IMG/VR virus record: IMGVR_UViG_3300045988_174698
Direction: 5' to 3' (one strand)
DNA length: 64,000 nucleotides
Origin: a virus
Shown here piece by piece: positions 1-64,000 of the stretch; positions within the stretch are counted from its first letter, which is position 1, and every line of letters begins with the position of its first letter. The notes under the pieces are model-generated. The model searched no databases and was not told the DNA's origin. It was given only the letters and a program-made list of their open reading frames with translations. The translations under genes were made by a program, and so were the position numbers.

Positions 1-160
1 TTTAGATTACCTAGTTCAGCAGTAATAATAGTACCTGTTTGTAAAAATTTTATTATTACATTATATGAATCAATATATTCTAGAATGATAAAATCTCCAG
101 AACTATTTGAAGTCATAATTTTATTTTCATAAATTTGTTTGTTATTTGTCATATATCATA
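1..160 (-). CDS. hypothetical protein, N-terminal part only (gene continues past window start)
   Basis: ATG at 160..158 on minus strand; frame open to position 1 (about 53 codons, MTNNKQIYENKIMTSNSSGDF...). Below the ORF-track length cutoff. Confidence 0.25.
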
Positions 161-327
161 ATATTTTAATTAAACATAGTACAAATATACAAATTCTTTT
201 TCAGACTCACAAACAAATTAGGTTCAAAACCTATGCGTTACACTGACTTAATATATTACTATTAAGTTTAGCACGGTATTAGCATCTCAGCCTTCACCGT
301 TTTTGATTTATTCTATTCTACTTATTT

Positions 328-816
328 CTAAGCAGACAGGCAGAATTCTACCTGCTCGTTCACTAACATTCCTGTCTCTTTATCATGCCCGTTCAACCAG
401 TTGAAAGTAGCCCAATCACCCTCATTAGCTGCCTGATCAACAATTTCATTAATCATTTGAGTAGTTTCAATTTCAAGATCTACGGTAATCTTAAAAGGAT
501 CTACCATATCTTCTACTTTCTTATCAAACTGCTCAATAGTAGGATAAATATACTCTGCATCGTTTTCATTTAAATATTTACGAATCCAGGAATGATGTAA
601 GTATTCTTCATCTGCTCTTTGTTTGTAATACTCTTCAAGAATAACAAATCCTCTAACACCAAAGTAATTTGCAAAATTCATATACGCATTATGATTTTGC
701 AATTCATGCTTAAGCTGACGAAGAAGTAGTTTTTGAATTTCAGCACTTAAAGTGCATTCACGCCTACTAACATCCTTTTTTTCTACAGGATCATTTGCCT
801 CATTTTTAATTATCAT
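328..816 (-). CDS. ferritin-like diiron-carboxylate protein (putative)
   Basis: 162-aa ORF from track. The segment LRQLKHELQNHNAYMNFANYF...EEYYKQRADEEYLHHSW resembles ferritin helix A/B (ExxY...YF...EEHA-like). TAG stop. Confidence 0.45.
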   Translation of the reverse strand: MIIKNEANDPVEKKDVSRRECTLSAEIQKLLLRQLKHELQNHNAYMNFANYFGVRGFVILEEYYKQRADEEYLHHSWIRKYLNENDAEYIYPTIEQFDKKVEDMVDPFKITVDLEIETTQMINEIVDQAANEGDWATFNWLNGHDKETGMLVNEQVEFCLSA

Positions 817-853
817 AAATTAGGTAATTTAAAGTATAAAACATTTCTGCTAT

Positions 854-1216
854 CTAGTAAATATGGATCCTATAACTCTCCTTATGAAAGTTAAAGTTAA
901 ATTGATTTTCTAATAACCAGTAAATATCAGAATATATTGTGAATTCATGATTATTAATTACAAATCTAAGATAAAAACTATCATAAGTAGTTAAATACCT
1001 AGTAATATCTTGTTCATTAAAATAGATAATATTTATACCCTCAAGTTCAATACCTAGATTCTCAAACTCTACTGTAAGTTCTTCACTTCCACAAACATCA
1101 ATGATAGATAAGTACCTGTCAGTTTTTTTGTCAAATCCATCAATATACCCTCTCATGTGATTAACACAAGGATACCAATGATTACCAACTCTTTTCAAAG
1201 TTAATTTCTTTTCCAT
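854..1216 (-). CDS. hypothetical protein
   Basis: 120-aa ORF from track, same strand and spacing as neighbours. Confidence 0.5.
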   Translation of the reverse strand: MEKKLTLKRVGNHWYPCVNHMRGYIDGFDKKTDRYLSIIDVCGSEELTVEFENLGIELEGINIIYFNEQDITRYLTTYDSFYLRFVINNHEFTIYSDIYWLLENQFNFNFHKESYRIHIY

Positions 1217-1218
1217 AG

Positions 1219-1689
1219 TTAATTCTGTTTAATATCTTCCTTTGGATTGATTACTGTTGCAGCAATATTAGCATAACAATCTGCAAGTTCATTAAATTTA
1301 TTATTATTGTGGCCTTTTAATCAAAAGAACTTTACTTTATGAAAGTGTAATAGATTAACTATTTTAACTCATAGATCCATATTCTTCTTTGAATTATCTT
1401 GCTCTGCAATTCATCTATATACATGACCATTGTTAATACTACTAACAATATAACTTGAATCAGAATATATTTCTAAATTCCTAGGTTCCTTAAAATATTC
1501 TAAGGAGTATAGAACTCCCATTAATTCTGCTCTATTGTTAGTAGTATGTATATAACCTTGATATAAAATCTTAATTACTTTGTTGTCCTCAGTAATTATA
1601 GAGGCATAACCCCCTTGGTCTGTTGTTGGTTTGTAACTTCCATCAGTATAGATTCTAATCATCAATAATTTCAGCATCGTCAAACTCAA
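1219..1689 (-). CDS. rnhA: ribonuclease HI, with three in-frame TGA codons read as Trp
   Basis: Track ORF 1411..1689 has DGS...GGY...TNNRAEL (RNase H motifs) and ends at TGA. Reading through TGA continues to TAA at 1219 and recovers the conserved C-terminus FFW(TGA)LKGHNNNKFNELADCYANIAA (W-V/L-K-G-H...NE.AD.LA of RNase HI). Confidence 0.7.
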
Positions 1690-1812
1690 TAACTCTTATA
1701 GTTCCCTTAAAGGCAGCCTCTCTAGAAACTAGAAAGTTATTAAAATCTTCTATAAATGCATCTTTGTTTTTATCTTCTATACTAATATAACCATTAAAAA
1801 TGATGTCAACCA

Positions 1813-2193
1813 TTACTCAACAAAATAATTGGAATTAAAAAGCTTAGGATTATGTCTTTTTAAAAGTTTCTTCTCCTTTTCTATCATAATACTCATGACT
1901 TCATCAGCATAGTCATTTCTACGACCTCCAAAGTTTTCAATAACATGAAACGGATTCTCTAAAGCATTACGCTCAGCAATCTTTCGACCAATAGCTTTAT
2001 TAAAGTTATCTACAGGCTGACATACTGCAAGTCCAAACTTAATAGTATGACTATTATCATCATAAACTGCAGCTATAGTATACCTACGACATGGTTTAAC
2101 ATCATAAACAACAGTTTTCTCAATAATAGGATTCACAGAAACAGTGCCTTGATATACAGGAGCACTGTAATAATACTTAACTACTCTACTCAT
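1813..2193 (-). CDS. hypothetical protein
   Basis: 126-aa ORF from track. Confidence 0.5.
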   Translation of the reverse strand: MSRVVKYYYSAPVYQGTVSVNPIIEKTVVYDVKPCRRYTIAAVYDDNSHTIKFGLAVCQPVDNFNKAIGRKIAERNALENPFHVIENFGGRRNDYADEVMSIMIEKEKKLLKRHNPKLFNSNYFVE

Positions 2194-2230
2194 ATCTTTC
2201 TTATTTTTTTATGATTTACATTTTAAATTG

Positions 2231-2479
2231 TTACTTCCTAGAAAGCTTACACCTCCATTTTTCTAGATTTTTACCAAATCTAGCATCAAATATATAATCA
2301 CAGTAACTATAATCATTAACTATTGTTCTAGGATTAGGAATATTACAATCAAAGTCTTTATCTTGAAGTTTAAAAAAATTACTTTTTAAGTAATTCTTTA
2401 TTCTTCTTTTAACAATTCGATGATAAATATTCTTTATACCTTTATCCTTGTAAACTGGAACCTTATAACTCTTTGACAT
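2231..2479 (-). CDS. hypothetical small basic protein
   Basis: 82-aa ORF, Lys/Arg rich. Confidence 0.4.
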   Translation of the reverse strand: MSKSYKVPVYKDKGIKNIYHRIVKRRIKNYLKSNFFKLQDKDFDCNIPNPRTIVNDYSYCDYIFDARFGKNLEKWRCKLSRK

Positions 2480-2501
2480 ATTAAGATAATATTAAATATA
2501 A

Positions 2502-3050
2502 TTAAGTTACTATATTTTTCATAAATGATATTCTAGCAATGTTTCGTAAATCACTAGATAATACTTTAACAACTATATCTTGTCGGCCATTTCTTTGATA
2601 ATAAGTATATAAAGACCTAGACTTATCTATACTCTTATTTGTTACCTTAGAATCAATTAGTTTAATTATGTCAGTTCGTCTACATACAATTCAATCTTTC
2701 TCTCCTTCAAATGCTATATAATCAGCCTTTCCAAATAGTCATCCAGGATTTCCTCGAACATTTTTTAGTTCTACTCAGTTGATATTATAATCTGGAGTAT
2801 TATCAGCTCTACGATTTTTTTTTGCGCTCTTGATGTCAAATGTAAAAGTTCTATTATTATATGTTCATATAATATCAATATGATCATACATATCTTGATA
2901 CTTAGATGGAATCTGAACAGTTCCTCCAACCTGAGATAGTAACAATTCAGAAAACTCAGATTCTTTTATCTTTCCTAATTTAGAGCAATCTATATATTTA
3001 TTCATAATTGTGACCCCATTTTTCAGCTTCTTCAAATGTACTAAAAACAA
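2502..3050 (-). CDS. hypothetical Trp-rich protein, TGA-recoded
   Basis: Track ORF 2865..3050 terminates at TGA. The frame continues through about 7 TGA codons to TAA at 2502..2504 (about 182 aa; ...SRKSWMTIWKGWLYSIW... uses both TGG and TGA). Confidence 0.45.
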
Positions 3051-3261
3051 GATATTCTGGAATCATTGTTACTATATCTTCAAAAGCATAAAATATATGA
3101 GGACCAGAATCTAAATATGAGACTATAATATCCTTAACTGTTCTAGGAGTAGTATCTACAGTATAAGTATCTACAAAAACTCCTGCTTCAAATTGATGGG
3201 TCTTTTGACAAATAAATACTGTCTGCCCAATATCAAATTTGGTTTCTATACTAATTTTCAT
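2998..3261 (-). CDS. hypothetical protein
   Basis: 87-aa ORF, TAA stop; start overlaps the downstream gene. Confidence 0.45.
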   Translation of the reverse strand: MKISIETKFDIGQTVFICQKTHQFEAGVFVDTYTVDTTPRTVKDIIVSYLDSGPHIFYAFEDIVTMIPEYLVFSTFEEAEKWGHNYE

Positions 3262-3262
3262 T

Positions 3263-3871
3263 TTAGTTATCTATTATTTCAATATATCTCTGTTTAGGAG
3301 TAGTAACGTAAGGATTTTGATCTATAATAATAACTTCTATAACAGTATGTTTTCTAGTAAACCATCGTGGTAGAAACCATTTTCGTGGTTTAATAGGTTC
3401 TTTATGAGAACTTAGAGTTATATACTTTTCATTATTATACTCATTACTTAAAGCTATTGTTCCTGGATAGGAAAGGTGTAGACAACTTCTGTTTCATTTA
3501 TCTACAATACAAGTATCTAACACAAACCCAGGTTCTCTAAATATTGTATCTCTAATAACAATAGTATCTTTCTTAGAAAAATGTTCTAATTGATATTGTA
3601 ACGCTTTAATTTTATTATCCTTAACTTTGTTCTCATTAGCTACTTTTTTCATTTTAAGCATTAAAGAATCGCTAAAGTATTCTAATTGCTCAATTGAAAG
3701 CTTAAATACACGATTACTTTCTTTTAATCATGAATTTTCCGCAGCATATGCTTTTTCATTATTTATAGAATTATCTAACGCAATATTCAGATTTCTAATT
3801 TTATTGGTCATAAAAATTATAGCCAATACAAGTAAAGTATAACTTAATATTCTTAAAATTATTTTTTTCAT
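3263..3871 (-). CDS. hypothetical membrane-anchored protein, TGA-recoded
   Basis: ATG at 3871 overlaps the TAA of the upstream gene (TAATG). N-terminal hydrophobic helix MKKIILRILSYTLLVLAIIF. Two in-frame TGA. TAA at 3263. About 202 aa. Plus-strand ORF 3627..3842 is its shadow. Confidence 0.5.
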
Positions 3872-4224
3872 TATATTAATTCTCTGTTAAAAGTTGAAAC
3901 TACAAAACTTCGGAATAGAATTAAATCTTCTAGAGCATTATCTAACGATGCTACTTGTTTTTTAACTCTTAAATATTTTTCAGTAATAATTTGTATAATA
4001 TTTTTAATATCTCTAATAGAACAAGGATCGTATTCAAACATACATAATCTTCTATTTAAAACACCAATAGGCTCATTTGTTAAAATTATAGGAATTCTCT
4101 TGTTAGATTGAATTTTTATAACAAAAGGAATAGATCCAAGGTCTACTAATAATTTTAGATATCTTATATCTACATTATTTGGAAATATAAATCCTGCCTG
4201 TTTAAGATTTCTAGTAATTAACAT
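3871..4224 (-). CDS. hypothetical protein
   Basis: 117-aa ORF from track. Confidence 0.5.
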   Translation of the reverse strand: MLITRNLKQAGFIFPNNVDIRYLKLLVDLGSIPFVIKIQSNKRIPIILTNEPIGVLNRRLCMFEYDPCSIRDIKNIIQIITEKYLRVKKQVASLDNALEDLILFRSFVVSTFNRELI

Positions 4225-4267
4225 AGTATTAAAAAATAAGGCATTAGAAAACTAATGCCTTAATATT

Positions 4268-4837
4268 TTATTGTTTATTAACAGTGTATCCATGATGTTC
4301 TAAAACTAGTTTACATAAGTTTAAGTACTCTTCTACAGTTAAATCACTTTTAGAATAATTAGCTGCAGGAGTTGTAATACCTAAATTTGATAAATCATTC
4401 GACCCGCCTTTAGAAACTGGTATTATATGATCAAAACAATAATCATCTTTTTCTAAATCAATAGGAGTGCCTGTTAAATAGCACTTTGTTTTTGTGCCAA
4501 ATTTATTAATAATATCTAAAGTCTTAATTTTATTTAAACTCTTCATTCCTCTATTTTGAAAATGTTCAATATATCTCCTTAAACGTTTACGTCATGTTCT
4601 ATTAGAGATTCTTCTACATCCATGAGAGATTCTAGCACAAAAAGTACATAGTCTAGATTTAATTCTCCCCTTAAGTGTATTACGTCATAATGAAGTAGAT
4701 TTTCGTTGTTTACTATTAGTTATATCATTACAATAATATCCAACAATACTTTTGCTACATCCAAGTATCTTAGCAATTTCATTATAACTTTTATTATCAC
4801 TTCTTAAAATAAGAATTTGTTCCTTTAACTTACTCAT
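4268..4837 (-). CDS. HNH homing-endonuclease-like protein with N-terminal HTH, TGA-recoded
   Basis: ATG at 4837; two in-frame TGA (W); TAA at 4268 (189 aa). N-terminus SYNEIAKILGCSKSIVGYY is an HTH. C-terminus CYLTGTPID...DHIIPVSKGGSNDLSNL is an HNH motif. Lies immediately 3' of the intron-containing tRNA. Confidence 0.65.
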
Positions 4838-4851
4838 AATCAACTTATTAG

Positions 4852-5289
4852 CACGAGCTCTCCGATTCGAACAGAGACCGTAGGGTTTGGAGCCCTACAA
4901 TACGGTTTTGCTTACCACTATAGTTTTCACTACCAGTTTTACTGTTTGTAGTCTGGACTATATCAGCTTGATATACAAGTGTGGCATTTAGTCTCTACAC
5001 ATTTATAGAGTAAAGTAGGATACATAGAGAAGTGTACGGCTTTAATTTTCGACCTACTAAGCACTCCGCCTATTTTACACGGCATAAACAGCCTATGTTC
5101 TCTACTGTATTTTACTCTAATTTAGCTCGGTATTATCAGCTATCCATATTTCAGGACCTTAGACTTTCTTAGAAAGCTGATTCGCATGATTTTTATCATC
5201 TTATTTCGCTTTTACCGAATTTGCCACAATTTTCACGCCAAGCGTGCTCCAATTCGAAGACCGCTGTGCTACCATTACACTAAGCTCGC
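4852..5289 (-). tRNA. tRNA gene interrupted by a group I intron; spliced product predicted about 92 nt with anticodon UCA (opal-reading, Trp-type candidate) and a long extra arm
   Basis: 5' exon 5257..5289: GCGAGCT-TA-GTGT-AATGGTA-GCAC-A-GCGGT-CTT. 3' exon 4852..4910: CAAA-ACCGT-[ATTGTAGGGCTCCAAACCCTACGGT]-CTCTG-TTCGAAT-CGGAG-AGCTCGT-G. The only junction satisfying group I rules (5' exon ends in U, intron ends in G) gives anticodon loop CUUCAAA. Anticodon stem GCGGU/ACCGU is formed exon-to-exon. Alternative reading of the extra arm as a CCA anticodon arm is noted in findings. Confidence 0.55.
4911..5256 (-). mobile_element. group I intron (ORF-less, about 346 nt) inside tRNA gene at anticodon position 34/35
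   Basis: Minus-strand core elements: R-like GTGTAGAGACTAAATG (plus 4985..5000) and S-like GATATAGTCCAGAC (plus 4951..4964) in the correct order, pairing GACTA/TAGTC (P7). No ORF in either orientation. Flanked by tRNA halves. Confidence 0.6.
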
Positions 5290-5358
5290 ATTTATTATCT
5301 TTAGTTATACAGCAAAGATAACAAAAATCTGTGAACAATCAAAAATTTAATTAACAAA

Positions 5359-6564
5359 TTATAAAGAAAATTTGCGAATTTTGGTTAAATAAATCTCTTT
5401 ACGATATTGGTTAACTCCACCATAGTCACCATAACTCATCTGCACTTTACGAAGATGGTATAGCTTACCTCCCTCTAATTTTAATTTATCTGCTATATCC
5501 TTTGGAAAAGTAAAATCAATAACCTTGTCAACTGTTATTTTTTTATAGTTACTATCCTTTGAATTTATAACATATATTAAGAAAGCACTTAATATAAGCA
5601 GGTACCACTTAATTTCAGAGTAATCTGTAGTGGGTCTTAAAAATCTGAATTCTACAGTTTTATGGGCATCACCTGAAATTAAATGCATTATATTCATATT
5701 AAAATATCTACCGTGCACTTCCCACTTACGCTCCTCTGTTGAATCATATGAATTAGGTAAATAAAAACTTTGGTCATCATTATACTTATTACCAGTGAAC
5801 CTTTTGTAGAATGTAGGGAGAGATGCAATACTCGGAAAAGGTTTATTGTAAGCTTTACCATTACTTTTATAGCGTTCTGTATAGTAACTATATCTTGGTA
5901 TGTACATACTAATAGACCATTGAAAATGGCACCAGAACTTACACAGACGATTAATATAACTATTATTAATTGGAAAGTTACCAAAATGAATATGCAAAGA
6001 GCAGTTTTTATCGTAAAACGTGTATCTTTCAAGCAGTTTCAAATGCTGTTTAATAATAGGTAAATCTATATGTGTTAATGGAAAAGTTACATATTCATGC
6101 CCATTAATTGAACCATCATACAGTGGTACTAGATTTGTATCAATACAACTTAACCAAGGTATGTTTCCTGCGGATGTTTCATATTCAAGGCCAAAGGTAA
6201 AGTCTTCAATATATGTAAATTCTTTATCAGGTATTAATTTAATATACTTAGGTTTTAAAGATAGTTTTGAAAAATTGTAACATCTATCTATTGGATAATT
6301 AAACACATATTTAGAATCTGTAATGATATTATTAGATAGTTTTAAATCTATCGTATAGCAACAAATATTATTTACCCAATATAATGGTATTTTGCAGTTC
6401 TCGCGTCTTTCCAAATAGGTAATTTTCCCTTCTATTACTAGAGGAATATTTAGTGGGTCTATTTCAAAATAACCATATTCTATATATGCGTAATCAATAT
6501 AGATCACACCTCTTAGTAAGGTATCTCCAGTTTCCCACCTTTTTTTAGTATTATTGTACAGCAT
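5359..6564 (-). CDS. COOH-NH2 amidoligase (glutamine-synthetase-fold, amidoligase_2-like)
   Basis: 401-aa ORF. Motifs GLEYETS, SLHIHFG and VEFRFL match the GxExE...HxH...EFR pattern of phage amidoligases. All Trp encoded by TGG, no TGA. Confidence 0.55.
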   Translation of the reverse strand: MLYNNTKKRWETGDTLLRGVIYIDYAYIEYGYFEIDPLNIPLVIEGKITYLERRENCKIPLYWVNNICCYTIDLKLSNNIITDSKYVFNYPIDRCYNFSKLSLKPKYIKLIPDKEFTYIEDFTFGLEYETSAGNIPWLSCIDTNLVPLYDGSINGHEYVTFPLTHIDLPIIKQHLKLLERYTFYDKNCSLHIHFGNFPINNSYINRLCKFWCHFQWSISMYIPRYSYYTERYKSNGKAYNKPFPSIASLPTFYKRFTGNKYNDDQSFYLPNSYDSTEERKWEVHGRYFNMNIMHLISGDAHKTVEFRFLRPTTDYSEIKWYLLILSAFLIYVINSKDSNYKKITVDKVIDFTFPKDIADKLKLEGGKLYHLRKVQMSYGDYGGVNQYRKEIYLTKIRKFSL

Positions 6565-7873
6565 CTAAATTAACAAGTCTATTAGTTATAAACTGTAAAA
6601 TCTGTGTTTCTAGTACTTCAAAATCGAATGTTGTATTTTCTGCATTATTCTTGAAAATTTCAAAAGCGCTAGGAGCATAGGTATATGTTGTAGAACTTAC
6701 TCCATCTTTTACATTAACTTTATCAGGAGCATTAAATAGAGTAACATATGATCCTTCCATGTACTTCATATAATTGAAGTCTTTGTCAACAGTAGTTAAG
6801 ACACCATTAATAATTCGAGGATTATATGCAAAGTAATCAATAACTTCGGGACAATAAACAGAAAGAACATCATTTGTAAAAAGGTCATCTATATTTTCAA
6901 GGAAATCATAACTTTCTTTATTGGGTAACAATCGCCCATAGAAGAAGTAGAAAGTATGTCTATATGCGTTAGAGCTGGCATATGCTTCGGGTACTAAATG
7001 CCCAGAAGGATAAGCTAGATACATACCGTGTGCTGGAATTTCATTTAACATATACGTACCTGTAGTTTGACTGTAATATAAGTTATTAGAGGTATATGCT
7101 GGGGAATTATCCTTATAAGAAGCACCATATACTGGTATGCAAAGGGTTCTCCTTAATTTTTCACGATTAATATTTCTAATACAGTAAACCTTGTTATCCT
7201 TAATTCGGCATAACTTATTTACAGGAAATTCATAGATTGTTTTTTTACAGTTGATGGAATATAGAGAAGCATACATCGACGAAAAATAAAGTTTACCCTC
7301 GTTAATCATATAAACTAAAGGTCGCTCAGATTTTGTTTTGTTTTCATTATAACAAGAGCTCCCTTTGAACATGAGTACTTCTGGAGTCAAAGATCTATAA
7401 TCTACCATTATAAGAACAGCACAACCTGTATATTCTTCTAGAACATCATATCCATGTTCATAAATAATTTCTGCCAAAATTTGAGAATCAGACATACCAA
7501 GAGTATTAGGTTCTGGAAGATATTTATTAGATAATTCTCCAATATTAAGAATAGTACCATTATGCATTAGTACAAACTCAATTTTGTTACCACGTCTAAT
7601 AACAACTGGCTGAGCCTGATCTAAATTCACAGGATATCCAGGAGAGGCCTTTCGACAATGTAATAAAGCAATAGAAGCTGACTTTGGATAATTTATACTA
7701 GTAGTAAAGTTCCTAAATAATTTTCTGTCACTGACTCCATATTCTACCTTACCATCAATAAAAATACCACAACTATCTCCCCCTCTTTCATCGTTTAGGG
7801 TTCCAAGTATATTAAAGTGGTTTATGTTAAATTCAGTCTTTTCAGTAGAAATTATTCCAGCTAGTCCGCACAT
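6551..7873 (-). CDS. class II (Ntn) glutamine amidotransferase domain protein with long C-terminal extension
   Basis: 440-aa ORF beginning MCGLAGI (catalytic Cys2 of GAT-II/Ntn hydrolases). Contains no Trp codon at all. Confidence 0.55.
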   Translation of the reverse strand: MCGLAGIISTEKTEFNINHFNILGTLNDERGGDSCGIFIDGKVEYGVSDRKLFRNFTTSINYPKSASIALLHCRKASPGYPVNLDQAQPVVIRRGNKIEFVLMHNGTILNIGELSNKYLPEPNTLGMSDSQILAEIIYEHGYDVLEEYTGCAVLIMVDYRSLTPEVLMFKGSSCYNENKTKSERPLVYMINEGKLYFSSMYASLYSINCKKTIYEFPVNKLCRIKDNKVYCIRNINREKLRRTLCIPVYGASYKDNSPAYTSNNLYYSQTTGTYMLNEIPAHGMYLAYPSGHLVPEAYASSNAYRHTFYFFYGRLLPNKESYDFLENIDDLFTNDVLSVYCPEVIDYFAYNPRIINGVLTTVDKDFNYMKYMEGSYVTLFNAPDKVNVKDGVSSTTYTYAPSAFEIFKNNAENTTFDFEVLETQILQFITNRLVNLDAVQ

Positions 7874-8652
7874 ATTCCATAAAGTTTAATTAGATGTTCT
7901 GCCAGTACTTTATTAGATGTATTAATACACTTTTGAACTAAATCTCCTTCTGGCAAAGGAAATCCTTCATTAAACATATCTACAGCTAACATAGTTTGTT
8001 TATAAATCATTGGAAGGTATTTGTCATTAAGCATAAAGCTACTTAGACATCTTGCTTCTACTCCCCACTCAGGACAACGGAAACTTCCTGCTTGACCATA
8101 TAGAGTTCTTCTAAAAGTATCTCTATCATATAATACAGAAGGAACTCCACAGCATAGATCAAAGAACTTAATAAGCTTAACAGATGTATCAAAATTAGGG
8201 TTATCATATCCTATGTGAATGTGTGAACCTGCCACTCTTCTATTATCAGGATAACCTTGTGGCTTATCGTTTTCACACTCTGTATAAGCATCATAATCAC
8301 TAGAACATCCAATTTCATTTGCTTTAGGATCAAGTAATTGATCTTCAGGCACGGGCATAGATGCACTACAACAAATATCAAGATTGTTATCGAATTGTTT
8401 AACCCAATTACGAATCCAATCTTTCATATATTTAATAGAATCTACAAATTCATTACTAGAAGTACAAGGTGGGATATTAAATTCTCCTAAAATACAGTCA
8501 ATCTCCACACCAAATCCTTTTGGCATGCCTTTAGTATATGGTTTACCTTTTTCTCCTGGAATTATTCCAATTGCAGATACTACTTGGTTTGTTTTTGTAT
8601 TAAAAATAAATAACTCGGGGTCTGCTCCAACTGTAATATTTTTAATTTTCAT
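7861..8652 (-). CDS. hypothetical protein, possible second amidoligase/GCS2-like enzyme
   Basis: 263-aa ORF. N-terminal GADPELF and internal GSHIHIGYD are loosely amidoligase-like. Overlaps neighbours by a few nt, consistent with an operon. Confidence 0.4.
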   Translation of the reverse strand: MKIKNITVGADPELFIFNTKTNQVVSAIGIIPGEKGKPYTKGMPKGFGVEIDCILGEFNIPPCTSSNEFVDSIKYMKDWIRNWVKQFDNNLDICCSASMPVPEDQLLDPKANEIGCSSDYDAYTECENDKPQGYPDNRRVAGSHIHIGYDNPNFDTSVKLIKFFDLCCGVPSVLYDRDTFRRTLYGQAGSFRCPEWGVEARCLSSFMLNDKYLPMIYKQTMLAVDMFNEGFPLPEGDLVQKCINTSNKVLAEHLIKLYGICAD

Positions 8653-9289
8653 CTGCTATTAATTTATCAATTATTTCATTTATTCTTATAACAATTGGTG
8701 ATTCAGGTCTCATATATTCAGGATGTCCTTGGATAGCCAAACACTTTGGAAGATTTGGTCTGTCATACAAAACAATTTCAGGTTCACAAGGAGGAGACAT
8801 AACATTATCTCCCTCATATATACTTGACCGATGACTAGTTGAATAAAACAAACATGTCCAATACTTATATGGTATTATAAATGGATACTGCATTTGATGG
8901 TGTGTACTGGTAATTTCATACATTTTATTCGTACTTATCTCTGTAATAGAGTGAGTTATTCGAATAGCATGATTTTCCACATTCTGAATAAGTATGCCAC
9001 CATTCATAATACATAAATATTGACTGCCTCGGCAGATCCCCACAGCTAACTGATCAGGTCTGATTTTCTCAAATTCTTTCTTTTCTGCGAGATCCCTTTG
9101 TAAATTAGCACAAGTAGTAGGATGAGGTTTACAGTTATACAAAGAAGGGTGTACATCTTCTCCACCTGTAAAAATAACAATATCTGCATCGTTAATATCA
9201 TCTACTAGCTCACGCTTAGTAATAAAATTAGCATAGTGTACTTGATTACCAACGACATATACTTTTTTTGTTTTTAGCATAGTATTCAT
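8642..9289 (-). CDS. class I glutamine amidotransferase-like / gamma-glutamyl hydrolase-like protein (putative)
   Basis: 215-aa ORF. ADIVIFTGGEDVHPSLY resembles GATase1/peptidase C26 nucleophile-elbow context. Weak. Confidence 0.4.
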   Translation of the reverse strand: MNTMLKTKKVYVVGNQVHYANFITKRELVDDINDADIVIFTGGEDVHPSLYNCKPHPTTCANLQRDLAEKKEFEKIRPDQLAVGICRGSQYLCIMNGGILIQNVENHAIRITHSITEISTNKMYEITSTHHQMQYPFIIPYKYWTCLFYSTSHRSSIYEGDNVMSPPCEPEIVLYDRPNLPKCLAIQGHPEYMRPESPIVIRINEIIDKLIADEN

Positions 9290-9944
9290 TCGCTATAAAA
9301 TTAATTCCCTTGACAATTTGAGGTAATTGCTTCGAGTTAAATACTCGAAGCAAATGGCACAAACTATTATGTTCAGCCATAATCCTACAAAAACTTTCAC
9401 TATAGTTAAAGTCCCTTCTAATTAAATTAAACTGGCACTTAGGATTAATGTTATAAAATGTTAGGTTATCTAATCCTGGGCAATGACATCTTCTTCCATC
9501 ATGAAACAATGTAATATAAAGTTGCATAATTTGAGTAATATCCAATTCTGGAAAGTTTGCTCTATTTTGCCATGCAGAGTATAATAATAACCAAAACGGA
9601 TTTTCGTATACATATCTAATATACATAGCACTATAGACAAAGAATCTATTGTCAGGAGCACACCTAATTTGTAATTTGTATGAATGTGTACTCTTTACAA
9701 GTGATATTAATGTAAACCCCAGTAGTCTTGAGATTTCCTTAAAGTACTCAATTAATGTTTTCGTATCAAATGTACAGTAGTTAAGCTGAACTTGTCTACT
9801 TCGAGGCCATATAATAGTAGCATAATAATAACCATTAAATTCACCTTGAGAACATCCCCTACTAAAACAAGCCATATTTTCATAAAAGTAATTACCAGCA
9901 TAGTAATTACATTTATATTCTTTTCCTCTAAAATCTAGTATCAT
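9246..9944 (-). CDS. hypothetical protein
   Basis: 232-aa ORF, Cys/Tyr-rich. Confidence 0.45.
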   Translation of the reverse strand: MILDFRGKEYKCNYYAGNYFYENMACFSRGCSQGEFNGYYYATIIWPRSRQVQLNYCTFDTKTLIEYFKEISRLLGFTLISLVKSTHSYKLQIRCAPDNRFFVYSAMYIRYVYENPFWLLLYSAWQNRANFPELDITQIMQLYITLFHDGRRCHCPGLDNLTFYNINPKCQFNLIRRDFNYSESFCRIMAEHNSLCHLLRVFNSKQLPQIVKGINFIANEYYAKNKKSICRW

Positions 9945-10671
9945 AGTACTTTTTTAAATGATTCCCATAATAAGTTATCCCAAAAGAAGCCAGAGAAGGA
10001 GCTGTATTACTTTCAACAATGATATAACTATTATCACTACACAATATATCAAAGCAGGCAATTGTGAGGTCCATTTGTTTTAATGCCTTAATACAATCAC
10101 TAATTATATTTTCCCAACATACAGGTAATTTGTGTTCCTCTGTTACTAAAACAAATATTGAATTATCAGCATGTTTATGCCATTGTACTTCAGCGTCTTG
10201 TTTCAGCACTTTTTTACAAGCATAAAAACAACCATGATGAACATCAATATGTACTCTATATTCATTTGGGAAGAAGTAATACTTTTCAAACACGAAATCC
10301 CTTATATTAACATTATTACATAGATCGTCTAAAGATTTGGGATTATCAATATAATAAATATTCTTCCCTTTCGATGAATGTTTATGTTTTGCTATAAGAA
10401 TTTTGTGCTGCATAAAAAACTTATAAATGCTTGCTTTGTTAGAAGAACTAATCCATTCACTATGAGATACACCCGCTTTGTCAAAGGCACGCTTCATTAA
10501 TATTTTATTCCCAGAAGTTTTAACTCCCTCTATAGTATTAATTTCCAAATATTTATATTTAGAAATTAAAGGAGTTGTGCTCCCTAAACGTAGTAGTACT
10601 CTTTGATTAAAAGGTATACTACGTAAAGGAGCACAACTTGTATTTGGACTGAAAACTCGAAGTTTTAACAT
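9928..10671 (-). CDS. ATP-grasp-like ligase (putative)
   Basis: 247-aa ORF. C-terminal ...FDILCSDNSYIIVESNTAPSL resembles the ATP-grasp E-x-N Mg-binding loop. Confidence 0.4.
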   Translation of the reverse strand: MLKLRVFSPNTSCAPLRSIPFNQRVLLRLGSTTPLISKYKYLEINTIEGVKTSGNKILMKRAFDKAGVSHSEWISSSNKASIYKFFMQHKILIAKHKHSSKGKNIYYIDNPKSLDDLCNNVNIRDFVFEKYYFFPNEYRVHIDVHHGCFYACKKVLKQDAEVQWHKHADNSIFVLVTEEHKLPVCWENIISDCIKALKQMDLTIACFDILCSDNSYIIVESNTAPSLASFGITYYGNHLKKYYDTRF

Positions 10672-10672
10672 A

Positions 10673-11215
10673 CTATAGTTCTAATGCCTTATTATAGCAG
10701 TACACAGCCAGTTCCTTCTGGGTTAACTTATTATAATCAGCAAATTCAGCCCCATGGTCCTGTAAAAGCTTTGCAATATACTGTAGTTCGTGTTTTTTTA
10801 GTTTGCTAAATTGAGTGGCCGAGAATTCTGCGACCTTCTTATCAAGAGCAATTAATTTGAGGAATACTTTTCCAAATGGTTTATTATTAAATTTATTAAT
10901 ATATACCTTTTGGTCAATATTATCCTCTACTGGGATAGCTTTAGGTTCAGGGTTAGGAACAACCTCGTCATATGGGATAATCATAAATTCAGGTACCCAT
11001 ATGCCTATAGATAGAAAATATGGAATATCTGGGTCATTCTTATCTACATCCTCAATAACAGCAACATTACCAAAATAGGGAAAATCAGAAAATAAGACAT
11101 ATTTCATGTCTTTGTTACAATAAACACCTTCTAAGTCAGGTGCTTCCTTGAGTAGATTATCCTTAAGTAAACAATCAAGATTTTTAATGATAACTTTGTC
11201 TCCTTGTTCAAACAT
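10673..11215 (-). CDS. hypothetical protein
   Basis: 180-aa ORF. Confidence 0.5.
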   Translation of the reverse strand: MFEQGDKVIIKNLDCLLKDNLLKEAPDLEGVYCNKDMKYVLFSDFPYFGNVAVIEDVDKNDPDIPYFLSIGIWVPEFMIIPYDEVVPNPEPKAIPVEDNIDQKVYINKFNNKPFGKVFLKLIALDKKVAEFSATQFSKLKKHELQYIAKLLQDHGAEFADYNKLTQKELAVYCYNKALEL

Positions 11216-11229
11216 AACTATTTTTATTT

Positions 11230-12306
11230 TTATTTGAAAAATGATAAATATTCTAATGGACTAACAATTCTATATTTAGTCTTTCTAAACTCTAAAAGGT
11301 CAAAAGAATCTGAATAACTCATCATTGACCTTAAGTAGTCAACGAAATTTTCACACCAATCTTGTAACTTATACAAAACTGGAACTGTGGTTTCAATACC
11401 CTCAGCAGTTTTGAGTTTTTGGTTTCCTATTTCTATCTGTGCTTTTTTAGTAGACATACCATAGTATTTACGTCTGAGTCCTAGATTTGGATCTGTAACA
11501 GGTAGTAACTCTCCACAGGCTTCTTGAGATTGTGCAAAGAGTTTTCCAACCATTACATAATCAGCTCCAAGAGCTAGTGCTTTAATAATCTTATCATAAT
11601 TATCAAATCCTCCGTCCGCAATAATAAATGGAACACTTTTGTATGGATGAGTTATTGAGTTACAACCCAAGTAAAAACCAGAGTCACCCGCTATATTAAC
11701 TACTTTTGTTTCTTCAATACATTTTTCTATAGCCCGCTTTTTATCAACAACTTCCTTAATTAAGGAAGCCATTGCATAGTGTATTCCACCATTAGCAGAA
11801 GTAGTACATACAGAACCTCCCCCTACACCTATCCGTACAAAATCAATTCCTGCTAGTGAATAATCAGCATAAGTATCAGGGTTAGCAATATTGCCCGCCA
11901 TTAATGACAATCGACCTCCAAATATAGACTTTGCTTGTGAGCATAAATCAATTAACTTTAACATGTGGCCATTAGCAATATCAACACACACATAACGAAT
12001 ATCATTGGTGGTATCATATATATTTTCAAAATCTGTAATAAATCTTTCAAACTCAGATAAGCCAAGTGCAACAAACGTACTTGTAGACAACTCCCATCGT
12101 TTATCATAATCTACTCCTCTTGGAATAATTGTATTGATCTTATTTCTAAGAAAAACTTCATAATTATTCTCATTAATAACAGAATTCATAGGAGCAGTAA
12201 ATAACGGCAGCATACCATCAAAGTTATATGGATTACAGTCTGCACGATGTTCTATTCTACTGGTTCTAGCTGGTACTAAACAAATATCATTTAACCCATA
12301 TGTCAT
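11230..12306 (-). CDS. IMP dehydrogenase / GMP reductase family TIM-barrel oxidoreductase (GMP-reductase-like, no CBS insert)
   Basis: 358-aa ORF. GVGGGSVCTTSANGG (catalytic Cys loop) and IADGGF...GADYVMVG motifs of the IMPDH/GuaC family. Confidence 0.6.
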   Translation of the reverse strand: MTYGLNDICLVPARTSRIEHRADCNPYNFDGMLPLFTAPMNSVINENNYEVFLRNKINTIIPRGVDYDKRWELSTSTFVALGLSEFERFITDFENIYDTTNDIRYVCVDIANGHMLKLIDLCSQAKSIFGGRLSLMAGNIANPDTYADYSLAGIDFVRIGVGGGSVCTTSANGGIHYAMASLIKEVVDKKRAIEKCIEETKVVNIAGDSGFYLGCNSITHPYKSVPFIIADGGFDNYDKIIKALALGADYVMVGKLFAQSQEACGELLPVTDPNLGLRRKYYGMSTKKAQIEIGNQKLKTAEGIETTVPVLYKLQDWCENFVDYLRSMMSYSDSFDLLEFRKTKYRIVSPLEYLSFFK

Positions 12307-12479
12307 TTTTAATCTCTCTTAATTAGTTTATTTTTCTGTTCCTCAGTATCCCTAAATTTTTTTATTTTTCTTTTCTTATTTAGACGAGCAATCTCTTCCT
12401 CGTACCTATTATATTTATCCAATTGATTACCTCGAATAAATTTACCCATGATAAAAAACAGAATTTCAATTTTGATTTA

Positions 12480-13262
12480 CTATTGAATCTCTAAAGTACC
12501 TGGTTCCAGTCCAAGTTCTTTCTCGACTTCTGCGATTGTTTTCTTTACAACCTTATTCTTTACTTTTGGCCAAGCAACATCCATTTTTGTGTAATCACTA
12601 AGTTTAAAACAGTGTGGTGTTGGAACAAAAATCTTCTTAACTTGGTAGAAACTCCCATTTTTAGGGGAATTAAAGCATCCACTTAAATAACCCTTAATTT
12701 CTCCTTTATTGTTAACATAAACAATAGCTTTAGAAGAAATAATAAATCCAAAATACTCTTGATCTTTAACTATTAACTGTACTATTCGCCCAGGTAAAAA
12801 CTCAGACTTAAAATCATTATTAAGATTAGAATCTACCTTATTATCCTCAACCTTATTTTTTTCTTTACCTAGAATCTTTTCAAACTGGTCTATAATAGAT
12901 ATGTCATTTGATTTTAATTCAGGTGATTCAAGTAATTTTAATAGATTCTTTTCTGATTTTAAAATAATATCACTATATAGAGCAAGTTTATTCTCTTCTA
13001 TATCATTAATACCTAACTCTTTAAGGATAGTGTTGTCATCATCTGAACAGAAGATATCACTATCTCCAGTAAGGTAATGAATATTCTGATTATATGTAAC
13101 AACATAATAAGATCTTTTATCTGTATCAATTAAGATCTTATAAGGGTGTCCTGAAAGTAATAAAGATATACTTACCTTAGGATAGTTTAATGTATATCCG
13201 TATCTACTTAAGATAAACAAAATGGTATTTAAACTGTTACCATTATATAATAAATAACGCAT
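12480..13262 (-). CDS. hypothetical protein
   Basis: 260-aa ORF. Confidence 0.5.
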   Translation of the reverse strand: MRYLLYNGNSLNTILFILSRYGYTLNYPKVSISLLLSGHPYKILIDTDKRSYYVVTYNQNIHYLTGDSDIFCSDDDNTILKELGINDIEENKLALYSDIILKSEKNLLKLLESPELKSNDISIIDQFEKILGKEKNKVEDNKVDSNLNNDFKSEFLPGRIVQLIVKDQEYFGFIISSKAIVYVNNKGEIKGYLSGCFNSPKNGSFYQVKKIFVPTPHCFKLSDYTKMDVAWPKVKNKVVKKTIAEVEKELGLEPGTLEIQ

Positions 13263-13315
13263 AATTTGATTTTTTTGTTCTTTTTAGTTAAAAAACAGTA
13301 ACAAGTGAAGGCTCA

Positions 13316-14248
13316 CTATTCTTTTACTTCTATAATTTTATATACAGAATTTTGAGTATGAAAATGATTTTTATCTACGATTTTAGTTACAGGTGAGGTT
13401 GAGAAGCGAAATCCAAGACAAGCTCGAAACCCTACAGTTATAGGTAGACTTAAATATCCTTGAGTAAGGTACCCTTTATTGATTCCATTTGGATGATGAC
13501 CTGGCTTATAATTACAAGTATCAGTATCTTCTAACTTTTCAATCTGAACTTTAGTTTGTGCAGGATAACTACACACCTCATAATATAATTCACGTACACT
13601 CCTCAAAGTTTCCTCATGGTGATCATCTGATTCAGGTATTGATCCTTCACAATCACATTTCTTTAATAGTAGTAATGCTTCGAAGTCAATACACTCTAGA
13701 TTATTAGCTAACCTTAGAATAGCCGACTTGATATCTCTTTGTTTTAAAATATAAAGAGGTTGCATGTGACACCTTACCAAAGAAAGAATAGCTCTTTTGT
13801 ACTGAGGTTTAATATCAGAAATATATGTATCTAAAATATGTTCAGCAATTGGAACTCCTTTAATTGCATGGTCCTTACAGTGGTAAAGTCCATCTTCTCC
13901 CTTTTTTGTAGTAACTGGTTTACCTATATCATGTAATAGAGCAGCAAAGATTAGAATATTTCGATAGTCCATGTCTTGAAAAAGTACTTCATTACTGTTT
14001 TCAATATGCTTCAACATACATTTTGTAACCATACAAGTATGGGTGAAAGCGTCTCCCTCTTTATGCCAAAGTATATTCTGAGGAGTTTCTGACAACGCTT
14101 TAAATTCAGGAATTTTTAAAAGTTCATCCCAAAAGACAATATTAGTTTTTGGATCATAAATCATATTATATAATAAGATTATAAGAGATAATAGTAGTAA
14201 CAAATAAAATAGCTGAAGATTTTGCAAAATGTATAAAAGTTGAATCAT
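13316..14248 (-). CDS. HD-domain phosphohydrolase with N-terminal transmembrane segment
   Basis: 310-aa ORF. AALLHDIGKP and HCKDHAIKG are the H...HD...D metal-binding motifs. Hydrophobic N-terminus. Confidence 0.55.
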   Translation of the reverse strand: MIQLLYILQNLQLFYLLLLLSLIILLYNMIYDPKTNIVFWDELLKIPEFKALSETPQNILWHKEGDAFTHTCMVTKCMLKHIENSNEVLFQDMDYRNILIFAALLHDIGKPVTTKKGEDGLYHCKDHAIKGVPIAEHILDTYISDIKPQYKRAILSLVRCHMQPLYILKQRDIKSAILRLANNLECIDFEALLLLKKCDCEGSIPESDDHHEETLRSVRELYYEVCSYPAQTKVQIEKLEDTDTCNYKPGHHPNGINKGYLTQGYLSLPITVGFRACLGFRFSTSPVTKIVDKNHFHTQNSVYKIIEVKE

Positions 14249-14645
14249 AATCCGACATTATTAGAGATCCTATAGTAATTGCAAATAAAAGGGCAATTGA
14301 CACTATAAAAATATCTCTATACACTTTGTATGTTTTGTTATTAGATACTACCCACCCTTTAAGTTTATATGTTAATATAACACCAGGTTTGTTATGGTAT
14401 ATATGGTAATCTTCTGGAGTAGCCTCAAAACTAAGTATTTTATTAGTTTTTATATCTTTTGCAATAAGATACATCTTACCATTAGTTTTATAGCCTCCAG
14501 ATATCTTTTCTCCTCCTATAATCTCACATTGATATGGATTAGTATTTACATAGTTACTAAATTCAGAGTAATGTAGATTCAAACTTATAAGTATAACTAC
14601 TATAGAAGGAACCCAATAAGCTAAAATTTTAGAAGGTATATCCAT
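14166..14645 (-). CDS. hypothetical membrane protein
   Basis: 159-aa ORF with N- and C-terminal hydrophobic helices. Overlaps the HD gene start by about 80 nt. Confidence 0.4.
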   Translation of the reverse strand: MDIPSKILAYWVPSIVVILISLNLHYSEFSNYVNTNPYQCEIIGGEKISGGYKTNGKMYLIAKDIKTNKILSFEATPEDYHIYHNKPGVILTYKLKGWVVSNNKTYKVYRDIFIVSIALLFAITIGSLIMSDYDSTFIHFAKSSAILFVTTIISYNLII

Positions 14646-14646
14646 T

Positions 14647-15069
14647 TTATATCCATGTCTTTAAAGCTTCCAAAAAAGCTGATTCTAAAGCTTCTTCATA
14701 TGTATTATAATCTACTCCACTTGCATCTATACTATGAGGAGGTCTTACAATTTTCTTAGAAGGATCTATCTGAATATCAACGATTTTATATGTCCAATAT
14801 CCATGAATAGTGGGAACTATTATAATATGTATCTTATGAATATCTCTTAACCATTTTTGAAGTTTAGATTGAGTTGGAGCTAAATAATAATTATCTGTAG
14901 GATCATAAAACTTACAATTCCAAAGCACTCCTTTTTCATCATAACAAGGGCTACAATTTACATATCCTAATTTTGGAAATAGTTTAGATATTCTATTTCC
15001 ATCCATATAATGTTTTTCCTTTGCAAGTTTAGCAGTATCAAAAGTAATATGTGATTCCATTATTCCCAA
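14647..15069 (-). CDS. hypothetical protein (paralog family with 32750..33118)
   Basis: 140-aa ORF. N-terminus HITFDTAKLAKEKHY matches HYNTAKLAKEKGY of ORF 32750..33118. Confidence 0.5.
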   Translation of the reverse strand: MGIMESHITFDTAKLAKEKHYMDGNRISKLFPKLGYVNCSPCYDEKGVLWNCKFYDPTDNYYLAPTQSKLQKWLRDIHKIHIIIVPTIHGYWTYKIVDIQIDPSKKIVRPPHSIDASGVDYNTYEEALESAFLEALKTWI

Positions 15070-15407
15070 GGTAAAATTTTCTGAGTTATTCTTTTATAGT
15101 TATTTAATATTCCTAAGATGTTTGCTCGACCTACAGGATTTGCAGATTGACTTGCAAACTGTGGAAGGACATATCCTTCATCTATACATTTATCTACAAT
15201 ATACTTGGCTATATCGTATCCAGATTTTTCCTCTCCTAAATCATGATCGAGACAAATTGCATAAGGTCATTCTTTTTCAAGGAAGTCAATAGCTTCTTGA
15301 TAAGACTGAGCCCATACAACTTTACAATTTCTGCCAATTGGACTAAAATTCATCCAATCATCTTCCATTGGATTACGAGCATCATCTATCCAAAAAAGTG
15401 TTTTCAT
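15060..15407 (-). CDS. hypothetical receiver/CPR-like small protein, one in-frame TGA
   Basis: ATG 15407, TAA 15060, 115 aa: MKTLFWIDDARNP...EW(TGA)PYAICLDHDLGEEKSGYD.... Not in the track because of the TGA. Confidence 0.4.
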
Positions 15408-15409
15408 AA

Positions 15410-15655
15410 TCATCTAATTCTTAAATGAGAAAGTAAATTAAAAACTATTAATATAATACAAGCCATAGTTGGAATAAAGTTTAAAGGAGTCCAAATGAGT
15501 ATTATAAAGACAAAGCTACTAATATATTTATCCTCAGTATAGTATAAATACATATCTCCTAGAGTAGTTCCTTCTTTAGATTTTATCCTCCAATAAACGT
15601 AGAGAATAATATGATTAATAATTATACATACAAACCAGCAATATACAAATTCCAT
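15410..15655 (-). CDS. small membrane protein (paralog of 17183..17590 C-terminal region)
   Basis: 81 aa. LGDMYLYYTEDKY...IILIWTPLN matches GDLYSFYVDQDNDW...LLIWVPVVN. Confidence 0.4.
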   Translation of the reverse strand: MEFVYCWFVCIIINHIILYVYWRIKSKEGTTLGDMYLYYTEDKYISSFVFIILIWTPLNFIPTMACIILIVFNLLSHLRIR

Positions 15656-15705
15656 AATTATATTTTATTTAAATGAAATTTTCACTACCTAATTATTTAT
15701 AAAAG

Positions 15706-15777
15706 TATCCCCACCTTGATTCGAACAAGGACCTTTCGGGTAGAAGCCGAAGATTCTCTCCATTGAACTATGGGGAC
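15706..15777 (-). tRNA. tRNA-Arg (anticodon TCT)
   Basis: Manual cloverleaf: acceptor GTCCCCA/TGGGGAT, anticodon arm TTCGG-CTTCTAC-CCGAA, T arm CCTTG-TTCGAAT-CAAGG. Confidence 0.7.
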
Positions 15778-15818
15778 TAAATAAATAGTTTATCTTACTA
15801 TTTATATAAATATTATTA

Positions 15819-16148
15819 TTAAAGTTTTTGAATATTCTTCATAAAAACTCTAGTAATAATATCTATATTCATCTTACATTGCTCAAATATATCTATTTTA
15901 TAAGAATCTTTCAGTGGGCTATCCTCTTTGTATGGCCAATGTGCAATTATAAATTCATATTCACATCTAGCCCAGTATTGATACATTAATTTTCTCGTTA
16001 CAAAATCCTTACACTGCTCAAAATTTTCTTTAGAAGGTTTATCTGCTTTATAAGCATCATTATACTTTCTAACTAGGTAAGGCATTATATCATAATAGGT
16101 TGGTTTATTTTTATTATATTCTAACCATAATACTTTGAATGGTATCAT
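15819..16148 (-). CDS. hypothetical protein
   Basis: 109-aa ORF. Confidence 0.45.
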   Translation of the reverse strand: MIPFKVLWLEYNKNKPTYYDIMPYLVRKYNDAYKADKPSKENFEQCKDFVTRKLMYQYWARCEYEFIIAHWPYKEDSPLKDSYKIDIFEQCKMNIDIITRVFMKNIQKL

Positions 16149-16159
16149 AAATTTTACTA

Positions 16160-16357
16160 TTACAATTTTTCACCTAAATAATTAACTTCTATAACATTTA
16201 AATAGTTAACTTTAAATGGATAATCATCAACTATAGTATTATACTGTATACAAACACTTCTTTTATCTGTATCATGAAAGCAAGATACAACATGATTGAA
16301 ATTGATATTACAGTTATATCCTTCACCTATAATATTAATAATATTTATCTTTTTCAT
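16160..16357 (-). CDS. hypothetical small protein
   Basis: 65-aa ORF. Confidence 0.3.
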   Translation of the reverse strand: MKKINIINIIGEGYNCNINFNHVVSCFHDTDKRSVCIQYNTIVDDYPFKVNYLNVIEVNYLGEKL

Positions 16358-16397
16358 ATTGTATTTATGTAAAAGCTCTTAGTAATAAAATCTTAAC

Positions 16398-16682
16398 TTA
16401 AAATTCTAAGTGGTTTTTATACTTGGCAGCACATCGAAGAAACCTATATGGATCCTTTATAAAAATGCGTTTTATATTAGGATTTAAATGGCTAAGATCT
16501 GGGTAAAAACAAAAAAAGCCAAACTTACCTGTATCATCTAAAACAACAACAGAGCTCTGGATTTTATTACCTTTCATGTATATCTGAACGTCGAAATATG
16601 GCCTATACCCAAGTTTAACTAGACTGCTGTAAAATAAAAGGAATTGTTTAGATAATATTATAGTATATGGATATTCTTTCAT
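16398..16682 (-). CDS. hypothetical protein
   Basis: 94-aa ORF; ATG overlaps the TAA of the upstream fragment (TAATG). Confidence 0.4.
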   Translation of the reverse strand: MKEYPYTIILSKQFLLFYSSLVKLGYRPYFDVQIYMKGNKIQSSVVVLDDTGKFGFFCFYPDLSHLNPNIKRIFIKDPYRFLRCAAKYKNHLEF

Positions 16683-16861
16683 TATAGTAGTGAATTAATT
16701 ATTAAGATAGCTTTTTTACTGTCATAACGACCCTTGTAATCAGATTTAGGTATAATATTCAATACCTTATTGACAATATTCTCACCACTAGTAGCATATA
16801 ATGCTCCACTTGGATGATAAAAATCATGTCGTAAATCTACAACAATTAATGTACGCTTCAT
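16682..16861 (-). pseudogene. isochorismatase/cysteine-hydrolase-like N-terminal fragment (59 aa); truncated gene or frameshift
   Basis: MKRTLIVVDLRHDFYHPSGALYA matches the isochorismatase-family N-terminal motif (VIDMQNDF..G.L). The family is normally 170 aa or longer; here TAA occurs after 59 codons. Confidence 0.3.
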
Positions 16862-16865
16862 ATAG

Positions 16866-17183
16866 TTAAATTAAGCATAATAAAATTTGAATAAAGTGTA
16901 GACTTTGATCAATATAATATGAAGTAAAATCCTTCATATACTTTTTATAAAGTCCTCTACACTTCCAGTAATCAATAGCATAATGTCCAACTAGTAACAT
17001 TATTAATTTCCAAATTGCAGCTAATCCCAAAAAGTGTAATGCAATATAAATACCTAACGCCCAAATTGCACAATGTACAAACAAGACATAATTATTTTCA
17101 CATTTATACTTCTTACAAAACTCATCTTGCAACGGATAGTCTAAAACTAAATTTAGAAAGTAAAGTATAATAAAATTTATCAT
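16866..17183 (-). CDS. multi-pass membrane protein
   Basis: 105-aa hydrophobic ORF. Confidence 0.4.
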   Translation of the reverse strand: MINFIILYFLNLVLDYPLQDEFCKKYKCENNYVLFVHCAIWALGIYIALHFLGLAAIWKLIMLLVGHYAIDYWKCRGLYKKYMKDFTSYYIDQSLHFIQILLCLI

Positions 17184-17590
17184 TATCTAATCTTTATTTT
17201 TGAGAACAAACTTCCAATATCTAAGAAGATTTGTATTATCAATACAATAGTATTTACTACAGGAACCCATATTAAAAGGAAGATCCAATCATTATCTTGA
17301 TCTACATAAAAAGAATAAAGATCACCTATTGTGCTTCCACACTTGTCTTCTTCAATCCAATCAAAATACAGGGAAACGTGTAAATAAACAACTCCTATTA
17401 GATAAATACCTAAAATAATTAAAAATGTATACATATTAATCCAGTTTTTCCCAGCATTCTTGATCAAAATTCCAATGTCTAATATCACAAATATTAAACT
17501 CGAAACATAATCCAAGAATGCCGATATTAAAACAAAAGCCTGCATGATCCCCTTTATTATTATAACTAATATGGAAATCAAGCAAGCCAA
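17183..17590 (-). CDS. multi-pass membrane protein
   Basis: 135-aa ORF, several hydrophobic helices. Overlapping ORF 17436..17762 is judged less likely. Confidence 0.4.
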   Translation of the reverse strand: MACLISILVIIIKGIMQAFVLISAFLDYVSSLIFVILDIGILIKNAGKNWINMYTFLIILGIYLIGVVYLHVSLYFDWIEEDKCGSTIGDLYSFYVDQDNDWIFLLIWVPVVNTIVLIIQIFLDIGSLFSKIKIR

Positions 17591-17988
17591 ATGTATTGAT
17601 GTTTATAAACAAATAATAACAAATACCAAATAGTTGAATATCAAAGTCAAAAAATTTTGATAACTTAAAGATTTTAAATCTAATAGACATTTCTAATGAT
17701 TTAAACTCTCCTATAGGGTGCACAAACACCCACCACAAAAAATCTAATTTACAAAGCTTCATATTTTTCTTAAATTAGAGTAATAAGCGGTTATAGACTA
17801 TACTTCTAATTTGGGTTAATAACTAATATTATTGTAATACTTTATATCTTCAATATAAGTTTTCTGTGTATCTCCAGTAGGCCCTATCATAATATTAGGT
17901 TTTATTGTTCCGCATGATATATTAAGTATTACTAAGACTATTATAACTATTTTTACTATTGTTTTCATCTTTATGTTATTAATGTTTA

Positions 17989-18061
17989 GAGTAGGTAACA
18001 GGATTCGAACCTGTGATATAGCTTTTGCAGAGCTGGGCCTTAACCAACTTGGCGATACCTA
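17989..18061 (-). tRNA. tRNA-Cys (anticodon GCA)
   Basis: Acceptor GTAGGTA/TACCTAC, anticodon arm AGCT-CTGCAAA-AGCT, T arm ACAGG-TTCGAAT-CCTGT. Confidence 0.65.
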
Positions 18062-18066
18062 CATGT

Positions 18067-18157
18067 GCGGTAAGGGTGGGATTCCAACCCACGCAGCGAT
18101 TTCTATACGCTCTAATGCATTTCAAGTGCATCCTCTTAAAGCTCTTGAGTACCTTAC
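18067..18157 (-). tRNA. tRNA-Ser (anticodon TGA, reads UCA; class II)
   Basis: Acceptor GGTAAGG/CCTTACC, anticodon arm ATGCA-CTTGAAA-TGCAT, long variable arm, T arm GTGGG-TTGGAAT-CCCAC, 91 nt. Confidence 0.65.
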
Positions 18158-18195
18158 CAAATTTATCTATCTATAAACTTTCTAGTAAGTTATTT

Positions 18196-18268
18196 GCTGG
18201 ACCGATAGGATTCGAACCCACGTTACCCAAATTAACAGTTTGGTGCTTAAACCACTCAGCCACAGTCC
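18196..18268 (-). tRNA. tRNA-Asn (anticodon GTT)
   Basis: Acceptor TGGACTG/CGGTCCA, anticodon arm CCAAA-CTGTTAA-TTTGG, T arm GTGGG-TTCGAAT-CCTAT (two G-U pairs), discriminator G. Confidence 0.6.
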
Positions 18269-18421
18269 AGTACATTTTATATATTTATTACAGATAACTC
18301 TGCAAAAGTATTTGCAGAAATATTATAAATTAATTAGTCGAGAATGATAGTAATGCTCTATCCCCTAGAAATCCCAAATTTCTCGTGCTACTTCCACACC
18401 CCATTCTCGATAAACTATCCT

Positions 18422-18655
18422 TTATTCAAGGATAGCGTTTAATTTTGCAAGAACACCTTCGTTTTTCTTACGAATGTTTTCAAGAGCTTCTTTTTCAGCT
18501 TGAGCTGCTTTGATTTCCTCGTCTCTTGCTGCAATTTCTAATTCTGCAGAAGCATTTACTTCTTTAAGACCATCAATTGCAGTTTTGAAAGCATTTAAAA
18601 CATTGTCTACTTTCTTAGACAGATCTACAGATGTTTTACTTTTTGAATTAAACAT
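18422..18655 (-). CDS. hypothetical coiled-coil protein
   Basis: 77-aa ORF, EIAARDEEIKAAQAEKEALEN heptads. Confidence 0.4.
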   Translation of the reverse strand: MFNSKSKTSVDLSKKVDNVLNAFKTAIDGLKEVNASAELEIAARDEEIKAAQAEKEALENIRKKNEGVLAKLNAILE

Positions 18656-18712
18656 GTTTAATAGTTTTTTAAATTAATGCTGTGAGGAGATTTTTGGGAC
18701 CCCCAATAATAG

Positions 18713-18784
18713 TGAACCATATGAGACTCGAACCCCTCTATTTCCTTGCAAAGGAAATGTGCTCGCCTTTACACTACATGGCCC
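18713..18784 (-). tRNA. tRNA-Ala (anticodon TGC), slightly irregular T stem
   Basis: Acceptor GGGCCAT/ATGGTTC including G3-U70 and A73 (Ala identity), anticodon arm TTTCC-TTTGCAA-GGAAA, T loop TTCGAGT with one mismatch in the stem. Confidence 0.5.
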
Positions 18785-18791
18785 AAAATAC

Positions 18792-18977
18792 TTAAAGTTT
18801 AATACGAAATTGTCTTATTTTATTACATATTTTACAACGCTGTATATAAACTTTTTCAACTTTAACTGGGCGACTTTGATAGTCATTTTCAAACACCTTT
18901 TTTAATTTTTCTTCAACTGTCTCCCAATCATGTACATGAAATTTCAATTCAAACCATTTCTTTATAAGTTCTAACAT
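18792..18977 (-). CDS. hypothetical small protein
   Basis: 61-aa ORF with CxxC near the C-terminus. Confidence 0.3.
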   Translation of the reverse strand: MLELIKKWFELKFHVHDWETVEEKLKKVFENDYQSRPVKVEKVYIQRCKICNKIRQFRIKL

Positions 18978-19004
18978 ATTATAAAGTTTTTAATAAAATT
19001 TTAG

Positions 19005-19086
19005 AGCCTCCTGTCGGACTCGAACCGACGCGTTCAAATGAAGACGGATTACAAAACCGTTGCAGTCGCCGCTGTGCCAAGGAGGC
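19005..19086 (-). tRNA. class II tRNA, Tyr-like architecture; anticodon GTA (Tyr) or TGT ambiguous
   Basis: Acceptor GCCTCCT/AGGAGGC, D loop CAGCGGCGAC, 14-nt variable arm, T arm GTCGG-TTCGAGT-CCGAC. Anticodon region ACGG-TTTTGTAAT-CCGT has a 9-nt loop. Confidence 0.5.
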
Positions 19087-19202
19087 TTATAAACACTATC
19101 GTAGTTTGCACGTCTGATTTTTATTGCCACAGAAACTCCATACAAATGATCAATTTATATGTTAAGAGTTGTTACGCCGCTAATGTCAAATTTAGAAATA
19201 AC

Positions 19203-20081
19203 TTATAATGACATAAATTGGTTATAGTTATCCTTGTATCCTATAGAAGTATTCACAAGAAGCTCGCCATGCATGCTTCTACCAGGCATTGGCACCATAA
19301 AGTCATTTCCATATATGTTAGTTAAAACACTTAAATATACTTCTGGAGCAGGAAACATTCCTCACTCAAATTTAAGGTAAACCTTATTGTTATAGTCTCT
19401 AGCGTTTCTAAGACTTTGTATCTTATTTGGAAATGTAAGATTACCAAATGACTCTGTGGAGAGTACATTATATCGTTGTCGTAGCTCTTGATATTTTTCT
19501 CTAAGATATAAAAGTCTAGATGTGTTTTCCTTAGAAGAATCATAACATTGTATTCTTGTTTTTACAGCCAGTGCTTCTAGTTTAATTAAGTGAAGCTGGT
19601 GCATAAACTTTTGTCTCTCAACTAGATCATCTGGAACATTATCAAAAGGACATATATCTATAAAGATCCCTTGGTTAAAGGTAAAATGACCTTCTAAATC
19701 CTTTTTGTGAATACATGTTGTGTCACTTCTTCTTAACTTCGTACAGCAATAAAAGGTACTGTCTGTTCAGTCATTTTGAACAAAATATGGATAATTCAAC
19801 TCTTTAACTGCACACTCTAAAAATCTATCATAGTCTGTTCTAGGCATAGCAATATCAATATCATCGTCCCATGGAATAAATCCACCATGTCTGACAGCAC
19901 CAAGTAATGTTCCTCCATCTAAATAGTGCTTCAAATGATATTTATCACAGATATTTTTAAACTGTCATAGCAAATCTAGCTCAACTCCTCAAAGTTCTTT
20001 TCTTTCTTTAGACACCAAGAATCCATTTTTTACTTCTGCTTCAAAAAAGTTATCTGGTAATTTAATATTTAAGTTTACCAT
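19203..20081 (-). CDS. LicD-family phosphotransferase (phosphocholine / phosphopolyol transferase), four in-frame TGA
   Basis: ATG 20081, TAA 19203, 292 aa. [28 protein letters not shown] is the LicD signature. Start overlaps the upstream cytidylyltransferase gene by 20 nt. Confidence 0.65.
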
Positions 20082-20742
20082 TAAATAAAAATTTAGCCAA
20101 CTCTAAATCATCAGGACTTGTAATTTTAAAATTCATAAGTTCTCCCGAGATATATAAGCATTTATTTCCATTATGCTCATATAAGTCAGGTAAAGTCTGA
20201 TAATTATCTATATTTTTAATCTTTGTAATTATATTATAAAGGCTTCTAAGCATAAAAGTTTCAGGAGTCTGTAAGATAGCAATTGGCTCCGTTCTTACTC
20301 CAGGAACATGTAACGAACTAAGATCTTTTAAAGTGCTAACTGTTGGAATGTATGGAACAACAGCCGAATTATTAGAATCACAAGAAGACAAACATCTTGT
20401 AATTAAATTTGAAGTGAAAAAAGGTCTAACAGAATCATGAAACATAATTTTTTCAATAGAAGGATAGTAAGTCATTATGTATTCAAGACCAGCAATTCTA
20501 GATCTTAAGCATGAGTACCCTCCTTCTATAATTTTGATATAAGAAAATGGAAAAAGCTTTCGAAGAATAGGAATATATTCAGGTAGAGTAACTATAACAA
20601 TTATGTTAAACAGTCTTAACCTAACAAACTTTTCAACAGTCAAATATACTATAGGATGTCCATTAATATCTATAAACTGCTTAGGAATATTCATTCCTAC
20701 CCTAGTTCCTTTTCCAGCAGCATTAATAACTAAGGCATTCAT
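20062..20742 (-). CDS. nucleotidyltransferase of the IspD/TarI family (CDP-alcohol-forming cytidylyltransferase)
   Basis: 226-aa ORF. N-terminal INAAGKGTRVGMNIPKQFIDINGHPIVYLTVEKF matches AAGxGxRxG...PKQ(Y/F)..L.G.P(I/L) of IspD/TarI. Confidence 0.6.
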   Translation of the reverse strand: MNALVINAAGKGTRVGMNIPKQFIDINGHPIVYLTVEKFVRLRLFNIIVIVTLPEYIPILRKLFPFSYIKIIEGGYSCLRSRIAGLEYIMTYYPSIEKIMFHDSVRPFFTSNLITRCLSSCDSNNSAVVPYIPTVSTLKDLSSLHVPGVRTEPIAILQTPETFMLRSLYNIITKIKNIDNYQTLPDLYEHNGNKCLYISGELMNFKITSPDDLELAKFLFNGKLKY

Positions 20743-20946
20743 ACACTTAATCTTATACTCTTTTTCTTTTAATACTAGTTAATACACTAAAATAAAGATT
20801 CATTTCTATTCCTAAAGTAAAGGATAGTACATAGTACTATTACCACAAACCAGATAAAAAGAAATAGTAATATTAGACAGTTAATTAGTACTGTTGCCAT
20901 AGTATTATTTATTATATGTGAGAAATATTTATTTAATTTTAATAGT

Positions 20947-21019
20947 TGCTCGTTAAAGATTCGAACTTTAACTTTCACGTTCAAAGCGTGACGTGCACAA
21001 ACCAAGTACACCAACGAGC
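20947..21019 (-). tRNA. tRNA-Gln (anticodon TTG)
   Basis: Acceptor GCTCGTT/AACGAGC, anticodon arm TCACG-CTTTGAA-CGTGA, T arm TAAAG-TTCGAAT-CTTTA. Track ORF 20787..21038 overlapping it is spurious. Confidence 0.6.
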
Positions 21020-21148
21020 AGAAGCAAATCCGCAGCAAGAATCCACCACAAATATAAAGATAAAAGTCAATATAACCAAATATTTGTACACTTATTTCTA
21101 TAATTTGTACAAATTTTTGAGATTACTATTCAGTATAATAACTAACAC

Positions 21149-21508
21149 TTACTTTTGCTTCTCTTTTAAATAAGTATAGATAATAATGATCATTAAAGTG
21201 ATAACAATCATCACGAAGAAATATGTTAATACTGTAACAAAGAAGTTTATCCCTAATATGTTATTAACAAAGTGTAATAAATAGCACACTAGAACACAAT
21301 ACAACAAAATTCTATGATAAATACAAAATTTGAATGTAAGAGATAAAACAATGAGACCTATTAGTACTACCATAACTGTTACCAAATCTACACAACTAAT
21401 AATTACTGTAGAAATTGTATAGTAACGTAGTAGTATTTTAAATAATATGTTTAGTGCTAGTAAGAAAGGTGCAAAACGAATGAATATTAAACTAAGTTTC
21501 TTTAACAT
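21149..21508 (-). CDS. multi-pass membrane protein
   Basis: 119-aa very hydrophobic ORF. Confidence 0.4.
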   Translation of the reverse strand: MLKKLSLIFIRFAPFLLALNILFKILLRYYTISTVIISCVDLVTVMVVLIGLIVLSLTFKFCIYHRILLYCVLVCYLLHFVNNILGINFFVTVLTYFFVMIVITLMIIIIYTYLKEKQK

Positions 21509-21626
21509 TCTATAAAATAAAATATCAAATTAATAATTAATATAATAATCACCCAGCTAATTATTGTTAATAATCTCGATAAACACCCTAATCTAGTAAG
21601 AATATCATGTGATGTAAGTTTCATTA

Positions 21627-21887
21627 TTAAAATTCAGGTTCAAACATACTAGACGCCCATGACCAATAGCCACCATCTTCTTCTATAGAATACAAATAGC
21701 CATCATCAGGAAGTCTACCGTCTTGCATTTTATGCCAATATTTAGCTTTACTAATAGTGCATACTCTTCCTCCATATTCTGTAAGCATATTTTCTGCAAA
21801 CCAGTACGAATAATCGAGATCCTTACATCCTGGATCATACTTTTCCTTTATTAAAACATTATCTCCAATTTTGTATAATGATTCCAT
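21627..21887 (-). CDS. hypothetical protein
   Basis: 86-aa ORF. Confidence 0.4.
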   Translation of the reverse strand: MESLYKIGDNVLIKEKYDPGCKDLDYSYWFAENMLTEYGGRVCTISKAKYWHKMQDGRLPDDGYLYSIEEDGGYWSWASSMFEPEF

Positions 21888-21907
21888 AAGTTAAAAAGAT
21901 TTTTGTG

Positions 21908-21950
21908 TGGCTGATGAGAATTGAACTCATGTCCATTCAACTATTAATAA
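21908..21950 (-). pseudogene. orphan tRNA 3' fragment (T arm plus acceptor 3' strand)
   Basis: Minus-strand ATGAG-TTCAATT-CTCAT-CAGCCAC-A. No complementary 5' acceptor (GTGGYTG) within 700 nt upstream. Confidence 0.35.
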
Positions 21951-22643
21951 TAATTTTATTTACATGCTAGGTTATTTTATTCTCCTATTCCGAAAAATAA
22001 CAAAACGTATCAGATAGTTTTTATCTTATCTCCTACAACTTATCTGAAATAACTCGGTTCTATAATAGTAGTTAGTAATGATTAACTTACATCATCTGCA
22101 TTAATCTATACAGAAAATCTTTGTCTATTATTTCTCCAGACTTGGATAGCTTAAGCTGCAAAAGCTACTTGAGCACGCATAGGAGTTGCAAGAGGCATAA
22201 CCTTGTTAGCCATCTTACGTACAGTGTTCTTAGCGTTTATTTTTTGGTCCAGTTGTTAAAGAAGTTATACCAGCTCCTGCATGAATTGTTATCAACTATC
22301 TTGAATGTCAAAAACCTGGCAGGCCCAAAGACAGGGCAGTTTATACTTATACCCTAGAAGTGGTCCATAATAGCTAAAGTGTTTAATGCTCTAATTATAT
22401 AGCAGCGACTAGTATACTGTTATACTTTTCTTGTAACTTCAAGAACTATTACTAAAACTTCAATGTGAAGTTCCTAAAAGCCACTTGAGTATTTTTTGGG
22501 TTCACTCAAGAATACCGTGTTTTATTGTCGGGATCAAACAACCAAACTACCACCTTTCTATATACAAAGGCAAACTCATACTATCTGGCGTAACCCGTTA
22601 CTATTATTTATATACCGCTAAGTAACCTAATGCGGTTTACTTT

Positions 22644-23234
22644 TTATCCTTTAAAGTATAATAATGTTGGATTATTCTTATGCACATCAATATTCGGATA
22701 TCGTTTTGCAAAAGTTGACATATCAAAAGGAGTTGTAATTAAATGAAAACCATTTTTAGTAGGAATCAAAGCCTTAAACTTTGAACCAATAGGTTGACAT
22801 TCTCGTTCAATAAACAGTAAGATATTATTTACCGCACGATTATCTGTAGGTCCATCAATATCAACAACCCATGTTTTATCGTCTTTATTACATGTTGATC
22901 CACAAGCATGATCATAACAACGATAAACTTCTTCCATCTGATCATATCGTATTCGTTCAGCAAGATTCTCTAAACAAACTAACGCTACATCTTTATAGCT
23001 TCGCTTGTTTAAATGAATATAAGCACGTGCTTTAAATATAGAACACATTTGCTTAATTTCCTTTTTCTTGCCTTCGAAATATTCAAGAGAACGTATACAA
23101 TAGGAACGAACTAAACGGTTATTTACTCCTATATCGGGATTATCCTTTGATCTTTGTATAATCTGAAGATAATAAAAATCATCTTTAGATTCAAATTTCA
23201 AAAGACTTTTAATTAAGTCAAAATTATCTACCAT
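22644..23234 (-). CDS. hypothetical protein
   Basis: 196-aa ORF. Confidence 0.5.
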   Translation of the reverse strand: MVDNFDLIKSLLKFESKDDFYYLQIIQRSKDNPDIGVNNRLVRSYCIRSLEYFEGKKKEIKQMCSIFKARAYIHLNKRSYKDVALVCLENLAERIRYDQMEEVYRCYDHACGSTCNKDDKTWVVDIDGPTDNRAVNNILLFIERECQPIGSKFKALIPTKNGFHLITTPFDMSTFAKRYPNIDVHKNNPTLLYFKG

Positions 23235-23313
23235 TTTCTTTAATAAGTAAATTTAATTTGCATATACAAAATATTTTTATTATATTTGATTTAATTATTA
23301 AATCAAATAAATC

Positions 23314-23691
23314 ATGAATATATTAATAAAAACATGTACGGTTTGTAAAGAATCAAAAGCCTTAGATGAGTTTCCAAAGCATCCACAGCATAAAGATGGA
23401 TACAATAGTGTTTGTAAAAAATGTATGCAAAAAAGCAATAAAAAATGTAGATCAAATAAAAAGATTCATTTTATAAAGAAAATAGGAGGAGAATGTACAA
23501 ATTGTAAAATAAAATTGACTGAAAATAATTGACCAATATTTGATTTTCATCATATAGATCCTTCCCAAAAAGAAGTTTCTTGATCAACATTAAGAAATTG
23601 AAGTAATGATAAAATTGAAAAAGAATTAAACAAATGCACTTTACTATGTGCTAATTGTCATAGACTTTTACACGCAAAGACTAAAGATTAA
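23314..23691 (+). CDS. free-standing HNH endonuclease, TGA-recoded, opposite orientation to neighbours
   Basis: Track ORF 23314..23532 ends at TGA. Read-through (3 TGA) to TAA at 23689..23691 gives FDFHHIDPSQKEVSW...NKCTLLCANCHRLLH (HNH H-N-H with zinc-binding Cys pairs CTVC and CKKC). Confidence 0.6.
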
Positions 23692-23710
23692 CTTTAGTCT
23701 TTTATTTTTA
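23677..23710 (+). terminator. rho-independent terminator
   Basis: GACTAAAG-ATTAA-CTTTAGTC hairpin followed by TTTTATTTTT, directly after the HNH stop. Confidence 0.5.
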
Positions 23711-23896
23711 TCTATTACTATTATTCTAGTCAATAAAAAATAGAGCCTACACCTCCGATCAAGGAGATGTAGGCAATGTTTATCGTCTTTTAAGAGCTTC
23801 ATAATTTTTATATGGGCCCCTCCTCTTAGTAAAGGTTTTTCCTTTACCGTGTTAGAGGAAACTATAGTGTTCTACTATAGAGACTACACCTTTGAT

Positions 23897-24076
23897 TTAG
23901 CAGGTAGGCTTTTCTGCTTTGTAATTAGGTAAGTATAGAGCATTATGCCTTACTCTACGGTAAACAGTTCTATACGAAAGTTCTCCTGTCTTTTTATCAA
24001 AAACAGGGTTGCCTTCTTCATCTACTTTAACTTCTTTAAAGGGCATTGTAATAGCCTTCATTTTAGGATGTGCCAT
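23897..24076 (-). CDS. hypothetical small protein
   Basis: 59 aa, ATG 24076, TAA 23897; immediately downstream of the SPFH gene. Below track cutoff. Confidence 0.25.
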   Translation of the reverse strand: MAHPKMKAITMPFKEVKVDEEGNPVFDKKTGELSYRTVYRRVRHNALYLPNYKAEKPTC

Positions 24077-24085
24077 CTGTGTTAT

Positions 24086-25279
24086 TTAATTATTTTTACC
24101 TTGTTTTTTAGCAATATCAAGGAGCATATTCAGTCCTACAGCATCCATAGGATTAGCAGATGCTCCTTCTTTACCTCCAATAATCATTACTTCAGGAACC
24201 CAACGAACATTTGAGTTTGCTAATGCCTGAGCTACACCAATTGTGGTTTCTTTATCAATTGTTGCTCTTTGCAATGGGTCCAATCCAGCAAGTACTTTAG
24301 CTCGTGCTGCTGCAGCTTCTGCCATGCCCTGAGCTTCAATACGTTTTGCATCTTCCTTTGCCTTTAAAGCAGAAAGACGAGCTACTTCATATTCCTGTTC
24401 AGCCTTAGTAACCTCTACAGCCTTAATTTTCTCCTGTTCCCACTTAGCCTTCATAGCAAGTGCCTTACCCTCCTCTTCAGCACGAATTGCCTCTTGAGCA
24501 GCAGCAGCTGACTTCGCACGACTAGTTTGAATAAGCATATTTGCTTCCTGTTGCTGAGCAATCTGCCTATTTACTTTATCAGAATATGCAATCTTTGATA
24601 CAGCTACCTGACCAATCTCTAGTCCATAATAAGCAAATGGGGAGGATTCACTACGCTTGTAACCTCCTGCTGCTAATGAGTCAGGAATTAGTGTAGCTAC
24701 ATTAATAACTTTCTTTTCTCCAGTAATTGCATCAAGTACTTCGCTACGCTTGATTGCAGTTTTGTAGACACCATTATTTAACTGATCAGTAATATATTCA
24801 ATCAAGTCATTCTTCTTCTCTGCATACGATTCAAAAGCAGACATCAGAGGACCTGAAGCATAAATTACCTTAGTAACAGTCGGACGAACAAGATCATTCA
24901 TTAGACGATCCATACCATTATAATCAGTCTGAATACGAGCGAGGTATTTAGGGTCAGTAGGAAGTTTTACACGAAGTGATCCATAAATCATACCATCTGA
25001 AGCATCATTGAAGATTACAGGAATAGGTTTTCCCTGCTGATCGCCAGCCTCAGAGTCAGATCCGAACCACAACTGTTGAGTTTTATAGTAAGTAGTGGTT
25101 TTGCCCCACCACTGCCAGTGAAAACCAGGACTAGTCCAGTATTCCATGTTACCAGTAAACGGATACTGATTGACTACAATCGTCTCATTCTTTACATCTT
25201 CCCCGATTTTACCCAGAGAAACAACACAGAAAATAGCAAATACTACTACAAGAGCAGCAACAATTTTTTTGAAATTCAT
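24086..25279 (-). CDS. SPFH / band-7 (flotillin or HflK/C-like) membrane protein
   Basis: 397-aa ORF with N-terminal TM helix and C-terminal Ala/Glu-rich coiled region (KAKWEQEKIKAVE...AQGMAEAAAARAKVLAG) typical of SPFH proteins. Confidence 0.55.
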   Translation of the reverse strand: MNFKKIVAALVVVFAIFCVVSLGKIGEDVKNETIVVNQYPFTGNMEYWTSPGFHWQWWGKTTTYYKTQQLWFGSDSEAGDQQGKPIPVIFNDASDGMIYGSLRVKLPTDPKYLARIQTDYNGMDRLMNDLVRPTVTKVIYASGPLMSAFESYAEKKNDLIEYITDQLNNGVYKTAIKRSEVLDAITGEKKVINVATLIPDSLAAGGYKRSESSPFAYYGLEIGQVAVSKIAYSDKVNRQIAQQQEANMLIQTSRAKSAAAAQEAIRAEEEGKALAMKAKWEQEKIKAVEVTKAEQEYEVARLSALKAKEDAKRIEAQGMAEAAAARAKVLAGLDPLQRATIDKETTIGVAQALANSNVRWVPEVMIIGGKEGASANPMDAVGLNMLLDIAKKQGKNN

Positions 25280-25457
25280 CTTTAGATTTTTAAATTACAC
25301 AATTACCTTTTAAAAAAATAATAAAATGGAATTATTACCTTCCATGTAATTTTACGATTAGTAATTTTACATGTATCTAATAACTGAAGAGTCATTAGAG
25401 TATAGTAAAGAATAAAGGAAATACTAACTAATAGTATAACAAAACGATAAAACCACA

Positions 25458-25739
25458 TTACTTTAAATTACTTTTAATGTTATCTCTTGTATCACAGTAG
25501 ATTTTAATTTCTTGGGGGAAAACATGAATGATAGTAGTATCTTTCATTTCCTTAAATGTAGAATTAATAATCCTCTCTAGGGAGTCTATCTGTAAAACTA
25601 GAGATTTTATATTCTCTTGGTTCTGTCTAAAAAAGGTTTCACTGCGTGTATTATCTATACAAAAAAATGCAAAACTTATTAGGAAAGAAGTTCCAAGAAG
25701 AAGTAAGACAACTCCAATTTTTATAGATTTATCTGTCAT
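25458..25739 (-). CDS. hypothetical membrane-anchored protein
   Basis: 93-aa ORF, N-terminal hydrophobic helix. Confidence 0.4.
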   Translation of the reverse strand: MTDKSIKIGVVLLLLGTSFLISFAFFCIDNTRSETFFRQNQENIKSLVLQIDSLERIINSTFKEMKDTTIIHVFPQEIKIYCDTRDNIKSNLK

Positions 25740-25965
25740 AACTAAGAATTAGCATATTAACTATTTAAGTTAAGATAAGGATTAGATTTTTATTACAAAA
25801 ATATATACCAGCTGTGTAACACAATTTTTGCCTGATTGGTACTAGCATTTACCATACACTTCCTTAACCAATATCAGAAACTATATGTACAGGTATATAA
25901 ACAATAAATAGCTTCTGTAAGTGTACAACCTATTGCACAGATACTTTCACTATCTTATTATTGTG

Positions 25966-26040
25966 ATTGGATAGGATTCAAACCTAATGTTTCCCTATTG
26001 TACAACAAGGCGAGTTTCATCACATTCTCCTCTCAATCAA
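25966..26040 (-). other. degenerate tRNA-like element (Asn-tRNA 3'-end-like GGTTTGAATCCTATCC)
   Basis: T-arm/acceptor-like segment shares 15/16 nt with the 3' end of tRNA-Asn at 18196..18268, but no acceptable full cloverleaf. Confidence 0.25.
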
Positions 26041-26391
26041 CCCCCAATCTTATTGAAAACAATAAGACGCCCTTGTCTTGTCTGGGAGACTTTCATAAGG
26101 GTACTTTTTAAATAAAAAGAGGTAATCCCATAAGTATTATTCTACCTCCGCCTCATCTATAAAATCATAGATTATCAGCAGCCTCTGCCAAGGCATCCCT
26201 GTTTTTCTATGAACTGGCAGATTCATAAATTATCAGGATAAACAGATTATTAAATTTCTTTAATATTTCCGTTTTTATATTTCTTCTGAGTAGCAATCTT
26301 TATTATTCCATCCTCGTTTACTAGTTTCTCTTTTCATTCTTAGCTATAACTTTATTAGTATATTACTAATATAATGCAGAAAGTAGTGTCA

Positions 26392-26685
26392 TTACTTCTC
26401 TAATCCAAATTCATTAATAAAATCAATATTCCTCTTACATAAACTTTTTACAGTAGCAACTTTATGAGTTACATTTCCCGCGGTAACCTCAGAAGCTATC
26501 TCTGCAATATGCGTAAGATTATTGTATGCCATGATCTCACCATATTGTTTCTTTATTTTATCTGTATAATTAAATGCTAATGCTTTAATTAGAGCAACAT
26601 TATGAGAGTAATTTTCAGTAGTTACTCTATCACATTTATTATTTATACGTGTAAACCATAATATAACATCCTCTTTTGTTATCAT
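26392..26685 (-). CDS. hypothetical protein
   Basis: 97-aa ORF. Confidence 0.4.
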   Translation of the reverse strand: MITKEDVILWFTRINNKCDRVTTENYSHNVALIKALAFNYTDKIKKQYGEIMAYNNLTHIAEIASEVTAGNVTHKVATVKSLCKRNIDFINEFGLEK

Positions 26686-26711
26686 AGTGTTATGTGCTTA
26701 TTGTTAGGTTT

Positions 26712-26969
26712 CTAAGAATGAATTTGTTTCCCTTTATATATAGACCAGCCTTTATCTTCTGCTATTCTAACACAACGAGACTCCATTTGGCTATGTATTG
26801 TTTGAATGTTTTGATTTAAGGAGTACGTTATAGTATCTTCTTTACCATTAATAAGAATTTTGCCATTTTCATAGTCAAAAAGAATCTTATCTTTAAAGAT
26901 TTCTATAACTAACAAATAAAGGGTTTCCGCATAGCAAGTTGTATAAATAGGATGAATAGCAAAGTACAT
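26712..26969 (-). CDS. hypothetical protein
   Basis: 85-aa ORF. Confidence 0.35.
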   Translation of the reverse strand: MYFAIHPIYTTCYAETLYLLVIEIFKDKILFDYENGKILINGKEDTITYSLNQNIQTIHSQMESRCVRIAEDKGWSIYKGKQIHS

Positions 26970-27883
26970 ATTGGGTTTGAATCTAATTATAAAAAAATAC
27001 TCCTCTGTAACGCATGCCCTTGCAGGAGTATCAATTCACTATAATAATACTGGCTCCCTATAATAGTTTCTGAACTCAAGACTACAGAATCTCAAAAGTA
27101 AAGTTATTCAATCAGAAACTTCTTGTTGTACCTATCGTATCTAACACATTCACAAATCTGGGGATATTGTTTATGCTGACTAAATACTCCTGGCCTGGAC
27201 TCAAGTTTTTCTACTCCTTCCCTCTAAACTTATAACGAGTGAACTCCCTTAGTAGACAAAGGACTCATTGACAGTTTAACTACTACTATCAACCTGCAGT
27301 TTAACTCCCCGAATTTACGGAGTAATCCATGCAACTGTACATAGAACTTGCTCTTTTGTTACACAACACAAGTTATTGTGAAAGATTTACGACTTCCTTA
27401 AACGATTTACCTTAGAACATTGCAGAACTTATTCCTTTAACATATGATTATTTCTACTAATACGCATAATAATCTAGAATAAAAACCTCTGTTAAAGTTA
27501 AGATACACTAGGTTAATATTATCCTCTAATCCCCGCTATTAGAGTATTCTTTTTTTAGTTTAACTCCCCTTCTACTATTGGGGTTTATCTACAATGCTTA
27601 AGTTTATATTAGAATTCTTTTTATCTGCGTTTGAATTCTGTAATATCCTCTTCATCATAGCCAATTAAGGCTTCAAGAGGAACATCATCAACCATCTCGT
27701 CAATAATAGATGTATCTTCAATTTCCATACCCCCCCCTCTTTAAGTTTATAGGCTACTATAAATAGTATAGTTGAGACTAAGATAATTAATATAAAAAAT
27801 GATACTTTTTTAGTTTTGCTTGAGGTAAGTATCTAGATGAAACGTTATAATCTAATCAGTCATTTCCTACTCATCTATTTTTA

Positions 27884-28282
27884 TTATATTCCTAAAGGTT
27901 TATCCTTTAGCAAGTTTAATGCTGTTTGTAAACCATCTTCTAAACAAGCAGAATAGTGTCTCTGCCGTACTTTACCAGGTCCAGAATATTCCTCAAGTGT
28001 AACTCCCAAGTTTAATTTTGTGATTGTCCAAAAATAGGATAGTGTTTGATCTAAGTGAACTAGTACAACTGTTCCACACTCGTTTCTGAGCCAGTATTGT
28101 AATTCTGTTTGATAGAGAGCTGGGATTAAATTGTCATACAGTTCACAGGTTCTTTTTGAATAATGATAACTAATATTGTTCTCTGAACTTAAACTGTATT
28201 GTGACATATAATACTGTTGCTGACAGGTAGGATATCCTTTTCTAACAGCTATTTTAACAGTTTCAAAACTAATTCTTTTCAT
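27884..28282 (-). CDS. hypothetical protein
   Basis: 132-aa ORF. Confidence 0.45.
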   Translation of the reverse strand: MKRISFETVKIAVRKGYPTCQQQYYMSQYSLSSENNISYHYSKRTCELYDNLIPALYQTELQYWLRNECGTVVLVHLDQTLSYFWTITKLNLGVTLEEYSGPGKVRQRHYSACLEDGLQTALNLLKDKPLGI

Positions 28283-28291
28283 AAAAGTGAT

Positions 28292-28549
28292 TCAATGAGC
28301 AGAAAGATAAATTACAGAGTCATCAGATAGAATTACTTTAGCTTTCGTATTCCTAGGTACATCCCACTTTTGAAGTTTTCTAACTAATGCTTTTAGAGAT
28401 CCACACTTTCCTCTATAACAAGAGGAATATTCTGGATAATTAGGACATTCCTTAAACGGTACCCATGAGTCAATACTACTAACATACCAAAGGGACTTAC
28501 CAGAGTAACTTAAATAAATTAAAATATTATGAGGTTTAGGAAAATACAT
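28292..28549 (-). CDS. hypothetical protein
   Basis: 85-aa ORF. Confidence 0.4.
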   Translation of the reverse strand: MYFPKPHNILIYLSYSGKSLWYVSSIDSWVPFKECPNYPEYSSCYRGKCGSLKALVRKLQKWDVPRNTKAKVILSDDSVIYLSAH

Positions 28550-28560
28550 ACATTTAATTA

Positions 28561-28809
28561 TTATTTATAGTAAATCCATTTATATGTTGTATCTTGCTCT
28601 ACAATTGTATACTCTTTTTTTATTTTTCCTTGTTCATACTTATTCATTATATAATTAACAGTAAAGTCCCCGACTAGACAATTAATAGATAAAAGAACTA
28701 TTATTATAGAGAGTAAAACTCTTGATCCTAAAAGTACAAGATTGTCATCATCATAACTTATTACGTTGATTAAAAATAATGATGTAACAATGAGTATAAC
28801 AGATAACAT
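28561..28809 (-). CDS. small membrane protein
   Basis: 82-aa ORF with two hydrophobic helices. Confidence 0.4.
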   Translation of the reverse strand: MLSVILIVTSLFLINVISYDDDNLVLLGSRVLLSIIIVLLSINCLVGDFTVNYIMNKYEQGKIKKEYTIVEQDTTYKWIYYK

Positions 28810-28819
28810 AGTTTATCGA

Positions 28820-29116
28820 TTAGTTGCTGACAGTGTTTAAATACTTAATAAAAGTCTTATTCTTGATATTGTTTAAAAACCCACTGAAGTTTTTATTAAA
28901 AGATATACTATCATAAGTAAACTCAGATTCCCATACATCTGGATAACTAAGTTTAGTAATATACTTACGTTTTATCTCGTCTGAGAACCATGATTTATAT
29001 TCTTTTCGAAAGATGTATACAAATATACTAATATCTTTACCAAAAATAGGATCACAATAAGTATATTCTTTATGATATACTATCTTATCACTAATAGTTT
29101 TAGGAAATATATTCAT
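28820..29116 (-). CDS. hypothetical protein
   Basis: 98-aa ORF. Confidence 0.4.
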   Translation of the reverse strand: MNIFPKTISDKIVYHKEYTYCDPIFGKDISIFVYIFRKEYKSWFSDEIKRKYITKLSYPDVWESEFTYDSISFNKNFSGFLNNIKNKTFIKYLNTVSN

Positions 29117-29593
29117 AGAAGATAGATTAAAAATTCTAGGATTTGGGCGTTAAGCAGTCCATATGCTCGGTTACATGACCACACTTTCAACTTCCGTATG
29201 TTTCAGCTATTAAGTTAGTTCCCCTCATTTAAAGATATACGAGCCTAATCGAATATCTTCCTAGAATAAATAGAAACTTTCTTGTAAATGAAAGCTGTAA
29301 TGGGCTGAGATAGTGACCCTTACTCAGTCTGCGTTCATAATAGATTCTGAGATCATGGCAATACATTAAGTGCTCGCTCCCTACAAATTCTATTTAATCA
29401 CACGAATAAAAACTCGTAGCAGACATAGAATAATTATATTCTATTAACTTTTGAAACTTTAAATTAAAATGAAGGTTACTTCATTCTCTTAAGGTTTCAG
29501 GTAAATAATACTAAGCTGTAGCTGTGCTGCTTGTTAACAGTATCCTTCCTCTACTATTAGTTTAACAGAATTAACAATCCTATATCACTAAGC

Positions 29594-30310
29594 TCAGTAT
29601 TCAGTGAAATTATTATAACAGAGTCTATAGGCTTTTAACCATTCTGTTTTTGTATGTTTGTGAGGCATTTGAAAATTACGAAGAGACTTATAAAAACGAG
29701 GTGCATCATTAACCTCATCACATATTACATAGAAAGCTTGTATAATATCTCTCTTAAATACCTCTGATGTTTTTAGAATTTTACTAACTCTACGAAGAGC
29801 TTTGAGTCTCTCAAGAGCATACGCTATTAGTATACCATCAACATGAAGCTTACCACTCTGAAAATCCTCAGTATTATACCTACCCAAAATTAACTGTATC
29901 GCAGATCTAATTTCAAGTTCTGGATTGTCTTTTAAAAAGTCCCTTAAAAGACAGTAGGAATTTTTACCTGTTTCACAGTAAGCATAAAGGTAATCCTTAG
30001 TTAACCATCTTTTATGTCCTGAATTAAACCTAATAGCTAAGCTAATTGGGTCTTCTTTTGAGTTTATTTTTAACATTCCTAACTCATAATGACGACTAGT
30101 ATCAATGGAACATAATGTACAGAACGCTTTATAACGATGCTGTCCGTCTACTATATAATTATCCTTTACAAAGATTGGTGGAATCCAATCTCCCCTTTTC
30201 ATAGACTGCATAATCTCCCTCACATGAGCAGGATTAGTTAGTCTGTTTGCAGATAAAAATTCGAGTGAAGGACTAGGTTTGTCCAAAATAATAATTTCTT
30301 CGGTTTTCAT
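29594..30310 (-). CDS. ParB/Srx-like nuclease domain protein
   Basis: 238-aa ORF. IPPIFVKDNYIVDGQHRYKAF matches the ParB N-terminal nuclease motif (V.DG.HR..A). Confidence 0.5.
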   Translation of the reverse strand: MKTEEIIILDKPSPSLEFLSANRLTNPAHVREIMQSMKRGDWIPPIFVKDNYIVDGQHRYKAFCTLCSIDTSRHYELGMLKINSKEDPISLAIRFNSGHKRWLTKDYLYAYCETGKNSYCLLRDFLKDNPELEIRSAIQLILGRYNTEDFQSGKLHVDGILIAYALERLKALRRVSKILKTSEVFKRDIIQAFYVICDEVNDAPRFYKSLRNFQMPHKHTKTEWLKAYRLCYNNFTEY

Positions 30311-30311
30311 A

Positions 30312-30884
30312 TCAATTCCATATTATAAGACCTGAAAGCATTTGAGAACTGTCTTTATAACAATAAAGCTTAGAGATTGTATATAAGGACTGAGTATGTT
30401 GTATAAATTGAACATATCTAGACCCTATTCCAATTTCTTCAGTAGATAACTTCTCAGCTTTTAAAGTATTTTTATAAAGAGTCTTGTTAAGAGTATCAAT
30501 TGTTTTCTCCCTACCTCTAGAACCCCGAGTAGATACAGTAAAAAGTAAAGCCTTAGTACCTGACAGCATAGTATTCATTCTGTAGAATACATTCATTATA
30601 GAATACTGACCATATAAAATAGTCTCTTCAAGATCAACGTCCATAACATGAGTAGGGAAAACATCATCAATATAAGCTCTAACAATCCAGTTTTCAACTG
30701 GATGAATATCAACTAAAGTAATATTGTCTGGTAAAAAATACTTCTGATATTGCTGTAAAGCTACTTTAGGACTATTTCCAGCTAAAGCTGTTAACTTTTT
30801 ATTTTCAAATTTCTTAAGACAACCAAATAATTTGTTTTGGACATATCTCTTTGCTTGAGTAGAATCTAAATCGTAGCTTTTCAT
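30312..30884 (-). CDS. hypothetical protein, translationally coupled partner of the ParB-like gene
   Basis: 190-aa ORF ending 1 nt before the ParB-like start. Confidence 0.45.
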   Translation of the reverse strand: MKSYDLDSTQAKRYVQNKLFGCLKKFENKKLTALAGNSPKVALQQYQKYFLPDNITLVDIHPVENWIVRAYIDDVFPTHVMDVDLEETILYGQYSIMNVFYRMNTMLSGTKALLFTVSTRGSRGREKTIDTLNKTLYKNTLKAEKLSTEEIGIGSRYVQFIQHTQSLYTISKLYCYKDSSQMLSGLIIWN

Positions 30885-30908
30885 CTGTATTAGTATTTTT
30901 TAATTATG

Positions 30909-30981
30909 TGGGCCCTACAGGACTTGAACCTGTAATCTCTTGATTATGAGTCAATTGCTTCAACCATTAAGCTAAGGGCCC
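30909..30981 (-). tRNA. tRNA-Met or tRNA-Ile2 (anticodon CAT), elongator type
   Basis: Acceptor GGGCCCT/AGGGCCC, anticodon arm TTGA-CTCATAA-TCAA, T arm ACAGG-TTCAAGT-CCTGT. No initiator features. Confidence 0.65.
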
Positions 30982-32322
30982 TTGCGGATATTTAATAGTG
31001 CTTACAGCAAACGTCTTTACACACTAATAGTAAGCTCCCCTTTCGGTATATTTGCCACTAATAATTAAATATCCTTAAAAAAGACTATAACATTTTCTTA
31101 TTGGGAGGCCAGGATCTATAATATACCTCCAGTTATCCAAATATATTGCGCAATAGTTGGTCCTTAGAGTTGTATCCCTTCATTCAGGCCAAGTGAAACA
31201 TCTTGGGAAATGTGTACTGTTCTATGATCACTCAAACAGTCGCTTATAGTCTTTTGAAAACATAAATTCTATATAAGTAGATAGTCTACTAACTTCCACT
31301 TATCAGCAGATAAAACTGGTAAATTATTTTATTTGGTAATGAATGTATATTAGTGACTATAAGAGTGGTCAAACTCTTATAGTCTAGATATTACTAAAGC
31401 GTGTTGTTACACCTAAAGAAGTACTATAAGTATTGCTAGTTATAGTACCGTAAGTCATTAACTTACCTTCATTGTAGGGAATCCAGCTGCGGCTTTTCAG
31501 GTTCTTAACTTGACTTCACTAGCTACTTACTCTTATATTTCAGATTCCTGACTTCGAGTCTAGTCTTTCACCATTATTTAAGTATACCTACAGTTTTTAT
31601 TTGAGGAGTAAACTGTGAAACTTATACCTCACCACATACTGCTACTCATCTACTCATTAAAGATAGCTACCTCCAAGCTCACTACTTTAGTAATAAAAAT
31701 CTCCTCTCTTACCAAGTCATTGAGGAGATGAAAAATATGACTCTTGATTTGGGCAAGTACTTAATGATCCAGGTTATATCATTACAATTCGTAGCATCAT
31801 CTGTTGTAGGAATTTCACCTAACTCACCTGGTAGCATCGTTACTCATTTAATGCTTTGGCTGAGCTGCTTTGTAATAATCATTACTCACTAAGATTCACT
31901 TGGTCTTTTACTTAAGCCTAAAAGCCTCTCTATATAAGAAAACATATAGATGTTTTTGTAGATAATCTCTATCTACCGAGACAGCCTTTATTTATACTCC
32001 CTGCTTATACTGGAGTATAATAATAAACTAAGAAGAGGTTTTACCGAGTTCCGCGGTTTTTTATTTAGAGCGCCCTGAAGTCGTTACCTTCACCTTGGGG
32101 TCCCTCTAAGCTATAGCAAAGTATAGCAAATAGGTATCATTTAGTTTTCCTAACTACATTTCCTATTGATACATCTTATAGTATCCTACCTCTCTATACC
32201 TTTCTATGTATATCCTTAATTAGTCATGTAACCATTAAGATCTTAGTTTATAAAGGTTATCTGCTTTTGTTATATCTATACATTGGAGTCCTAATAACAG
32301 GTTACAGCCCGTGTATTAAAAA

Positions 32323-32691
32323 CTAGTTTCCTTCTTTTTTATCTTCCGAAGCAATAGAATCTAAAAGTCTATTAATAACTTCAAAAGACTTTTCAGGGAG
32401 CTCCTGTAATGCCTCAGAATTTTTAATTACTTCTGTTGCAATTGTAACTCCAAAAATTTGGTAACAGGTAGATCTTGAAGGAACCAAAATAGTTAACACC
32501 ATGGAAATTATCCCAGCGATACCAGTATATTTCCACCATCTCTTGGCTGTCTTCAATTCACATTCATCACAATAATACGCAGTAGATACGATCATAAAAA
32601 TACTCAGGCATACAATAAAAGTTGCTAATGCAATGATATATACTCCTCCAAAAACAGAACATAAATATAACCACCAAGCTAGATTTTCCAT
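32323..32691 (-). CDS. membrane protein
   Basis: 122-aa ORF with several hydrophobic helices. Confidence 0.45.
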   Translation of the reverse strand: MENLAWWLYLCSVFGGVYIIALATFIVCLSIFMIVSTAYYCDECELKTAKRWWKYTGIAGIISMVLTILVPSRSTCYQIFGVTIATEVIKNSEALQELPEKSFEVINRLLDSIASEDKKEGN

Positions 32692-32749
32692 TATTTATTA
32701 ATTATGTTGATTATTATTAAAGTTTCGGATTTCTAAGGCATTTGAATTT

Positions 32750-33118
32750 TTATTCTAGTAAATTTAACGCTATTATTAAAGCTTCTCCCAAAGCATTTTC
32801 ATACAACATGAAAAGCTCTTCCGTAAGTTTAGTGTCACTATTGATTACTGAATTTGGAGTATAAATGATATAGGCATAGTATCTGATTTGGTCTTTATAA
32901 ACAGCAATAATAGAGATATGAATCCCTTTATCATCTCTTAACCACTCACTAAGTTCTTCCTGTAAAGGAGCATAGCAGCTAAAATTGGGAATGTACCCAA
33001 TACCTTCACTATAAGTTTGGGTATATAAACTGCCCGTAGTATCATAGTAAACTCTGCTTGTTCCATTATAGCCTTTTTCCTTCGCAAGTTTGGCAGTGTT
33101 ATAATGTACAAATTCCAT
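32750..33118 (-). CDS. hypothetical protein (paralog of 14647..15069)
   Basis: 122-aa ORF; N-terminal NTAKLAKEKGY motif shared with 14647..15069. Confidence 0.5.
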   Translation of the reverse strand: MEFVHYNTAKLAKEKGYNGTSRVYYDTTGSLYTQTYSEGIGYIPNFSCYAPLQEELSEWLRDDKGIHISIIAVYKDQIRYYAYIIYTPNSVINSDTKLTEELFMLYENALGEALIIALNLLE

Positions 33119-33205
33119 AAGATGTATTTTTTAATTTTAAAAGTCCTCAGCTTAAAAATGAATATGAGTTACCACCCTGTGTTGTAGTGAAAACCACATA
33201 TAGTC

Positions 33206-33397
33206 TTAATTGTTGTTGAACTTGAACTTAGCTAGTGTGTTAACAACAACACGTACTGCTACTACAGTATTGATAACAGGGATCATTATTAGTACAAAAG
33301 CTGTTGTTGCATCTATATCTTCCCGCTCGACTAAATATACACCTGTTACTAAAGCACTAAATCCATAAATAATGGTGAAAAGTATCAAAAAAATCAT
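33206..33397 (-). CDS. small membrane protein
   Basis: 63-aa hydrophobic ORF. Confidence 0.35.
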   Translation of the reverse strand: MIFLILFTIIYGFSALVTGVYLVEREDIDATTAFVLIMIPVINTVVAVRVVVNTLAKFKFNNN

Positions 33398-33420
33398 TGG
33401 TTTAATATATTAGTTGAATG

Positions 33421-33503
33421 TGCAGGTAGAGGGACTCGAACCCCCACTTCTTTCGAAATATCGTCCTAAGCGATACGTGGCTGCCTAATTTCACCATACC
33501 TGC
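33421..33503 (-). tRNA. tRNA-Leu (anticodon TAG; class II)
   Basis: Acceptor GCAGGTA/TACCTGC, anticodon arm TATCG-CTTAGGA-CGATA, 13-nt variable arm, T arm GGGGG-TTCGAGT-CCCTC, A73. Confidence 0.65.
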
Positions 33504-33586
33504 AAAATATAATAACTAAGTTGCAACGTATATTCTATTATTTCTTTTTGTTGTTGAATCGAACTTTCATATTTTGTATTATATGT

Positions 33587-33790
33587 TTAAACGAGGCTAA
33601 CTAAGCTCCCACAAATACCACAATATCTTAGATACCAACCACAGTAACTAGATTCATCATAAATGTAAATACAATCACATTCACCTGTCTTAGCATACTT
33701 TTCTTTAGCAGCTTTGACTTCTTCCTCAGAAACTTCTATAAGTTTAGTTCCTACACCATCATTTACTTCTCTATACAATTGTTGTTTCAT
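33587..33790 (-). CDS. small Cys-rich protein
   Basis: 67-aa ORF, C-terminal CDCIYIYDESSYCGWYLRYCGICG. Confidence 0.35.
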   Translation of the reverse strand: MKQQLYREVNDGVGTKLIEVSEEEVKAAKEKYAKTGECDCIYIYDESSYCGWYLRYCGICGSLVSLV

Positions 33791-33987
33791 TATGAAATTC
33801 CTTTAATAAATATTTCTCCTATAGCATTAGGTTTATAGATAGGTTTAGCATTAGGCCATGTTCCTACAAATATTACACGAACTAAAACTCTCCAATCTGA
33901 TTCCCATACAGATCCTCTTGATATTTCTTTTACCTTATTGTATATCTTAATACAATCTTCAGCTTCCTTCTTATGCTCAGTCTTCAA
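33790..33987 (-). CDS. hypothetical small protein
   Basis: 65-aa ORF. Confidence 0.35.
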   Translation of the reverse strand: MKTEHKKEAEDCIKIYNKVKEISRGSVWESDWRVLVRVIFVGTWPNAKPIYKPNAIGEIFIKGIS

Positions 33988-34270
33988 CCGATTTTGAAGG
34001 ACATCGTATAACTTGCTCGTAGATTAAATCTTTTTATGATATCTTCCCAGATAGTGAATGCAATTATGACAATACATGATATCTACATGAGAACATGACA
34101 AACATGGATAGTCATACCTTATTTTTGAAAAATTTATCTTCATAATATTATTTAGCTAAAAATTACTCACTCTAGCATTTTCTAACTAGTAATATAAGAT
34201 AGCCTGTATGCCTACAGGAAGAGTACCTAACTAGTAGTCTCTTCCTTAGTTGATGTGTACACCATCAGAG

Positions 34271-34489
34271 CTAAAGTTTTCTGCCGCACATTGGACAATA
34301 TCTTATTTCCATTGAAAAAGACTCATCTTCTGATTCATAATCTAATGTAAATTCCCCGTTATCATATTTACTAATTGTAAATTTCCGATAAATTCCTATA
34401 TAATCGGTTTCACAAATAATATTTTCTATATATGATTTGTTTATTTCTTTTAAATCAGTATTCACTATTTTATTACAATGTATACACAT
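34271..34489 (-). CDS. zinc-ribbon small protein
   Basis: 72 aa with CIHCN ... CPMCG pairs. Confidence 0.4.
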   Translation of the reverse strand: MCIHCNKIVNTDLKEINKSYIENIICETDYIGIYRKFTISKYDNGEFTLDYESEDESFSMEIRYCPMCGRKL

Positions 34490-34527
34490 AATAATATAAT
34501 ATTACTTATTCTTCTATTAAATAATTG

Positions 34528-34613
34528 TACTCGGAGCGGGAATCGAACCCGCACGGCCATTACTGGCCAAGGGATTTTAAGTCCCTCGTGTCTACCTATT
34601 CCACCATCCGAGC
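34528..34613 (-). tRNA. tRNA-Leu (anticodon TAA; class II)
   Basis: Acceptor GCTCGGA/TCCGAGT, anticodon arm AGGGA-CTTAAAA-TCCCT, variable arm TGGCCAGTAATGGCCGT, T arm GCGGG-TTCGATT-CCCGC, A73. Confidence 0.65.
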
Positions 34614-34635
34614 AAATCAAATAAAATGATTAATG

Positions 34636-34709
34636 TGGACCCTACAGGGCTTGAACCTGTAACCTACTGATTATGAGTCAGTTGCTCTAACCAACTGAGC
34701 TAAGGGTCC
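34636..34709 (-). tRNA. tRNA-Met or tRNA-Ile2 (anticodon CAT), second copy
   Basis: Acceptor GGACCCT/AGGGTCC, anticodon arm ACTGA-CTCATAA-TCAGT, T arm ACAGG-TTCAAGC-CCTGT. Confidence 0.65.
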
Positions 34710-34734
34710 GTAAAATAAATTTGTCTAATTGACA

Positions 34735-34857
34735 GGATTCGAACCTGCAGATGTTTTGATTAACACCACATATTGTTTCAATACAGCCAAATTAGTTTTC
34801 ATTTGACGAAGGGATATTAGTCCCTAGCGTATACCAATTCCGCCACAATTAAACAAA
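34735..34857 (-). other. aberrant tRNA-like locus (about 123 nt): tRNA ends with about 55 extra nt between anticodon-like arm and T arm
   Basis: 5' TTAATTG-TG-GCGG..., anticodon-like arm AGGGA-CTAATA-TCCCT (6-nt loop), then about 55 nt, then GCAGG-TTCGAAT-CCTGT and acceptor CAATTAG. No clean cloverleaf. Confidence 0.3.
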
Positions 34858-34989
34858 CTTATCTTTAACTTTAAAATGAAGGAGTGGGTGACTGTCACTC
34901 TAACAGTTACTAATACTAGTATAATGGCCTAGCAGCTCAGTGCCACAGTCTTCCGACACATTAGTAATGTATTTTTACTTCATCTTGCA

Positions 34990-35100
34990 GGTGTAACGGG
35001 ATTCGAACCAGACATACGATTCCCTCAAGAGTTCTCTCTTAGCGTATCTCCGAAGTTGCCACCTCGGTGTTTTACCATTAAACTATACACCTAAAACAAG
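34990..35100 (-). other. aberrant tRNA-like locus (about 110 nt) with about 40-nt nested-hairpin insertion in the variable region
   Basis: Acceptor AGGTGTA/TACACCT, D arm GTTT-AATGGTA-AAAC, hairpin CCGAGG-TGGCAA-CTTCGG, extra stem AGATACG...CGTATGTCT enclosing AAGAG-AGAA-CTCTT, weak T stem around TTCGAAT. Confidence 0.3.
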
Positions 35101-35135
35101 TTGCAAATATAGCACTTAATTATTGAATATGCAAA

Positions 35136-35465
35136 TTATTTACAACTATGATAAACATGAAAAGGTCCACAATGAATTTTACCATTTACAGAAGTTTCTC
35201 TTCTATAAATAATTTGAAAAACATTTGGATGATCCTTTATATAGTCTTCGACTTGCTGAACTGAAGAGAATGTTGCCAATATTTCCCATTTGTTAGAAAT
35301 CGCATAATATTTACAATCTTTAGCAAATTTCAACAAACTTTTAGTCACTTCTTTATCAAGAAATGCTTTACACTCTTCAGCACTTTTACTTGACTGACAC
35401 TGATCAAAATGAGGGCAATGATGACAATTATCTCGCCAATTTTCTTTCTTAGGAATCATAATCAA
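35136..35465 (-). CDS. Cys/His-rich hypothetical protein
   Basis: 109-aa ORF (CHHCPHFDQC...HCGPFHVYHSC). Confidence 0.45.
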   Translation of the reverse strand: MIMIPKKENWRDNCHHCPHFDQCQSSKSAEECKAFLDKEVTKSLLKFAKDCKYYAISNKWEILATFSSVQQVEDYIKDHPNVFQIIYRRETSVNGKIHCGPFHVYHSCK

Positions 35466-35658
35466 GGATTTTTAACTCTACAGGTTCGTCTTCCCACTTT
35501 AATTCTCTTCCAATCAGCTTTTTAGCAGATCCTTTAGGTAAAGGAAGAGTCATACTATATGAATACAAAGGAAGAAACCTTTCTAAAATTTCTGATCTAA
35601 CTGGACGAAATTGAAAAATAGCTTCCATCCCATTCTTATCTACTGCTATCCATGGCAT
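35449..35658 (-). CDS. hypothetical small protein
   Basis: 69-aa ORF. Confidence 0.35.
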   Translation of the reverse strand: MPWIAVDKNGMEAIFQFRPVRSEILERFLPLYSYSMTLPLPKGSAKKLIGRELKWEDEPVELKILDYDS

Positions 35659-35674
35659 ATCTTTATATTTTTAG

Positions 35675-35748
35675 TGATCCCAGAGAGGTTCGAACTCTCG
35701 ACCCCTACATTAAAAGTGTAGTGCTCTAACCAACTGAGCTACGGGATC
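35675..35748 (-). tRNA. tRNA-Lys (anticodon TTT)
   Basis: Acceptor GATCCCG/TGGGATC, D arm GCTC-AGTTGGTTA-GAGC, anticodon arm CTACA-CTTTTAA-TGTAG, T arm GAGAG-TTCGAAC-CTCTC. Confidence 0.7.
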
Positions 35749-35754
35749 TATTTT

Positions 35755-35988
35755 TTATAACTTTTCTTCTTTTAAAATTTTATTTGATGCTTTGTCGACT
35801 AGTTGAACAGAAGAATATTTCTTTGAAAAACTTTTAAATATTCCCAAACCATTATCTTCTCTACACATACACACAGAAGATTCAAATTCTTTGTGCATCA
35901 TATTTTTGAATTTAATAGGAAATACTAAATTGTATTGTTTTGTAACTCCTATAATTCTGATTTCATATCGTATATTATTATTTTTCAT
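35755..35988 (-). CDS. hypothetical small protein
   Basis: 77-aa ORF. Confidence 0.35.
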   Translation of the reverse strand: MKNNNIRYEIRIIGVTKQYNLVFPIKFKNMMHKEFESSVCMCREDNGLGIFKSFSKKYSSVQLVDKASNKILKEEKL

Positions 35989-36369
35989 ACTTAAATTTGT
36001 GTTTTACACCTAAAACTTATTACCAGATTTTGACGCTATAAAATAGGTACTCATGCTGTGATATAAGAAACTGGTGCCCTCAACATCTTGGGAAGTTATT
36101 GAGTTTTTTAAACCTATCCAGCATTTTCCAACTGGTAAAGATTTGGCCCATATGCCTATGGGATTATACCACAACTCAATGCGGCAGTGAAAGGTTCAAC
36201 ATATCCTGTACTCTTTAATCTACAATACTTAACAACTGTGGAATCAGTTTTACAATGTCACATACTTATAGTCATTTCAACTCCTTCCTGTCCGTCCTTA
36301 GCAGAAGTACGTTACTTCTCCCCCATTATATAACATTGTATAAGTATCTTCGAAATAGGTAATATAGTG

Positions 36370-36612
36370 TTAGAGATCTACAAATTTCACGTAATAGGCT
36401 CTTAAATCTCTGTCTAAATATCGGTTATTTAATGTATCTTCAAAATCTTTTAAAGATTTAAAGATATGAGCCGATTCTTTATCAGCAATTATAAGCTCTT
36501 TTGCAAATTCATATAATTCTTTGTCTGTTTTTGATTCAATTTCATCATAGAAATTATCTATACTGAAAATTGAAATTAAAAGTACTTTCATAGGAAATAT
36601 TAATCTGTCCAA
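36370..36612 (-). CDS. hypothetical small acidic protein
   Basis: 80-aa ORF. Confidence 0.35.
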   Translation of the reverse strand: MDRLIFPMKVLLISIFSIDNFYDEIESKTDKELYEFAKELIIADKESAHIFKSLKDFEDTLNNRYLDRDLRAYYVKFVDL

Positions 36613-37704
36613 TCAATACAGGCTACTGCAAATTCTTCAGAAAGTTGACACAACCAATCGTTGTACTCTTCATCTGTTGAATTTTTACGTTTATTTTCTG
36701 CAGCTTTTGTCATTACATCGCCGAATGTTTCTTCCATATTATATTAATGTTAGAATTCTAAAAGAAAATTTTTCTCTTGCCCACACAACTTATTCGACCT
36801 TTATATCTAACTATACAAAGGAACTAAATTACGAACACAACTGGTTTTCGTCTGTGGGTAAATTTCGACCCTATTGAGAAAAATTCTTGACAATTCTGCC
36901 ATTTGCCTTTGCTCCATGTTGACGTACATGAACTCACGCTATCCCGCAAAATCTTTATATTACTATAAAGCTTTATCCTTAAAAGACCGCTAGGTAGATC
37001 GACGCCTAATAAGTATTCACCTTCCTTTGCTCACTTTCTTAAGGACGTTAGGTTCCTAATTATACTCTTAAAAGTGGAAGAGTTTATTTAAAAAAAGATA
37101 AACGAGCTTATTTAGTTCATAATGATAGTATACTTCCATTATTTATCAGAATCTAGTATAAAGGGTCTACTGATTCTATATTTTGCTCTAATTATGGTAT
37201 ACCCTTTACTTATACTATAATGTTCATATCTTTGTATATAAGAAATGTGTAGTCAAAAATAGAGGAGGTACTATACTTCACTCCTCTATCTTACGATTTC
37301 CAGTTTTCGGCTCTTATTTATACTCGTTTAAGCCTACTTACATTAGATAAAACTAATCATAGTAAATCCAGACATTAATTTCTGGTAATCGTCAGGCACG
37401 ATTTCGAGTTTTAAAAACAAATATACCTACTATCATGATATTCCTCAGTTACATAATCCTATCATGAGGTGCCTCCACGATAAGTGACTAACTAAAGAGA
37501 ACTGAGAGTCTTTAAGTTAGTATTATTTCTCCTCCTCGGTATATTTGAAAATACACAACCATACTTAGTGCTATGAGCTTCCCAAAAACTACTCGCGCGT
37601 TTTCATTTAAGAGATTCTAAACTAAGTGATCCTACTCTATGGTAGATTAATTATGGCTGCTACTTAATAGCAGAATTTAACCCTTAGGTTTTATGTGTAT
37701 CTTT

Positions 37705-37989
37705 TTAAAGTATTGTATATACTACAATGATACTGTATTCATTTTCTACTTCTATGAAGTATAACTCTATTATTTCATCATCAAATTTAAATAGACAGTA
37801 GTCACCACTCTCTTCTGTTGGTATTCCCAAAAGGAGAGAGTAGATTTCCTTGAACCGTCGGAAAGACTCTTTCCCCAATTCTTTATCGGTATAAACACCA
37901 AAAGACCCGATAATACCACATATGTTAGAATTGCTCGAATTTGTATCATTATATAAAATGTTTATGTATGCTGGAAATAATTTGTCCAC
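37705..37989 (-). CDS. hypothetical protein
   Basis: 94-aa ORF. Confidence 0.4.
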   Translation of the reverse strand: MDKLFPAYINILYNDTNSSNSNICGIIGSFGVYTDKELGKESFRRFKEIYSLLLGIPTEESGDYCLFKFDDEIIELYFIEVENEYSIIVVYTIL

Positions 37990-38242
37990 TCTCTTCTGTT
38001 GGTATAAATCAATAAAATCTTATCAAACGCTTACTCAAACTTTAAATTATTAATTTATAAATTATTAATTAAAGAGTAACTCGCTGAGTGTGAGAAGTTT
38101 ATTGATTATAATATGTGAAAATTGTTTCTGAATTTTTTAAAAAATAAAAGAATAGAGTGTGGTTTAGAGATTGATAATCAAGCACTTAGCATCATTTATA
38201 AAAATATTTAATAATATATATTAAAAATATTTATAAATAATA

Positions 38243-38273
38243 TTAAAAAAGAGACTGCCTCTGCTCAGTCTCT
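38243..38273 (-). terminator. rho-independent terminator (minus strand)
   Basis: Plus-strand AAAAAA-GAGACTG-CCTCTGCT-CAGTCTC reads on minus as an 8-bp GC-containing hairpin followed by TTTTTT. Confidence 0.5.
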
Positions 38274-38425
38274 ATCAATCACAGACAAAGGCACTTAATG
38301 TGCAGAGGGAGGGCTCTGCTTCACAGCAGTGCAAATTCAATTATTAACTATTAACCCTTGTTAATTCTGTTTCAGAACAGTATTTAGTGTTTGTAGGGAA
38401 GTTTATTTTCCTACAAACAGAGTAG

Positions 38426-38590
38426 TTATTCAAGGAATGATGCTCCAGCAGCGATAGCATAAGATATTACAGTACTTACTACAGGTGAATATCCTAATAC
38501 TTCTGCACCACCGAATGCAAAAGCAGCGAGGAGAGTACCCCAGAAGATAGTACTAAATAGTCTTTCAGAAAAAGAACCTTTATTTTCCAT
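38426..38590 (-). CDS. small membrane protein
   Basis: 54 aa, MENKGSFSERLFSTIFWGTLLAAFAFGGAEVLGYSPVVSTVISYAIAAGASFLE; below track cutoff. Confidence 0.3.
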   Translation of the reverse strand: MENKGSFSERLFSTIFWGTLLAAFAFGGAEVLGYSPVVSTVISYAIAAGASFLE

Positions 38591-38776
38591 TTAGTTGAAT
38601 AACTTTTTGGATATAGAATTCGTTGTTTTTAGTTGCTTTGATTACGTAGAAAGCGAGTTTATTGTGTATTCAGCCTCTTCAGTTGTATACTACATAATCG
38701 CCGCAATTGGTAGTTAAGATGTTAAAAGGGAGTTTTCACTCCCCTTTAACAGTTAACTGGCCGTTACGAGCAGGTT

Positions 38777-39259
38777 TTAGGCTTTCCATACGAGGTTAGC
38801 CGTTTCCTTCTCGGTGGTGGTATCGAGAGGCAGCCCGTTGTCGAAGTCCCGTTGCTTGAACTTGACGGTTCCCTGAGCTACGATCGTCTTACCGAGGCAA
38901 GCTTCGAGGCGATCATAGTCGGTTTCGAGATTGCAGAGGTCAGCAGATACAGGATGAACGGGCTGCATATCTGCGTCACGACGGCGGAGGTTTGCCAACG
39001 AGAAGTTAGCCAGCTTGCCGTTCTTGAGGCCCATGACGAGCACTTCGACGTTCTTGGAGTCTTTCCGCACCTGACGGGTAGTGATTACGGCGTCTTCAAG
39101 AGTGTCAGGGAATTCAAAGACATCGCCATTGGAAAGGCCATAGCTGACGAGGCCGATACCAGTGCTCTTCAGAAAGTCTACTGCGACCTGCTTTACTTCG
39201 AGGCCGTTTCGAGTAGGAATAATAGGAAACTCTTCCTTCTTGAATTGATTAATCTTCAT
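38777..39259 (-). CDS. hypothetical protein encoded in a GC-rich compositional island
   Basis: 160-aa ORF whose DNA is visibly far more GC-rich than the rest of the window, with GC-rich third positions (ccgttgtcgaagtcccgttgcttgaacttgacggttccctgagctacgatcg...). Standard stop TAA. Confidence 0.55.
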   Translation of the reverse strand: MKINQFKKEEFPIIPTRNGLEVKQVAVDFLKSTGIGLVSYGLSNGDVFEFPDTLEDAVITTRQVRKDSKNVEVLVMGLKNGKLANFSLANLRRRDADMQPVHPVSADLCNLETDYDRLEACLGKTIVAQGTVKFKQRDFDNGLPLDTTTEKETANLVWKA

Positions 39260-39478
39260 AGTATAAATATTTAATTAATTGTTATAAATCTCGACATTTG
39301 TTGTCGTAATAATTTGTTGGAAGCTTTTGTTTATGTTCTTCCTAGTTATTAGTTGGAAGCTTTGGTAAATGTTAGTTGTTTTGGTTTACATTGATTTCAA
39401 ATAAAAACAGTTTGAGGGCAGTTCGAAGAACTGGGCTATTAAGTATAGTTCTTTAAGTATAGGTATTAAGTATAGTTA

Positions 39479-39562
39479 GGGTTTAAAAATGCAATTGATC
39501 GGTTTAAAAATACAACACCTTATAGTTTAAAAATACAATTGATTAGTTTAAAAATACAATCG
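39479..39562. repeat. four iteron-like direct repeats (GGTTTAAAAATRCAA, 21 to 23 bp period) upstream of wHTH gene 1
   Basis: Copies start near 39481, 39503, 39526, 39547. Preceded by three AAGTATAG repeats (39441 to 39476) and two 26-bp TTGGAAGCTTTKGT direct repeats (39310 to 39370). Confidence 0.6.
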
Positions 39563-39619
39563 TTATTAAATTTTATGGTAAAAAATTACCAATTATTTGC
39601 ACAATTAAAGTTAATTATG

Positions 39620-39627
39620 TATCTTTG
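39620..39627 (+). promoter_or_regulatory. Bacteroidota-type -7 promoter element TAnnTTTG (TATCTTTG)
   Basis: Match to the published Bacteroides sigma-A -7 consensus, 33 nt upstream of ATG 39660. Confidence 0.3.
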
Positions 39628-39659
39628 TGTTTAGATAATTAATTTAATATAAGAATAAG

Positions 39660-40421
39660 ATGAATCAGTATGTAATATTACCGAAAAAAGAGAATGGGGA
39701 GCTACTCCAAAAGTATGAGATTCTAATATATGTGTGTATACGTAGGTATATGAATAAGGATACTATGGAGGCATTTCCATCCTTAGATAGAATTGCTAAG
39801 GATTCTGGGTGTAGTAAGCCCACCGTTATAAAAACACTAAAAGAGATTAGAAGAAAAGGCTATATTACCTGGAAGTCTTGTGGTAGAGCTACGGTGTATA
39901 CTTTTAATAATGAGAAATCTTTTGAGCCGTTCAGTTATGAGTTTTTAGATAAGAAAGACTTATCTAAATCTGAGAAGCTTCAGATACTCTGTACCCAGCA
40001 ATATATGTATAAAGATAATGGTATCGGAAAGATGTCATTTTCAGATAGAGAGTTATGTGAAATGACAGGTCTTAATTGGAGAACTCTTAATAAAAACACA
40101 CAGTCATTAATACAAAAAAATTATGTAAATCAAGTTTCTCTTCAGATTCGTGATAAAGAATCAGGTTGTTTTAAAAAAGAAACTATTTATAATCTTAATG
40201 ATCTGGGTCAGGCTATTGTATTTGCATTTCAAAATCATGAAAATAGAATACAACGAAATGAGGATTCTATTGAAGAATTAAGAAATCAGGTTCAAAAACT
40301 TGAAGAGAGAGATCAGAAGAGATCAAAGGATGTTGAGTTGTTATTAAGTGAAGTAAGAAGACTTCAGAAGGAGAACAGTCAACTTAAGAACGGAGAAATT
40401 CCAGAAGTATTTGAGATGTAA
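39660..40421 (+). CDS. winged-HTH / coiled-coil protein, candidate replication initiator or switch regulator (paralog 1)
   Basis: 253-aa ORF. N-terminal RRYMNKDTMEAFPSLDRIAKDSGCSKPTVIKTLKEIRRKGYI is wHTH-like. C-terminal heptad coiled coil. Homologous over its length to 42969..43751. Confidence 0.55.
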   Translation: MNQYVILPKKENGELLQKYEILIYVCIRRYMNKDTMEAFPSLDRIAKDSGCSKPTVIKTLKEIRRKGYITWKSCGRATVYTFNNEKSFEPFSYEFLDKKDLSKSEKLQILCTQQYMYKDNGIGKMSFSDRELCEMTGLNWRTLNKNTQSLIQKNYVNQVSLQIRDKESGCFKKETIYNLNDLGQAIVFAFQNHENRIQRNEDSIEELRNQVQKLEERDQKRSKDVELLLSEVRRLQKENSQLKNGEIPEVFEM

Positions 40422-40623
40422 ATAAAAGGAGTAGCCACAAACTACTCCTTTACTTGTTCCATATCTATTCCTGTTTCTTCTTTGATGTAGTTGGTTAGTA
40501 CATAAACAGGAATATTAGTGAATTGGATAGATCTCTGAGTATTCTCAAGAGCTTCCATCAGATGTTCGATCTTCTTGTTGAGTTCTTCTCGTGTCATAGC
40601 AGATAATAATAAGAAGGGAGATA

Positions 40624-40956
40624 TTACTCTCCCTTCATTTGTTTGATAGCTTCTCTGACGATATCTGTGATAATATCATCTTCCTTCAGAGATTTGCACT
40701 TCTTCCTAGGATAAACAACTCTGTGTCGTCTAACCTCTACTTGCATGTGAATCTCTGTAACCGTTTCGACCTCTACAAGGAGACCATTAACAACGATATA
40801 CACCATACTCGAAGAAATTTTCAAGGGCTCTGGAAACTCCACAGCCCAGATTTTGGGTACTAGAGATAGATGATTGAAAATGATATTCATTTTCCTCAAA
40901 CTTAGGAACGTTACGTTTCTCTCGTAATTCCTTGAATGCTTGAGAGTTGGTAACAC
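40624..40956 (-). CDS. hypothetical protein
   Basis: 110-aa ORF. Overlaps 40787..41062 in another frame; only one of the two is likely real. Confidence 0.3.
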   Translation of the reverse strand: MLPTLKHSRNYERNVTFLSLRKMNIIFNHLSLVPKIWAVEFPEPLKISSSMVYIVVNGLLVEVETVTEIHMQVEVRRHRVVYPRKKCKSLKEDDIITDIVREAIKQMKGE

Positions 40957-41062
40957 GACTTACAAGAATAGGATCTTTCTCTTCTAAGAAAGCTTGTAAT
41001 GCAAGAGCAGTCATATAGCAGAATTTTAAATTTAAATAAACTACTGTATCTTTGGTATCCAT
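40787..41062 (-). CDS. hypothetical protein (overlaps 40624..40956)
   Basis: 91-aa ORF with genuine TAA stop. Confidence 0.3.
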   Translation of the reverse strand: MDTKDTVVYLNLKFCYMTALALQAFLEEKDPILVSRVTNSQAFKELREKRNVPKFEENEYHFQSSISSTQNLGCGVSRALENFFEYGVYRC

Positions 41063-41220
41063 ATGGGAGTAAAACTACTCCCCATCAATATATCTGACAA
41101 TCCTTCCAAGATACAAATAATTGTACACTATAAAAGGAATCCAGCATATAATTAATGGCAAGTAGTCCACCCCAACAACAAGAAACAAGATCACAAAGAT
41201 CTCACCAACGATGAGCTTTT

Positions 41221-41430
41221 TCATTGCATAATCTTAAATGAATAGATAGTTCCTTTGAAGATATGTTCTTGCTCATCAGTTTTAAATCCGATAAGGTTCT
41301 CCGTATCATAAATAGGAGAAATCTTACGAGTGTCTTTAATGGACACTGTAATTCTTTTACCCTCTACTAATAAATAAACACGAAGAGTCATAACATTACC
41401 AGTCTGTGCTGTTTCTACGAACCCAAGCAC
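41221..41430 (-). CDS. hypothetical small protein
   Basis: 69-aa ORF. Confidence 0.35.
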   Translation of the reverse strand: MLGFVETAQTGNVMTLRVYLLVEGKRITVSIKDTRKISPIYDTENLIGFKTDEQEHIFKGTIYSFKIMQ

Positions 41431-41563
41431 CAGTGATAGTGCTGATCTTTGCTATAGCAATAACTGCTACGATAAGAATAATAACTTCCATAATAGTATA
41501 GAGTTAAAGTTAAACTTAACAACCTTTTGTAAGTTTTAGTTACCTATAAAAAGAGATAGAGGA

Positions 41564-42007
41564 TTACTCCTCTATCTCAATGAGGCTATACTCTTCACTA
41601 ACCCTCTTATAACCAGAAGATTTCTTGAGTATAACCATATCCCAACCCTGTTTCTTAAGGGCTAGTAATGCTAACTCGAAGGAAGGCAGACGTTGTACCT
41701 TCTTTTCAACCTTAACTCTGCTCTTAACGTCTTTCGTGTAAGTACGATATACTTCGGTTAGCAATGCAGGGTTAGGTGCACATTTTGACGTATTCCAGTA
41801 GCACTTCTGCTGAGCACGTTCTCCTTCAATAATAATCTGTTGCATTTCTGCAAGAATATTACGAACTTTCATGAGAACGTTGGCAGATGTGTTGCAATCT
41901 GCAGCAAGTTTATTGACATTTTTCTGGTCAATTTTAGCCTTGCTATAGTTACGGTAGATACCGTCAATGATAATGCCAATCTCAGGCATTGTGTAAATCT
42001 TAGCCAT
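41564..42007 (-). CDS. hypothetical protein
   Basis: 147-aa ORF. Confidence 0.45.
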   Translation of the reverse strand: MAKIYTMPEIGIIIDGIYRNYSKAKIDQKNVNKLAADCNTSANVLMKVRNILAEMQQIIIEGERAQQKCYWNTSKCAPNPALLTEVYRTYTKDVKSRVKVEKKVQRLPSFELALLALKKQGWDMVILKKSSGYKRVSEEYSLIEIEE

Positions 42008-42306
42008 GGATATATGAGTTAAGGTAAATAGATTGCAAAAAAAAACAACAGCCTAACTTATAAACCATCTACGCATCGGTAGGCCACACTGGTATAGTAC
42101 TGTTGTTAAATTAAAGATCCTATTTTTGAAACCAAGAATCAACGTAACTGTCCAATTGCTCTTCAGCAATATCTTCTTGATAACATATCTCATTCAGCTC
42201 CTCAGGAGTATAGTCAGTAATATCAAGGTTAATCATGACTCCACGTTTTTTGAAATTATCCTACAGATATGTTTAAAGCTTTGATTACTAGAGAATAAAG
42301 TTATCC

Positions 42307-42456
42307 CTACTTAGTAGGGATAATTGTAAGTGCTCCAGTAATCAGCAGCATGGTAGCTGCATATGAAAATGCTTCGTGATGAGAAACTGAGTAGAACAGT
42401 AAACCAATAGCTATTATGGCAGCAACAGCTATTAGAACATTAACGGTTCGTTTCAT
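42307..42456 (-). CDS. small membrane protein
   Basis: 49 aa, MKRTVNVLIAVAAIIAIGLLFYSV...; below track cutoff. Confidence 0.25.
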   Translation of the reverse strand: MKRTVNVLIAVAAIIAIGLLFYSVSHHEAFSYAATMLLITGALTIIPTK

Positions 42457-42789
42457 AGTAAACAGTGTTAAGGTTATGAAAAGGTTATATGCTTTGGTAA
42501 ATTTAATTCAATTTTTTATGGGAATTTTTGTCTTAAAATAAATCGTTTTCCCATTGGTGGTGGGAGGGGGCTAAAATACTATGTAACCGTATTTGTGCAT
42601 TATATACCCACATTTTATTTAGAGAATTGAAAATTTTTAGGAACCTATGAATTAGGTTCCATTTCGTTTAAAGGAGGGGGGGGCTTTTAGTGCTCAGCCT
42701 TAAATCTAGTTCCATCCGAGCGCCTCCGCGAAGCGAGGATGCATATAGTATATAGATAGATATCAAATTAACATCACTTATGTATTAAC

Positions 42790-42851
42790 CTAACATCAGT
42801 ATGTATCGTGTCAATGTATCAATCTGACATCGGTATGTATCAATCTGACAT
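42790..42851. repeat. imperfect ~21-bp direct repeats (GTATGTATCAATCTGACATC x3) plus AT-rich palindromes upstream of wHTH gene 2
   Basis: catcagtatgtatc / catcggtatgtatc and tgtatcaatctgacatc x2, followed by ATACAAATATTTTGTAT palindrome (42903 to 42920) and a very AT-rich tract. Confidence 0.5.
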
Positions 42852-42968
42852 CACATGCTGTATTACAATATTAATAATTATTTATACAAATTATATAAAA
42901 TAATATACAAATATTTTGTATATTGTAATATTATTCATATTTTTGTACTATAATTAAAATAACTAATT

Positions 42969-43751
42969 ATGGAAGAGAAAAAAATATCAAAACAACATAT
43001 TCAAGTTCCACATAATCTAGGAGAAAGAAATGAGGAAATAAAAATAAAAATGAATCCAACAGATTATCTTGTATATGGTTATTTACGTAAATTTATGAAT
43101 AAAGATACTTATCAAACGCTTGTGTCTTTAAGAAAGTTAGCCAATTTAGTAGATGTATCTATTAACACTGTACAAGCTAGTATTAAAAAGTTAAAAGAAG
43201 CAGGAGAGATTAAGGTTTTGGAAGAAAAAAATGGTAGAAGTAATATATATGAAATACAGAAAGGCAGTAAATATTTTGAACGATTTACTTTTGAATTTTT
43301 AGATTTAGATGATAATATTCTTAAACCTGAAGATAAGGGAGTTCTGTTAGCGATGCAACAATATAGTGATACTTCTAGCGGAACATTTGCCATTAATACT
43401 AGTTCTAATAGAGAGTTATCTAAAAAGTTACATATTGGGACTAGAGCCTTATCAAGTGTATTTCAGAGACTTGAAGATAGAGGCATTTTAACTACAAAAC
43501 CTCTTACTACCAGAGATTCTATCACAGGATTAAATAAAACTGCTAAATATATAGATTTATCTATTATTTGCCAAGCTATATTATTTATCAATAAAAAAGT
43601 AGATGAACAAGGTGAACAGATTAATGAGCATGATAAGAGGCTACATACTGTAGATAAAAATATTCTTAAAATGCAAGAAGAGATAAACAGACTAAAAGAA
43701 ATTATTGAAAAGAGTAATTTAAAAGAGTCATCAGGCTTTAAATTTGAATAA
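42969..43751 (+). CDS. winged-HTH / coiled-coil protein (paralog 2 of 39660..40421)
   Basis: 260-aa ORF. RKFMNKDTYQTLVSLRKLANLVDVSINTVQASIKKLKEAGEI aligns with paralog 1. C-terminal coiled coil. Confidence 0.55.
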   Translation: MEEKKISKQHIQVPHNLGERNEEIKIKMNPTDYLVYGYLRKFMNKDTYQTLVSLRKLANLVDVSINTVQASIKKLKEAGEIKVLEEKNGRSNIYEIQKGSKYFERFTFEFLDLDDNILKPEDKGVLLAMQQYSDTSSGTFAINTSSNRELSKKLHIGTRALSSVFQRLEDRGILTTKPLTTRDSITGLNKTAKYIDLSIICQAILFINKKVDEQGEQINEHDKRLHTVDKNILKMQEEINRLKEIIEKSNLKESSGFKFE

Positions 43752-43965
43752 AAATATGGATCAACAGAAAAACTTACCATTTAGTTTTAATCCTATTAGT
43801 TTAGAAGGTATAGGAGACGATTACAGTATTATCATAGATACAGGTAGAGATCATTTAGATAGATTTAAAACAAGGGAAGAGGAGAGATTAGATGAGCTCT
43901 ACGATAGAGTAGAGAAGTTAGAATATAGGATTGTAGAACTAGAAAACAGGTTAAGGAATAGATAA
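43744..43965 (+). CDS. small coiled-coil protein
   Basis: 73-aa ORF, overlaps the end of the preceding gene. Confidence 0.4.
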   Translation: MNKNMDQQKNLPFSFNPISLEGIGDDYSIIIDTGRDHLDRFKTREEERLDELYDRVEKLEYRIVELENRLRNR

Positions 43966-44017
43966 GTTATTATTACTGAATAGTAGAATATTATTTGTTT
44001 TTGTTAAAAAAAAATGT

Positions 44018-44025
44018 TATATTTG
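44018..44025 (+). promoter_or_regulatory. Bacteroidota-type -7 promoter element (TATATTTG)
   Basis: 26 nt upstream of ATG 44051, the first gene of the late arm. Confidence 0.3.
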
Positions 44026-44050
44026 CGAAATAAAAAGTAAATATACTAAT

Positions 44051-46303
44051 ATGGATATAACCTACAAACCGTATATTAGAGATTCTTCATTTAAAGAATT
44101 ATCTATTAAAAGTCCTACTATTAATATTAAAGGATACAAACCTAAATATACTATTAAACAAGATAAAGAGGAGACAATTACTCCAGTAGAGTCTCCAATA
44201 GAAGAGATACAAATGCATAAGAAACCTAAGATTAAAGAGGCAACTGCAAAAGCCATAAGATTTGAATCTAAAGAGGAGTTTAAGGATACTATGATTCCAA
44301 TATATGAGTCTCTCTTAGTTAAGAGGGGTTTAAATCCAGTATTTGCCAAAGCTTTAGTAGCTCAGGATGGATTAGAGTCTGCTTGAGGGTCTAAACCATC
44401 TGGAAATTTTAATTTTGGGGGGATTAAAGGTAAAGGGGCTATTAAAAGAACTAGAGAGGTTATTAATGGTAAAGATGTCTATATAAATGATAGTTTTAGA
44501 GATTTTAATTCTCTAGAAGACTATGCTAATTTTAAGATTGACCTACTTAATAGTAATCGTTATAATGCTTTCTCAGGGAATATTTCAGAGTTTGCAGATA
44601 GGGTTCAAAAAGGAGGATATGCCACAGATCCAAACTATTCTAGGACTTTAAACAAGGTAATTGCTACTGCTAAGTATGGTGGTACTCTTAAACTTCAACT
44701 AGGAGGTGTTGTTCAAGGCAAACAATGAGTTAAAAATTGATATAAAAATCGTACATTTCAGATAAAAAGAAATATACAACAACATCAATTAATACCTATA
44801 CCAGTTACAGGTGCCTTAGGGTATAATATTCTTGCGCATAATATAGATCTTACTACTGCCTCCATAGATCCTTCTAGAGTTCCTACGGATTCTAAAGGTG
44901 TATATTCCTATGGAGGTCGTAAAATATATCTAAGAGATGACTCTCCTTCTACTGCTGTTCATGAATGAGTGCATAGTAGCAGGCCTGATCCTCAAGTTAA
45001 AGAGATAGCTAGAATTAAGAATTTACTAGGGGATGCTTTTTATGACCAAAACTCAGTTATACCTGATGATTATCTAGATGATCCACAAGAGATATATGCA
45101 AGATTAATGCAGTTTAGGTATGCCTTAGGAGTAGATCCGAATCATAAGTTCACTAATGAAGAAATTGAAGACCTTAAAAAGAAGCATGTAAAACAAATAA
45201 CTCTAACAAATAGACTTAAAGGGAAAGATCATAATAGTTTTTCTACTACGGTGTTTGATAATGAAGGTAATGTTATCAGTACAGAGCCTTATCAACCTGA
45301 GTATAAGTATATTCCAGAAGAATCTACTGTTCATAGAGAATATGATACAAATAATACTTTTCAGTTCTTAGATAGATATAGTACTGATAGTATTCGTAGG
45401 ATGTTAAATGATGTTGCACAAGTTCCTAATAAAAAGAAAAATTCTACTTTATATATAAAATTAGGATTAAAGATACCTAAATATCAACATTCTGGAGTTT
45501 TAAGAAATGCTTATAATGACCCAGAACATTATTATGATTATTCTAAAGGATCATATGATCCTGATACAGAACATTGATCAGGTAGAGATCCTGTAACTGG
45601 AATGGAATTAAAAAATCCAAACCATCCTACTGCATTTATGCACCATGAAGTAGAACAACAATTAGGGAATAAAAGATATCAAGATAGTAATGGTAGATAC
45701 TATACATTTCCAAATGGTGAAGCTCCGATCTGAAGAAACGTATATGGCCCACTTTCTGAGACTCCAGGACTCAAAGAGGTAAAATATCCGAGTTATGGAA
45801 AAGGAAAAGCCAGTGTGGAAGAAGCTATAAAAGACAATCTCCCAAGAGTACAATGAATTTGAGATCAATTAATTAGTGCAGGAGCATCTAAAGAGCAAGC
45901 AGCTGCTATATTGGGAAATTTCTGAAAAGAAAATCAAATTCAACCTTACGGTAAACCTTCAAGTAAAGGTGCTATGGGGCTTGCGCAACTTAAAGAAGGC
46001 AGATACGATAGATATATAGAATTTTTAAATAAAAATAAATTAATAGATAGTACTGAGTCTCAAATAAAATATTTGTTACCTATTATTTTTACAGATGAAG
46101 TAAATCCTCATAATTTAGATAATTATAACTCTTTTTGAAATGATTGAACAAAATCACAAAGAGAGGCTTTTAGAACTGCGAAAGGTCTAGATGATCTTAC
46201 AGTATCGTTTGCAGATAACTTTGAAAGAATGGGTAAAAAGGAAGCAGATTATGAGACTCGTATAAATGCCGCGAGATATATTTACAACTTAATGGTAAAA
46301 TAA
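44051..46303 (+). CDS. multidomain peptidoglycan hydrolase (N-terminal glucosaminidase, central HExxH zincin-like segment, C-terminal lysozyme/transglycosylase-like segment); about 750 codons, 9 in-frame TGA
   Basis: Track fragments 44051..44386 and 44969..45577 are in one frame with no TAA/TAG from 44051 to TAA 46301..46303. TGA codons fall at conserved Trp positions: DGLESAW(TGA)G...FGGIKG...GYATDPNY (glucosaminidase), AVHEW(TGA)VH, AAILGNFW(TGA)KENQIQPYGKPSSKGAMGLAQL. Confidence 0.6.
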
Positions 46304-46330
46304 TTATAAATAAATTTAATAAATACATAT

Positions 46331-46579
46331 ATGTTTGCATTAAGAAAAATTACAAATGACGGTTTAGAAATGAATTTTAGTTTAGGAGACTCTTATACTT
46401 TAGTTATAAAAGAACGTTCTCCGAAAGAATTTGAAGATAAGATGAAAGATCATCCTTTTTATGATAAAACTTATGCTTTTATTTATTGAAAAGATGAGAT
46501 ATTACCGTTATATAAAAATCAAAAAAACTATATTGTTTCTGAAAATGGGACAACTTATAGTAACTTAACATATAAATAA
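46331..46579 (+). CDS. hypothetical small protein (one TGA)
   Basis: ATG 46331, TAA 46577..46579, 82 aa. Confidence 0.4.
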
Positions 46580-46580
46580 T

Positions 46581-46772
46581 ATGACAACAATGACTTGGAA
46601 AACAAAATTAATTATTGCCACAATCGTAATTGCTTTAGTATTAGCAGGTTGTGGCATTGTGTCAGCTATGAGCTTTGGAAGTTTGTTGCTTGCATTAGTA
46701 AGTTTAGCAGTAGGAGCGGGTTGTGGTTGGTATGCTAAGCATATCTATGATAAATATTTTAAAGGTAAGTAA
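46581..46772 (+). CDS. holin-like two-TM small protein
   Basis: 63 aa, two hydrophobic helices and charged C-terminus (KHIYDKYFKGK). Adjacent to the hydrolase. Confidence 0.45.
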   Translation: MTTMTWKTKLIIATIVIALVLAGCGIVSAMSFGSLLLALVSLAVGAGCGWYAKHIYDKYFKGK

Positions 46773-46775
46773 TAA

Positions 46776-47825
46776 ATGAATACAATATTTTTTGGGCAGA
46801 ATGTTCCTATACAATCAGCAACAAAGGTTAAAATATATTATATCAATAAAACTAAACTTCCTATTAAAGTCAGTATTCGTTGAAGAGATAGAGATGTTCT
46901 AAATTATACTACTGAAACTTTAAATCTACTAGCTGCGGGAATAGTTGAACAAACAGTAGCATTAAAAGAATTTGAATCAACCTCTGGAAAGGGTCTAGTA
47001 GTTGAGCCAATAACGAATGCAATTATCCAGTCTAGTACAACCTATCCTAATTTATTTATTAAAGCTACAGTAAAAGAGGTAGCAACAGGAGATACTATAG
47101 GGACATTTAACAAGGGAGGAACTATTAGTCCTATAATGGCTACAAAAGAGTATCAAGCAACTGTTACTTTTGAATATAATTCTGGAATTTATATCAATAG
47201 TACTGCTGCTAGTTATGTTCCTTCTGTTACCAGCAATCGCCCTACAATAACTGTATTTAGTGATGCTGATTCATATGGTATTACTGGAATATTTACACAA
47301 GACACAGCAGTAACTTATGCTGATATAGAAGGAGATGGTTATACTCATTATATTAAAGTAAATAACTGTAAGAATATTGCATTAGATAGATATATTAGTG
47401 GAACTAATTCTGGATCTAACTCTAGTATTAGTTATTCAGATTTATATCCAACGGATATAGGAACAATAGATATCGGCAAAACTTTATTTTTATGAGTAAA
47501 ATCATTTACATATGAAAAAGAATCTACTCCTACTCCTGATCCTTCAATTAGTTGTGATGTTTATGTATGTAGTCGCAATAATTTAAATAACACAGAATGT
47601 AGTATAGATATATATGAGGGGTATGGAACAACAGGAGTTCGTTTAGCCAATCTATCACTGGCCCCTGGGGAAGGAAATTGAGTTTCATATCAAGGTGGAT
47701 ATAGAACATTCAGTTCCATACGTTTAAATTCGATTTTAAAGGGAACCCAGATAACTATCGCATTAAATGGGTCTCAAGTAAGTGATTGAGTAAATGAAAC
47801 AACTAAATATGTTTGAATTAATTAA
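46776..47825 (+). CDS. hypothetical Ser/Thr/Asn-rich protein (possible virion or lysis accessory), 4 in-frame TGA
   Basis: ATG 46776; track fragment 47136..47495 in the same frame; no TAA/TAG until 47823..47825 (349 aa). Confidence 0.5.
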
Positions 47826-47866
47826 AAATAAAAAGGGAGCTACTTAGCTCCCTTTTTATTTTCATA
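47826..47866 (+). terminator. rho-independent terminator
   Basis: AAAAAGGGAGCTA-CTT-AGCTCCCTTTTTATTTTC immediately after the stop of 46776..47825. Confidence 0.6.
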
Positions 47867-48004
47867 TTGTTTTGCGCTTATAATAAAGCATACTAGACTT
47901 AGTAATATATATATAGGTTGCAGTACTTTAGTACTTGTTATAAAAAATATTCCCATAAATATCAATCCTATAACATATCAAAATTTATACATTTCCAAAT
48001 TTTT

Positions 48005-48040
48005 TTAAAAAATCTCATAATGTGAGATTTGAATTTTTTA
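48005..48040 (-). terminator. rho-independent terminator (minus strand; palindromic, may act both ways)
   Basis: AAATCTCA-CATTA-TGAGATTT hairpin flanked by A/T runs, downstream of minus-strand gene 48067..48453. Convergent with the plus-strand terminator. Confidence 0.45.
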
Positions 48041-48066
48041 TTGCATTTTGTTTTAAAGCATCCATA

Positions 48067-48453
48067 CTATCTTTTAGGTACACCTCCAAGTTTATCAGCT
48101 CATCTCTCTGAGAAAAACGAGTAATAAGATCTTTTAGACTTTGGGGTATGGACAGCTGCTCAAATAATACTAGGCAGTCCTATAATTAGTAAATAGAGGG
48201 GGCCTAAATATAAAGATTGTCGAGTATGTCCTCATTCATGTTCTTTTGTGTAATTTCTGTTATATTTCCAACTTGATTCTCCCATTAAGATATATAATCC
48301 TAATGAAATACCTCCAGGAAAGTCTCCCGCATAAATTGGAATTTCCCTAAAAGTTTCTTTGTACTCTACATTATAGCACCAAGTTAAAATAAGACCGAGA
48401 AGACACTGTGGAAATTCCCATATCCATCTCAGTATTTTAATATACCATTTCAT
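48067..48453 (-). CDS. hydrophobic protein with HEWGH motif, TGA-recoded
   Basis: Track ORF 48232..48453 ends at TGA; read-through (4 TGA) to TAG at 48067 gives 128 aa including ...TKEHEW(TGA)GHTRQ... and hydrophobic stretches. Confidence 0.4.
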
Positions 48454-48468
48454 ATAATATTTAATTTA

Positions 48469-48948
48469 TTATTTATAGTAAATTTGTTTAAATTGTTTTC
48501 AAAGTGAGTATTGAGCATCTATTGCTTCTTGTTCTCAAGGTCTTAACATATAATCCAATGAAGAATCAAACTGCTGTCCCTTTCATAAGAATACTAGTTT
48601 AGAGTCTTTTTTCACAAGTTCAAGATCTCTCCTTTCGTATTGATCAAAATGTTGCATTTCATGACATATAATAGTACTAAGACTATCAGATAACTTAGTT
48701 TTTAATAATAGATTATATGTATGAGGCACTGGTGTTTTATCTAATAGAGCTTGTAGTTCACATTCCTCAGTTGAAAATTTATTTAAGATTTTATCATTAT
48801 ATTGTACTAAGATATTTGCATTAGTATAGTCAAATATTTTAGTTCCTATGACTTTAATTAATTCCTCCACATCATATTGTTTTGGAGATTCAATTAATGA
48901 GGTTACTTTAAATGTCTCAGGGAACTCTAATTTAGATCTTTCCTTCAT
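48469..48948 (-). CDS. hypothetical protein with HEMQH zinc-motif, TGA-recoded
   Basis: Track ORF 48583..48948 ends at TGA; read-through (3 TGA) to TAA at 48469, about 159 aa. Confidence 0.4.
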
Positions 48949-48979
48949 ATTATTTAAAAACTAGTTATTATAACCTCTA

Positions 48980-49417
48980 TTAAACTCGTAGTTCTCCATA
49001 TTGGTTTCTCATTCTTGGAGATATTCCTAAATGTACCCATGTAGTAGACCCACTTTTTTCAATAAAGCATTGATCTATAATGACTTTATTTCTAGTAAAA
49101 TAATCTTTAATAAAGTTAAAGAAGTTTTCTACTCCTTTAACAGAAGTATCTTCAGGTTGTAAATCTACTGCTTCATAGTATTGATGAGAGCTATTACTTA
49201 CGCCCCCCACAGCTTTATTAAGGCTTGGCGATCTATATCCAGAAGTAATAGTAATAGCAGAGCCTCATGCTTCTCTTAATGGATCTAAATATTCTATAGC
49301 TAGTTTACTTAGTTTTTCTATTCCCTCTCATGTAGGTAGATTTTCTATTTTTTTACTAATAGCTGTATCACTTCTTAAAAGTTCACTTAATTCAAAATAT
49401 TTAGGGGTATTTATCAT
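48980..49417 (-). CDS. peptidase M15-family (VanY / L-Ala-D-Glu peptidase-like) cell-wall hydrolase, two in-frame TGA
   Basis: ATG 49417; the frame passes two TGA (LPTW, REAW) into track ORF 48980..49210. Contains ITITSGYRSP and SNSSHQYYEAVDLQ (SGxRS...S.H..G.AVD of the M15 family). Confidence 0.6.
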
Positions 49418-49518
49418 AATTTAATCTATAATATATAATTTACCAAATTTCTCTAAAATCATATAAATATTTATTTGCGCTTTGATTTTCTTCCATGTCG
49501 TCATTTTTATACACCTCC

Positions 49519-49797
49519 TTACTTCTTATTTCATTTACGGCTATTGGCAGCAAATGTTGCTCGTTTTCTAATTGCTGGATCGGGGGATCTTTTGCCTTTA
49601 GCTATACACTCACTAGTTACTTTCCCACCACAATATTCTGTAAACTTACCTCTATTTTTCTTTTTAATATGAATCTTAGAACCTTTTTTCATCATTTCTA
49701 TGTACCCACTTGTAATATTATCTAGTCCGAGATTGTTATGATACTCTGTACTATATACCTCTACAATTTTGTTTAAAATGTCATTGTTATATTTCAT
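49519..49797 (-). CDS. hypothetical basic small protein
   Basis: Track ORF 49531..49797 ends at TGA; four more codons to TAA at 49519. Confidence 0.35.
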
Positions 49798-49917
49798 ACT
49801 TTATAAAATAATTAATAGGATTATTATCTAGTAATATATGTTTTTGCAAAAATAATTATTTATTTAGATATTTGCAAGTATTTGGATAAATTATTTGGAT
49901 ATCAGAAAGATTTATTA

Positions 49918-49925
49918 TATATTTG
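49918..49925 (+). promoter_or_regulatory. Bacteroidota-type -7 promoter element (TATATTTG)
   Basis: 41 nt upstream of ATG 49966. Confidence 0.3.
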
Positions 49926-49965
49926 CATCATTCAAGTAAAATTATAAAGAGTTATATATATAAAT

Positions 49966-50658
49966 ATGGCAAAAACAAAACCTGATATAGATTCTGGACT
50001 TTCATGACTAGAAAGAATCCTACAATTATGTAAAGAGTATGGAGTATTTAATATTTTGAAGGGGTTATTTATTCTAATTATGTTAAGTTTAACACTTAGG
50101 ATTTGTTACAATCCTAGTTTTTTATTTGACAAATATACTGACTACATGACTCAAAGACATGCGAAAGAGTTACATAAAAGGACAGAATATGATCAACAAA
50201 TAAAAAGTCTCCTGCCTGTATATTTATATAAATATCATGCAGATAGGATATGAATTATTCAGTACCATAATGGTATTATGGACTGACAACATGGAACTAT
50301 GAGATTTGAATTATGTAATGATGAAGTTGAATCAATTAAAAATCAATATAATGATTTTAATCTAACCTGGATTAATCTTCCTTATTATTTAAAGACGAAC
50401 GAAGTATTTATAGGGGATATGGTTAAATTAGATAGTATTGATTCAACTCTTTATACACAACTCAAAAAAAATAATGTACAATATTTAGCCTGTACAATTA
50501 TAAAAGATAATAGTGGTTATCCAATTGGTATTTTAGGAGTGACTTGGAAAAATATTCCACCAAATATTGATAGATTACAAAATAAAATACATAACTATCT
50601 TATAGATGATAGAGCAGATATTAAAACTCTTATCCAATCTAATTATAATAAAGAATAA
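49966..50658 (+). CDS. hypothetical protein (230 aa), in-frame TGA codons
   Basis: ATG 49966; track fragments 50056..50253 and 50299..50658 share its frame; no TAA/TAG until 50656..50658. Confidence 0.5.
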
Positions 50659-50667
50659 AAGTATAAT

Positions 50668-51606
50668 ATGCCTAAACTTAGAGGGAGTAAATTAAAATAT
50701 GTTAATGGGTATGCAGTAGATAAAGAAAATGATAATATTATATACTCTGATGAAAAGCATATTTATATGGATAAGACCGATAATTCGAAATATGAATCTG
50801 TAACGACAATAATAGGACAGTACTGTCAAAAATTTGATTCAGACTTTTGGTCATCATATAAAGCTTGTGAGGCGTTATTAGACCCCACAGTGTTTTACCC
50901 ATTAAAATCAAAACTTCTTTCTTCTAAAAAATGAAAGGAGTCTTATATTGAAGAATATGGATTAGATCCTGTTGAATTTCTAAATAAGAAATCTGAAATC
51001 CTACAAAGTTATGAAGATAAGAGGAATGCTAGTACGGAACGTGGTACTAAAATTCATGCTATGATGGAAGATCTATTTTATCAAGGGGATAAAAAGGCAA
51101 TAAGCAAATATGCAGGAGGAGGAACTTTTGAGGTAAAGAAGGGATATTATAAACTAGATATTGACAGGGCAATTTATCCTGAGTTTCTTATAAGTTATGA
51201 ATTTGACGAATACTTAAAGATTGCTGGTCAAATAGATTATTTACAGATAAGTGATAATGAGATAGTTTTGTTAGATTGAAAGACTAACGGTAAGATTGAT
51301 AAAGAGTCTTATTTTGATAGAACTACTAAGAAAAGACAGATGATGCTCTCACCATTAGAAAATATTATGGATTGTAATCTATGTCACTATCAGTTACAAC
51401 TTAGTATGTACGCATATCTTCTTCAGAAGATTAATCCTAAATTCAAAATAAAAAAGCTAGCAATTGTTCATTTTGATCACGACGGTAATGAAACTGAATA
51501 TGAAGTAAAATATTTAAAAGATGATATTGCCAGACTTCTTTTATATCATAGGAAGAAGAATAAAATAAAAGCAGAACTTGATAGAGACAAACCAATAGTA
51601 TTTTAA
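50668..51606 (+). CDS. PD-(D/E)xK nuclease (YqaJ / lambda-exonuclease / Cas4-like fold), two in-frame TGA
   Basis: One frame from ATG 50668 through track fragments 51061..51279 and 51340..51606 (312 aa). Motifs TKIHAMMED ... GQIDYLQISDNEIVLLDW(TGA)KTNGKI (D...E.K core with the Trp at the recoded codon). Confidence 0.55.
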
Positions 51607-51612
51607 AATATA

Positions 51613-51852
51613 ATGATTATGGAAAATGTAGATGATTTATATGAAAATAGAATGAAGATTTGCAAAGAATGTCCTCTATATCTAGATAGTCCTATGGGAG
51701 CTAGATGTAATTCTAGGCTATATTTATCCGAAGCTGATAAAAAGACAGTAAGTGATAGACCCAAATTAGGATATAAAAGAGGTTGTAACTGCATGTTACA
51801 GAGAAAATTACGTATGCCCGCTGCAAAATGTGTTGTAGGGAAATGATAAGAT
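51613..51852 (+). CDS. zinc-ribbon small protein
   Basis: Track ORF plus one terminal TGA codon then TAA; CKECP...C..C...CNC cysteine pairs. Confidence 0.4.
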
Positions 51853-51854
51853 TT

Positions 51855-52073
51855 ATGAGAAAAATATTACATACAATTAAAAATATTATAATAGGGTGAT
51901 ATCGTAGATTCTTTAAACCTATCCCTGATTGAGCTGAAAGAAGATATAAGGTATGTTTAAACTGTCCTCATAAAGAAAAATTATTTGGAGAATACTGATG
52001 TACTTTATGTGGATGTAATTGCTATAGTAAATCATTAGTAGAAGATGAACAATGTTATGATAATAGATGATAA
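51855..52073 (+). CDS. zinc-ribbon small protein, TGA-recoded
   Basis: ATG 51855, 4 TGA, TAA 52071..52073; CLNCPH...CTLCGCNC. Confidence 0.35.
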
Positions 52074-52100
52074 TGTATAATTTTAAAATAATAATGAATT

Positions 52101-52625
52101 ATGAGTAAAGAAAAGTATCTAGGAACTGATTACTATCAGTTAACAGGAAAACATTTAATGGGCAATAATATTAAACGTGAAATTGATCCTGAAGCACTTA
52201 AAAGGGCACAAGAAAAATCAGAAAGAGATCAAATGGAGTATGTAGCTAATTTAATGGCAAAAGATAAAGATTGCAAACCATATGAGAATAAGAAAATTGT
52301 TCCTACGGCAGGTAGAGTAGTTGTATTACCTTACGAAAAGAATCCTTATCGTTTACCATTACATGAAACCACCTCTGGACTTATCTTAGGTGATTTTGAA
52401 ACATCTGCAACATATAAATCACAGGAAACTGGAGAACAAGAAGCCTCACAGCGTGGTATTTGGTGTTGTAAAGTTATTGCTGTTGGTAATGAATGTAAAA
52501 GTGTATTAGAAGGGGAAGATGTATATATTAATTTTACATTAGCTGCGCCACTCCCCTTTGGTGGAAAAGGATACTATACAATCAGTGAAAATAATATTAT
52601 TTGTAGTATAAGAGATAATGAATAA
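52101..52625 (+). CDS. hypothetical protein
   Basis: 174-aa ORF with standard TAA stop and no TGA. Confidence 0.5.
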   Translation: MSKEKYLGTDYYQLTGKHLMGNNIKREIDPEALKRAQEKSERDQMEYVANLMAKDKDCKPYENKKIVPTAGRVVVLPYEKNPYRLPLHETTSGLILGDFETSATYKSQETGEQEASQRGIWCCKVIAVGNECKSVLEGEDVYINFTLAAPLPFGGKGYYTISENNIICSIRDNE

Positions 52626-52653
52626 GATGCACTAAAGGTGAATATAAAAAGTT

Positions 52654-52905
52654 ATGGATATGAATGAAAATTTGAATAAAGAAGGTAACTCATACCTATT
52701 TTACACCCCTGGTCAGCTTGTAACCTTAAAACATAAGGAGCTAAATTCTCCAATAATGCTTATTCAAGAGAAAGTTACAAGGCAGTTTAAACAGGGAGAT
52801 CAGATGTATAATATCTTCAAGGGTATGAAATGTATTTGATTTGATAAAAATAATGTGCTGCAAGAAGCAGTATTTTCAACAAAAGATTTGGAATTATATA
52901 AATAA
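52654..52905 (+). CDS. hypothetical small protein (one TGA)
   Basis: Track ORF 52654..52839 extended through TGA to TAA 52903..52905 (83 aa). Confidence 0.4.
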
Positions 52906-52913
52906 ACAATCAT

Positions 52914-53138
52914 ATGACTTTACAAATTGATGGATTTATAGTTACAGGGACGCCTGATGAGGTAAATACTTTTATTAAACTGTATCAGGTAAAACAATAT
53001 ACCATTGTTAATTCCCAACAACCAATTATACCATTATATTATTCCCCTGATACTGATATTAAAAAGTGAGAGATAACTTGTAAAGATAGTAGTAATATTA
53101 GTAGTAATATTAATGGTAGTGTAGTTAAACCAGAATAA
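52914..53138 (+). CDS. hypothetical small protein (one TGA)
   Basis: ATG 52914, TAA 53136..53138, 74 aa. Confidence 0.35.
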
Positions 53139-53140
53139 GT

Positions 53141-54001
53141 ATGAATAAAGAAGACTTAACTCAGTTTATAGAGTGACTCCCAGTTAATATTAATGAGTTT
53201 AAAGATAAAACTCCTGATGAAGTAGTCACTATTCTAAATAAATTAGCCCAAACAGAAGAGGGGTTAAATGAAATATCTGGTCTTATTAGTCAATTTAAAC
53301 AAAAACAGATGTTTAAATTTGGGGGTAAATTAGGGCAACTTATTAATAAATTTCAACAAGGAGGAAAATCTGATCAGAGAAAATCTGATAAAGTAAGAAA
53401 AAATTTTCATGGAGTTAGTTTATTTGAATATGGTCCTAATAAATATAAAACTGCAAGAGGCACTTTAGTTAGAGATTTAAAACCAGGAGTTCATCAAGAA
53501 ACTCTTCCTAATGGTATAGGTCTAAGACAGATTACTAGAAATAATACTACAACATCAGAATTAGTATCTCCAGATAAAAGGGATACATTATATATTAATA
53601 ATGCAGATGCTGGAAGAATTGACAGTAATATTAATGATGCTGGTATATTAGGTAAATTAGGATTACGGACACCAACCCCTGTAAGTTCTAATTTTAGAAG
53701 ATTACAAGGTATTTTTAATGCCAAAAAATTTAATACAGGAGGAGAGGTAACTAAAGATGGATACAAGTCTAGTTCTGTAACAAATCCTGATGGTTCTATA
53801 AAACAAACTTTAAGATATCCTTCTGGGAAAGAAGAATATAGAACTATAAGTAGAGACAAACAAGATACTATATATACTAATAGTGTCAATGGTATTACTA
53901 GAAGAAATAATCCTAAATGATACCACTTTGTTGACAAAGAAGCTAATAAAAAAGGCTATGCAGAAAGACAAAGACGATTTAATGAACATTACAAAGAATA
54001 A
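53141..54001 (+). CDS. hypothetical virion-module protein (286 aa), two in-frame TGA
   Basis: ATG 53141; track fragment 53309..53920 in the same frame; TAA 53999..54001. Confidence 0.5.
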
Positions 54002-54585
54002 TGACAGATATATTCCTTTATAATAATACTACAGGATCTCTTGAACTTAATGTTCATGAGATCCTACTTGTAAAGGAGTTTGAGGCATTATGAGACTTAG
54101 ATAGAAATAAATGTAGTGAAGATCCTACAGGTAAAAAGAGACTACGAGCATGAAAAGAATTTAAATATATTTGATTATTTGCTGATTGGAAGAGTCCATA
54201 TCAACAATATTTAGAGATGGAAAAACACAAAGCAGCTATGGAAGATTCAGGACTATCTGATGAAGAATGAAATGATCCCACTTTTAGAGCTGCCGTTAGA
54301 AAATATATTGAAATTAAAGATTCTTCTCGTATTCTAAGTCTTATAAAAACTGCCTTCAGAACTCTTGAAAAGATGAGAGTATCATTAGACAATATTGACC
54401 TTGAAGAAAGAGATCCTGTAAATAACAAACCAATCTGAAAAGCTAAAGATATTCTTGATAGTATTGGTTCTATCGGCACTATGACTGATAAGTTAAAGGA
54501 ACTAGAACTAAACTATAAGAAAGATCAAATTGAAAGTAGTTCTAAAGTTAGAGGTGGTTTGGAGCGAGGATTTATGGATGAGTAA
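54001..54585 (+). CDS. hypothetical protein, possible terminase small subunit by position; 6 in-frame TGA
   Basis: ATG 54001 overlaps the previous TAA. Codon-by-codon read shows no TAA/TAG until 54583..54585 (194 aa). Immediately precedes the TerL gene. Confidence 0.4.
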
Positions 54586-54591
54586 TGAACT

Positions 54592-56910
54592 ATGGCGAAA
54601 AAACTAAGTATTGAAGCTGAAATGAGAGCTGCTCAGAGAGATATGAAGAAGAAGTTGAGTGGTGAAGATAAGGAAGAGGTAAAGAAGGTTAAAAAGAAAG
54701 CTAAACCAGTAAAAGAACAATATAAGGAAATAAAAGAATCTCTTAAAGAAAAAGAGGCTCCTAAGGAAATTGCTTTTAAAGATAATTATGAAGAGGAATT
54801 AATTAGGGAATTATTTAAAGGTGATATTACTGTTTCCCAAGCTCTGGGTAAAGAAGATGAGCCTGAACAACCTAAAAGAGAGAAAAGTGGATTGTGGGAT
54901 TATGTTCTCGAAGATGAAATAGAATTCTTTGACCCTGAATGTAGTTATGAATTGACTGGTTATAGACCTATAGATGAAACTCATGGATTAGATTTTGATC
55001 CAGCACCTTTTTGTGAAGCGGGAAGAGTCTATACTGAAACTGGTCACTATACTGAATATCCGTCTGGATCTAAACCATATGCTGATTTCTGACAAGAACA
55101 ATTAGATAGATGCATTAATGGTTATACGATTGGTAAGTATAGAATTACTGGAGATAATTATTTCTTCCTTAATTTTTATAGGATGCCTGTTGTAGACGAT
55201 TCTAAAAAACTGGCGGAAGCTTCTGGAGAAGGATTTCCAAAATTTGTAGCAGAGCAATATAAATTCTTTCATTATTTTGAAATGTGCGAACTACTTAAAA
55301 AAGACTGCGTTGCACTAAAAAGCCGAGGCATAGGCTGAAGTGAGATAGGAGCTTGTTTAGGAGTTCGTCCATTTATAACAGGAAGAAATTTTAATTCAAC
55401 ATATATTACTTCTTCACTAAACTATCTGGAGCCGACATTAAATAAATGTTGAGCCCAGCTTCATTTTTTAAATGGAAACACCAACGGTGGATTTAGAAGA
55501 CCTATGATGAAGATTAACAATGCTCTTCATAAAAGAACTTCTCTTACTGATAATGAAAATCGCGAATGAGGCAGATTAAATAATATAGAAGGAATTGTAG
55601 CAGATAATATTAACAAAGTCCGTGGTATTCGTTCTAATAGACTTTTCTGAGAGGAGGGAGGGTCCTTCAAAAATCTAGAGACTGCTTGAATTAAAGGAGA
55701 GGCATTAGTAACAGTTGCGGGTGCTAGAAAAGGCATTATGAGTGTCTGAGGTACAGGAGGTGATTCAGATGCTTCTGCACTAGAGGGTCTATCTAAAATG
55801 TTTAATAGTCCAAAAGAATACAATGTACTTCCATATAAAAATAATTACTCTGAGGATGGTGAAGTTCAATATACTGGTTATTTTATACCCGCTTTTAATA
55901 TTATGCTTAAAAAAGGTTTCTATGATAATAGAGGAGTTACAGATAGGAAAAAAGCAAGAGAACATTATGAAACTGAAAGAAAAAAGAAGTCTGGGCAAAA
56001 TTTATTAGATTATTGTGCAGAATTTTGTTTCACCCCTAGTGAGGCATTATTAAAACAAGGTGATGGTATTTTTGATCCAGTACTTATAGCAGATCGTTTA
56101 ACTCAACTTCGTATACAAAAAGTAGGGGTAAAACCACAACAAGTTGATTTGTTATGAGATGTTCCAAAAGGGTCAGAAAATAATCCAAGAAATAAAGTTA
56201 AACTTATTCCTAATCCACAAGGAAAAGTATTTATATATGAACCTCCTCTTAGAGACGGAGAAGGGAATCTTTATAAAAATCTCTATGTTGCAGGAATTGA
56301 CTCTATTGATCAAGGTACTGCAGATTCCTCAACAAACAATGATGTGTCTGATTTTTGTATAGTAATTAAGAAAAGAACATTAGGTTCTAGTTCTCCAAAT
56401 TATGTTGCAATTTATAAAGATAGACCTAGAGACATTGCTACGGCTTATGAAAATGCTATGAAATTATGTATCTATTATAATTGCAAAGCGATGTTAGAGC
56501 ATACAAAAATTAGTATTATTATGTATTTTCGTTCTAAAAAGAAAGATAATCTTTTTATGAAGAGGCCAAAATCAACGATGCCTGATATTCGAAAAGGTAA
56601 CTCTGGAATGATTGGATACCCCGCAACTGAAACGTATCTACGTCACGGACTTGAATTAATTAGTAGATTTGTAGATGAATCTTGTTATTCTATGCAGATT
56701 GATGAAATGCTGGAACAATTACTTAAATATTCCTGGGAACATAAACGTAAATTTGATATTGTTGCAGCTATGGTAGCTGCTGAATTAGGGGATGAAGACC
56801 TTTTAGGATTTACTCCAAAGGCTCAAGATGAAGTAAGAAATTCATGAAAGGATTTTGGATGATATTATGATTTAAATGGGCAAAAACGATATGGAATTAT
56901 ACCTTCGTAA
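54592..56910 (+). CDS. terL: terminase large subunit, about 772 aa, about 12 in-frame TGA
   Basis: Track fragments 54592..55092, 55798..56157 and 56344..56847 are one frame with no TAA/TAG from 54592 to TAA 56908..56910. Contains the deviant Walker-A-like KSRGIGW(TGA)SEIGA (TerL K/R-S-R-x-x-G pattern) and a C-terminal nuclease-like YVAGIDSIDQGTADS. Size and position fit TerL. Confidence 0.65.
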
Positions 56911-57199
56911 AGAAAGTAATCTTGAGTGTAGAGTTAGAGAACTAATTAACCAAGTTACACAGTCTAAGTATATTTCTCCTATTGATGTTAAGTATGAAGA
57001 TGGGATATATACATTAAGACTTGGATTAAATTGTAAAGATGCAGCTCCAATATCTTTTGGGTATCAAGGTAGTGAAGAAGGATTTTTAAAATTTTTAGAA
57101 AAAGAATTTAGAAAGAGAAAACTTCAAAATATTAATTATACTACAGGAGTACTTATAAATGGAGATAGTAATTTGCATTTTCCAATAATAGAGTTATAA
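56876..57199 (+). CDS. hypothetical small protein
   Basis: 107-aa standard ORF overlapping the TerL 3' end by 35 nt in another frame. Confidence 0.35.
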   Translation: MGKNDMELYLRKESNLECRVRELINQVTQSKYISPIDVKYEDGIYTLRLGLNCKDAAPISFGYQGSEEGFLKFLEKEFRKRKLQNINYTTGVLINGDSNLHFPIIEL

Positions 57200-57201
57200 A
57201 A

Positions 57202-59768
57202 ATGAATGTTGATAGAGAAATAAAACAAATTGACAAAGCTATAAGTGAGTTAATATACCCTAAGATAGCACTTCAAAAAGCTTATAATTACTATCACAGT
57301 AGACGAGATGCAGATCAGTTTAGGCATATTGAAGAAAATTATGGTATTGGTGTACCCACTGGAATTACATTTAATCCTCTTGTTCGCCCTCATATAGATA
57401 GGTTAATTGGAGAATATTTAGGATTAAATCAAGATTTAAAAATAACATGTAAAGATGAGGAAACAGTTTCTAATATTATGAGAGAAAAACAATTATTAAT
57501 TAGTAAAGAACTGTTTAATTATCTAAAAAAATATTTAGAAAATAATATAATATCTTCTATTATTAACAATGAAGAAGTTTCAACGGATCCATTTATTGAG
57601 AAACAATTAAATAAAATTAGTAATAGCATTAATGATTCTTTTGTATCTCAATATGAAATTGCAGCTCAGAATATTCTTGACTATTTAAAGCAGTCAAAAA
57701 ATATAGATTTAACAAATAAAATGCATAGTCTGCTTACAGATTTATGTATTACTGGTACATGTTATTATAGAGTAAGACCTTCTAACAGTGGAGATAATAT
57801 ACAATTTGAGGTATTGAACCCTATTAATACATTTGTAGAAAAAAATCCAAATTCAGACTATTTAGCAGATTCATACCGTGTAGTGGTTAGAAGGTATATG
57901 TCTGTAGAAGATGTTTTACTAGAATATCGTAAAGATCTAAAGGAGGAACACATAAAACTTCTAAAGGAAGAGAATAACAGCACAATTGAGTCAGACGGTC
58001 CTTCTTATTATATTAGAGCCACATCTCCTGAAATAGCTGGAGTTTGAAACAGTACTCATACTGGAATTTTAGGGGGACTAGAAACACATCCTATATGACC
58101 AGGTGAAACTAGCAGAACTAATAGGTACACTTACCCAAAAATGTGAACTGTTTATGATGTAGAATGAATTGAAGTTGATTATAAAACAGGAAAACAGACT
58201 AGACATGAAGGTACACGTATTGGAGAAGAAATTTATATAACTAGGGGGGAATCTGAAAATATTATTAGAACAAAAGATAATCCGAATAAATGTAGATTAA
58301 GTGTTAATGGTTTATTTTTCCTAGATAAGAATGGAGATCCAAACTCCTTGATTATCAAGACAATGGATCAACAGGATTAAGATTATATGAGTCCTGTCTA
58401 AACCTCGTGAATTGCTGGAAACTCTTAAATTGAATGAAAGTAAATCTAAGACAATCAGCAGCCAAGCTCGTAAGAGAAGGTTCAACGACTATCCTGAAAG
58501 GGAGTACACTCAAGTGAGTGGAAGTGCGGGGGCAAATTTGATTTAAACTAATTATAAGTAGTTATGAAATATAACGAAATAGAATTTAAAAATCTAGTAG
58601 CTACAGAATGTTTTTCAACAGATTTATTTGAATTAGTTTTAGAACAAATTTGTATGATATAGTCTAATCTATATGGTGACATATAGCAGTCGCAAGACGG
58701 GTGTAAATTAACGACTTACACTGAATAAAAATGAAATATGACTTATTAGTATTTTATCGAGATAACTTAATTTCTAGTTCAGGTACTGTTGGAGATTGAG
58801 TTGACTTAGCTTATGTACCACAGGTTTTAGGAGTAGATTTACCAGAACGATTACAAAAATGATTAGCTTATAAAAAGCAAGGTATGGGCTTAATTGATAG
58901 TAGTCAAGAAGGAGCTCAAACAATGAATACGATATTTAATGGTTATGATGATACTATTAAAGCACAAAGTATCCAGGCAATTAATTTAGCTATACAATCA
59001 ATTCAACAACAGGTTTCTATGGTCACTGGTGTTTTACCTGAGGCTCTAGCTCAGTATGAACAACGTGATGCTGTTTCAAATGTTAAGTTGGGAGTACAAA
59101 CTACAATGCTTTTAACTAAGCAAATTTTCAATGCTATGGATACTGTATATCAAGAAGCAAATTATGATATGCTTAACCTTGCGAAACTAGTTTGACCAAA
59201 AGGAATAACAGGCACAATTGTTTTAGGTAATTATTCCAAAATATTTACAGCCCTTCCCCAATATTATACCTTAACTGATTTTGATATTCATATTGAAGAT
59301 AGTACTAAATCTTATCAGAACGTACAATCATTAATTGCAATCAGTGGAGAGCTTGTTAAGAGCGGAGTAGCAGATTTAGGAGATATTACAAATATTATAA
59401 CTGCATCTTCTATTACTGAATTAAAGCGATATATTGATCGCTCTATAGCTCGTAAAAAAGAGGAAAATGATACTATTGAACAGTTACAACAACAAATTCA
59501 ACAGTATGAACAAAATTCTAAAGAACTTCAAAAAGTTAATCAACAATTACAAGAACAAATTCAACAGCTACAGAATCAATTACAAGCTAATAATCAAACT
59601 AAACTTGAAATTGAAGCAGAAAAGGTTGCAATTGAGAAAGAAAGGATGAGGAATGATAAGGAATATAATGATAAGAGTCTAGAAGTTAAAAATAAACAAA
59701 TTGATGCACAGGTTGCTGAGATATATGATGATAATCCGTATAATAATAAAATAAAAAGTGTAATATAA
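57202..59768 (+). CDS. portal-like protein split by a group I intron (exon 1 57202..about 58380; exon 2 about 58724..59768)
   Basis: Exon 1 frame (392 codons, 4 TGA) runs into a stop at 58378. A different frame opens at 58707 and runs (2 TGA) to TAA 59766..59768 with a Gln-rich coiled-coil tail. A group I core lies between them. Position after TerL and combined size (about 740 aa) fit a portal. Exact splice junctions not determined. Confidence 0.4.
58381..58723 (+). mobile_element. group I intron (ORF-less) in the portal-like gene; boundaries approximate
   Basis: R element GGTTCAACGACTATCC (58479..58494) and S element GATATAGTCTAA (58656..58667) in the correct order and spacing; P9-like hairpin GTGTAA-ATTAACGAC-TTACAC (58701..58721). 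No ORF inside. Confidence 0.5.
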
Positions 59769-60568
59769 TGAGTAACTTAAATGTTCGTTTAATAGTTTAT
59801 CCAAATTGCAAATTGTCTGCTATTGATGATAGTAGTTATACTAATCTGCCAGGTAGATATGGGACATTATTTGAAAATATAGCGGATTATGTCTCTTTAG
59901 AGTTTCTAGTATATTCTAATACAAATGAAATTGAACCCAATACTTTAATTTTTGAAAACTATCAACATAACAGAGATAATTTTTTAACAGATAGTATTTT
60001 TCCAATTATAAAAGATGGAGTTCATCATTATTATAAAATAGTTATTCCCAAACTAGAAACTCTATTTATCAAAGATACTCCTTCAGAAGATTTATACTCT
60101 TTAATATATTTAAAAGATCAGACATTCTACTATAACAATAATTTTTATGTTGCAAAACAGAATTATGAAACTGCTCCTACTTCTAAAGAGGAACTATTAA
60201 ATAAAATTGATCTTATTTTAAAAGAATCTGAAGCAGAAATTGTAACTAATTATATTGATCTTTATAAACTGTGTGGCAGTCAATCTTTTTGCTGCAAAAA
60301 AACAGTATTTACAATTTGCAAATTAACACAATGTTTACTAAATTTACAACGCCAAATTATAGATCATGCTATTTATAATAAGTGTGCTGATTATAAAGAT
60401 ATTATAGAAAAAAGAGACTTTATTCTAAGTACAATTTATGTTCTAGATTATTTAAAGGATATTAATAATTTTCAGGAAGCACAACGTATTGTAGAAAATG
60501 TTCTGGGATGTAATGATATTTGTAATACAGATAATACATTAAATAACAATTGCGGGTGTAATGGATAA
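59768..60568 (+). CDS. hypothetical protein with Cys-rich C-terminus
   Basis: 266-aa standard ORF (TAA stop, no TGA); ATG overlaps the previous TAA. Confidence 0.5.
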   Translation: MSNLNVRLIVYPNCKLSAIDDSSYTNLPGRYGTLFENIADYVSLEFLVYSNTNEIEPNTLIFENYQHNRDNFLTDSIFPIIKDGVHHYYKIVIPKLETLFIKDTPSEDLYSLIYLKDQTFYYNNNFYVAKQNYETAPTSKEELLNKIDLILKESEAEIVTNYIDLYKLCGSQSFCCKKTVFTICKLTQCLLNLQRQIIDHAIYNKCADYKDIIEKRDFILSTIYVLDYLKDINNFQEAQRIVENVLGCNDICNTDNTLNNNCGCNG

Positions 60569-60758
60569 ACTATATGAAACTTTATATATCCTCTATTCTA
60601 CTGAGCTAGTAAATCTAAATATTGGATATTCTTTAGATAGAAAGAAACTAAATCAAATGATAGATATTATAGGAGCAATAGAATATATAAAAAATACTAA
60701 CAATGATCAAGAGGATATTATTAATATAATTAATTACTATAATAAATATATCAACTAA
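60561..60758 (+). CDS. hypothetical small protein
   Basis: 65-aa ORF. Confidence 0.35.
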   Translation: MDKLYETLYILYSTELVNLNIGYSLDRKKLNQMIDIIGAIEYIKNTNNDQEDIINIINYYNKYIN

Positions 60759-60765
60759 ATTAATA

Positions 60766-63700
60766 ATGGTTTCGGATACATATTATAATGCAATGGGTTC
60801 ACGCTCATTTTATAAAGGTACATCTTTTAGATGTACAGAATGATGCTTAGAAACTCACTACTTTAACAATGAGGACTTTATTGATTTTGTATCATATAAA
60901 GGGGCTCTTCTTAGATGTACAAGAAGTCATATTTCCTCTGTTGATAATGAACCATCTCTTGTTATTAATAATAACTTAATTGTTGGAATTAATGACTCTC
61001 CTGTTTGGGAATTTATAATGGGAGGAGGATCAATTGAAACAGGTCAATTAAATATTGATTTCAAACTAGAAGACGGCCATCTTTGAGTTTTTTGTAATGA
61101 AAAATGGAAGGACTTAGGAAATGTTAAAGGAGATCAAGGTGAAACTGGAATACAAGGAATACCAGGAGACCCTGGTAAGGGAGTGCCAAGTGGGGGTAAT
61201 ACAAATCAGGTACTAGTAAAACAGTCCAATTCTGATTATGATACTATTTGAAAAACTATAAATACTTCTGGAGGAGAGCTCCCAACGTTTTCTGCAAAAG
61301 TATTGAGTACTACTAGTACGGAGGATGCTCCAGAAGCTACTGTAACTTTAAGTGACTCTAATGAATTTCAGTTTTCATTTAAATTACAAAAAGGACAAGA
61401 TGGAGTTAATGGTACTCCAGGAATTAATGGAGACGGCTTAAAGTACATATATATTCGAACTACTAAAGCAAATAAGCCAACAACTCCAACTGGTAGCGGA
61501 GAAGATGTAGAGTTGCCTACTGATGTAGAGTGGGGTCTATGAAAGTCTTCCCCTACAGGTGTAGATTCTACATATAGATGGGAATGAGTTAGTGCTAGTG
61601 TTTATATTAACGGTAGTTGAGAGTCTTATAGCGAACCATCTTTATTTGCTTATTATGCTCTTGACGGAGTTAATGGAACTGCTCCAAATTATAAAACTTA
61701 TGTTTATGCTCAATCTAACTCTAAACCAGAGAAACCCGACTTCAATACTCCTCAACCTCCTACAGAATCACAATGAAAAGATTATCCATTAAGTAGTGGA
61801 CAGTGATGGCAATGTATAGGAGTTGTAGATGGGCAAACAAATACAGTTATTCAATGAGGAGAAGTATTACCTGTAAATGGTAAGGACGGAACTGCTCAAG
61901 ATGGTAAATTTACTGAGTTTAGATTTGCGGTAAATAGTAGTAATATTACCCCTCCAAGTCTATCAAATACAGTAAGAACTCCAGAGGGATGGTCTTTAAC
62001 ACCTCCAACTAAGAGTAACTCTCAATACTTATGGATGACAACAGCAGTTATTAATCCTAATGATACTTTATTTAGAAATTGATCTACACCAATATGTATT
62101 AGTGGTGAAAATGGGGAAGCAGGACCTACTGGTGCAACTGGAGCTGCAGGTAATTGAACTTCTTATGTATTTAAAAACAGTTCCTCTACGCCAGATACTC
62201 CTACAGGCACTGATCCTGTCCCCACAGGATGATCTGATGCACCAACATCATCAGATGGTACTTGATGAATGTCTAAAGCATTAATTAGTGGAGTTACTCA
62301 AAAAGTGGTTGGAGAATGATCCGCTCCACAACGAATTACGGGAGAAAAGGGACAAGATGGTGAAGACGGAACTAATGGAACTGATGGGATTTATACAGAT
62401 TATAAATTTGCAAAAAGCTCTTCCAAAAGTGAAGTGCCATCAATTAACAAACAAAGTTCTAATCCTGGTAGTAATTGAAGCGATCAATGGCCCGTAATTA
62501 ATTCTGGAGAATTTCTCTGAATGACTTTTATTAAAAAGAATTCTAAAGATGATTCTATTGTATTAGGGGAAGAATGAGCAACTCCTGTATGTATTACAGG
62601 AGAACAGGGTCCTCAAGGTCCTATTGGATCTACAGGAGCATCAGGTACTCCAGGTGTGGGTATTGTTATGAGATTTTGTAATGGTACTGACACAGAGCCA
62701 AGTAATGCTAAACCAACAAATACATTAGATACTGCAAGTCAAGGATGAACTGTTACTCCTCCCTCAACTACAGAAGATTATCCTAGATTATGATTTATAC
62801 AGGGTAGAATAAAATATTTAAATAATGAGGATCGAGATGGGCAACTTGATGGTAGTTGAAGTGATCCTGCATTGTTTAATGGGCCTGCAGGAGTAAATGG
62901 AGAAGCAGGTAAAAAAGGTCAACTGATTTATCCAGCAGGTGTTTATGATATAAATACTACATATAGTACTACTGAAGAAAGTGCTCCTTATGTCTATGTC
63001 TATAATTCAGAATCTAGTAAATCTGGATACTACTTATTATCAGCAGTTACCAGTTGAACAGGAACTGATCATAATAATTGGTCTCCAGTTGAATCAATTG
63101 ATAATGAAGAGCATTATTGGACTAAATTTAACCACTTTGAGGCAATTTTTGCGGATGTGTCTATTTTCCCCAACTCTCTTGTTGGATCAGCTGTTTTTAA
63201 TGGAGATTATATGTTTAGTCAAACTGGTAAAGAGTCTACAGGAATAACTACAAATTATAATAAGTTTGATCCAGAAGATCTATCCAAATGATACCCTGCT
63301 TACTACATAAATTTGAGAACAGGTGAATGCTCATTAAATTTTGGCCAATGTACATTTAAATATTCAGATTTATTTAATTCAAGAACAGTAATGACTATTG
63401 AAGGAGGGATTAATATAATCCCAGATATGATATCTCCATCTAGATATGGTAGTTATATTTCTACACCTTGTATTTCAATTTTGGCAGATGAAGAAGGATT
63501 AGCAAACGGTAATATATATAAATTTGCCTTGTCAGAAGAGTACCTACCTATTACTAAGGGAGTTATTAAGGGTTCTATTGATAATTGTACATATTTAAAT
63601 GGACTAGAAGAAAATGATGAAGATTATGTTGCAATATCTCCAGCAGAAAGTACAAGTAGTAGTAAGGGAATAATAAACTTTGTGACATATCAAAACGGCA

Positions 63701-64000
63701 CCATACGAACTACAATATCTGAAATATACCTTGGGGCTGGCAGAACTTTATCATATTCATTTGTGCCAATTAAATATTTAGGAGACTCGCTTTATAGCAC
63801 GTATACTTCTATCTTTGATGTTGCAGATACAGAAGATGGAACAGCTGCTTATAGAGGTATATCTGGTATACTAAATATATCTAATGTTAATGATTTTGTA
63901 TTAATTGTTTGCCATCAACCAGGACAGGGTATACAATATGGGGGTCTTACTTTTACAAAAGCTGGGTCTTTCCTAGTTTCTAAAGTTCTTGATGTTAACC
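60766..64000 (+). CDS. tail fibre / receptor-binding protein with collagen-like Gly-X-Y repeats (3' end beyond window), over 20 in-frame TGA
   Basis: ATG 60766. Codon-by-codon reading shows no TAA/TAG through 64000 (more than 1,075 codons); track fragments 61303..61542 and 62872..63057 lie in this frame. Collagen-like runs GDQGETGIQGIPGDPGKGVPSGG, GENGEAGPTGATGAAGN, GEKGQDGEDGTNGTDG, GEQGPQGPIGSTGASGTPGVG, GPAGVNGEAGKKGQ. Confidence 0.65.

Follow-up and report, generated by a model that had tools for sequence, protein, structure and literature searches.

The closest described systems are the TGA-recoded crAss-like phages, especially those of the Zeta group, which have genomes of about 145-192 kb (Yutin et al. 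2021, PMC7886860; Lera phage, PMC12386605). Block-wise TGA recoding with standard-code early genes has already been published (Yutin 2021; Borges 2021, 10.1101/2021.08.26.457843; Pfennig 2022, 10.1101/2022.06.29.495998), and several opal-recoded Zeta genomes are given as lacking a detectable suppressor (PMC7886860). Early, middle and late gene classes are known in the crAss-like phage phi14:2 (10.1101/2020.03.07.982082). A timed, suppressor-dependent recoding is thus not a new model, but the published one for such phages. No published account of an intron-split tRNA(UCA) gene in these phages was found in the literature.

The 64-kb window is the central part of a crAss-like gut phage genome of about 165-166 kb. 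The phage resembles those of the Zeta type in having crAss-type TerL and portal genes, a genome of about 165 kb, group I introns and inteins, and a block of tRNA genes. TGA stands for Trp in TerL, helicase and structural genes, and recoding mostly concerns late genes, as in the Zeta-type phages. It differs in that its suppressor gene is split by an intron and in its distant TerL, which makes membership of the group tentative. TerL is 28-31% identical to that of named Crassvirales and 44% identical to the nearest record, MT835470; its relatives are crAss-like phages of Bacteroidota. Contigs hosting SPFH homologues in genome collections are binned as Bacteroidales in 24 of 25 cases. These are the only hints on the host, and from them we infer a Bacteroidales host using code 11.

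TGA and TGG codons were counted gene by gene over 80 kb (the window and its flanks, out of the ~166-kb genome), in a gene set resulting from our own codon-usage call, in which short ORFs are uncertain. ORFs called under code 11 hold zero TGA by construction; what is informative is the number of TGG codons, which is independent of ORF finding. In-frame TGA codons are found on the minus strand in genes encoding RNase_H (1219..1689; Pfam E 4e-26; 3 TGA, 0 TGG), a free-standing HTH-HNH endonuclease (4268..4843, or from the ATG at 4837; Pfam HNH_4; 2 TGA, 0 TGG), a cREC_REC domain (15060..15413, or from the ATG at 15407; Pfam; one TGA, at codon 49, and 4 TGG) and LicD (19203..20081; Pfam E 2e-39; 4 TGA, 1 TGG), as well as in two ORFs without family match, 2502..3050 (4 TGA, 0 TGG) and 3263..3871 (2 TGA, 2 TGG). 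The latter two are real genes, because full-length orthologues found in relatives span the TGA positions. A strain-specific HNH endonuclease is encoded on the plus strand (23314..23691; HNH motif recognised by eye; 3 TGA, 0 TGG), and has no homologue among the relatives covering that region. All these genes had been listed as recoded in the first-pass annotation; all exist, the counts match, and the coordinates hold bar the two alternative starts.

The three TGA of the RNase H gene all align with Trp residues of E. coli RNase HI. One corresponds to the W of WVKGH, in agreement with the initial identification of a TGA at the Trp of the W-V/L-K-G-H motif. In TerL, the TGA codons stand where standard-code crAss TerL proteins have W, F or Y. 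As judged from these alignments, TGA means Trp in recoded genes. LicD genes of crAss-like relatives have TGA/TGG counts of 4/1, 4/0, 3/3 and 3/3, and those of unrelated small phages 0/5. By this comparison LicD is a conserved recoded gene, located within a zone otherwise nearly devoid of TGA, and it shares 20 nt with the overlapping IspD-like gene 20062..20742 (Pfam-matched), which has no TGA. The cREC_REC TGA varies across relatives (TGA/TGG of 0/5, 1/4 and 1/2).

TGA is read as Trp in about half of the genes and strictly avoided in the others, in which Trp is encoded by TGG only. The ten-gene cluster at 5359..14248 on the minus strand (Pfam matches to Amidoligase_2, GATase_6, COOH-NH2_lig, Peptidase_C26, RimK-like (ATP-grasp-like), IMPDH/GMP reductase and HD, plus three unknowns) features 24 TGG and no TGA, and the 440-aa GATase has no Trp codon, as noticed at first pass. 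At the TGA rate of permissive genes (0.79), a run of 24 consecutive TGG has a probability of 5e-17. The cluster is similarly free of TGA in the relatives L014, L017, L019 and L020, at 34-96% protein identity.

Variation of the TGA/(TGA+TGG) ratio among 79 genes is highly heterogeneous (chi-square 186.6, 78 df), a value that 20,000 permutations of the labels never reached. The counts are better fitted by a binomial mixture of two classes (p = 0.06 and 0.80) than by one or three classes (BIC 213, vs 290 and 221), and the bimodal usage suspected at the outset is therefore borne out over the 80 kb. The effect is codon-specific. In other A/G codon pairs the share of A-ending codons is 0.63-0.80 in TGA-free and 0.70-0.91 in permissive genes, whereas the TGA share is 0.03 in the former and 0.72-0.79 in the latter. 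In permissive genes TGA makes up about 80% of Trp codons, matching the expectation from the A-over-G bias of the genome. The class of a gene is kept in relatives at 34-97% protein identity; the bimodality, being conserved, is therefore maintained by selection.

TGA-free genes end in TAA or TAG, and at least one in a real TGA stop. The codon at 28292..28294, which ends the minus-strand gene 28295..28549, is a true stop because it is replaced by TAA in the relatives L021 and L023, otherwise 92-94% identical in sequence around it; read-through would fuse the gene in frame with 27884..28282. Probable TGA stops, suggested by gene junctions only and conserved as TGA in relatives, are located at 30312..30314 on the minus strand (TGAtATG junction with the next gene), 29594-29596 (TGA-gct-TAG) and 15410-15412 (TGAttATG). 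At most 4 TGA stops occur in about 50 genes of this class.

A TGA-free zone of about 37 kb (5359..42007, minus strand) includes 46 of the called genes along with a tmRNA-like gene and every canonical tRNA gene, and features 8 TGA vs 84 TGG. Four of the eight TGA are in LicD and one in cREC_REC; the other three belong to short ORFs whose 5' extensions are doubtful, where they occupy codons 7, 8 and 15. The zone lies transcriptionally upstream of a suppressor tRNA gene, described below, which sits exactly between it and the first recoded genes of the minus arm. The first of these is the HTH-HNH gene, which begins 8-14 nt past the tRNA; a hairpin followed by a T run is found at 4237-4262. A mixed zone follows (1219..3871, minus strand), where the recoded RNase H, 2502..3050 and 3263..3871 genes are found among short genes without TGA (2231..2479 and 2998..3261, each with 0 TGA and 1 TGG, and 1813..2193, with no Trp codon). 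Including the left flank, this zone contains 34 TGA and 23 TGG; the difference between the upstream and downstream counts is highly significant (Fisher 4e-11). Recoded genes (HNH, RNase H, helicase, DnaB, LAGLIDADG) alternate here with strictly TGA-free genes encoding a ferritin-like protein (328..816, minus strand; Pfam Ferritin; 0 TGA, 3 TGG), 854..1216 (minus strand; 0 TGA, 2 TGG), Metallophos and AAA_24 proteins. Both 328..816 and 854..1216 have no TGA in the four relatives examined. Gene order alone does not set the class, because TGA-free genes are found downstream of the suppressor, and the recoded LicD gene 15 kb upstream of it. The minus arm is thus not an early arm with exceptions, but consists of a TGA-free zone, the suppressor gene and a mixed zone. 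Genes in the plus arm (44051..64000, plus strand), which according to PHROGs encode endolysin/tape-measure-like, PD-(D/E)XK exonuclease, TerL, portal and fibre-like proteins, and hence functions in lysis, packaging and structure, are all permissive (93 TGA and 25 TGG including the right flank) and homogeneous (permutation p 0.15).

This organization recalls the Borges model and the code blocks described with Mgcod (10.1101/2022.06.29.495998), in which the genes made first are compatible with the standard code and the lysis and structural genes, dependent on the suppressor, follow. Shared features are also the preference of early-region homing endonucleases for TGA, the variable recoding of replication genes and the position of the suppressor at the start of the recoded stretch. 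In contrast, the switch operates here gene by gene and not strand-wide, the boundary in the minus arm is the suppressor gene and not a strand change, and real TGA stops persist within the TGA-free zone.

The suppressor gene spans 4852..5289 on the minus strand, and was identified by ARAGORN with introns allowed; it had escaped detection because an intron splits it. Exon 1 (33 nt, 5257..5289) provides the acceptor 5' strand, the D arm, the anticodon stem 5' strand and C32-U33-U34. Exon 2 (59 nt, 4852..4910) provides C35-A36, the anticodon stem 3' strand, an extra arm, the T arm, the acceptor 3' strand and the discriminator G. The extra arm is long (GUAGGG-CUCCAAA-CCCUAC), and its conserved loop mimics in sequence the Trp anticodon loop. 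Bases 3-33 of exon 1 are 100% identical in all relatives, the similarity stopping exactly after CUU, and exon 2 is conserved after ...GGUAAG. The predicted spliced junction reads GGUCUU|CAAAACCG; the exact 22-nt junction is found uninterrupted in 11 IMG/VR contigs, where the gene is called tRNA(tca). By sequence comparison, these homologues without an insert prove where the exons join. ARAGORN at default settings also identifies the spliced sequence as tRNA(tca), and its minimum-energy fold is a cloverleaf with an extra arm. In the covariation analysis 98.4% of the cells pair, and 12 pairs exhibit compensatory double changes, vs 0 of 500 shuffles. In its 5' half the gene is about 91% identical to phage genes annotated as tRNA-Trp. 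By these sequence features, the phage encodes an opal suppressor of its own, a tRNA of Trp type whose anticodon is UCA. The tRNA-Sec label assigned by ARAGORN was rejected: the UCA anticodon and the long extra arm are common to both, but the acceptor stem is of 7 and not 8 bp, the D stem is of 4 bp with a 7-nt loop, and TGA sites align with Trp. A promoter-like motif, TTTG-N19-TAnnTTTG, is found upstream of the tRNA; it might permit transcription as soon as infection begins, which would count against timed recoding, but the same sequence also forms a covarying hairpin.

The intron (346 nt, 4911..5256, minus strand) carries no ORF and interrupts the anticodon loop between U34 and C35. Rfam Intron_gpI matches it over its full length with 18.5 bits (E 0.03 when 751 nt are searched), short of the gathering score of 50; the match aligns the group I core strings AAAUUCGG, GAGACUAAAUGCC and GAUAUAGUCC. 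U is the last base of the 5' exon and G that of the intron. These features indicate that the intron is probably of group I, with self-splicing predicted. Group I introns are found in the anticodon loops of bacterial tRNAs such as cyanobacterial tRNA-Leu(UAA), where the intron is inserted between positions 34 and 35, and Azoarcus tRNA-Ile. The phage intron has the 34/35 site in common with tRNA-Leu(UAA), and shares with these bacterial introns the exon U and intron G ends, IC3-like core strings and the existence of alleles with and without intron; it differs in its location within a phage opal suppressor, in the sub-threshold Rfam score and in the presence of at least six different inserts at one site. 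In relatives, the same U34/C35 site is occupied by at least five further inserts (341-707 nt), none of which gave an Rfam match. Some carry HNH or other endonuclease ORFs, themselves containing TGA, and intron-positive and intron-negative alleles coexist. The HTH-HNH gene adjoins only the allele with the 346-nt intron, at 7 of 8 such loci and at no others. Theta (HDV-like) ribozymes similarly provide a physical coupling of a catalytic RNA to the maturation of phage suppressor tRNAs, with a proposed role in the control of the code switch (PMC10879173). They belong to another ribozyme class and flank the tRNA, whereas the catalytic RNA would here be inside it. The abstract of that report concerns UAG-to-Gln recoding, and none of the words intron, opal, UCA, TCA, tryptophan and variable occurs within the matched passages of its text.

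We consider it likely that the host of the phage uses the standard code and that the phage, in the course of infection, changes the meaning of TGA from stop to Trp by means of the intron-split suppressor. Timed recoding in such a host had been proposed from the first-pass annotation, and is supported by the conserved, codon-specific bimodality, the TGA stop at 28292-28294 and the phage tRNA(UCA) at the boundary; the TGA/TGG ratio is not uniform, and the host hints are to Bacteroidales (code 11) and not to a code-4 lineage. 'Early' and 'late' are here labels assigned by position, function and analogy only. Less probable, though the best of the alternatives, is that TGA-free genes are dual-coded, yielding the same protein with or without the suppressor, so that the class would reflect duration or state of expression (throughout infection, or in a carrier state) and not its onset. 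Such blocks have been described as dual-coded by Pfennig et al. (10.1101/2022.06.29.495998), and the alternation of the two classes downstream of the suppressor, the different class of the overlapping IspD-like and LicD genes and the rarity of TGA stops fit this hypothesis. Against it, a contiguous 37-kb TGA-free zone ends at the suppressor gene, and contains at least one real TGA stop that active suppression would cause to be read through.

TGA-free genes might alternatively be recent acquisitions from standard-code organisms, under no selection against TGA. The amidoligase/GATase/ATP-grasp cluster is a known mobile phage module (Iyer-Aravind amidoligase work), and the LicD homologues of unrelated small phages use TGG only. 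This explanation is already disfavoured and improbable, as the absence of TGA is kept in lineages up to 66% apart in protein while permissive genes flip between TGA and TGG, other A/G codon pairs of TGA-free genes already match the A bias of the phage, and their GC content equals that of neighbouring sequences. Slighter still is the chance that the phage simply follows the code of a host in which TGA already specifies an amino acid (code 4 Mollicutes or code 25 Gracilibacteria). The low GC (~30%) and the ~80% TGA at Trp in permissive genes resemble code-4 genomes, but TGA is entirely absent from half of the genes, TAA can stand in for one TGA, the phage has its own tRNA(UCA), the residues aligned with TGA are Trp or aromatic and not Gly, and relatives infect Bacteroidota. 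It is hardly credible that the pattern is an artefact, produced by gene calling, strand composition or a codon bias linked to expression: code-11 ORFs lack TGA by construction and short ORFs are uncertain, but TGG counts do not depend on ORF finding, the named genes have family matches or conserved orthologues, both classes are found on the same strand, and highly expressed structural genes are the TGA-rich ones.

If TGA is switched during infection, TGA-free genes, among which the nucleotide-/peptide-ligase cluster and the tRNA, tmRNA, SPFH and ferritin-like genes, would be translated first by the unmodified host apparatus. The suppressor gene would next be transcribed and its RNA spliced, probably through group I self-splicing; once processed, the tRNA would have to receive Trp from the host TrpRS. 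Only then could replication enzymes, homing endonucleases, LicD, and lysis and structural proteins be completed. In-frame TGA would accordingly work in this phage as a translational lock set gene by gene, and not as a simple strand-wide block.

Genes were called in the window and its flanks (9.7 kb to the left from L001, 99.96% identical, and 6.6 kb to the right from L008, 99.0% identical), accepting only TAA and TAG as stops and using a codon-usage score blind to TGA and TGG. The 79 genes with Trp codons contain 151 TGA and 141 TGG in total, and are heterogeneous in the use of the two (chi-square 186.6, 78 df; 0 of 20,000 permutations as extreme). Among genes with at least three Trp codons, 25 of 43 are pure against 5.6 expected, and a two-class binomial mixture (0.06 and 0.80, with about half of the genes each) describes the set better than one or three classes. 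The ratio is therefore not uniform over these 80 kb, and the bimodality suspected in the first-pass annotation, which had separated TGA-carrying from TGA-free genes and proposed a standard-code host with timed recoding, is borne out. All the genes named there exist with the TGA content ascribed to them, and their family assignments are correct according to Pfam. Trp is encoded 24 times by TGG and never by TGA in the ten genes located at 5359..14248. Trp codons are missing altogether from the 440-aa amidotransferase (6551..7873(-)), as well as from 59768..60568(+), 42969..43751(+) and 20062..20742(-) (266, 260 and 226 aa). Orthologues of 6551..7873 and 20062..20742, the two covered by fetched relatives, have none or at most one TGG.

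Recoding is concentrated in lysis, packaging and structural genes, and a separate gene set is free of TGA. The minus-arm region 5359..42007, denominated here the TGA-free zone, has 8 TGA and 84 TGG, and the plus arm (44051..64000, right flank included) 93 TGA and 25 TGG; the latter is homogeneous by itself, with a TGA share of 0.79. The A-ending share of AAA/AAG, GAA/GAG, CAA/CAG, UUA/UUG and AGA/AGG is 0.63-0.80 in TGA-free versus 0.70-0.91 in permissive genes, while the TGA share is 0.03 versus 0.72-0.79. The class difference is specific to the TGA/TGG pair: permissive genes use TGA at the neutral A-over-G rate, non-permissive genes have none. Trp codons are also rarer in the TGA-free zone than in the plus arm (1.27 and 1.60 per 100 codons, respectively).

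The Trp of the RNase H WVKGH motif is encoded by TGA, as had been noticed, and all three TGA of the gene align with Trp residues of E. coli RNase HI. The large terminase subunit (TerL) has ten TGA sites, mostly W, F or Y in standard-code crAss TerL proteins; the 33 aligned cells correspond to W in 14 cases, to F or Y in 13, and to other residues in 6. Judging from these alignments, TGA is hence Trp, not Gly or Sec.

Under code 11, four genes of the TGA-free zone end at TGA. The TGA at 28292-28294 is replaced by TAA in two relatives in which the surrounding sequence is 92-94% identical, and on this comparison is a genuine stop; read-through would fuse two ORFs in frame. The three other TGA ends lie at typical stop/start junctions (TGAtATG, TGAttATG, TGA-gct-TAG), and read-through would add 1, 8 or 12 codons. 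As to the other stops, TAG ends 9 of 46 genes in the TGA-free zone versus 0 of 24 in the plus arm (Fisher p 0.02); there, right flank included, all 24 called genes end in TAA. The absence of TAG could mean that stop choice is linked to expression, or that a second suppressible stop is avoided.

Relatives were obtained by using the amidoligase, a small tRNA-island gene and LicD as queries. That the TGA-free genes are recent transfers, kept so without selection, is ruled out, because the class of each gene is maintained in relatives at 34-97% protein identity. The block from the amidoligase to the HD gene, the ferritin-like gene, 854..1216 and the Metallophos gene have no TGA in any relative, and RNase H has 3 TGA and 0 TGG in all. 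Permissive genes drift among relatives, with TGA/TGG counts changing from 4/0 to 2/3, or from 2/2 to 3/3 to 0/3. LicD is permissive in all crAss-like relatives, and uses TGG only in unrelated small phages. Polymorphism among strains affects 5 distinct Trp-codon sites (7 changed cells), numbers too small for a selection test. Codon 110 of the gene -603..227(-), of which 1..227 lies in the window, is TGA in the window and L001 and CGA (Arg) in three other strains, the only TGA-to-CGA change among strains.

The window has a G+C content of about 30%, and two arms diverge from one region, the minus arm running from 1 to ~42.3 kb and the plus arm from ~42.9 kb. ORFs of at least 100 aa cover 43% of it under code 11 versus 63% under code 4. 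According to PHROGs, the plus arm encodes an endolysin/tape-measure-like protein, a PD-(D/E)XK exonuclease, TerL and portal, the last two of crAss type (phrog_6681 at 3e-61 and phrog_6547, respectively). In tblastn searches TerL is 28-31% identical to named Crassvirales over 66-79% of the query, and it is 44% identical to an unannotated 117-kb human-gut record. Since two window proteins have exact copies on 164-168-kb metagenome contigs, and 1456 blocks of the metagenome collection index one of the two, the phage is, on sequence grounds, a common ~165-kb crAss-like gut phage. It resembles by description the Zeta crAss-like group (Yutin 2021, PMC7886860) in genome size, presence of introns and intein, and TGA recoding; introns and an intein are among the differences found from strain to strain. 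The crAss-like relatives are phages of Bacteroidota, and 24 of 25 genome-collection contigs carrying an SPFH homologue (63-70% identical) are binned as Bacteroidales, though some of these contigs may themselves be phage. From the crAss affiliation, the SPFH homologues and the TGA-to-TAA stop exchange we infer a host with the standard code.

The 12-13 ordinary tRNAs identified in the window by default ARAGORN and Rfam searches do not include one with anticodon UCA. When introns were allowed, ARAGORN reported a tRNA spanning the 515-nt 'empty' gap between the amidoligase and HNH genes. The split gene (4852..5289(-)) is made of exon 1 (5289..5257(-)), a 346-nt intron (5256..4911(-)) and exon 2 (4910..4852(-)). 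If the 5' exon ends at U and the insert at G, ligation yields the anticodon loop CUU|CAAA, and hence the anticodon UCA; the predicted exon junction reads GCACAGCGGUCUUCAAAACCGU. In all relatives the 5' exon is identical through CUU, and similarity ends exactly there. The inserts that come next are of at least six different kinds and 341-707 nt long; all end in GGUAAG, after which CAAAACCGU and the remainder of the tRNA are found. The 22-nt ligated junction is found, exact and uninterrupted, in 11 IMG/VR phage contigs; at these loci ARAGORN calls a 93-97-nt tRNA(tca), adjoined in 6 of 11 by a tRNA-Trp(CCA). Coding density under code 4 versus code 11 was uninformative in these short loci.

In an alignment of 12 distinct sequences, 98.4% of the cells pair, and 12 pairs in the acceptor, T and extra arms show compensatory double changes (0 of 500 shuffles); pairing drops to 38-46% in slid registers. 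ARAGORN with default settings recognizes the spliced window sequence as a tRNA, and minimum-energy folding of this sequence gives the cloverleaf. Junction, covariation and fold agree in showing that the phage encodes a suppressor tRNA with anticodon UCA. Trp acceptors of the E. coli type have A1-U72, G2-C71, G3-C70 and the discriminator G73. In the suppressor family G73 is invariant, and the three pairs are found in 9 of 12 members, the window allele having G1-U72, C2-G71, G3-C70. The 5' half is ~91% identical to annotated phage tRNA-Trp genes. A tRNA-Sec identity was rejected, because the acceptor has 7 bp, not 8, and the D stem 4 bp, not 6. No close copy of the suppressor was found in the INPHARED phage collection, and the flanks outside the window contain no tRNA genes.

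Other candidate suppressors were discarded. At 31437..31523(+), ARAGORN called a 'tRNA(tca)' only at a low threshold, as one of 54-209 mostly spurious calls; its D arm is poor, and it has mismatches. Two tRNA-like elements, 34724..34852(-) and 34988..35092(-), have no UCA in a credible anticodon loop, and both are missing from 90-93% identical relatives that use TGA. The elements are 129 and 105 nt long, and score 32.8 and 34.7 bits, respectively, with the Rfam tRNA model. Their acceptor, D and T arms are good, their 'anticodon' loops have just 6 nt, and extra hairpins are present; one has a Trp-like acceptor (A1-U72, G2-C71, G3-C70, G73). A tRNA with a 6-nt loop is likewise found in the relative L024 (2553..2625).

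Along its whole length, the 346-nt insert aligns to the Rfam group I model at 18.5 bits (E 0.03 in a 751-nt search), below the gathering score of 50, with core strings aligned at high posterior probability. The boundaries are ...GGUCUU|C..., with GGAG nearby for P1, and ...GGUAAG|CAAAAC; as in group I introns, the 5' exon ends in a U pairing with G in P1, and the intron ends in G. No group I match was obtained with Rfam for the inserts of the relatives. IMG/VR contains 39 resolvable genes that share this exon 1, 31 of them split and 8 uninterrupted. The insertion site is identical in all the split genes, and exons are intact and covarying.

Other intervening elements were found in the phage and its strains. 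The portal gene (57202..58380 + 58731..59768 (+)) is split by a 356-nt ORF-less group I intron at 58378..58733(+), matched by Rfam at 58344..58686 (67.1 bits) and missed by the full-window scan at the gathering threshold; in strains L005 and L007 it is absent, and the portal is a single protein of 736 aa. A 1127-nt insert with a LAGLIDADG ORF (L002 1752..2878) is found at window 8226/8227, inside the TGA-free COOH-NH2 ligase gene, and a Hint/Hom_end intein interrupts TerL in L006 (~5100..6300).

The suppressor lies at a boundary. In transcription order, the 37 kb of the minus arm preceding it contain the 8 TGA and 84 TGG already counted, the region following it 34 TGA and 23 TGG (Fisher 4e-11). 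TGA-free genes continue downstream of the suppressor. The first recoded gene, which starts 8-14 nt past the tRNA, encodes an HNH endonuclease, and is confined to the 346-nt intron allele. This HTH-HNH gene (4268..4843(-)), the ORF-less intron and the exon-2/acceptor variant (G1-U72, C2-G71) occur as a set in two genomic backgrounds or more, and the product looks like a free-standing endonuclease collaborating with the ORF-less intron. Inserts of the relatives encode an HNH or other endonuclease-like ORF, in which TGA occurs and TGG does not. Upstream of the suppressor, 70 nt (5290..5358(-)) are conserved along with the tRNA even across differing genomic contexts. They include TTTG-N19-TAyCTTTG, which resembles a Bacteroidetes promoter, and form a hairpin (UAYCUUU-11 nt-AAAGRUA) with a covarying stem (C-G vs U-A); the element may be a promoter, a processing signal or both.

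Temporal gene classes were not readable from the sequence. Regions upstream of genes show no strongly enriched k-mer, enrichment of the Bacteroidetes -7 motif TAnnTTTG on the coding strand of intergenic DNA is only ~2x (23 vs 12), a sigma-70 and terminator scan remained at chance level, and direct repeats define no promoter family.

Two further elements were noticed. A tmRNA-like gene in the TGA-free zone (21905..22326(-); Rfam RF00023, 52.3 bits, gathering score 47) has a predicted tag AKNTVRKMANKVMPLATPMRAQVAFAA with a UAA end, and an imperfect acceptor stem. A similar gene is found in the relative L021 (47.6 bits), and tmRNA genes occur in other phages carrying the suppressor family (L028, L034). 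Such genes may conceivably be linked to the rescue of ribosomes at the time of the code switch. At 39476..39559(+), four copies of GTTTAAAAATRCAA form two tandem units of 40 nt each. A replication-initiator-like gene (39660..40421) follows shortly downstream, and the GC skew turns nearby, at ~38-40 kb; the region 36.0-39.6 kb is almost devoid of ORFs. The repeats may be a replication origin.

Exon 2 contains a long extra arm (4862..4887(-)), found also in L025-L070, with a covarying 4-6-bp stem. The stem has at least eight different sequences in the tRNA(UCA) family, and the loop is an invariant U-CCA-AA (CUCCAAA or GUCCAAA), identical to that of the tRNA-Trp anticodon arm. The loop may be a remnant of an anticodon-arm duplication, or may act as a decoy; that it is an identity mimic for TrpRS is a speculation.

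The data fit the published recoding model (PMC7886860; Pfennig 2022, 10.1101/2022.06.29.495998; Borges 2021, 10.1101/2021.08.26.457843). The host apparatus, still unmodified, would translate the TGA-free genes, and products of genes carrying in-frame TGA would be completed only after the phage suppressor has matured, which would need removal of the intron. The lock would act gene by gene, the overlapping IspD-like and LicD genes differing in class. We infer the timing of expression, the splicing and the charging of the suppressor from sequence, and the need for splicing suggests an RNA-level delay of the code switch. A bolder and rather unlikely reading, joining three ideas, would make the suppressor a 'two-headed' Trp tRNA, whose maturation is the timer of the switch. 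The UCA anticodon may arise only upon splicing between U34 and C35; the U-CCA-AA loop may give the host TrpRS the CCA identity element missing from UCA; and the endonucleases in or beside the intron, as they contain TGA, may be makeable only once their own host tRNA works.

Block-wise TGA recoding, variably recoded replication genes, TGA-rich homing endonucleases in early regions and suppressors heading recoded stretches have all been described (PMC7886860; 10.1101/2022.06.29.495998; 10.1101/2021.08.26.457843). Since both the bimodal use of TGA and its interpretation as timed recoding have been published before, the finding adds in this respect one well-documented example. What is added is the suppressor, an intron-split tRNA(UCA) missed by default tRNA finders. 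Neither an intron-split suppressor tRNA nor a CCA-loop extra arm was found in the literature searched, which was incomplete in coverage, so that novelty is not proved. Suppressor tRNAs were detected in only ~35% of TGA-recoded phage genomes (10.1101/2021.08.26.457843), and several opal-recoded Zeta crAss-like genomes are listed without a suppressor in a published survey.

The position of the suppressor provides a physical marker of the code switch, and the Trp-anticodon-like extra arm a testable idea on how a synthetase may be made to charge a suppressor, relevant to orthogonal UGA-decoding pairs. The intron-split tRNA(UCA) offers a checkable explanation for missing suppressors in at least this gut-abundant lineage and, if true, intron-split suppressors could account for part of the problem of recoded phages without detectable suppressor tRNA.

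Follow-up and report, generated by a model that had tools for sequence, protein, structure and literature searches.

A putative free-standing homing-endonuclease-like HNH gene linked to a split opal-suppressor tRNA in a Zeta crAss-like phage

The virus represented by IMG/VR record IMGVR_UViG_3300045988_174698 is a Zeta crAss-like phage that reads TGA as Trp, and directly downstream of its intron-split opal-suppressor gene, tRNA(UCA), it encodes an HNH protein. Judged from the sequences of its relatives, this HNH gene looks like a gene linked to the suppressor tRNA and not like the mobility gene of the adjacent intron. We favour, with moderate confidence, the reading that it encodes a free-standing homing-endonuclease-like HNH nuclease, a member of a phage family that nests at tRNA genes, inserted between tRNA(UCA) and the terminator of that tRNA. 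The window (the whole stretch of 64,000 nucleotides that was analysed) has a G+C content of 31% and presents the following features at this locus.

5295..5321, minus strand: promoter-like element TATCTTTG (5320..5313) in a small hairpin, about 25 nt ahead of the first tRNA nucleotide
5257..5289, minus strand: 5' exon of tRNA(UCA), an opal suppressor, ending in ...GCGGTCTT with U34 as the last base
4911..5256, minus strand: 346-nt group I intron without an ORF, splitting the anticodon between U34 and C35 and ending in ...GGTAAG
4852..4910, minus strand: 3' exon of tRNA(UCA); the variable arm is long, position 72 is U, the discriminator is G73 (at 4852), and the gene does not encode CCA
4268..4837, minus strand: HTH-HNH endonuclease gene, 189 codons plus TAA (ATG at 4837, TAA at 4270..4268)
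4742..4822, minus strand: predicted N-terminal helix-turn-helix of GerE/LuxR or sigma-70 region 4 type, residues 6-32 (Pfam matches below cut-off; AlphaFold2 and Foldseek)
4685..4687, minus strand: in-frame TGA, codon 51 (Trp), read from the sequence and the allele alignment
4592..4594, minus strand: in-frame TGA, codon 82 (Trp), in the motif D-W-N-K; Trp/TGA at the aligned position in all relatives
4337..4483, minus strand: predicted HNH (beta-beta-alpha-metal) nuclease core, residues 119-167 (Pfam HNH_4, alignment, Foldseek)
4237..4262, minus strand: intrinsic-terminator-like hairpin of 11 bp with a T-run, 3' of the stop codon, closing the tRNA-HNH unit

An earlier note on this DNA had placed the HTH-HNH gene directly 3' of the split tRNA on the same strand. 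This position stands, although the gap of 15 nt given there is 14 nt by our count, from the discriminator G (4852) to the ATG (4837). The gene start lies 3' of the 3' exon, which rules out a location of the HNH gene inside the intron. The HNH frame contains exactly two TGA codons, and both Trp codons of the window gene are TGA. Among the HNH alleles, TGA and TGG are exchanged at aligned Trp positions, so TGA is read as Trp here; Trp usage across the alleles is 2-4 TGA vs 0-1 TGG. For the whole window, ORFs of at least 100 aa add up to 12,353 aa under table 11 vs 18,479 aa under table 4, with TGA as a sense codon, and the 91 TGA vs 114 TGG codons are distributed bimodally from gene to gene. The HNH gene has the properties of a TGA-to-Trp recoded gene: TGA occupies positions at which homologues have Trp or TGG, and TGA is generally a sense codon in this genome. 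Since both of its Trp codons are TGA, translation of the HNH gene requires that TGA be read as Trp. The coupling of its expression to the suppressor, as suggested in the earlier note, is therefore real but is common to many genes of the window, and it is not new. TGA-recoded homing endonucleases have already been described, and the same logic of a TGA-based delay has been proposed for a TGA-rich intron endonuclease of Agate phages (Borges et al. preprint, 10.1101/2021.08.26.457843).

With TGA translated as Trp, the product matches Pfam HNH_4 (26.6 bits, cut-off 22; E 6e-6; residues 119-167) and Pfam HNH (21.6 bits, cut-off 21.4), both above cut-off, in agreement with the HNH assignment made earlier. 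Matches to HTH_38, HTH_23 and Sigma70_r4_2 cover residues 5-32 and are all below the Pfam cut-offs. In PHROGs, the protein matches phrog_6050, 'HNH endonuclease' (E 5e-21), and a metagenomic protein collection contains 210 homologues at E <= 1e-3, the best of them 95% identical. Nine residues (C119, Y120, G123, D136, H137, G145, N151, N160, K163) are invariant in a 54-sequence alignment and all nine are present in the window protein. Among them are the HNH superfamily residues D136, H137, N151, N160 and K163, that is, the catalytic His after Asp and the downstream Asn/His-type metal or structural positions. AlphaFold2 and Foldseek were run on P0001, a protein 95% identical to that of the window. 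The P0001 model (pLDDT 87.9 overall, 89-97 for residues 1-30) shows a three-helix N-terminal HTH, a helical linker and a C-terminal beta-beta-alpha module (strands within residues 116-155, then helices). For the C-terminal part, the best PDB match is the Gme HNH nicking endonuclease 4h9d (E 7e-3, probability 1.0) and HNH domains of Cas9 proteins, including NmeCas9, also match, with E-values that are modest; the N-terminal part matches the DNA-binding domains of GerE, RhlR and SdiA. By profiles, residues and predicted fold, the product is assigned to the HNH (beta-beta-alpha-metal) nuclease superfamily.

The HNH gene is a conserved protein gene under purifying selection: pairwise dN/dS among diverged alleles is 0.06-0.38, mostly 0.1-0.2, in both halves of the protein. 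A chance ORF is ruled out by the 210 homologues and by the dN/dS of about 0.1-0.2. We also rejected a terminase-associated packaging HNH protein (HK97 gp74-like), given the N-terminal HTH and the dispensability of the gene in 30 of 49 relatives. No terminase domain was found among the upstream genes (those for a 401-aa protein and a GATase-like protein) in the precomputed Pfam calls for the near-identical locus L002, and neither of the next two genes downstream (products of 117 and 202 aa) matches Pfam. The glutamine amidotransferase encoded in the neighbourhood matches crAss-like phage cr108_1 and Cellulophaga phage phi14:2.

Within the window, ARAGORN missed the split tRNA gene and recognised the spliced form: the joined exons form a clean cloverleaf of 93 nt (MFE -34.1 kcal/mol), called as tRNA(tca). 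A related 175-kb Zeta crAss-like genome, OKSC01000019 (zeta_11; our locus L201), is marked 'TGA|w' in the supplement of Yutin et al. (PMC7886860), and its tRNA list there contains no suppressor; we attribute this absence to the splitting of the tRNA by an intron. The Rfam Intron_gpI match of the window intron is weak (18.5 bits, E 0.031; cut-off 50), with the conserved core segments AGACTAAA and GATATAGTCC aligned. Much stronger evidence that the intron is real comes from relatives in which the anticodon loop of the same tRNA is uninterrupted. In the intronless allele L156, the same 5' exon runs straight into CAAAACCGT, and presence or absence of the intron among relatives is precise at the U34/C35 site. 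Copies of the window-type intron in L029 and L155 are 82-87% identical. At the same insertion site, after U34, other relatives have introns that bear a PD-(D/E)XK gene (Pfam PDDEXK_5, 4.5e-15; PDB 2ost, E 8e-4), which may be intact, fragmented or a remnant, and the intron of L019 contains a LAGLIDADG gene in addition to the PD-(D/E)XK gene. The window intron holds no ORF resembling these endonuclease genes, even at E <= 10, in line with the earlier description of an intron without an internal ORF. When considered as a deletion derivative of the PD-(D/E)XK-bearing introns, it could be aligned with them over the last 50-65 nt only. The ORF-containing introns of L003 and L009 were not detected by Rfam at E <= 1 and were called from the shared insertion site, the homology of the 3' ends and the omega-G.

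The promoter-like element upstream of the tRNA is enclosed by hairpin arms TTATCTTT (5321..5314) and AAAGATAA (5302..5295). TAnnTTTG is the Bacteroides -7 promoter consensus. The combination of TAnnTTTG with a hairpin is also found upstream of tRNA(UCA) in L001, L002, L007, L021 and L156, and the stem shows compensatory changes between loci, for example TACTACCTTT/AAAGGTAGTA. From its conservation and placement, this element is probably the common promoter of the tRNA and the HNH gene. In the HNH-less loci L023 and L024, which share the same backbone, the same terminator hairpin follows about 20 nt after the tRNA, so the HNH gene lies between the tRNA and the tRNA's terminator.

The relationship between the HNH gene and the intron was assessed at 50 IMG/VR loci that were fetched via the downstream gene for the 202-aa protein (3263..3871), a query that is independent of both; 49 of them could be scored. 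Each of the retrieved loci has tRNA(UCA) at this position. Both intron and HNH gene are present in 7 loci, the intron alone in 26, the HNH gene alone in 12 and neither in 4, which gives an odds ratio of 0.09 and indicates free, if anything negative, assortment, with the reservation that the counts ignore shared ancestry and that many contigs stem from one IMG/VR study (3300045988). The HNH gene is thus present in 19 of the 49 loci and absent from 30, all of which keep the tRNA. Intact HNH genes lie 15-20 nt downstream of an intronless tRNA(UCA) in L007/L008 and in twelve IMG/VR contigs, and such neighbours are found in more than one HNH clade. Conversely, nine contigs (L029, L030, L032, L034, L035, L038, L039, L042 and L072) have an intron of the window's ORF-less class but no HNH gene, and L034 has a promoter, tRNA and intron of the window type at 97% identity. 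A metagenome scan added only 7 further loci, all in line with these.

The earlier note had proposed that the HNH gene serves to mobilise the adjacent intron, and had set beforehand that relatives with the gene independent of the intron would refute this. All four combinations of intron and HNH gene occur among the 49 syntenic loci, and this is the independence in question. The assortment of the two elements, the intact HNH genes beside intronless tRNAs and the introns with endonucleases of their own leave the proposal unsupported. Mobility of the intron is better sought in the PD-(D/E)XK and LAGLIDADG genes of the related introns at the same site, which would explain it separately. The PDB entry 2ost, matched by the intron-borne endonuclease, we take to be I-Ssp6803I, the PD-(D/E)XK homing endonuclease of a cyanobacterial tRNA-fMet intron. 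The endonuclease inside the tRNA(UCA) introns of relatives belongs to this family, providing a separate account of mobility at the anticodon-loop site. An endonuclease of this type is absent from the window, and the comparison bears on the intron and not on the HNH gene.

As a gene of the free-standing homing-endonuclease type, the HNH gene fared better: the earlier classification is supported by the HTH and HNH domains, by sporadic presence and by decayed alleles. Loci with and without it differ by a clean indel of about 600 bp right after the tRNA, with the junction GCTAACTAATTGATAATCTGTATATT|ATGCAACATAGTCC in the HNH-less L038 and GCTAAAAAATATAATTT[HNH]CA|ATGCAACATAGTCC in the HNH-bearing L007. 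This is sporadic presence at a fixed intergenic site among syntenic relatives, as is typical of free-standing homing endonuclease genes. Beside the intact alleles, which are under purifying selection, at least six independently damaged ones were found, as in a cycle of invasion, degeneration and loss: L002 has lost 31 codons between two ATGACGTAA repeats, P0005 lacks 21 residues, L205 lacks about 124 codons, L053 is truncated, L009 is truncated with loss of the N-terminus, and L156/L157 have a 1-nt frameshift (a 1-nt deletion) in the HNH core.

The locus has also moved between genomes. The backbone of L001 is 97% identical to L007 on both flanks, but a segment of 805 bp comprising the tRNA, the intron and the first ~350 nt of the HNH gene is ~100% identical to the window, vs at most 77% identity between L001 and the window outside this segment. 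One junction of the segment falls in the shared promoter and the other in the conserved HNH core, and recombinants of the L001 type are common. From this mosaic, the tRNA-intron-HNH cassette is concluded to have been transferred laterally between diverged genomes. The L001 mosaic is compatible with co-conversion during homing; it could also have arisen by ordinary homologous recombination of co-infecting phages, in which case the conserved promoter and the conserved HNH core would have been the sites of crossover.

A tie to tRNA genes is seen throughout the HNH family. All placeable subclades at 46% identity or higher adjoin tRNA(UCA), on either side of it. Seven subclades stand beside this tRNA, and their tRNA scaffolds differ: the window type (window/L001/L155); an intronless variant of the window type (L156); a 91-nt 'tRNA-B' (L007, L047 and L003); a scaffold with the HNH gene upstream of the tRNA (L019, and also L009); two standard 75-nt types (L021 and L158); and an odd type that was missed by ARAGORN (L162). 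HNH clade and tRNA scaffold move as a pair across different genome backbones. A tRNA lies within 150 nt of the gene in 11 of 21 full-length IMG/VR homologues vs 2 of 59 partial matches that cover only the HNH or only the HTH part (Fisher p 2e-6). Counter-examples located away from any tRNA are P0053, whose gene lies between pyrophosphatase and methylase genes, and L017/L018.

Among 50,697 phage records, a tblastn search (E <= 1e-5) returned only two cultured phages, Tenacibaculum phage Gundel_1 and Rhodococcus phage Weasels2. Both homologues are inside tRNA arrays, touching tRNA-Pro and tRNA-Phe, and in Grayson and Peregrin, relatives of Weasels2, the array is shared up to the 3' end of tRNA-Phe and the HNH gene is absent. 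A megablast search of the same records with 3.8 kb around the locus gave no match. In IMG/VR, a scan for the intronless anticodon stem-loop GCGGTCTTCAAAACCGT found 32 loci, many of them tRNA(UCA) genes with long variable arms, and none with an HNH gene nearby, a result that does not separate the competing models.

A homing nuclease at this locus might act as follows. The N-terminal GerE-type HTH would recognise DNA and the C-terminal beta-beta-alpha-metal module would be the nuclease. Co-transcription of the HNH gene with the tRNA from the TAnnTTTG promoter is probable, because the 14-nt spacer is too small for a promoter of its own and a terminator follows the HNH gene. Processing of the tRNA 3' end would then free an HNH mRNA with a short leader, to be translated only once the suppressor tRNA is spliced and charged. 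During co-infection, the HNH protein would nick or cut the homologous tRNA(UCA) region in relatives that have another allele or no HNH gene, and repair from the HNH-bearing genome would co-convert the HNH gene and its tRNA, plus the intron where present. Certain observations count against a homing reading: an HNH nuclease that targets tRNA genes must spare the many tRNA genes of its own genome, and steady purifying selection and linkage to the suppressor tRNA in many lineages would also suit a domesticated function.

The closest analogue of the window gene is segB of phage T4. SegB is a free-standing GIY-YIG homing endonuclease encoded in the T4 tRNA cluster; it recognises a conserved motif of tRNA genes (T-psi-C) and drives its own preferential inheritance together with co-conversion of flanking tRNAs (PMC2330249). 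Like segB, the window gene is a free-standing nuclease gene among phage tRNA genes that is missing from close relatives retaining the tRNAs. SegB expression is considered to be kept low by processing of a shared transcript in the manner of tRNAs, and for the window HNH gene a release by tRNA processing is inferred. Unlike SegB, with its GIY-YIG domain and T-psi-C target, the window nuclease is of the HNH type, its cargo is a stop-codon suppressor and its translation depends on that cargo. [quoted passage not shown] The F-Tfl enzymes of T5 are reportedly nicking enzymes of the HNH type, a resemblance to the window protein, the best structural match of which is the nicking HNH enzyme 4h9d. In trans homing by T4 MobE with I-TevIII (PMC2790892), a free-standing HNH gene also mobilises a neighbouring element that has no working endonuclease of its own. 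The domain order of Mob-type proteins, with the HNH domain N-terminal and DNA-binding modules C-terminal, is reversed in the window protein, in which the HTH comes first and the HNH domain last.

'Collaborative homing' has been described for F-CphI and the psbA intron of cyanophage S-PM2 and for similar T3/T7-like cases (PMC6083498, PMC10055350). The window locus resembles the F-CphI/psbA pair in its ORF-less group I intron and in the free-standing endonuclease gene immediately downstream of the split gene, but here endonuclease and intron are distributed independently and the nuclease is often found by intronless alleles. The architecture of a collaborative pair, an ORF-less intron adjoining an endonuclease gene, is thus present, and joint inheritance across relatives is not. 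A version of this mechanism restricted to the window's own HNH clade, in which the nuclease would cut intronless tRNA(UCA) at or near the insertion site, the intron would shield its carrier and both would be copied, we consider fairly unlikely. All intact HNH genes of this clade do adjoin an ORF-less intron (window, L001, L010-15, L155, L199-202), and the only window-like HNH gene by an intronless tRNA-A (L156/L157, from two samples) carries the 1-nt deletion. However, with the clade made up of few independent lineages, chance may account for both the perfect association and the lone frameshift; the same ORF-less intron class lacks an HNH gene in at least nine contigs, including L034, and the sister HNH clade is intact in 12 loci beside intronless tRNA(UCA) genes with the same anticodon loop and, to a large extent, the same stem.

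The recombination evidence for such a pair can be read in two ways as well. The L001 cassette took the intron and the 5' part of the HNH gene into a backbone that otherwise has an intronless tRNA. Between the window and L023, the flanks of which are 95-96% identical, the 5' splice site is the exact point at which homology ends, and it is picked up again only at the anchor gene, as would be expected if a break had occurred at the insertion site and co-conversion had run to one side. A homology break at the splice site is, however, expected anyway, because the introns of the window and L023 are unrelated in sequence. The 64-kb window contains no other endonuclease resembling the intron-borne ones, but all the points drawn from the window clade fit equally well with 'HEG turnover', in which a free-standing endonuclease takes over from a lost intron-borne one (PMC10055350). 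The pattern across relatives suits this alternative better than collaborative homing.

The HNH gene might instead have been domesticated, either as a late nuclease directed against competing phages or host DNA or as a regulator whose HTH controls the suppressor-tRNA promoter, an explanation that we regard as quite unlikely. Under this view, the gene would be kept beside the suppressor so that its product appears only after the code switch. The dN/dS of 0.1-0.2 over a long divergence, the adjacency to tRNA(UCA), upstream or downstream, that has lasted in seven HNH subclades, the nearly exclusive use of TGA for Trp across alleles (2-4 TGA vs 0-1 TGG) and the conserved promoter and hairpin upstream are all consistent with it. 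Yet 30 of 49 syntenic relatives lack the gene while keeping the tRNA, and inactivating lesions are frequent in otherwise intact genomes, so a needed function does not fit. In addition, homologues in unrelated phages adjoin ordinary tRNAs and no suppressors. We think it very unlikely that the gene in the window is a remnant, dead or dying, without present activity: several close alleles are visibly damaged and a few residues of the window protein are not those of the L001 type (for example, C74 in place of G), but its ORF is full length, with no TAA or TAG stop and no frameshift, it keeps the nine family-invariant residues, and alleles 98% identical to it occur in other samples.

The free-standing homing-endonuclease-like reading places the window gene in an uncharacterised HTH-HNH family whose preference for tRNA loci of phages is statistically clear, which widens the theme known from SegB and T5 well past coliphages; in the close HNH subclades, the tie is specifically to the opal suppressors of recoded gut phages. 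A nuclease that can be translated only with the help of the tRNA travelling along with it would have a simple built-in delay. Since the cassette passed between genomes with at most 77% identity elsewhere, the genetic-code switch of these phages appears to lie in a hot spot of recombination and homing. We suggest, tentatively and as a possibility with the odds against it, that the HNH gene and tRNA(UCA) constitute a mobile 'code-switch cassette', in which an HTH-HNH family directed at tRNA-gene regions would, by cutting rival alleles, carry suppressor tRNAs between diverged crAss-like phages. An arms race with target sites that escape cleavage would then have produced the hypervariable body of tRNA(UCA), with the anticodon loop, U72 and G73 remaining fixed. 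If this is true, nuclease-driven homing would be a route for the spread and upkeep of stop-codon recoding in phages.

The window carries its opal-suppressor tRNA in interrupted form:

4852..5289, minus strand: tRNA(UCA) split by a group I intron

Because the intron interrupts the gene, neither ARAGORN nor the Rfam tRNA model called this tRNA at normal thresholds. In relatives, introns at the identical insertion site (U34|C35 of the anticodon) contain a PD-(D/E)XK endonuclease gene (PDDEXK_5, I-Ssp6803I-like), with all stages of its decay represented among these related loci:

L003, 5070-5671: intron with PD-(D/E)XK gene
L009, 6511-7114: intron with PD-(D/E)XK gene
L019, 4631-5873: intron with PD-(D/E)XK gene
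L023-L028 and L045-L071: introns with PD-(D/E)XK gene

The 1243-nt intron of L019 encodes a LAGLIDADG_2 gene in addition. The window intron has only the final 50-65 nt in common with these endonuclease-bearing introns.

The tRNA(UCA) body itself is hypervariable among related phages (window, L007, L019, L021, L023, L045, L065, L156, L158 and L162), which display numerous scaffolds with a short or long variable arm and odd T arms. Invariant across these scaffolds are the anticodon loop CUUCAAA, U72 and G73, the latter two being consistent with bacterial tRNA-Trp identity. A long-variable-arm tRNA(UCA) with the identical anticodon stem-loop, GCGGTCTTCAAAACCGT, is found in many other large phage contigs of IMG/VR (L167-L198, 100-230 kb), and no HNH gene was detected near the tRNA(UCA) of these contigs. 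A TAnnTTTG motif within a hairpin is conserved 5' of every tRNA(UCA) allele examined, and the stem shows compensatory changes between lineages:

window, 5295..5321, minus strand: TAnnTTTG-in-hairpin element
L007, 5679-5712: the same element
L021, 1168-1192: the same element

Between the HNH gene downstream of the tRNA and the 202-aa anchor gene lies a 117-aa gene (3871..4224, minus strand), whose divergence from its counterpart in L023 (~4130-4500) is far above that of the 95-96% identical flanks; the gene belongs to the same variable segment as the HNH gene. In other relatives, a MoxR-type AAA ATPase gene is intact in the recombinant L001 (2369-3544, 391 aa) and interrupted in L007/L008 (2251-3174) by a GIY-YIG/NUMOD1 gene together with a strong group I intron match (81 bits).

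Gene by gene, TGA use in the window is bimodal. Minus-strand genes from 5359 to ~33100 rely almost exclusively on TGG; TGA predominates in plus-strand genes at 44051-60568 and also in several genes directly downstream of tRNA(UCA) (1219-4837).

The window also has a phage-encoded tmRNA gene and, within the tRNA cluster, two matches that resemble tRNA-like genes, each with a long insertion 3' of the anticodon arm:

21905..22326, minus strand: tmRNA (Rfam, 52.3 bits)
34988..35092, minus strand: tRNA-like Rfam match, 105 nt, 34.7 bits, uncalled by ARAGORN
34724..34852, minus strand: tRNA-like Rfam match, 129 nt, 32.8 bits, uncalled by ARAGORN

The relative OKSC01000019 (L201) was described as TGA-recoded by Yutin et al. 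(PMC7886860), and a suppressor is absent from its tRNA list there. Intron-split suppressor genes may explain the 'missing' suppressors of such recoded phages.

Follow-up and report, generated by a model that had tools for sequence, protein, structure and literature searches.

A phage that places TGA codons inside its late genes needs a suppressor tRNA to read them, and the locus described here raises the question of where such a tRNA is encoded and how it could be produced. We analyzed a 64,000-nt stretch of viral DNA (IMG/VR record IMGVR_UViG_3300045988_174698), hereafter the window, which comes from a low-GC relative of the crAss-like phages. Our analysis suggests that a split gene near one end of the window very probably encodes a phage opal suppressor tRNA for decoding UGA as tryptophan, and that an ORF-less group I intron separates U34 from C35 in this gene.

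Many late ORFs of the window, including those for the terminase, the portal protein and an endolysin, contain in-frame TGA codons (10–23 per late gene) and few or no TGG codons. Across 17 terminase homologues, the columns holding TGA are occupied by W, or by W, F, Y or L, and TGA and TGG interchange at the same columns between relatives. Judged from these alignments, TGA stands for tryptophan in this phage. With in-frame TGA at tryptophan positions and an anticodon complementary to UGA, the Trp-type opal suppressor proposed in an initial sequence-only reading is supported. Assuming genetic code 4 raised ORF coverage by 0.15 at loci with this tRNA, compared with 0.04 at control loci. The tRNA gene lies at a border within the window: genes at 5359–15060 have no in-frame TGA, and ORFs at 1219–4837 contain it, all on the same strand. 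The window resembles known recoded phages (the crAss-like zeta group, Agate and Jade) in its low GC content, its late-gene TGA-to-Trp recoding and its phage-borne UCA tRNA.

The tRNA halves that had been noticed on either side of an ORF-free segment are present with all their described elements, running along the minus strand from 5289 to 4852 (Table 1). The intron starts with CGAAUUGGAG and ends with GGUAAG, and its longest ORF comprises 48 codons. When the exons are joined in silico, the resulting 92-mer is recognized by ARAGORN as a tRNA with anticodon tca, and at minimum energy it folds into a cloverleaf of five arms (z = -3.6) with a 7-bp acceptor stem, a 5-bp anticodon stem, a 7-nt anticodon loop containing U33 and a purine at position 37, and a UUCGA T loop. 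Covariation across the tRNA family agrees with this fold, with 98.3% of positions paired versus 72.5% in shuffles. Scanning the gene's surroundings for promoters and terminators gave no signal above background; a conserved motif upstream of the gene occurs once within the window.

Table 1. Coordinates of the split tRNA gene, its intron and the adjacent endonuclease gene in the window
Feature	Position	Strand	Sequence or content	Basis or remark
Split tRNA gene (pre-tRNA)	4852..5289	minus	438 nt, G1 to discriminator G73	CCA not encoded
5' exon	5257..5289	minus	33 nt	sequence, ARAGORN
Acceptor 5' strand	5283-5289	minus	GCGAGCU	5' exon
D arm	5266-5280	minus	GUGU-AAUGGUA-GCAC	followed by A26
Anticodon stem, 5' strand	5260-5264	minus	GCGGU	5' exon
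C32 U33 U34	5257-5259	minus	CUU	end of 5' exon
Group I intron	4911..5256	minus	346 nt, ORF-less	terminal (omega) G at 4911
Internal guide sequence	5247..5252	minus	UUGGAG	read from sequence; P1 also in minimum-energy fold
P2 hairpin	5234..5246	minus	CACGC-UUG-GCGUG	fold and alignment
P3, 5' strand	5222..5227	minus	GUGGCA	pairs with 4981-4986; two pairs with compensatory changes
P4, 5' strand	5214..5219	minus	UUCGGU	pairs with ACCGAG 5126-5131; P5 domain in between
P6 and long peripheral extension	4998..5125	minus	pre-tRNA 165-292	nine pairs with compensatory changes
P7, 5' strand	4989..4993	minus	GACUA, inside R element	pairs with 4956-4960; pseudoknot with P3
P3, 3' strand	4981..4986	minus	UGCCAC	alignment
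P8 hairpin	4967..4979	minus	CUUG-UAUAU-CAAG	fold and alignment
P7, 3' strand	4956..4960	minus	UAGUC, inside S element	
P9 domain	4914..4952	minus	ACUAC/GUGGU around two hairpins, one with GAAA tetraloop	
3' exon	4852..4910	minus	59 nt: C35 A36 A37 A38, stem ACCGU, extra arm, T arm, acceptor 3' strand, G73	
Linkers around extra arm	4898-4901; 4877-4880	minus	AUUG; CGGU	
Extra arm 'Y'	4881..4897	minus	UAGGG-CUCCAAA-CCCUA	resembles tRNA-Trp CCA anticodon arm
T arm	4860..4876	minus	CUCUG-UUCGAAU-CGGAG	
Acceptor 3' strand and G73	G73 at 4852	minus	AGCUCGU, then G	3' exon
HTH + HNH endonuclease gene, free-standing	4268..4837	minus	189 aa, two in-frame TGA	starts 15 nt after tRNA

The splice junction can be read from the intron's guide sequence. 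Its GAG portion (intron G10, A9 and G8) pairs with C32, U33 and U34 of the 5' exon to form P1, ending in a U34–G8 wobble, and its UUG portion is complementary to the CAA of the 3' exon, giving P10. P1 is unchanged across six relatives, and UGGAG was found by eye in all three intron lineages present at this site. Intron-less homologues carry GGUCUUCAAAACC at the junction, as predicted for ligated exons. One pair of related loci, L280 with the intron and L133 without it, has flanks that are about 96% identical and differs by a clean presence or absence of the insert. For the sequence type of the window itself, no intron-less allele was found. Because P1 and P10 pair with the guide and the intron-less homologues read GGUCUUCAAAACC, the junction is fixed at CUU/CAAA, which yields the loop CUUCAAA and the anticodon UCA. 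The junction originally chosen by splice rules is thus backed by the homologues and by the L280/L133 pair, and the P1/P10 fold proposed as a check on it agrees. In intron mode, ARAGORN returned the same outer borders and placed the intron two bases further 3', with a 9-nt loop and anticodon cgc. We rejected this placement because it breaks the rule of a U at position -1 and disagrees with the intron-less homologues.

The helices P1–P10, the R/S core and the terminal G support the assignment of the insert as a group I intron. The R element, GUAGAGACUAAA, lies at pre-tRNA positions 292–303 and the S element, GAUAUAGUCC, at 326–335; both form part of a foldable core in which the P3–P7 pseudoknot, P4–P6 and P8 were all located. 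The minimum-energy fold of the precursor recovers P1, P2, P3, P4, P8 and the cloverleaf (z = -3.35). In an alignment of six relatives, the proposed intron structure is 98.7% paired, compared with 32–39% for shifted controls, and 14 intron pairs have changed on both sides. P7 varies by lineage (GACUA/UAGUC, GAGUA/UACUC and GAGU/ACUC), and P9 also covaries (ACCAC/GUGGU, ACUAC/GUAGU and CAGU-GAAA-ACUG). More generally, where near-identical copies and more distant relatives differ in the intron, the differences lie in loops or preserve pairing, with compensatory changes in P3, P6 and P9. Together with a local Rfam alignment, the fold and these changes uphold the group I nature suspected from the R and S motifs.

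The Rfam check gave a divided result. The Intron_gpI model (RF00028) aligned to the window intron over its whole length and matched the R/S core (E = 0.031 in a 751-nt search), but its 18.5 bits did not reach the gathering score of 50 bits. No group I match was found in split tRNAs at the gathering threshold in the window and ten related loci, or in E-value mode at four loci; the tRNA-Arg intron of a Microcoleus phage was likewise without a match. We do not hold these low or missing scores against the intron because the same scans, applied to the whole window, also lose a 67-bit intron in the portal gene. The RF00028 model and its filters are insensitive for the introns considered here.

Cyanobacterial and plastid tRNA-Leu(UAA) contains a group I intron in its anticodon loop, at the site termed 'Leu.3Ug', and the classical tRNA introns belong to subgroup IC3 (10.1101/2020.01.27.920355). 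The window intron shares with it the insertion after U34, a 5' exon ending in CUU, a short P1 with a U–G wobble, the terminal G and the lack of an ORF. It exceeds that intron in size, has long extensions of P5 and P6 and scores only 18.5 bits on Rfam, and its host gene is a phage opal suppressor with the loop CUUCAAA, whereas the tRNA-Leu loop is CUUAAAA. The intron region of a 286-nt tRNA-Arg gene in Microcoleus phage OR578706 matches it at 84.6% over 51 nt, covering the P7/P3'/P8 core. Given this core similarity and the type of host gene, the window intron may be placed in subgroup IC3. Other bacterial group I introns reside in Azoarcus tRNA-Ile, in tRNA-Arg and, accompanied by the PD-(D/E)XK homing endonuclease I-Ssp6803I, in Synechocystis tRNA-fMet. 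The window intron has three-bp exon recognition in common with these introns, differs from them in being ORF-less and in its tRNA and insertion site, and has a core that we take to be similar to the Azoarcus sequence.

The split gene was found at no fewer than 33 viral loci, in contigs from several different samples. In related phage contigs, this one site is occupied by no fewer than 21 distinct introns, which fall into three lineages and are 186 to 707 nt long; all 21 follow a U and end in G. Some sister introns encode PF11645 PD-(D/E)XK endonucleases, presumably of the I-Ssp6803I family, and others encode HNH/EndoVII-like proteins. The INPHARED phage collection held no close relative of the split gene, with short matches to intron cores only, and no close relative of the late-gene block. 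A degenerate scan for CAAAACC-N8-14-CTCCAAA produced mostly chance matches; the homologue L019 was among the matches listed.

The intron could act as a regulatory timer, in which slow or conditional self-splicing delays the suppressor and thereby determines when TGA read-through and late-gene expression begin. The position of the gene at the border between a TGA-free block and TGA-containing ORFs on the same strand fits such a switch, as does the need of the late genes for a suppressor. However, closely related phages have the same tRNA without an intron, three unrelated lineages of very different length occupy the site, and sister introns carry homing endonuclease genes. This pattern points to turnover of mobile elements and not to a conserved regulatory device, so we consider the timer unlikely. 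Since close relatives are intron-less and sister introns carry homing-endonuclease genes, a selfish mobile element is the simpler and most likely reading of the intron. We judged it very improbable that the gene is dead, with an intron that no longer splices and suppression by another tRNA in the phage or its host. The low Rfam score would fit such a loss, and the 64 kb seen belong to a genome of probably 130–175 kb, in which another suppressor could lie elsewhere. Nevertheless, the exons are intact and canonical, the changes within the intron keep its pairing, and the split gene is retained in contigs of several different samples.

Amino acid identity invites further alternatives. The anticodon UCA, G73 and a long extra arm would suit a tRNA-Sec or a serine-accepting suppressor, with UGA read as Sec or Ser; ARAGORN labels the spliced form tRNA-SeC, and the UCA-arm sequence GGUCUUCAAAACC is common to real selC genes. 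Yet the acceptor/T helix measures 7/5 and the D arm pairs 4 bp around a 7-nt loop, compared with the 13-bp acceptor/T helix (8/5 in bacteria), 6-bp D stem and 4-nt loop of tRNA-Sec, and in true selC genes recovered by the same scans the acceptor is longer and the D stem has 6 bp. The frequency of TGA in late genes, its W or aromatic columns and its exchange with TGG leave this reading hardly any credence. A tRNA-Sec-like match in the related locus L240 looks by eye like an ordinary tRNA-Ser(GCU). It is also conceivable that the CCA-containing extra arm serves in decoding, as a second arm or as the true one; either arm could stack under the D stem, and one tRNA would read UGG along with UGA. 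Alternatively, the gene might be a tRNA-Trp(CCA) into which an intron-bearing hairpin was inserted. Once the UCA arm and the intron are removed, ARAGORN classes what is left as tRNA-Trp(cca), the CCA arm has the exact dimensions of an anticodon arm, and the 4-nt NGGU that follows it resembles a class I variable loop with its final U opposite A15. Against this, a single nucleotide, A26, lies between the D stem and the UCA arm, the spacing of every normal tRNA, and the two arms are 2–7 nt apart; the single-nucleotide spacing favors stacking of the UCA arm under the D stem. Moreover, 19 of 53 CCA-arm loops begin with G, a base found very seldom at position 32 in functional anticodon loops. The phage's need is to decode UGA, and a UGG reader should come from the host. 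Decoding by the CCA arm therefore appears quite unlikely.

Bacterial tRNA-Trp is identified by G73, the pairs A1–U72, G2–C71 and G3–C70, and the anticodon C34 C35 A36 (PMC9976931). G73 is present in all 53 family members, the window copy included. A1–U72 occurs in 42 and G2–C71 in 38 of the 53; the window copy has G1–U72, C2–G71 and G3–C70, a departure at the first two pairs that counts against the proposed reading. The decoding arm carries U34 C35 A36, and the full CCA is confined to the extra arm. As first noted from the sequence, no Trp(CCA) tRNA was detected by ARAGORN or Rfam among the 12–14 other tRNAs in the window, nor any other tRNA for Trp.

We found the extra arm in 53 distinct phage UCA tRNAs, each time with five stem pairs and a 7-nt loop of the form NUCCANN; this family came from exact-pattern scans that fixed the UCA arm or the D arm, so the invariance of the UCA arm is by construction. 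Among these tRNAs there are 36 distinct extra-arm stems, and all five stem pairs covary. UCCA is present in the arm of 58 of 74 long-arm UCA tRNAs, and most of the others resemble true tRNA-Sec. Conservation of the UCCA loop over 36 covarying stems makes it unlikely that the arm is a relic, one of two suggestions made earlier. The other, an identity mimic for TrpRS, is our leading hypothesis from these comparisons. About 19 distinct phage UCA tRNAs lack the arm, and the existence of such ordinary tRNAs indicates that it is not universally required. A scan of a genome collection returned chiefly true selC genes with UCCAAA by chance in the variable-arm loop, and the Trp-like type in four small MAG contigs only.

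Like class II tRNAs (Leu, Ser and bacterial Tyr) and tRNA-Sec, the phage tRNA has an extra helix between the anticodon and T arms and falls within their 90–95 nt. Unlike them, it combines this long variable arm with a D arm and an NGGU stretch before the T arm that are of the class I (tRNA-Trp) type, its linkers are longer (2–7 nt and 3–5 nt), and the UCCA loop is conserved. Variable arms normally have their tip far away from the anticodon-binding site of TrpRS, so the mimic would require an unusual geometry. Some mRNAs contain anticodon-arm mimics that bind aminoacyl-tRNA synthetases. SerRS reportedly reads the orientation of the variable arm more than its sequence (PMC7609411), and an engineered pseudo-anticodon in a variable arm is reported to have enhanced aminoacylation (Mukai 2020, PMC7590224). 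As in that work, the phage arm is a copy of an anticodon stem-loop outside the decoding arm, proposed to attract the anticodon-binding domain of a synthetase. The engineered system is synthetic, built on allo-tRNA scaffolds and on a HisRS fusion that carries an extra binding domain, whereas the phage arm is natural and its partner putative.

Based on these features, we propose the following pathway for the suppressor. A precursor would be transcribed from the minus strand, and the guide would pair with exon CUU, the U–G wobble marking the 5' splice site, and then with CAA of the 3' exon. Guanosine attack and the terminal G would lead to joining of the exons and creation of the UCA anticodon. 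Trimming of the ends and addition of CCA would then yield a tRNA of about 95 nt that shows hallmarks of bacterial tRNA-Trp (G73 and Trp-like D and anticodon arms) in addition to the extra arm. We hypothesize that host TrpRS charges this tRNA with tryptophan, for which the location of TGA at Trp columns offers indirect support, the CCA 'pseudo-anticodon' compensating for the lost C34, and that the product decodes in-frame TGA in the terminase, portal, lysin and tail genes.

In published surveys, a suppressor tRNA could be detected in only about a third of the TGA-recoded phage genomes; many have none detectable, and zeta crAss-like opal genomes are listed among those without (10.1101/2021.08.26.457843; PMC7886860; PMC12386605). 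Default tRNA finders miss the split gene of the window, and an intron-split gene of this kind is a concrete candidate explanation for 'missing' suppressors that can be searched for at scale. We tentatively propose a 'two-headed' phage tRNA, in which the UCA arm reads the stop codon and synthetase identity is uncoupled from decoding; this class, often hidden by an intron between U34 and C35, could supply the suppressor that seems to be missing in many TGA-recoded phages. The papers on recoded phages describe neither an intron in the suppressor gene nor an extra arm with a CCA loop, both of which the window has, and we found no description of either for phage suppressor tRNAs in the literature searched. 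Architecturally, the conserved CCA arm is unusual for a tRNA. Should it recruit TrpRS, the virus would have altered what the tRNA reads while keeping recognition by an anticodon-dependent synthetase, and the arm would offer a natural template for orthogonal suppressor design, so far only engineered. The free-standing HTH + HNH endonuclease gene beside the tRNA is a possible partner in the mobility of the intron or locus. The mobile introns at this site occupy a tRNA that their own TGA-containing endonuclease genes would need.

The tRNA gene, its intron and neighbouring features are listed in the table below. The gene lies on the minus strand. The sequence-only reading of exons, insert and junction proved correct to the base, and the insert is ORF-less as claimed, since no reading frame in it exceeds 48 codons with either code 11 or code 4. 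Joining the exons yields a 92-nt RNA that ARAGORN calls as a tRNA with anticodon tca and that folds, at minimum energy, into a cloverleaf with five arms (z = -3.6). The CCA 3' end is absent from the gene sequence. Default ARAGORN and Rfam scans of the window missed the split gene; they returned 12–14 other tRNAs and one tmRNA, and no tRNA-Trp(CCA) among them, in agreement with the earlier claim.

Features of the split tRNA gene, its intron and surrounding or related loci (window positions unless a locus is named)
Feature	Position	Strand	Details
5' exon	5' end of 5289-4852	-	33 nt; GCGAGCU-UA-GUGU-AAUGGUA-GCAC-A-GCGGU-CUU
Insert (intron)	5256-4911	-	346 nt
3' exon	3' end of 5289-4852	-	59 nt; CAAA-ACCGU-AUUG-UAGGG-CUCCAAA-CCCUA-CGGU-CUCUG-UUCGAAU-CGGAG-AGCUCGU-G
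Guide UUGGAG	5252-5247	-	pairs with ligated loop CUU|CAA
P1			exon CUU with guide; U34-G wobble at 5' splice site
P2			CACGC-UUG-GCGUG
P3			GUGGCA/UGCCAC
P4			UUCGGU/ACCGAG
P7			GACUA/UAGUC; pseudoknot with P3
P8			short hairpin
P9			ACUAC/GUGGU; encloses hairpin with GAAA tetraloop
P10			3' exon CAA with guide UUG
HTH-HNH endonuclease gene	4268-4837	-	free-standing; 189 aa, two in-frame TGA
Motif CTTTGCTGTATAACTAAAG	5299-5317	-	10 nt upstream of tRNA; inverted repeat CTTT...AAAG
TGA-free cluster	5359-9289	-	directly upstream of tRNA
IMPDH/GMP-reductase-like and HD-domain genes	11230-12306; 13316-14248
tmRNA	21905-22326	-	52.3 bits (Rfam threshold 47)
tRNA-like gene	34988-35092	-	105 nt, 34.7 bits
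tRNA-like gene	34724-34852	-	129 nt, 32.8 bits
Portal gene ORFs	57202-58380; 58731-59768
Portal-gene group I intron	58344-58686	+	in gap between ORFs
tmRNA, L246	8122-8405
ROOL RNA, L280	7618-8177	-	Rfam 190 bits

The upstream motif CTTTGCTGTATAACTAAAG occurs once in the window, is also kept ahead of the tRNA in loci L001–L007 and L019, and could be a promoter, processing signal or terminator element. Both over-long tRNA-like genes reach the Rfam tRNA threshold weakly and are absent from the ARAGORN output; in the 105-nt gene the acceptor and D arm are Trp-like, the discriminator is G73, the anticodon loop is odd, the extra arm is ~36 nt long and the T stem is poor. The phage tmRNA lies amid tRNA genes, the related locus L246 also carries one, and a ROOL RNA sits beside the tRNA cluster of the related contig L280.

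Pattern scans of viral contigs recovered seven near-identical copies of the split gene together with diverged intron-bearing homologues, as well as many intron-less homologues that show GGUCUUCAAAACC precisely at the intron position. Each of the 21 distinct introns, which come from at least 33 loci, sits between U34 and C35 and has G as its last base; their sizes are 186, 341–360, 527–609, 629–633 and 706–707 nt. L280, which carries the 186-nt intron, and L133, which has none, share flanking DNA that is ~96% identical. Together, the intron-less homologues, the common insertion site and this pair of loci indicate that the mature anticodon is UCA, as the sequence-only reading had proposed from its U34|C35 junction. 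The intron mode of ARAGORN placed the splice sites so as to give anticodon 'cgc', which is wrong, being contradicted by the homologue-fixed junction. The classical tRNA-Leu(UAA) intron occupies the same site, CUU/...g/ in published nomenclature (10.1101/2020.01.27.920355). Longer sister introns contain ORFs in the P1 loop, some encoding PF11645 PD-(D/E)XK endonucleases and one type HNH/EndoVII-like. These endonuclease ORFs, in the 527–707-nt introns of L240, L246, L247, L261 and relatives, hold in-frame TGA, so translating them would need the product of the suppressor tRNA gene that they split. Such a distribution is what would be expected if mobile introns home to one conserved site.

The Rfam model Intron_gpI aligns to the insert end to end and matches the conserved AGACUAAA and GAUAUAGUC elements of the group I core. 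Its score of 18.5 bits (E = 0.031 in a 751-nt search) falls under the threshold of 50. We do not read this low score as negative evidence, since other introns were likewise missed: the portal-gene intron of the same window scores 67.1 bits in a local search, yet was unreported by both whole-window Rfam scans, and in a Microcoleus phage the intron of an annotated 286-nt tRNA-Arg had no Rfam match either. The portal-gene intron, which separates the two parts of that gene, has no sequence relationship to the tRNA intron.

When the 438-nt precursor was folded without constraints, the minimum-energy structure (z = -3.35) contained P1, P2, P3, P4 and P8 as well as the tRNA arms. In an alignment of six relatives, the intron structure is 98.7% paired, versus 32–39% in shifted controls, and 14 pairs show double-sided changes: nine lie in the P6 extension, two each in P3 and in a small hairpin inside the P9 domain, and one in P9. 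The covariation signal for the fold is real, though modest in depth, because it draws on just three sequence clusters and on a structure taken from the window sequence. With all helices located and a terminal G, the modeled group I anatomy is complete (P1–P4, P7–P10), and the claimed core holds.

The window has a G+C content of 31%, and reading TGA as sense extends the longest ORFs from 444 to 1,090 codons. Genes at 5.3–15 kb use TGG and have no in-frame TGA, while ORFs at 44–64 kb and 1.2–4.8 kb contain up to 23 in-frame TGA each, often with zero TGG; the recoded genes include those for the large terminase, the portal and an endolysin-like protein. Ten TGA columns of the terminase align with W or W/F/Y/L in 17 homologues. 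In two relatives, some of these columns carry TGG and window TGG positions carry TGA, which supports the claimed Trp-type opal suppressor role. The gain in ORF coverage under code 4 was much greater in loci with this tRNA type than in control loci. The closest named terminases belong to crAss-like phages (~30% identity), and homologues lie on 150–175 kb contigs and are often intein-bearing; the phage fits the intron-rich, code-switching zeta group of crAss-like phages described by Yutin et al. Many of the terminase homologues, which include P0006–P0013, P0041, P0042 and P0110, are 1,074–1,143 aa long with intein or LAGLIDADG-type domains; the window terminase has neither. The TGA-free cluster encodes an amidoligase, a glutamine amidotransferase, a phiEco32-like COOH-NH2 ligase and a peptidase C26, with the IMPDH/GMP-reductase-like and HD-domain proteins farther on.

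A survey scan constrained at the UCA arm and T loop alone, and therefore unbiased for the intervening sequence, separated phage UCA tRNAs into ordinary class I tRNAs (~19 distinct), true-tRNA-Sec-like forms and a large Trp-like long-arm group. UCCA is present in the arm of 58 of 74 distinct long-arm sequences, a pool that also holds spliced sequences as well as a few from other scans; Sec-like forms make up most of the remaining 16. The common layout parsed cleanly in 53 sequences: UCA arm, linker of 2–7 nt, extra arm with a 5-bp stem and 7-nt loop, linker of 3–5 nt (mostly NGGU) and T arm. All 53 have G73, and 42 have A1-U72. The extra-arm loops are CUCCAAA (31), GUCCAAA (17), UUCCAAC (3) and GUCCAUA (2). 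That this loop is kept through a turnover of 36 different stems, with double-sided changes at all five stem pairs, makes the earlier suggestion of a relic unlikely. The architecture looks as if the anticodon arm of a tRNA-Trp had been duplicated, with C34 of the first copy replaced by U34. Among cellular genomes, four small MAG contigs alone carried the Trp-like dual-arm form. As the family was collected by exact-pattern scans, its count is a minimum and the UCA arm is invariant by design. Some dual-arm UCA tRNAs with a CCA-loop arm, in L323, L330, L335, L336, L307, L297, L295 and L348, have a long, tRNA-Sec-like D arm, apparently with a 6-bp stem and 4-nt loop, along with a 7/5 acceptor/T helix and G73.

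The recoded-phage literature records missing or possibly divergent suppressors (10.1101/2021.08.26.457843; PMC7886860; PMC12386605). Among open-access papers and bioRxiv, this literature mentions neither an intron in a suppressor gene nor a CCA-loop arm, and the latter is absent from reviews of odd tRNAs.

We infer that the precursor would self-splice and that, after end processing, CCA would be added, as it is not encoded; once charged with Trp, the tRNA would compete with release factor 2 to read the UGA codons of late genes. Decoding most likely falls to the UCA arm, since this arm directly follows A26, as in all tRNAs, and 19 of the 53 CCA-arm loops start with G. A G at position 32 of working anticodon loops is unusual. 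Our leading, still tentative, hypothesis for the CCA arm is that it restores an anticodon signal for TrpRS, given that the CCA anticodon and G73 are major identity elements for the bacterial enzyme (PMC9976931). The only precedent found is Mukai's 'pseudo-anticodon' variable arms, which improved charging by an engineered HisRS (PMC7590224); those are synthetic, whereas the dual-arm tRNA is natural and phage-borne. Alternatively, the CCA arm may act as a decoy, bind some other factor or serve for decoding as well.

The sequence-only reading saw in the intron a built-in switch for the onset of TGA read-through, and the split gene does border both a TGA-free gene block and TGA-containing ORFs, all on one strand. 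However, close relatives carry intron-less alleles of the same tRNA, and three intron lineages turn over at the site; from these comparisons we argue that the intron is probably a passenger. The HTH-HNH endonuclease gene begins 15 nt downstream of the tRNA, and six of the seven near-identical loci have it; in locus L180 a 42% identical homologue lies immediately upstream of a dual-arm tRNA that has no intron. This arrangement suggests endonuclease-driven mobility of the tRNA locus or of the ORF-less intron, with the HTH-HNH gene as a possible driver.

Follow-up and report, generated by a model that had tools for sequence, protein, structure and literature searches.

An amidoligase operon in a TGA-recoded phage related to Crassvirales

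What might a phage make with a tightly packed run of genes for amide-forming ligases and amidohydrolases, and how does this run relate to gene sets of other phages? The locus lies in a 64,000-nucleotide stretch of viral DNA (IMG/VR record IMGVR_UViG_3300045988_174698; hereafter the window), which has a G+C content of ~30% and belongs to a large, TGA-recoded phage related to Crassvirales (crAss-like gut phage).

Operon layout and codon usage

A preliminary description made from the letters had proposed a six-gene operon on the minus strand. The strand and the tight packing hold, but the ORF listing gives eight genes, the 232-aa and 180-aa ORFs having been missed; these eight back-to-back minus-strand ORFs fill window positions 5359-12306 exactly. 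Five of their junctions overlap by 11-44 nt, and the remaining two are gaps of 1 and 14 nt. In order of transcription, the predicted products, followed by two upstream neighbours in the same TGA-free block, are:

11230..12306, minus strand: GMP-reductase-like IMPDH-family enzyme, 358 aa, first transcribed
10673..11215, minus strand: 180-aa conserved protein, second transcribed
9928..10671, minus strand: RimK-like ATP-grasp carboxylate-amine ligase, 247 aa, third transcribed
9246..9944, minus strand: 232-aa conserved protein (unk232 family), fourth transcribed
8642..9289, minus strand: Peptidase_C26/class-I GATase-like (GATase1) amidohydrolase, 215 aa, fifth transcribed
7861..8652, minus strand: phiEco32-type COOH-NH2 ligase type 2, 263 aa, sixth transcribed
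6551..7873, minus strand: class-II (Ntn) glutamine amidotransferase (GAT-II), 440 aa, seventh transcribed
5359..6564, minus strand: Amidoligase_2, 401 aa, eighth transcribed
12480-13262, minus strand: 260-aa upstream neighbour
13316-14248, minus strand: HD-domain phosphohydrolase (Pfam HD, 1.7e-8), upstream neighbour

The operon is thus predicted to encode three ATP-dependent carboxylate-amine ligases (RimK-like ATP-grasp, COOH-NH2 ligase type 2 and Amidoligase_2) and two amidohydrolases with a Cys nucleophile (the Ntn GAT-II and the Peptidase_C26/GATase1 protein). Catalytic residues are intact in every operon enzyme examined, the ATP-grasp protein being judged on profile matches only.

Avoidance of TGA had been taken to suggest early expression. 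The eight genes indeed contain no in-frame TGA and 21 TGG, with 156 TGA off frame; the block 5359-14248 contains no TGA and 28 TGG, and the plus-strand late genes contain 55 TGA and 10 TGG. At the rate of the flanking minus-strand genes, the probability of zero TGA in this block is ~3e-4; some neighbouring minus-strand genes do contain TGA. A UCA suppressor tRNA was not found in the window. The absence of TGA fits early expression without proving it; the operon is probably expressed early, a timing read from codon usage only, and the 260-aa and HD genes are probably co-regulated with it.

Predicted enzymes and accessory proteins

Profile searches (Pfam, PHROG, NCBIfam) agree with the families originally assigned to six ORFs, and the motifs GLEYET, HIHFG, EFRF and MCGLAGI are all present in the translations, the first three in the 401-aa protein. 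This protein matches Amidoligase_2 (PF12224) marginally (24.2 bits, cut-off 22) and phrog_2443 (1.5e-8), and is predicted to be the second GS-fold carboxylate-amine ligase of the operon. Alignment of its orthologues from crAss-like and proteobacterial phages reveals invariant E127, E129, D150-G151-S152, E157, C188, H191, H193 and E305-F306-R307, and its gene adjoins the GAT-II gene in all loci examined. The COOH-NH2 ligase, a predicted carboxylate-amine ligase with a glutamine-synthetase/GCS2-like fold, matches COOH-NH2_lig (PF14395; 30.8 bits, cut-off 25) and, over its full length, phrog_3815 (8.9e-55); a sequence search among solved structures detected no relative. By tblastn its relatives occur in 313 phage records; in some relatives, insertions or LAGLIDADG genes split the gene, and they do so at more than one site. 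The ATP-grasp protein matches phrog_2599 (6.2e-21), the NCBIfam models rimK_fam (1.2e-7) and MptN (5.4e-7), both under curated cut-offs, and Pfam RimK (1.6e-3, under cut-off); its cr108_1 and phi14:2 orthologues share 40% and 30% identity with it, respectively.

Both amidohydrolases keep their nucleophile signatures. MCGLAGI begins the 440-aa GAT-II (GATase_6, 4e-12), whose glutaminase domain (residues 1-240) carries Cys2, and whose C-terminal domain (~180 aa) matched no solved structure. The 215-aa protein, labelled GATase1-like in the preliminary description, is class-I GATase-like and specifically of the Peptidase_C26 (gamma-glutamyl hydrolase) type (Pfam 1e-12; phrog_7218 6.2e-29). It keeps the Cys-His-Glu signature GICRGSQ ... 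QGHPE, and ICRG and HPE match in an alignment to 3fij. Relatives carry a group I intron inside the C26 gene (L005 9357-9588, Rfam 61.9 bits).

The two accessory proteins are conserved module members in the window lineage, each beside a fixed partner gene. The 180-aa protein has no match in Pfam, PHROG or NCBIfam; its 70 homologue clusters define a family with two conserved domains and, between them, a linker whose length varies; the invariant residues include D58, D61, P65, Y66, W73, G115 and F118. Its homologues lie directly upstream of the ATP-grasp gene in the related loci L013 and L010, an adjacency retained in L010 even though the gene order there is otherwise shuffled. The 232-aa protein has no family match and no fold match among solved structures; its family, an accessory of the module confined to crAss-like phages, always stands just upstream of the C26 gene.

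The 358-aa protein belongs to the IMPDH family, as described before (Pfam IMPDH, 5e-35), and is GMP-reductase-like: GMP reductase models are its top NCBIfam matches (112 bits, under the equivalog cut-off of 397), and it lacks the CBS insert, carries the catalytic loop GVGGGSVCTT and has a short flap without the Arg-Tyr pair, as in GMP reductases. Aligned to 3r2g and human GMPR2 (PDB), it keeps the Cys loop and the A/S-E-G motif. Its place in the module is another matter. The gene is syntenic with the module in L013, whereas in cr108_1 the IMPDH-like gene lies ~15 kb away, beside thymidylate synthase; it is not a universal module member, and the synteny is limited to the window lineage. The HD protein shows HDIG and weak similarity to the HD domain of CCA enzymes; L013 has an HD gene ahead of the IMPDH gene, and L010 has one upstream. 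Most simply, the two genes would serve purine-nucleotide salvage for the ~30% G+C genome, co-transcribed with the module in the window lineage.

Candidate chemistry and acceptors

As the preliminary description stated, the module members have no known product: we found no experimental product, substrate or phenotype of any of them in the literature open to search. We consider an early operon for stepwise amide ligation with a transient gamma-glutamyl group to be the best explanation, and a reasonably probable one. The ligases would convert carboxylates to acyl phosphates and build amide or isopeptide bonds one after another, probably with glutamate or gamma-glutamyl units; GAT-II and Amidoligase_2 may form a two-part glutamine-dependent amidating enzyme, in which GAT-II yields NH3 and the ligase activates the carboxylate; and the C26 hydrolase, replaced in other phages by a gamma-glutamyl cyclotransferase (GGCT), would take off the gamma-glutamyl group. 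Such transient gamma-glutamylation operates in the PuuA/PuuD (putrescine), EgtA/EgtC (ergothioneine) and BtrJ/BtrG (butirosin) pathways, which the overall scheme would resemble. This explanation is weakened by the GAT-II C-terminal domain, which has no recognisable synthase fold; GAT-II could therefore be a plain EgtC-like gamma-glutamyl amidohydrolase rather than an ammonia donor. As to the acceptor, we tentatively guess at a small metabolite with an amine or carboxylate group, which the phage would make early in infection to take over the host or counter its defences; a protein or a cell-envelope precursor is next most likely. The present evidence does not tell metabolite, protein, cell-wall and nucleic-acid acceptors apart. 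In culture, directed evolution of a P. aeruginosa phage gave rise repeatedly to missense changes in its amidoligase and GAT-II genes (PMC11450229), which points to selection on the module.

Protein tagging is an unlikely but coherent alternative: the ATP-grasp enzyme would extend a protein of the host or the phage with glutamates, in the way RimK modifies ribosomal protein S6, and the GS-fold ligases and amidohydrolases, acting like PafA/Dop, would add, amidate or shorten an isopeptide tag by which host translation or transcription is redirected. However, known tagging systems need fewer than five enzymes, the ATP-grasp scores are all far under the RimK cut-offs, and the proteins encoded beside the ATP-grasp gene lack a conserved acidic C-terminus and are dissimilar across lineages; moreover, GGCT, the C26 replacement, is known for small gamma-glutamyl amines. 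We give less credence to editing of cell-envelope precursors, whereby peptidoglycan stem peptides or teichoic-acid-like polymers would be amidated or extended by amino acids to block superinfection or tune lysis. Peptidoglycan amidation does employ a ligase paired with a glutaminase (MurT/GatD), and in the distant relative L010 the genes for LicD and an IspD-like cytidylyltransferase lie directly upstream of the module. The window also encodes LicD and IspD (19203-20742), but 7 kb from the module, with tRNA genes between; in addition, the hosts of module-bearing phages differ widely in their envelopes (Pseudomonas, E. coli, Bacteroidota), and family searches match no module protein to any membrane-associated family. 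The envelope idea is credited to Iyer et al. 2009, and is summarised in PMC10580990 as the proposal for phiEco32.

Hypermodification, which we hold to be no more probable than envelope editing, would have the ligases, together with the GMP-reductase-like protein and the HD protein, decorate a purine or pyrimidine nucleotide, phage DNA or phage tRNAs with a group derived from an amino acid. It would suit the placement of the module among replication and nucleotide-metabolism genes (primase, helicase and UDG in cr108_1 and phi14:2; primase/helicase in PaP3-like phages) and its co-orientation in the window with the IMPDH-family and HD genes, an arrangement syntenic in L013. The Cys-C2 thioimidate of IMPDH/GMPR chemistry may in principle be open to amine attack. 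Lee et al. describe viral contigs in which thymidine-hypermodification clusters are accompanied by amidoligase and amidotransferase genes (PMC8989533). Yet the annotated parts of the window show no gene for 5-HMUDK, aGPT-Pplase, DpdA or a hydroxymethylase, in cr108_1 the IMPDH-like gene and the module lie apart, phiEco32-like and LUZ24-like modules have no genes of these kinds nearby, and none of the proteins has a recognisable nucleic-acid-binding domain. A last reading takes the genes for auxiliary metabolic genes of ordinary, host-like purine synthesis (PurF, PurK, GuaB), the PurF/PurK form of which the preliminary description had named as its refuting scenario; it has almost no probability and is effectively refuted. 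The purine reading fails because, for the ATP-grasp protein, the RimK/MptN matches (1e-7) are some four orders of magnitude stronger than the one to PurK (2e-3), and no further pur genes lie nearby. The PurF alignment covers the glutaminase domain only, with no PRTase family detected (Pfam, NCBIfam); two GS-fold ligases have no role in purine synthesis; the IMPDH-family protein has the short flap described above and lacks the CBS insert; and all scores are far under equivalog cut-offs.

Comparison with known systems

Sequence similarity of the phage module to PuuA/PuuD, EgtA/EgtC and BtrJ/BtrG is at superfamily level only, and the module, unlike these, has three ligases, two amidohydrolases and extra uncharacterised proteins. 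For the ATP-grasp protein, the RimK/MptN/CofF alpha-L-glutamate ligases are the top-scoring characterised families, but at 29-31 bits, far under the curated cut-offs of 143-350; at 247 aa it is short, and, unlike the RimK setting, no S6-like acidic-tailed substrate is encoded near its gene. The 358-aa protein shares with GMP reductase (GuaC/GMPR) a TIM barrel of ~350 aa without CBS insert, the GSVCTT Cys loop, the Glu of (A/S)EG and the short flap, whereas its score is well below the cut-off and its nearest match among solved structures is a Legionella 'IMPDH' (3r2g) that is itself uncharacterised.

The operon is a crAss-type version of the phiEco32-like amidoligase module, a widespread phage gene set already known, whose prediction later papers credit to Iyer et al. 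(2009, Mol Biosyst 5:1636). In line with the original proposal that the combination matches predicted phage operons, annotations show the same set in LUZ24/PaP3-like, phiEco32-like and Privateer phages, UFV-P2, crAss-like cr108_1 and Cellulophaga phi14:2. The phiEco32-like module has in common with that of the window the COOH-NH2 ligase, Amidoligase_2 adjoining an Ntn GAT-II, and the RimK-like ATP-grasp, encoded by co-directional genes in the early/replication part of the genome. In the proteobacterial modules GAT-II is larger (486-650 aa), the COOH-NH2 ligase is followed by phrog_4877 in place of a recognisable C26 hydrolase, ORFs of 72-77 aa precede the ATP-grasp gene, and GGCT is often present. 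PUTH1 and UFV-P2 have GGCT, and the protein following their COOH-NH2 ligase has no detected C26 family. In contrast, the window module has C26, the 232-aa and 180-aa families and the flanking GMPR-like and HD genes, and its proteins are only 26-32% identical to the proteobacterial ones.

Within the window lineage, the nine-gene order is fully kept in L013 at 43-72% amino-acid identity. The Steigviridae cr108_1 (Pipoluvirus) and Cellulophaga phi14:2 (Akihdevirus), to which the window phage is only distantly related (TerL ~30% identical), carry the module inside the replication region, with primase/helicase on one side and UDG on the other, between primase and UDG in cr108_1, and their module genes have no in-frame TGA under the standard code. 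The phi14:2 module has GGCT, with no C26 or unk232 relative detected in the stretch analysed, and cr108_1 carries two unk232-family paralogues of 300 and 329 aa. The window module proteins are 32-46% identical to those of cr108_1, and the gene order common to the window and the Steigviridae module is ATP-grasp, unk232-family protein(s), C26, COOH-NH2 ligase, GAT-II and Amidoligase_2.

Gene content of the amidoligase module

The interval 5359-12306 on the minus strand is filled exactly by eight consecutive ORFs, with five of their junctions overlapping by 11-44 nt and the other two having gaps of 1 and 14 nt. The preliminary description had listed six genes for this operon. All of the families that it named were recovered in profile searches (Pfam, PHROG, NCBIfam), and the motifs that it quoted were located (the 401-aa protein contains GLEYET, HIHFG and EFRF, and the 440-aa protein begins with MCGLAGI); the gene count, however, was too low, as two ORFs had been overlooked:

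9246-9944, minus strand, 232-aa protein (unk232)
10673-11215, minus strand, 180-aa protein (unk180)

Neither protein matched a family in the same profile searches or a fold among known structures. For unk180 we found 70 homologue clusters, and their alignment revealed two conserved domains with a variable linker between them. The unk180 gene directly precedes the ATP-grasp gene in two more distant relatives, L013 and L010, the gene order of L010 being otherwise shuffled. On the basis of sequence comparison, unk180 and unk232 are conserved components of the module in this lineage. A small conserved substrate or carrier protein encoded beside the ATP-grasp gene was considered separately and rejected, because the adjacent ORFs differ in sequence between lineages and a conserved acidic C-terminus is lacking.

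The phiEco32-type COOH-NH2 ligase (263 aa) scores 30.8 bits on PF14395 (gathering score 25) and matches phrog_3815 (8.9e-55) over residues 1-261. The match of the second ligase, the Amidoligase_2 protein, to PF12224 is marginal (24.2 bits vs 22), and it also matches phrog_2443 (1.5e-8). Its residues E127, E129, E157, H191, H193 and E305-F306-R307 are invariant among nine phage orthologues from crAss-like and proteobacterial phages, and the metal- and ATP-binding residues of the glutamine-synthetase (GS) fold are retained. Its gene overlaps by 14 nt with that of the class-II (Ntn) glutamine amidotransferase (GAT-II; GATase_6, 4e-12), which keeps the N-terminal catalytic Cys, the Arg, the Asn-Gly of the oxyanion hole and the glutamine-binding Asp; no synthase (acceptor) domain of the established PRTase, SIS, PP-loop or FMN types was found fused to it. 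The ATP-grasp protein matches phrog_2599 (6.2e-21), with a Pfam match below the cut-off, and is orthologous to the ATP-grasp proteins of the crAss-like phages cr108_1 and Cellulophaga phi14:2. It also matches the NCBIfam rimK_fam model (1.2e-7); since its score against the RimK family TIGR00768 is 31.4 bits and does not reach the curated subfamily cut-off of 143.4, we filed it as RimK-like and not as RimK. The Peptidase_C26-type protein (C26) matches PF07722 with 48.7 bits against 20.5 (1e-12) and phrog_7218 (6e-29), and its GICRGSQ and QGHPE motifs align with ICRGMQ and QWHPE of 3fij, so that the Cys-His-Glu triad is present. Sequence comparison detected no solved structure related to either GS-fold ligase or to the ATP-grasp protein.

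The IMPDH-family protein (358 aa; IMPDH, 5e-35) has a GGGSVCTT Cys loop and an AEG motif that align to human GMPR2; it has no CBS insert and a short flap, and keeps the Glu of the (A/S)EG motif. We call it GMP-reductase-like because the GMP reductase models score best, though far below their equivalog cut-offs (top score 112 bits vs 397 for PRK05096), with the IMPDH models lower on the same protein (88.7 vs 481.5). The gene is not universal in the module, as the cr108_1 copy adjoins thymidylate synthase, ~15 kb away from the module. The simplest role for the GMP-reductase-like and HD genes would be purine salvage, serving a genome that is rich in A+T.

Ordinary purine biosynthesis (PurF/PurK/GuaB), of which the preliminary description had given PurF/PurK as an example of what would overturn its reading, is rejected because of domain content and scores. 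For GAT-II, the structure match is limited to the glutaminase domain, and no PRTase family was found in Pfam or NCBIfam; the ATP-grasp protein scores 17.3 bits against the PurK model, compared with 318 for its cut-off.

The module in other phages and its insertions

Comparative genomics had already described this kind of module, and many phage genomes, crAss-like ones among them, carry annotations of it. A tblastn search with the COOH-NH2 ligase returned 313 phage records, which range from Pseudomonas, Escherichia and Vibrio phages to crAss-like phages of the gut, and the proposed gene-neighbourhood comparison recovered the same core set in cr108_1, phi14:2, SGF2, Privateer, PUTH1 and UFV-P2. 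In cr108_1 the order is ATP-grasp, two unk232-family proteins, C26, COOH-NH2 ligase, GAT-II, amidoligase and then UDG, downstream of helicase and primase, and in phi14:2 it is gamma-glutamyl cyclotransferase (GGCT), ATP-grasp, COOH-NH2 ligase, GAT-II, amidoligase and then UDG. SGF2 (phiEco32-like), Privateer (Proteus) and the PaP3-like PUTH1 and UFV-P2 have COOH-NH2 ligase, phrog_4877, amidoligase, GAT-II, one or two small ORFs and ATP-grasp, and PUTH1 and UFV-P2 carry GGCT too. L013 keeps the whole order HD, IMPDH, unk180, ATP-grasp, unk232, C26, COOH-NH2 ligase, GAT-II, amidoligase. Judging from these loci, the universal core is the COOH-NH2 ligase, the Amidoligase_2/GAT-II pair and ATP-grasp. 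The pair is adjacent in every locus examined (cr108_1, phi14:2, L010, L012, L013, SGF2, Privateer and PUTH1 among them), most versions include a gamma-glutamyl-cleaving enzyme, either C26 or GGCT, and the crAss-type version adds the unk232 family. The window shares with the phiEco32-like module the PF14395 and PF12224 proteins, the adjacent GAT-II, the clustered ATP-grasp and the position in a phage early/replication block, an early timing that codon usage alone indicates here. An SPFH/Band-7 protein is encoded in the window at 24086-25279 on the minus strand (Pfam 7.4e-11; phrog_11908, 3.7e-35), and Privateer likewise has a Band-7 gene, a few kb away from its module.

The close relatives L004-L009 (92-99% nucleotide identity, IMG/VR contigs of 100-168 kb) have insertions inside module genes that are absent from the window. 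Those in the COOH-NH2 ligase gene are 364 or 1127 bp long at the window-equivalent position 8226|8227, and those in the C26 gene are 266 or 996 bp long at ~9022-9027; the C26 insert of L005 (9357-9588 there) scores as a group I intron in Rfam (61.9 bits vs 50). In the more distant L011 and L012, LAGLIDADG genes split the COOH-NH2 ligase at positions other than in L004-L009, and in L011 the C26 and amidoligase genes are split as well. Self-splicing introns and homing endonuclease genes have entered the module genes of related phages repeatedly. Two further features lie downstream of the module in the window, the second of them close to it:

4268-4837, minus strand, HTH-HNH homing-endonuclease-like gene, two TGA read-throughs needed
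~4848-5292, minus strand, split tRNA-like gene with an insert at ~4901-5252

The split gene consists of a 5' acceptor and D-arm (GCGAGCTTAGTGTAATGGTAGCACA), ~340 nt, and a 3' portion comprising a complete CCA-anticodon stem-loop, T-arm and acceptor. ARAGORN called tRNA-Trp(CCA) when given 324 artificially spliced versions. The insert follows the D-arm and is not within the anticodon loop, and it did not match the Rfam group I intron model. L004-L009 have an 82%-identical copy elsewhere, beside the equivalent of tRNA-Arg(TCT). The HTH-HNH gene lies inside a 1.4-kb segment (3872-5256), in place of which 6/6 close relatives have a different ~1.1-kb sequence.

A TGA-free block in a recoded phage genome

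The window comes from a phage, as terminase, portal and endolysin-like proteins are also encoded. It has ~30% G+C and at least 12 tRNA genes, and reading TGA as sense lengthens the ORFs of 150 aa or more from 7702 to 12332 aa in total. If TGA is taken as Trp, a large terminase (TerL), a portal and an endolysin/tape-measure-like protein can be read from the plus strand; code 4 restores TerL and the latter, and recovers the portal as two ORFs, a split that may reflect another intron or insertion. The late genes contain 55 TGA and 10 TGG codons. TerL shares ~30% identity with its counterpart in crAss-like phages and 44% with that of an unannotated 117-kb human-gut phage. The window adds a further case of the module, in a large TGA-recoded lineage related to Crassvirales, and its TGA pattern fits the published picture of Zeta crAss-like phages, which are TGA-recoded and intron-rich with TGA mostly in structural genes (PMC12386605). 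Other features of the genome are as follows:

21905-22326, minus strand, tmRNA-like gene (Rfam RF00023, 52.3 bits vs gathering score 47, full model; no ARAGORN call)
34724-34852, minus strand, over-long tRNA-like sequence (129 nt; Rfam tRNA 32.8 bits)
34988-35092, minus strand, over-long tRNA-like sequence (105 nt; Rfam tRNA 34.7 bits)
57202-58380, plus strand, first portal half (phrog_6547 positions 54-306)
58731-59768, plus strand, second portal half (positions 461-768), ~350 nt after the first

The two over-long sequences have long inserts after the anticodon stem and were not called by ARAGORN. The region 25300-38700 has few long ORFs under code 11 and code 4, and many tRNA genes and small ORFs.

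The module lies on the same strand as tRNA, RNase H and ParB-like genes. That its genes avoid TGA, as previously noticed, holds across 5359-14248, with 0 TGA vs 28 TGG; the chance of zero in this block at the flanking minus-strand rate (25%) is ~3e-4, and the equivalent genes of L013 (43-72% protein identity) have 1 TGA and 27 TGG. The eight module genes hold 156 off-frame TGA despite none in frame. That the module is written in the standard code fits expression ahead of the code switch. We infer early expression of this block from codon usage only, and two observations keep it at that: a small number of minus-strand genes nearby (RNase H, HNH, LicD) do contain TGA, and a UCA suppressor tRNA was not found within the window, nor is that anticodon evident in the two over-long tRNA-like sequences. 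A scan for sigma-70 promoters and terminators gave counts no higher than in shuffled sequence.

Proposed chemistry and product

Since three ATP-dependent carboxylate-amine ligases and two Cys-nucleophile amidohydrolases are present, the module would form amide bonds stepwise via acyl phosphates. The literature searched yielded genome annotations, predictions and a single directed-evolution observation, and no product of the module. That observation, repeated missense changes in the amidoligase and GAT-II genes of a P. aeruginosa phage (PMC11450229), is the only phenotype-like evidence that we found.

Among the possible acceptors, tagging of a protein is unlikely. Modification of the cell envelope, a proposal for phiEco32 cited in PMC10580990, is quite unlikely; it also draws on a gene pair of the window and on its counterpart in L010:

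19203-20742, minus strand, overlapping LicD-family transferase and IspD-like cytidylyltransferase genes (Pfam 2.3e-39 and 3.6e-27)

In L010 such a pair lies directly upstream of the amidoligase module; the LicD gene of the window has 4 in-frame TGA. The module sits in the replication region, and amidoligase and amidotransferase genes co-occur with thymidine-hypermodification clusters (PMC8989533), which speaks for a nucleotide or nucleic acid as the target, an improbable reading overall. Very doubtful is a single pathway of nine co-oriented TGA-free genes (the HD phosphohydrolase, the GMP-reductase-like enzyme, three ligases, two amidohydrolases and the two orphan proteins) leading to an amino-acid- or gamma-glutamyl-conjugated purine nucleotide, which would end up in phage DNA or tRNAs or counter host defence as a signal or decoy nucleotide; an amine might there capture the Cys-C2 thioimidate of the IMPDH-family enzyme.

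Among the phage enzyme sets that are still uncharacterised, this module is one of the more widespread, and five enzymes that appear active, kept across distant phages, would imply a conserved, costly chemistry during infection. New here are the pair of orphan partner families, a linkage to GMP-reductase-like and HD genes that is specific to the lineage, the block in standard code and the presence of introns within the module genes of relatives. The window is a poor experimental entry point because the phage is uncultured, and the culturable carriers LUZ24, phiEco32 and phi14:2 are better suited to finding the product. Comparative anatomy narrows the hypotheses, with the GAT-II/Amidoligase_2 pair fixed and C26 or GGCT varying by phage. 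As different phages carry one or the other, a conserved step is indicated in which C26 or GGCT would remove a gamma-glutamyl group, and because of this putative step we tentatively favour a small molecule as the acceptor, by analogy with known pathways. In the PuuA/PuuD, EgtA/EgtC and BtrJ/BtrG pathways a gamma-glutamyl group is removed, and the step proposed for the module would resemble that removal.
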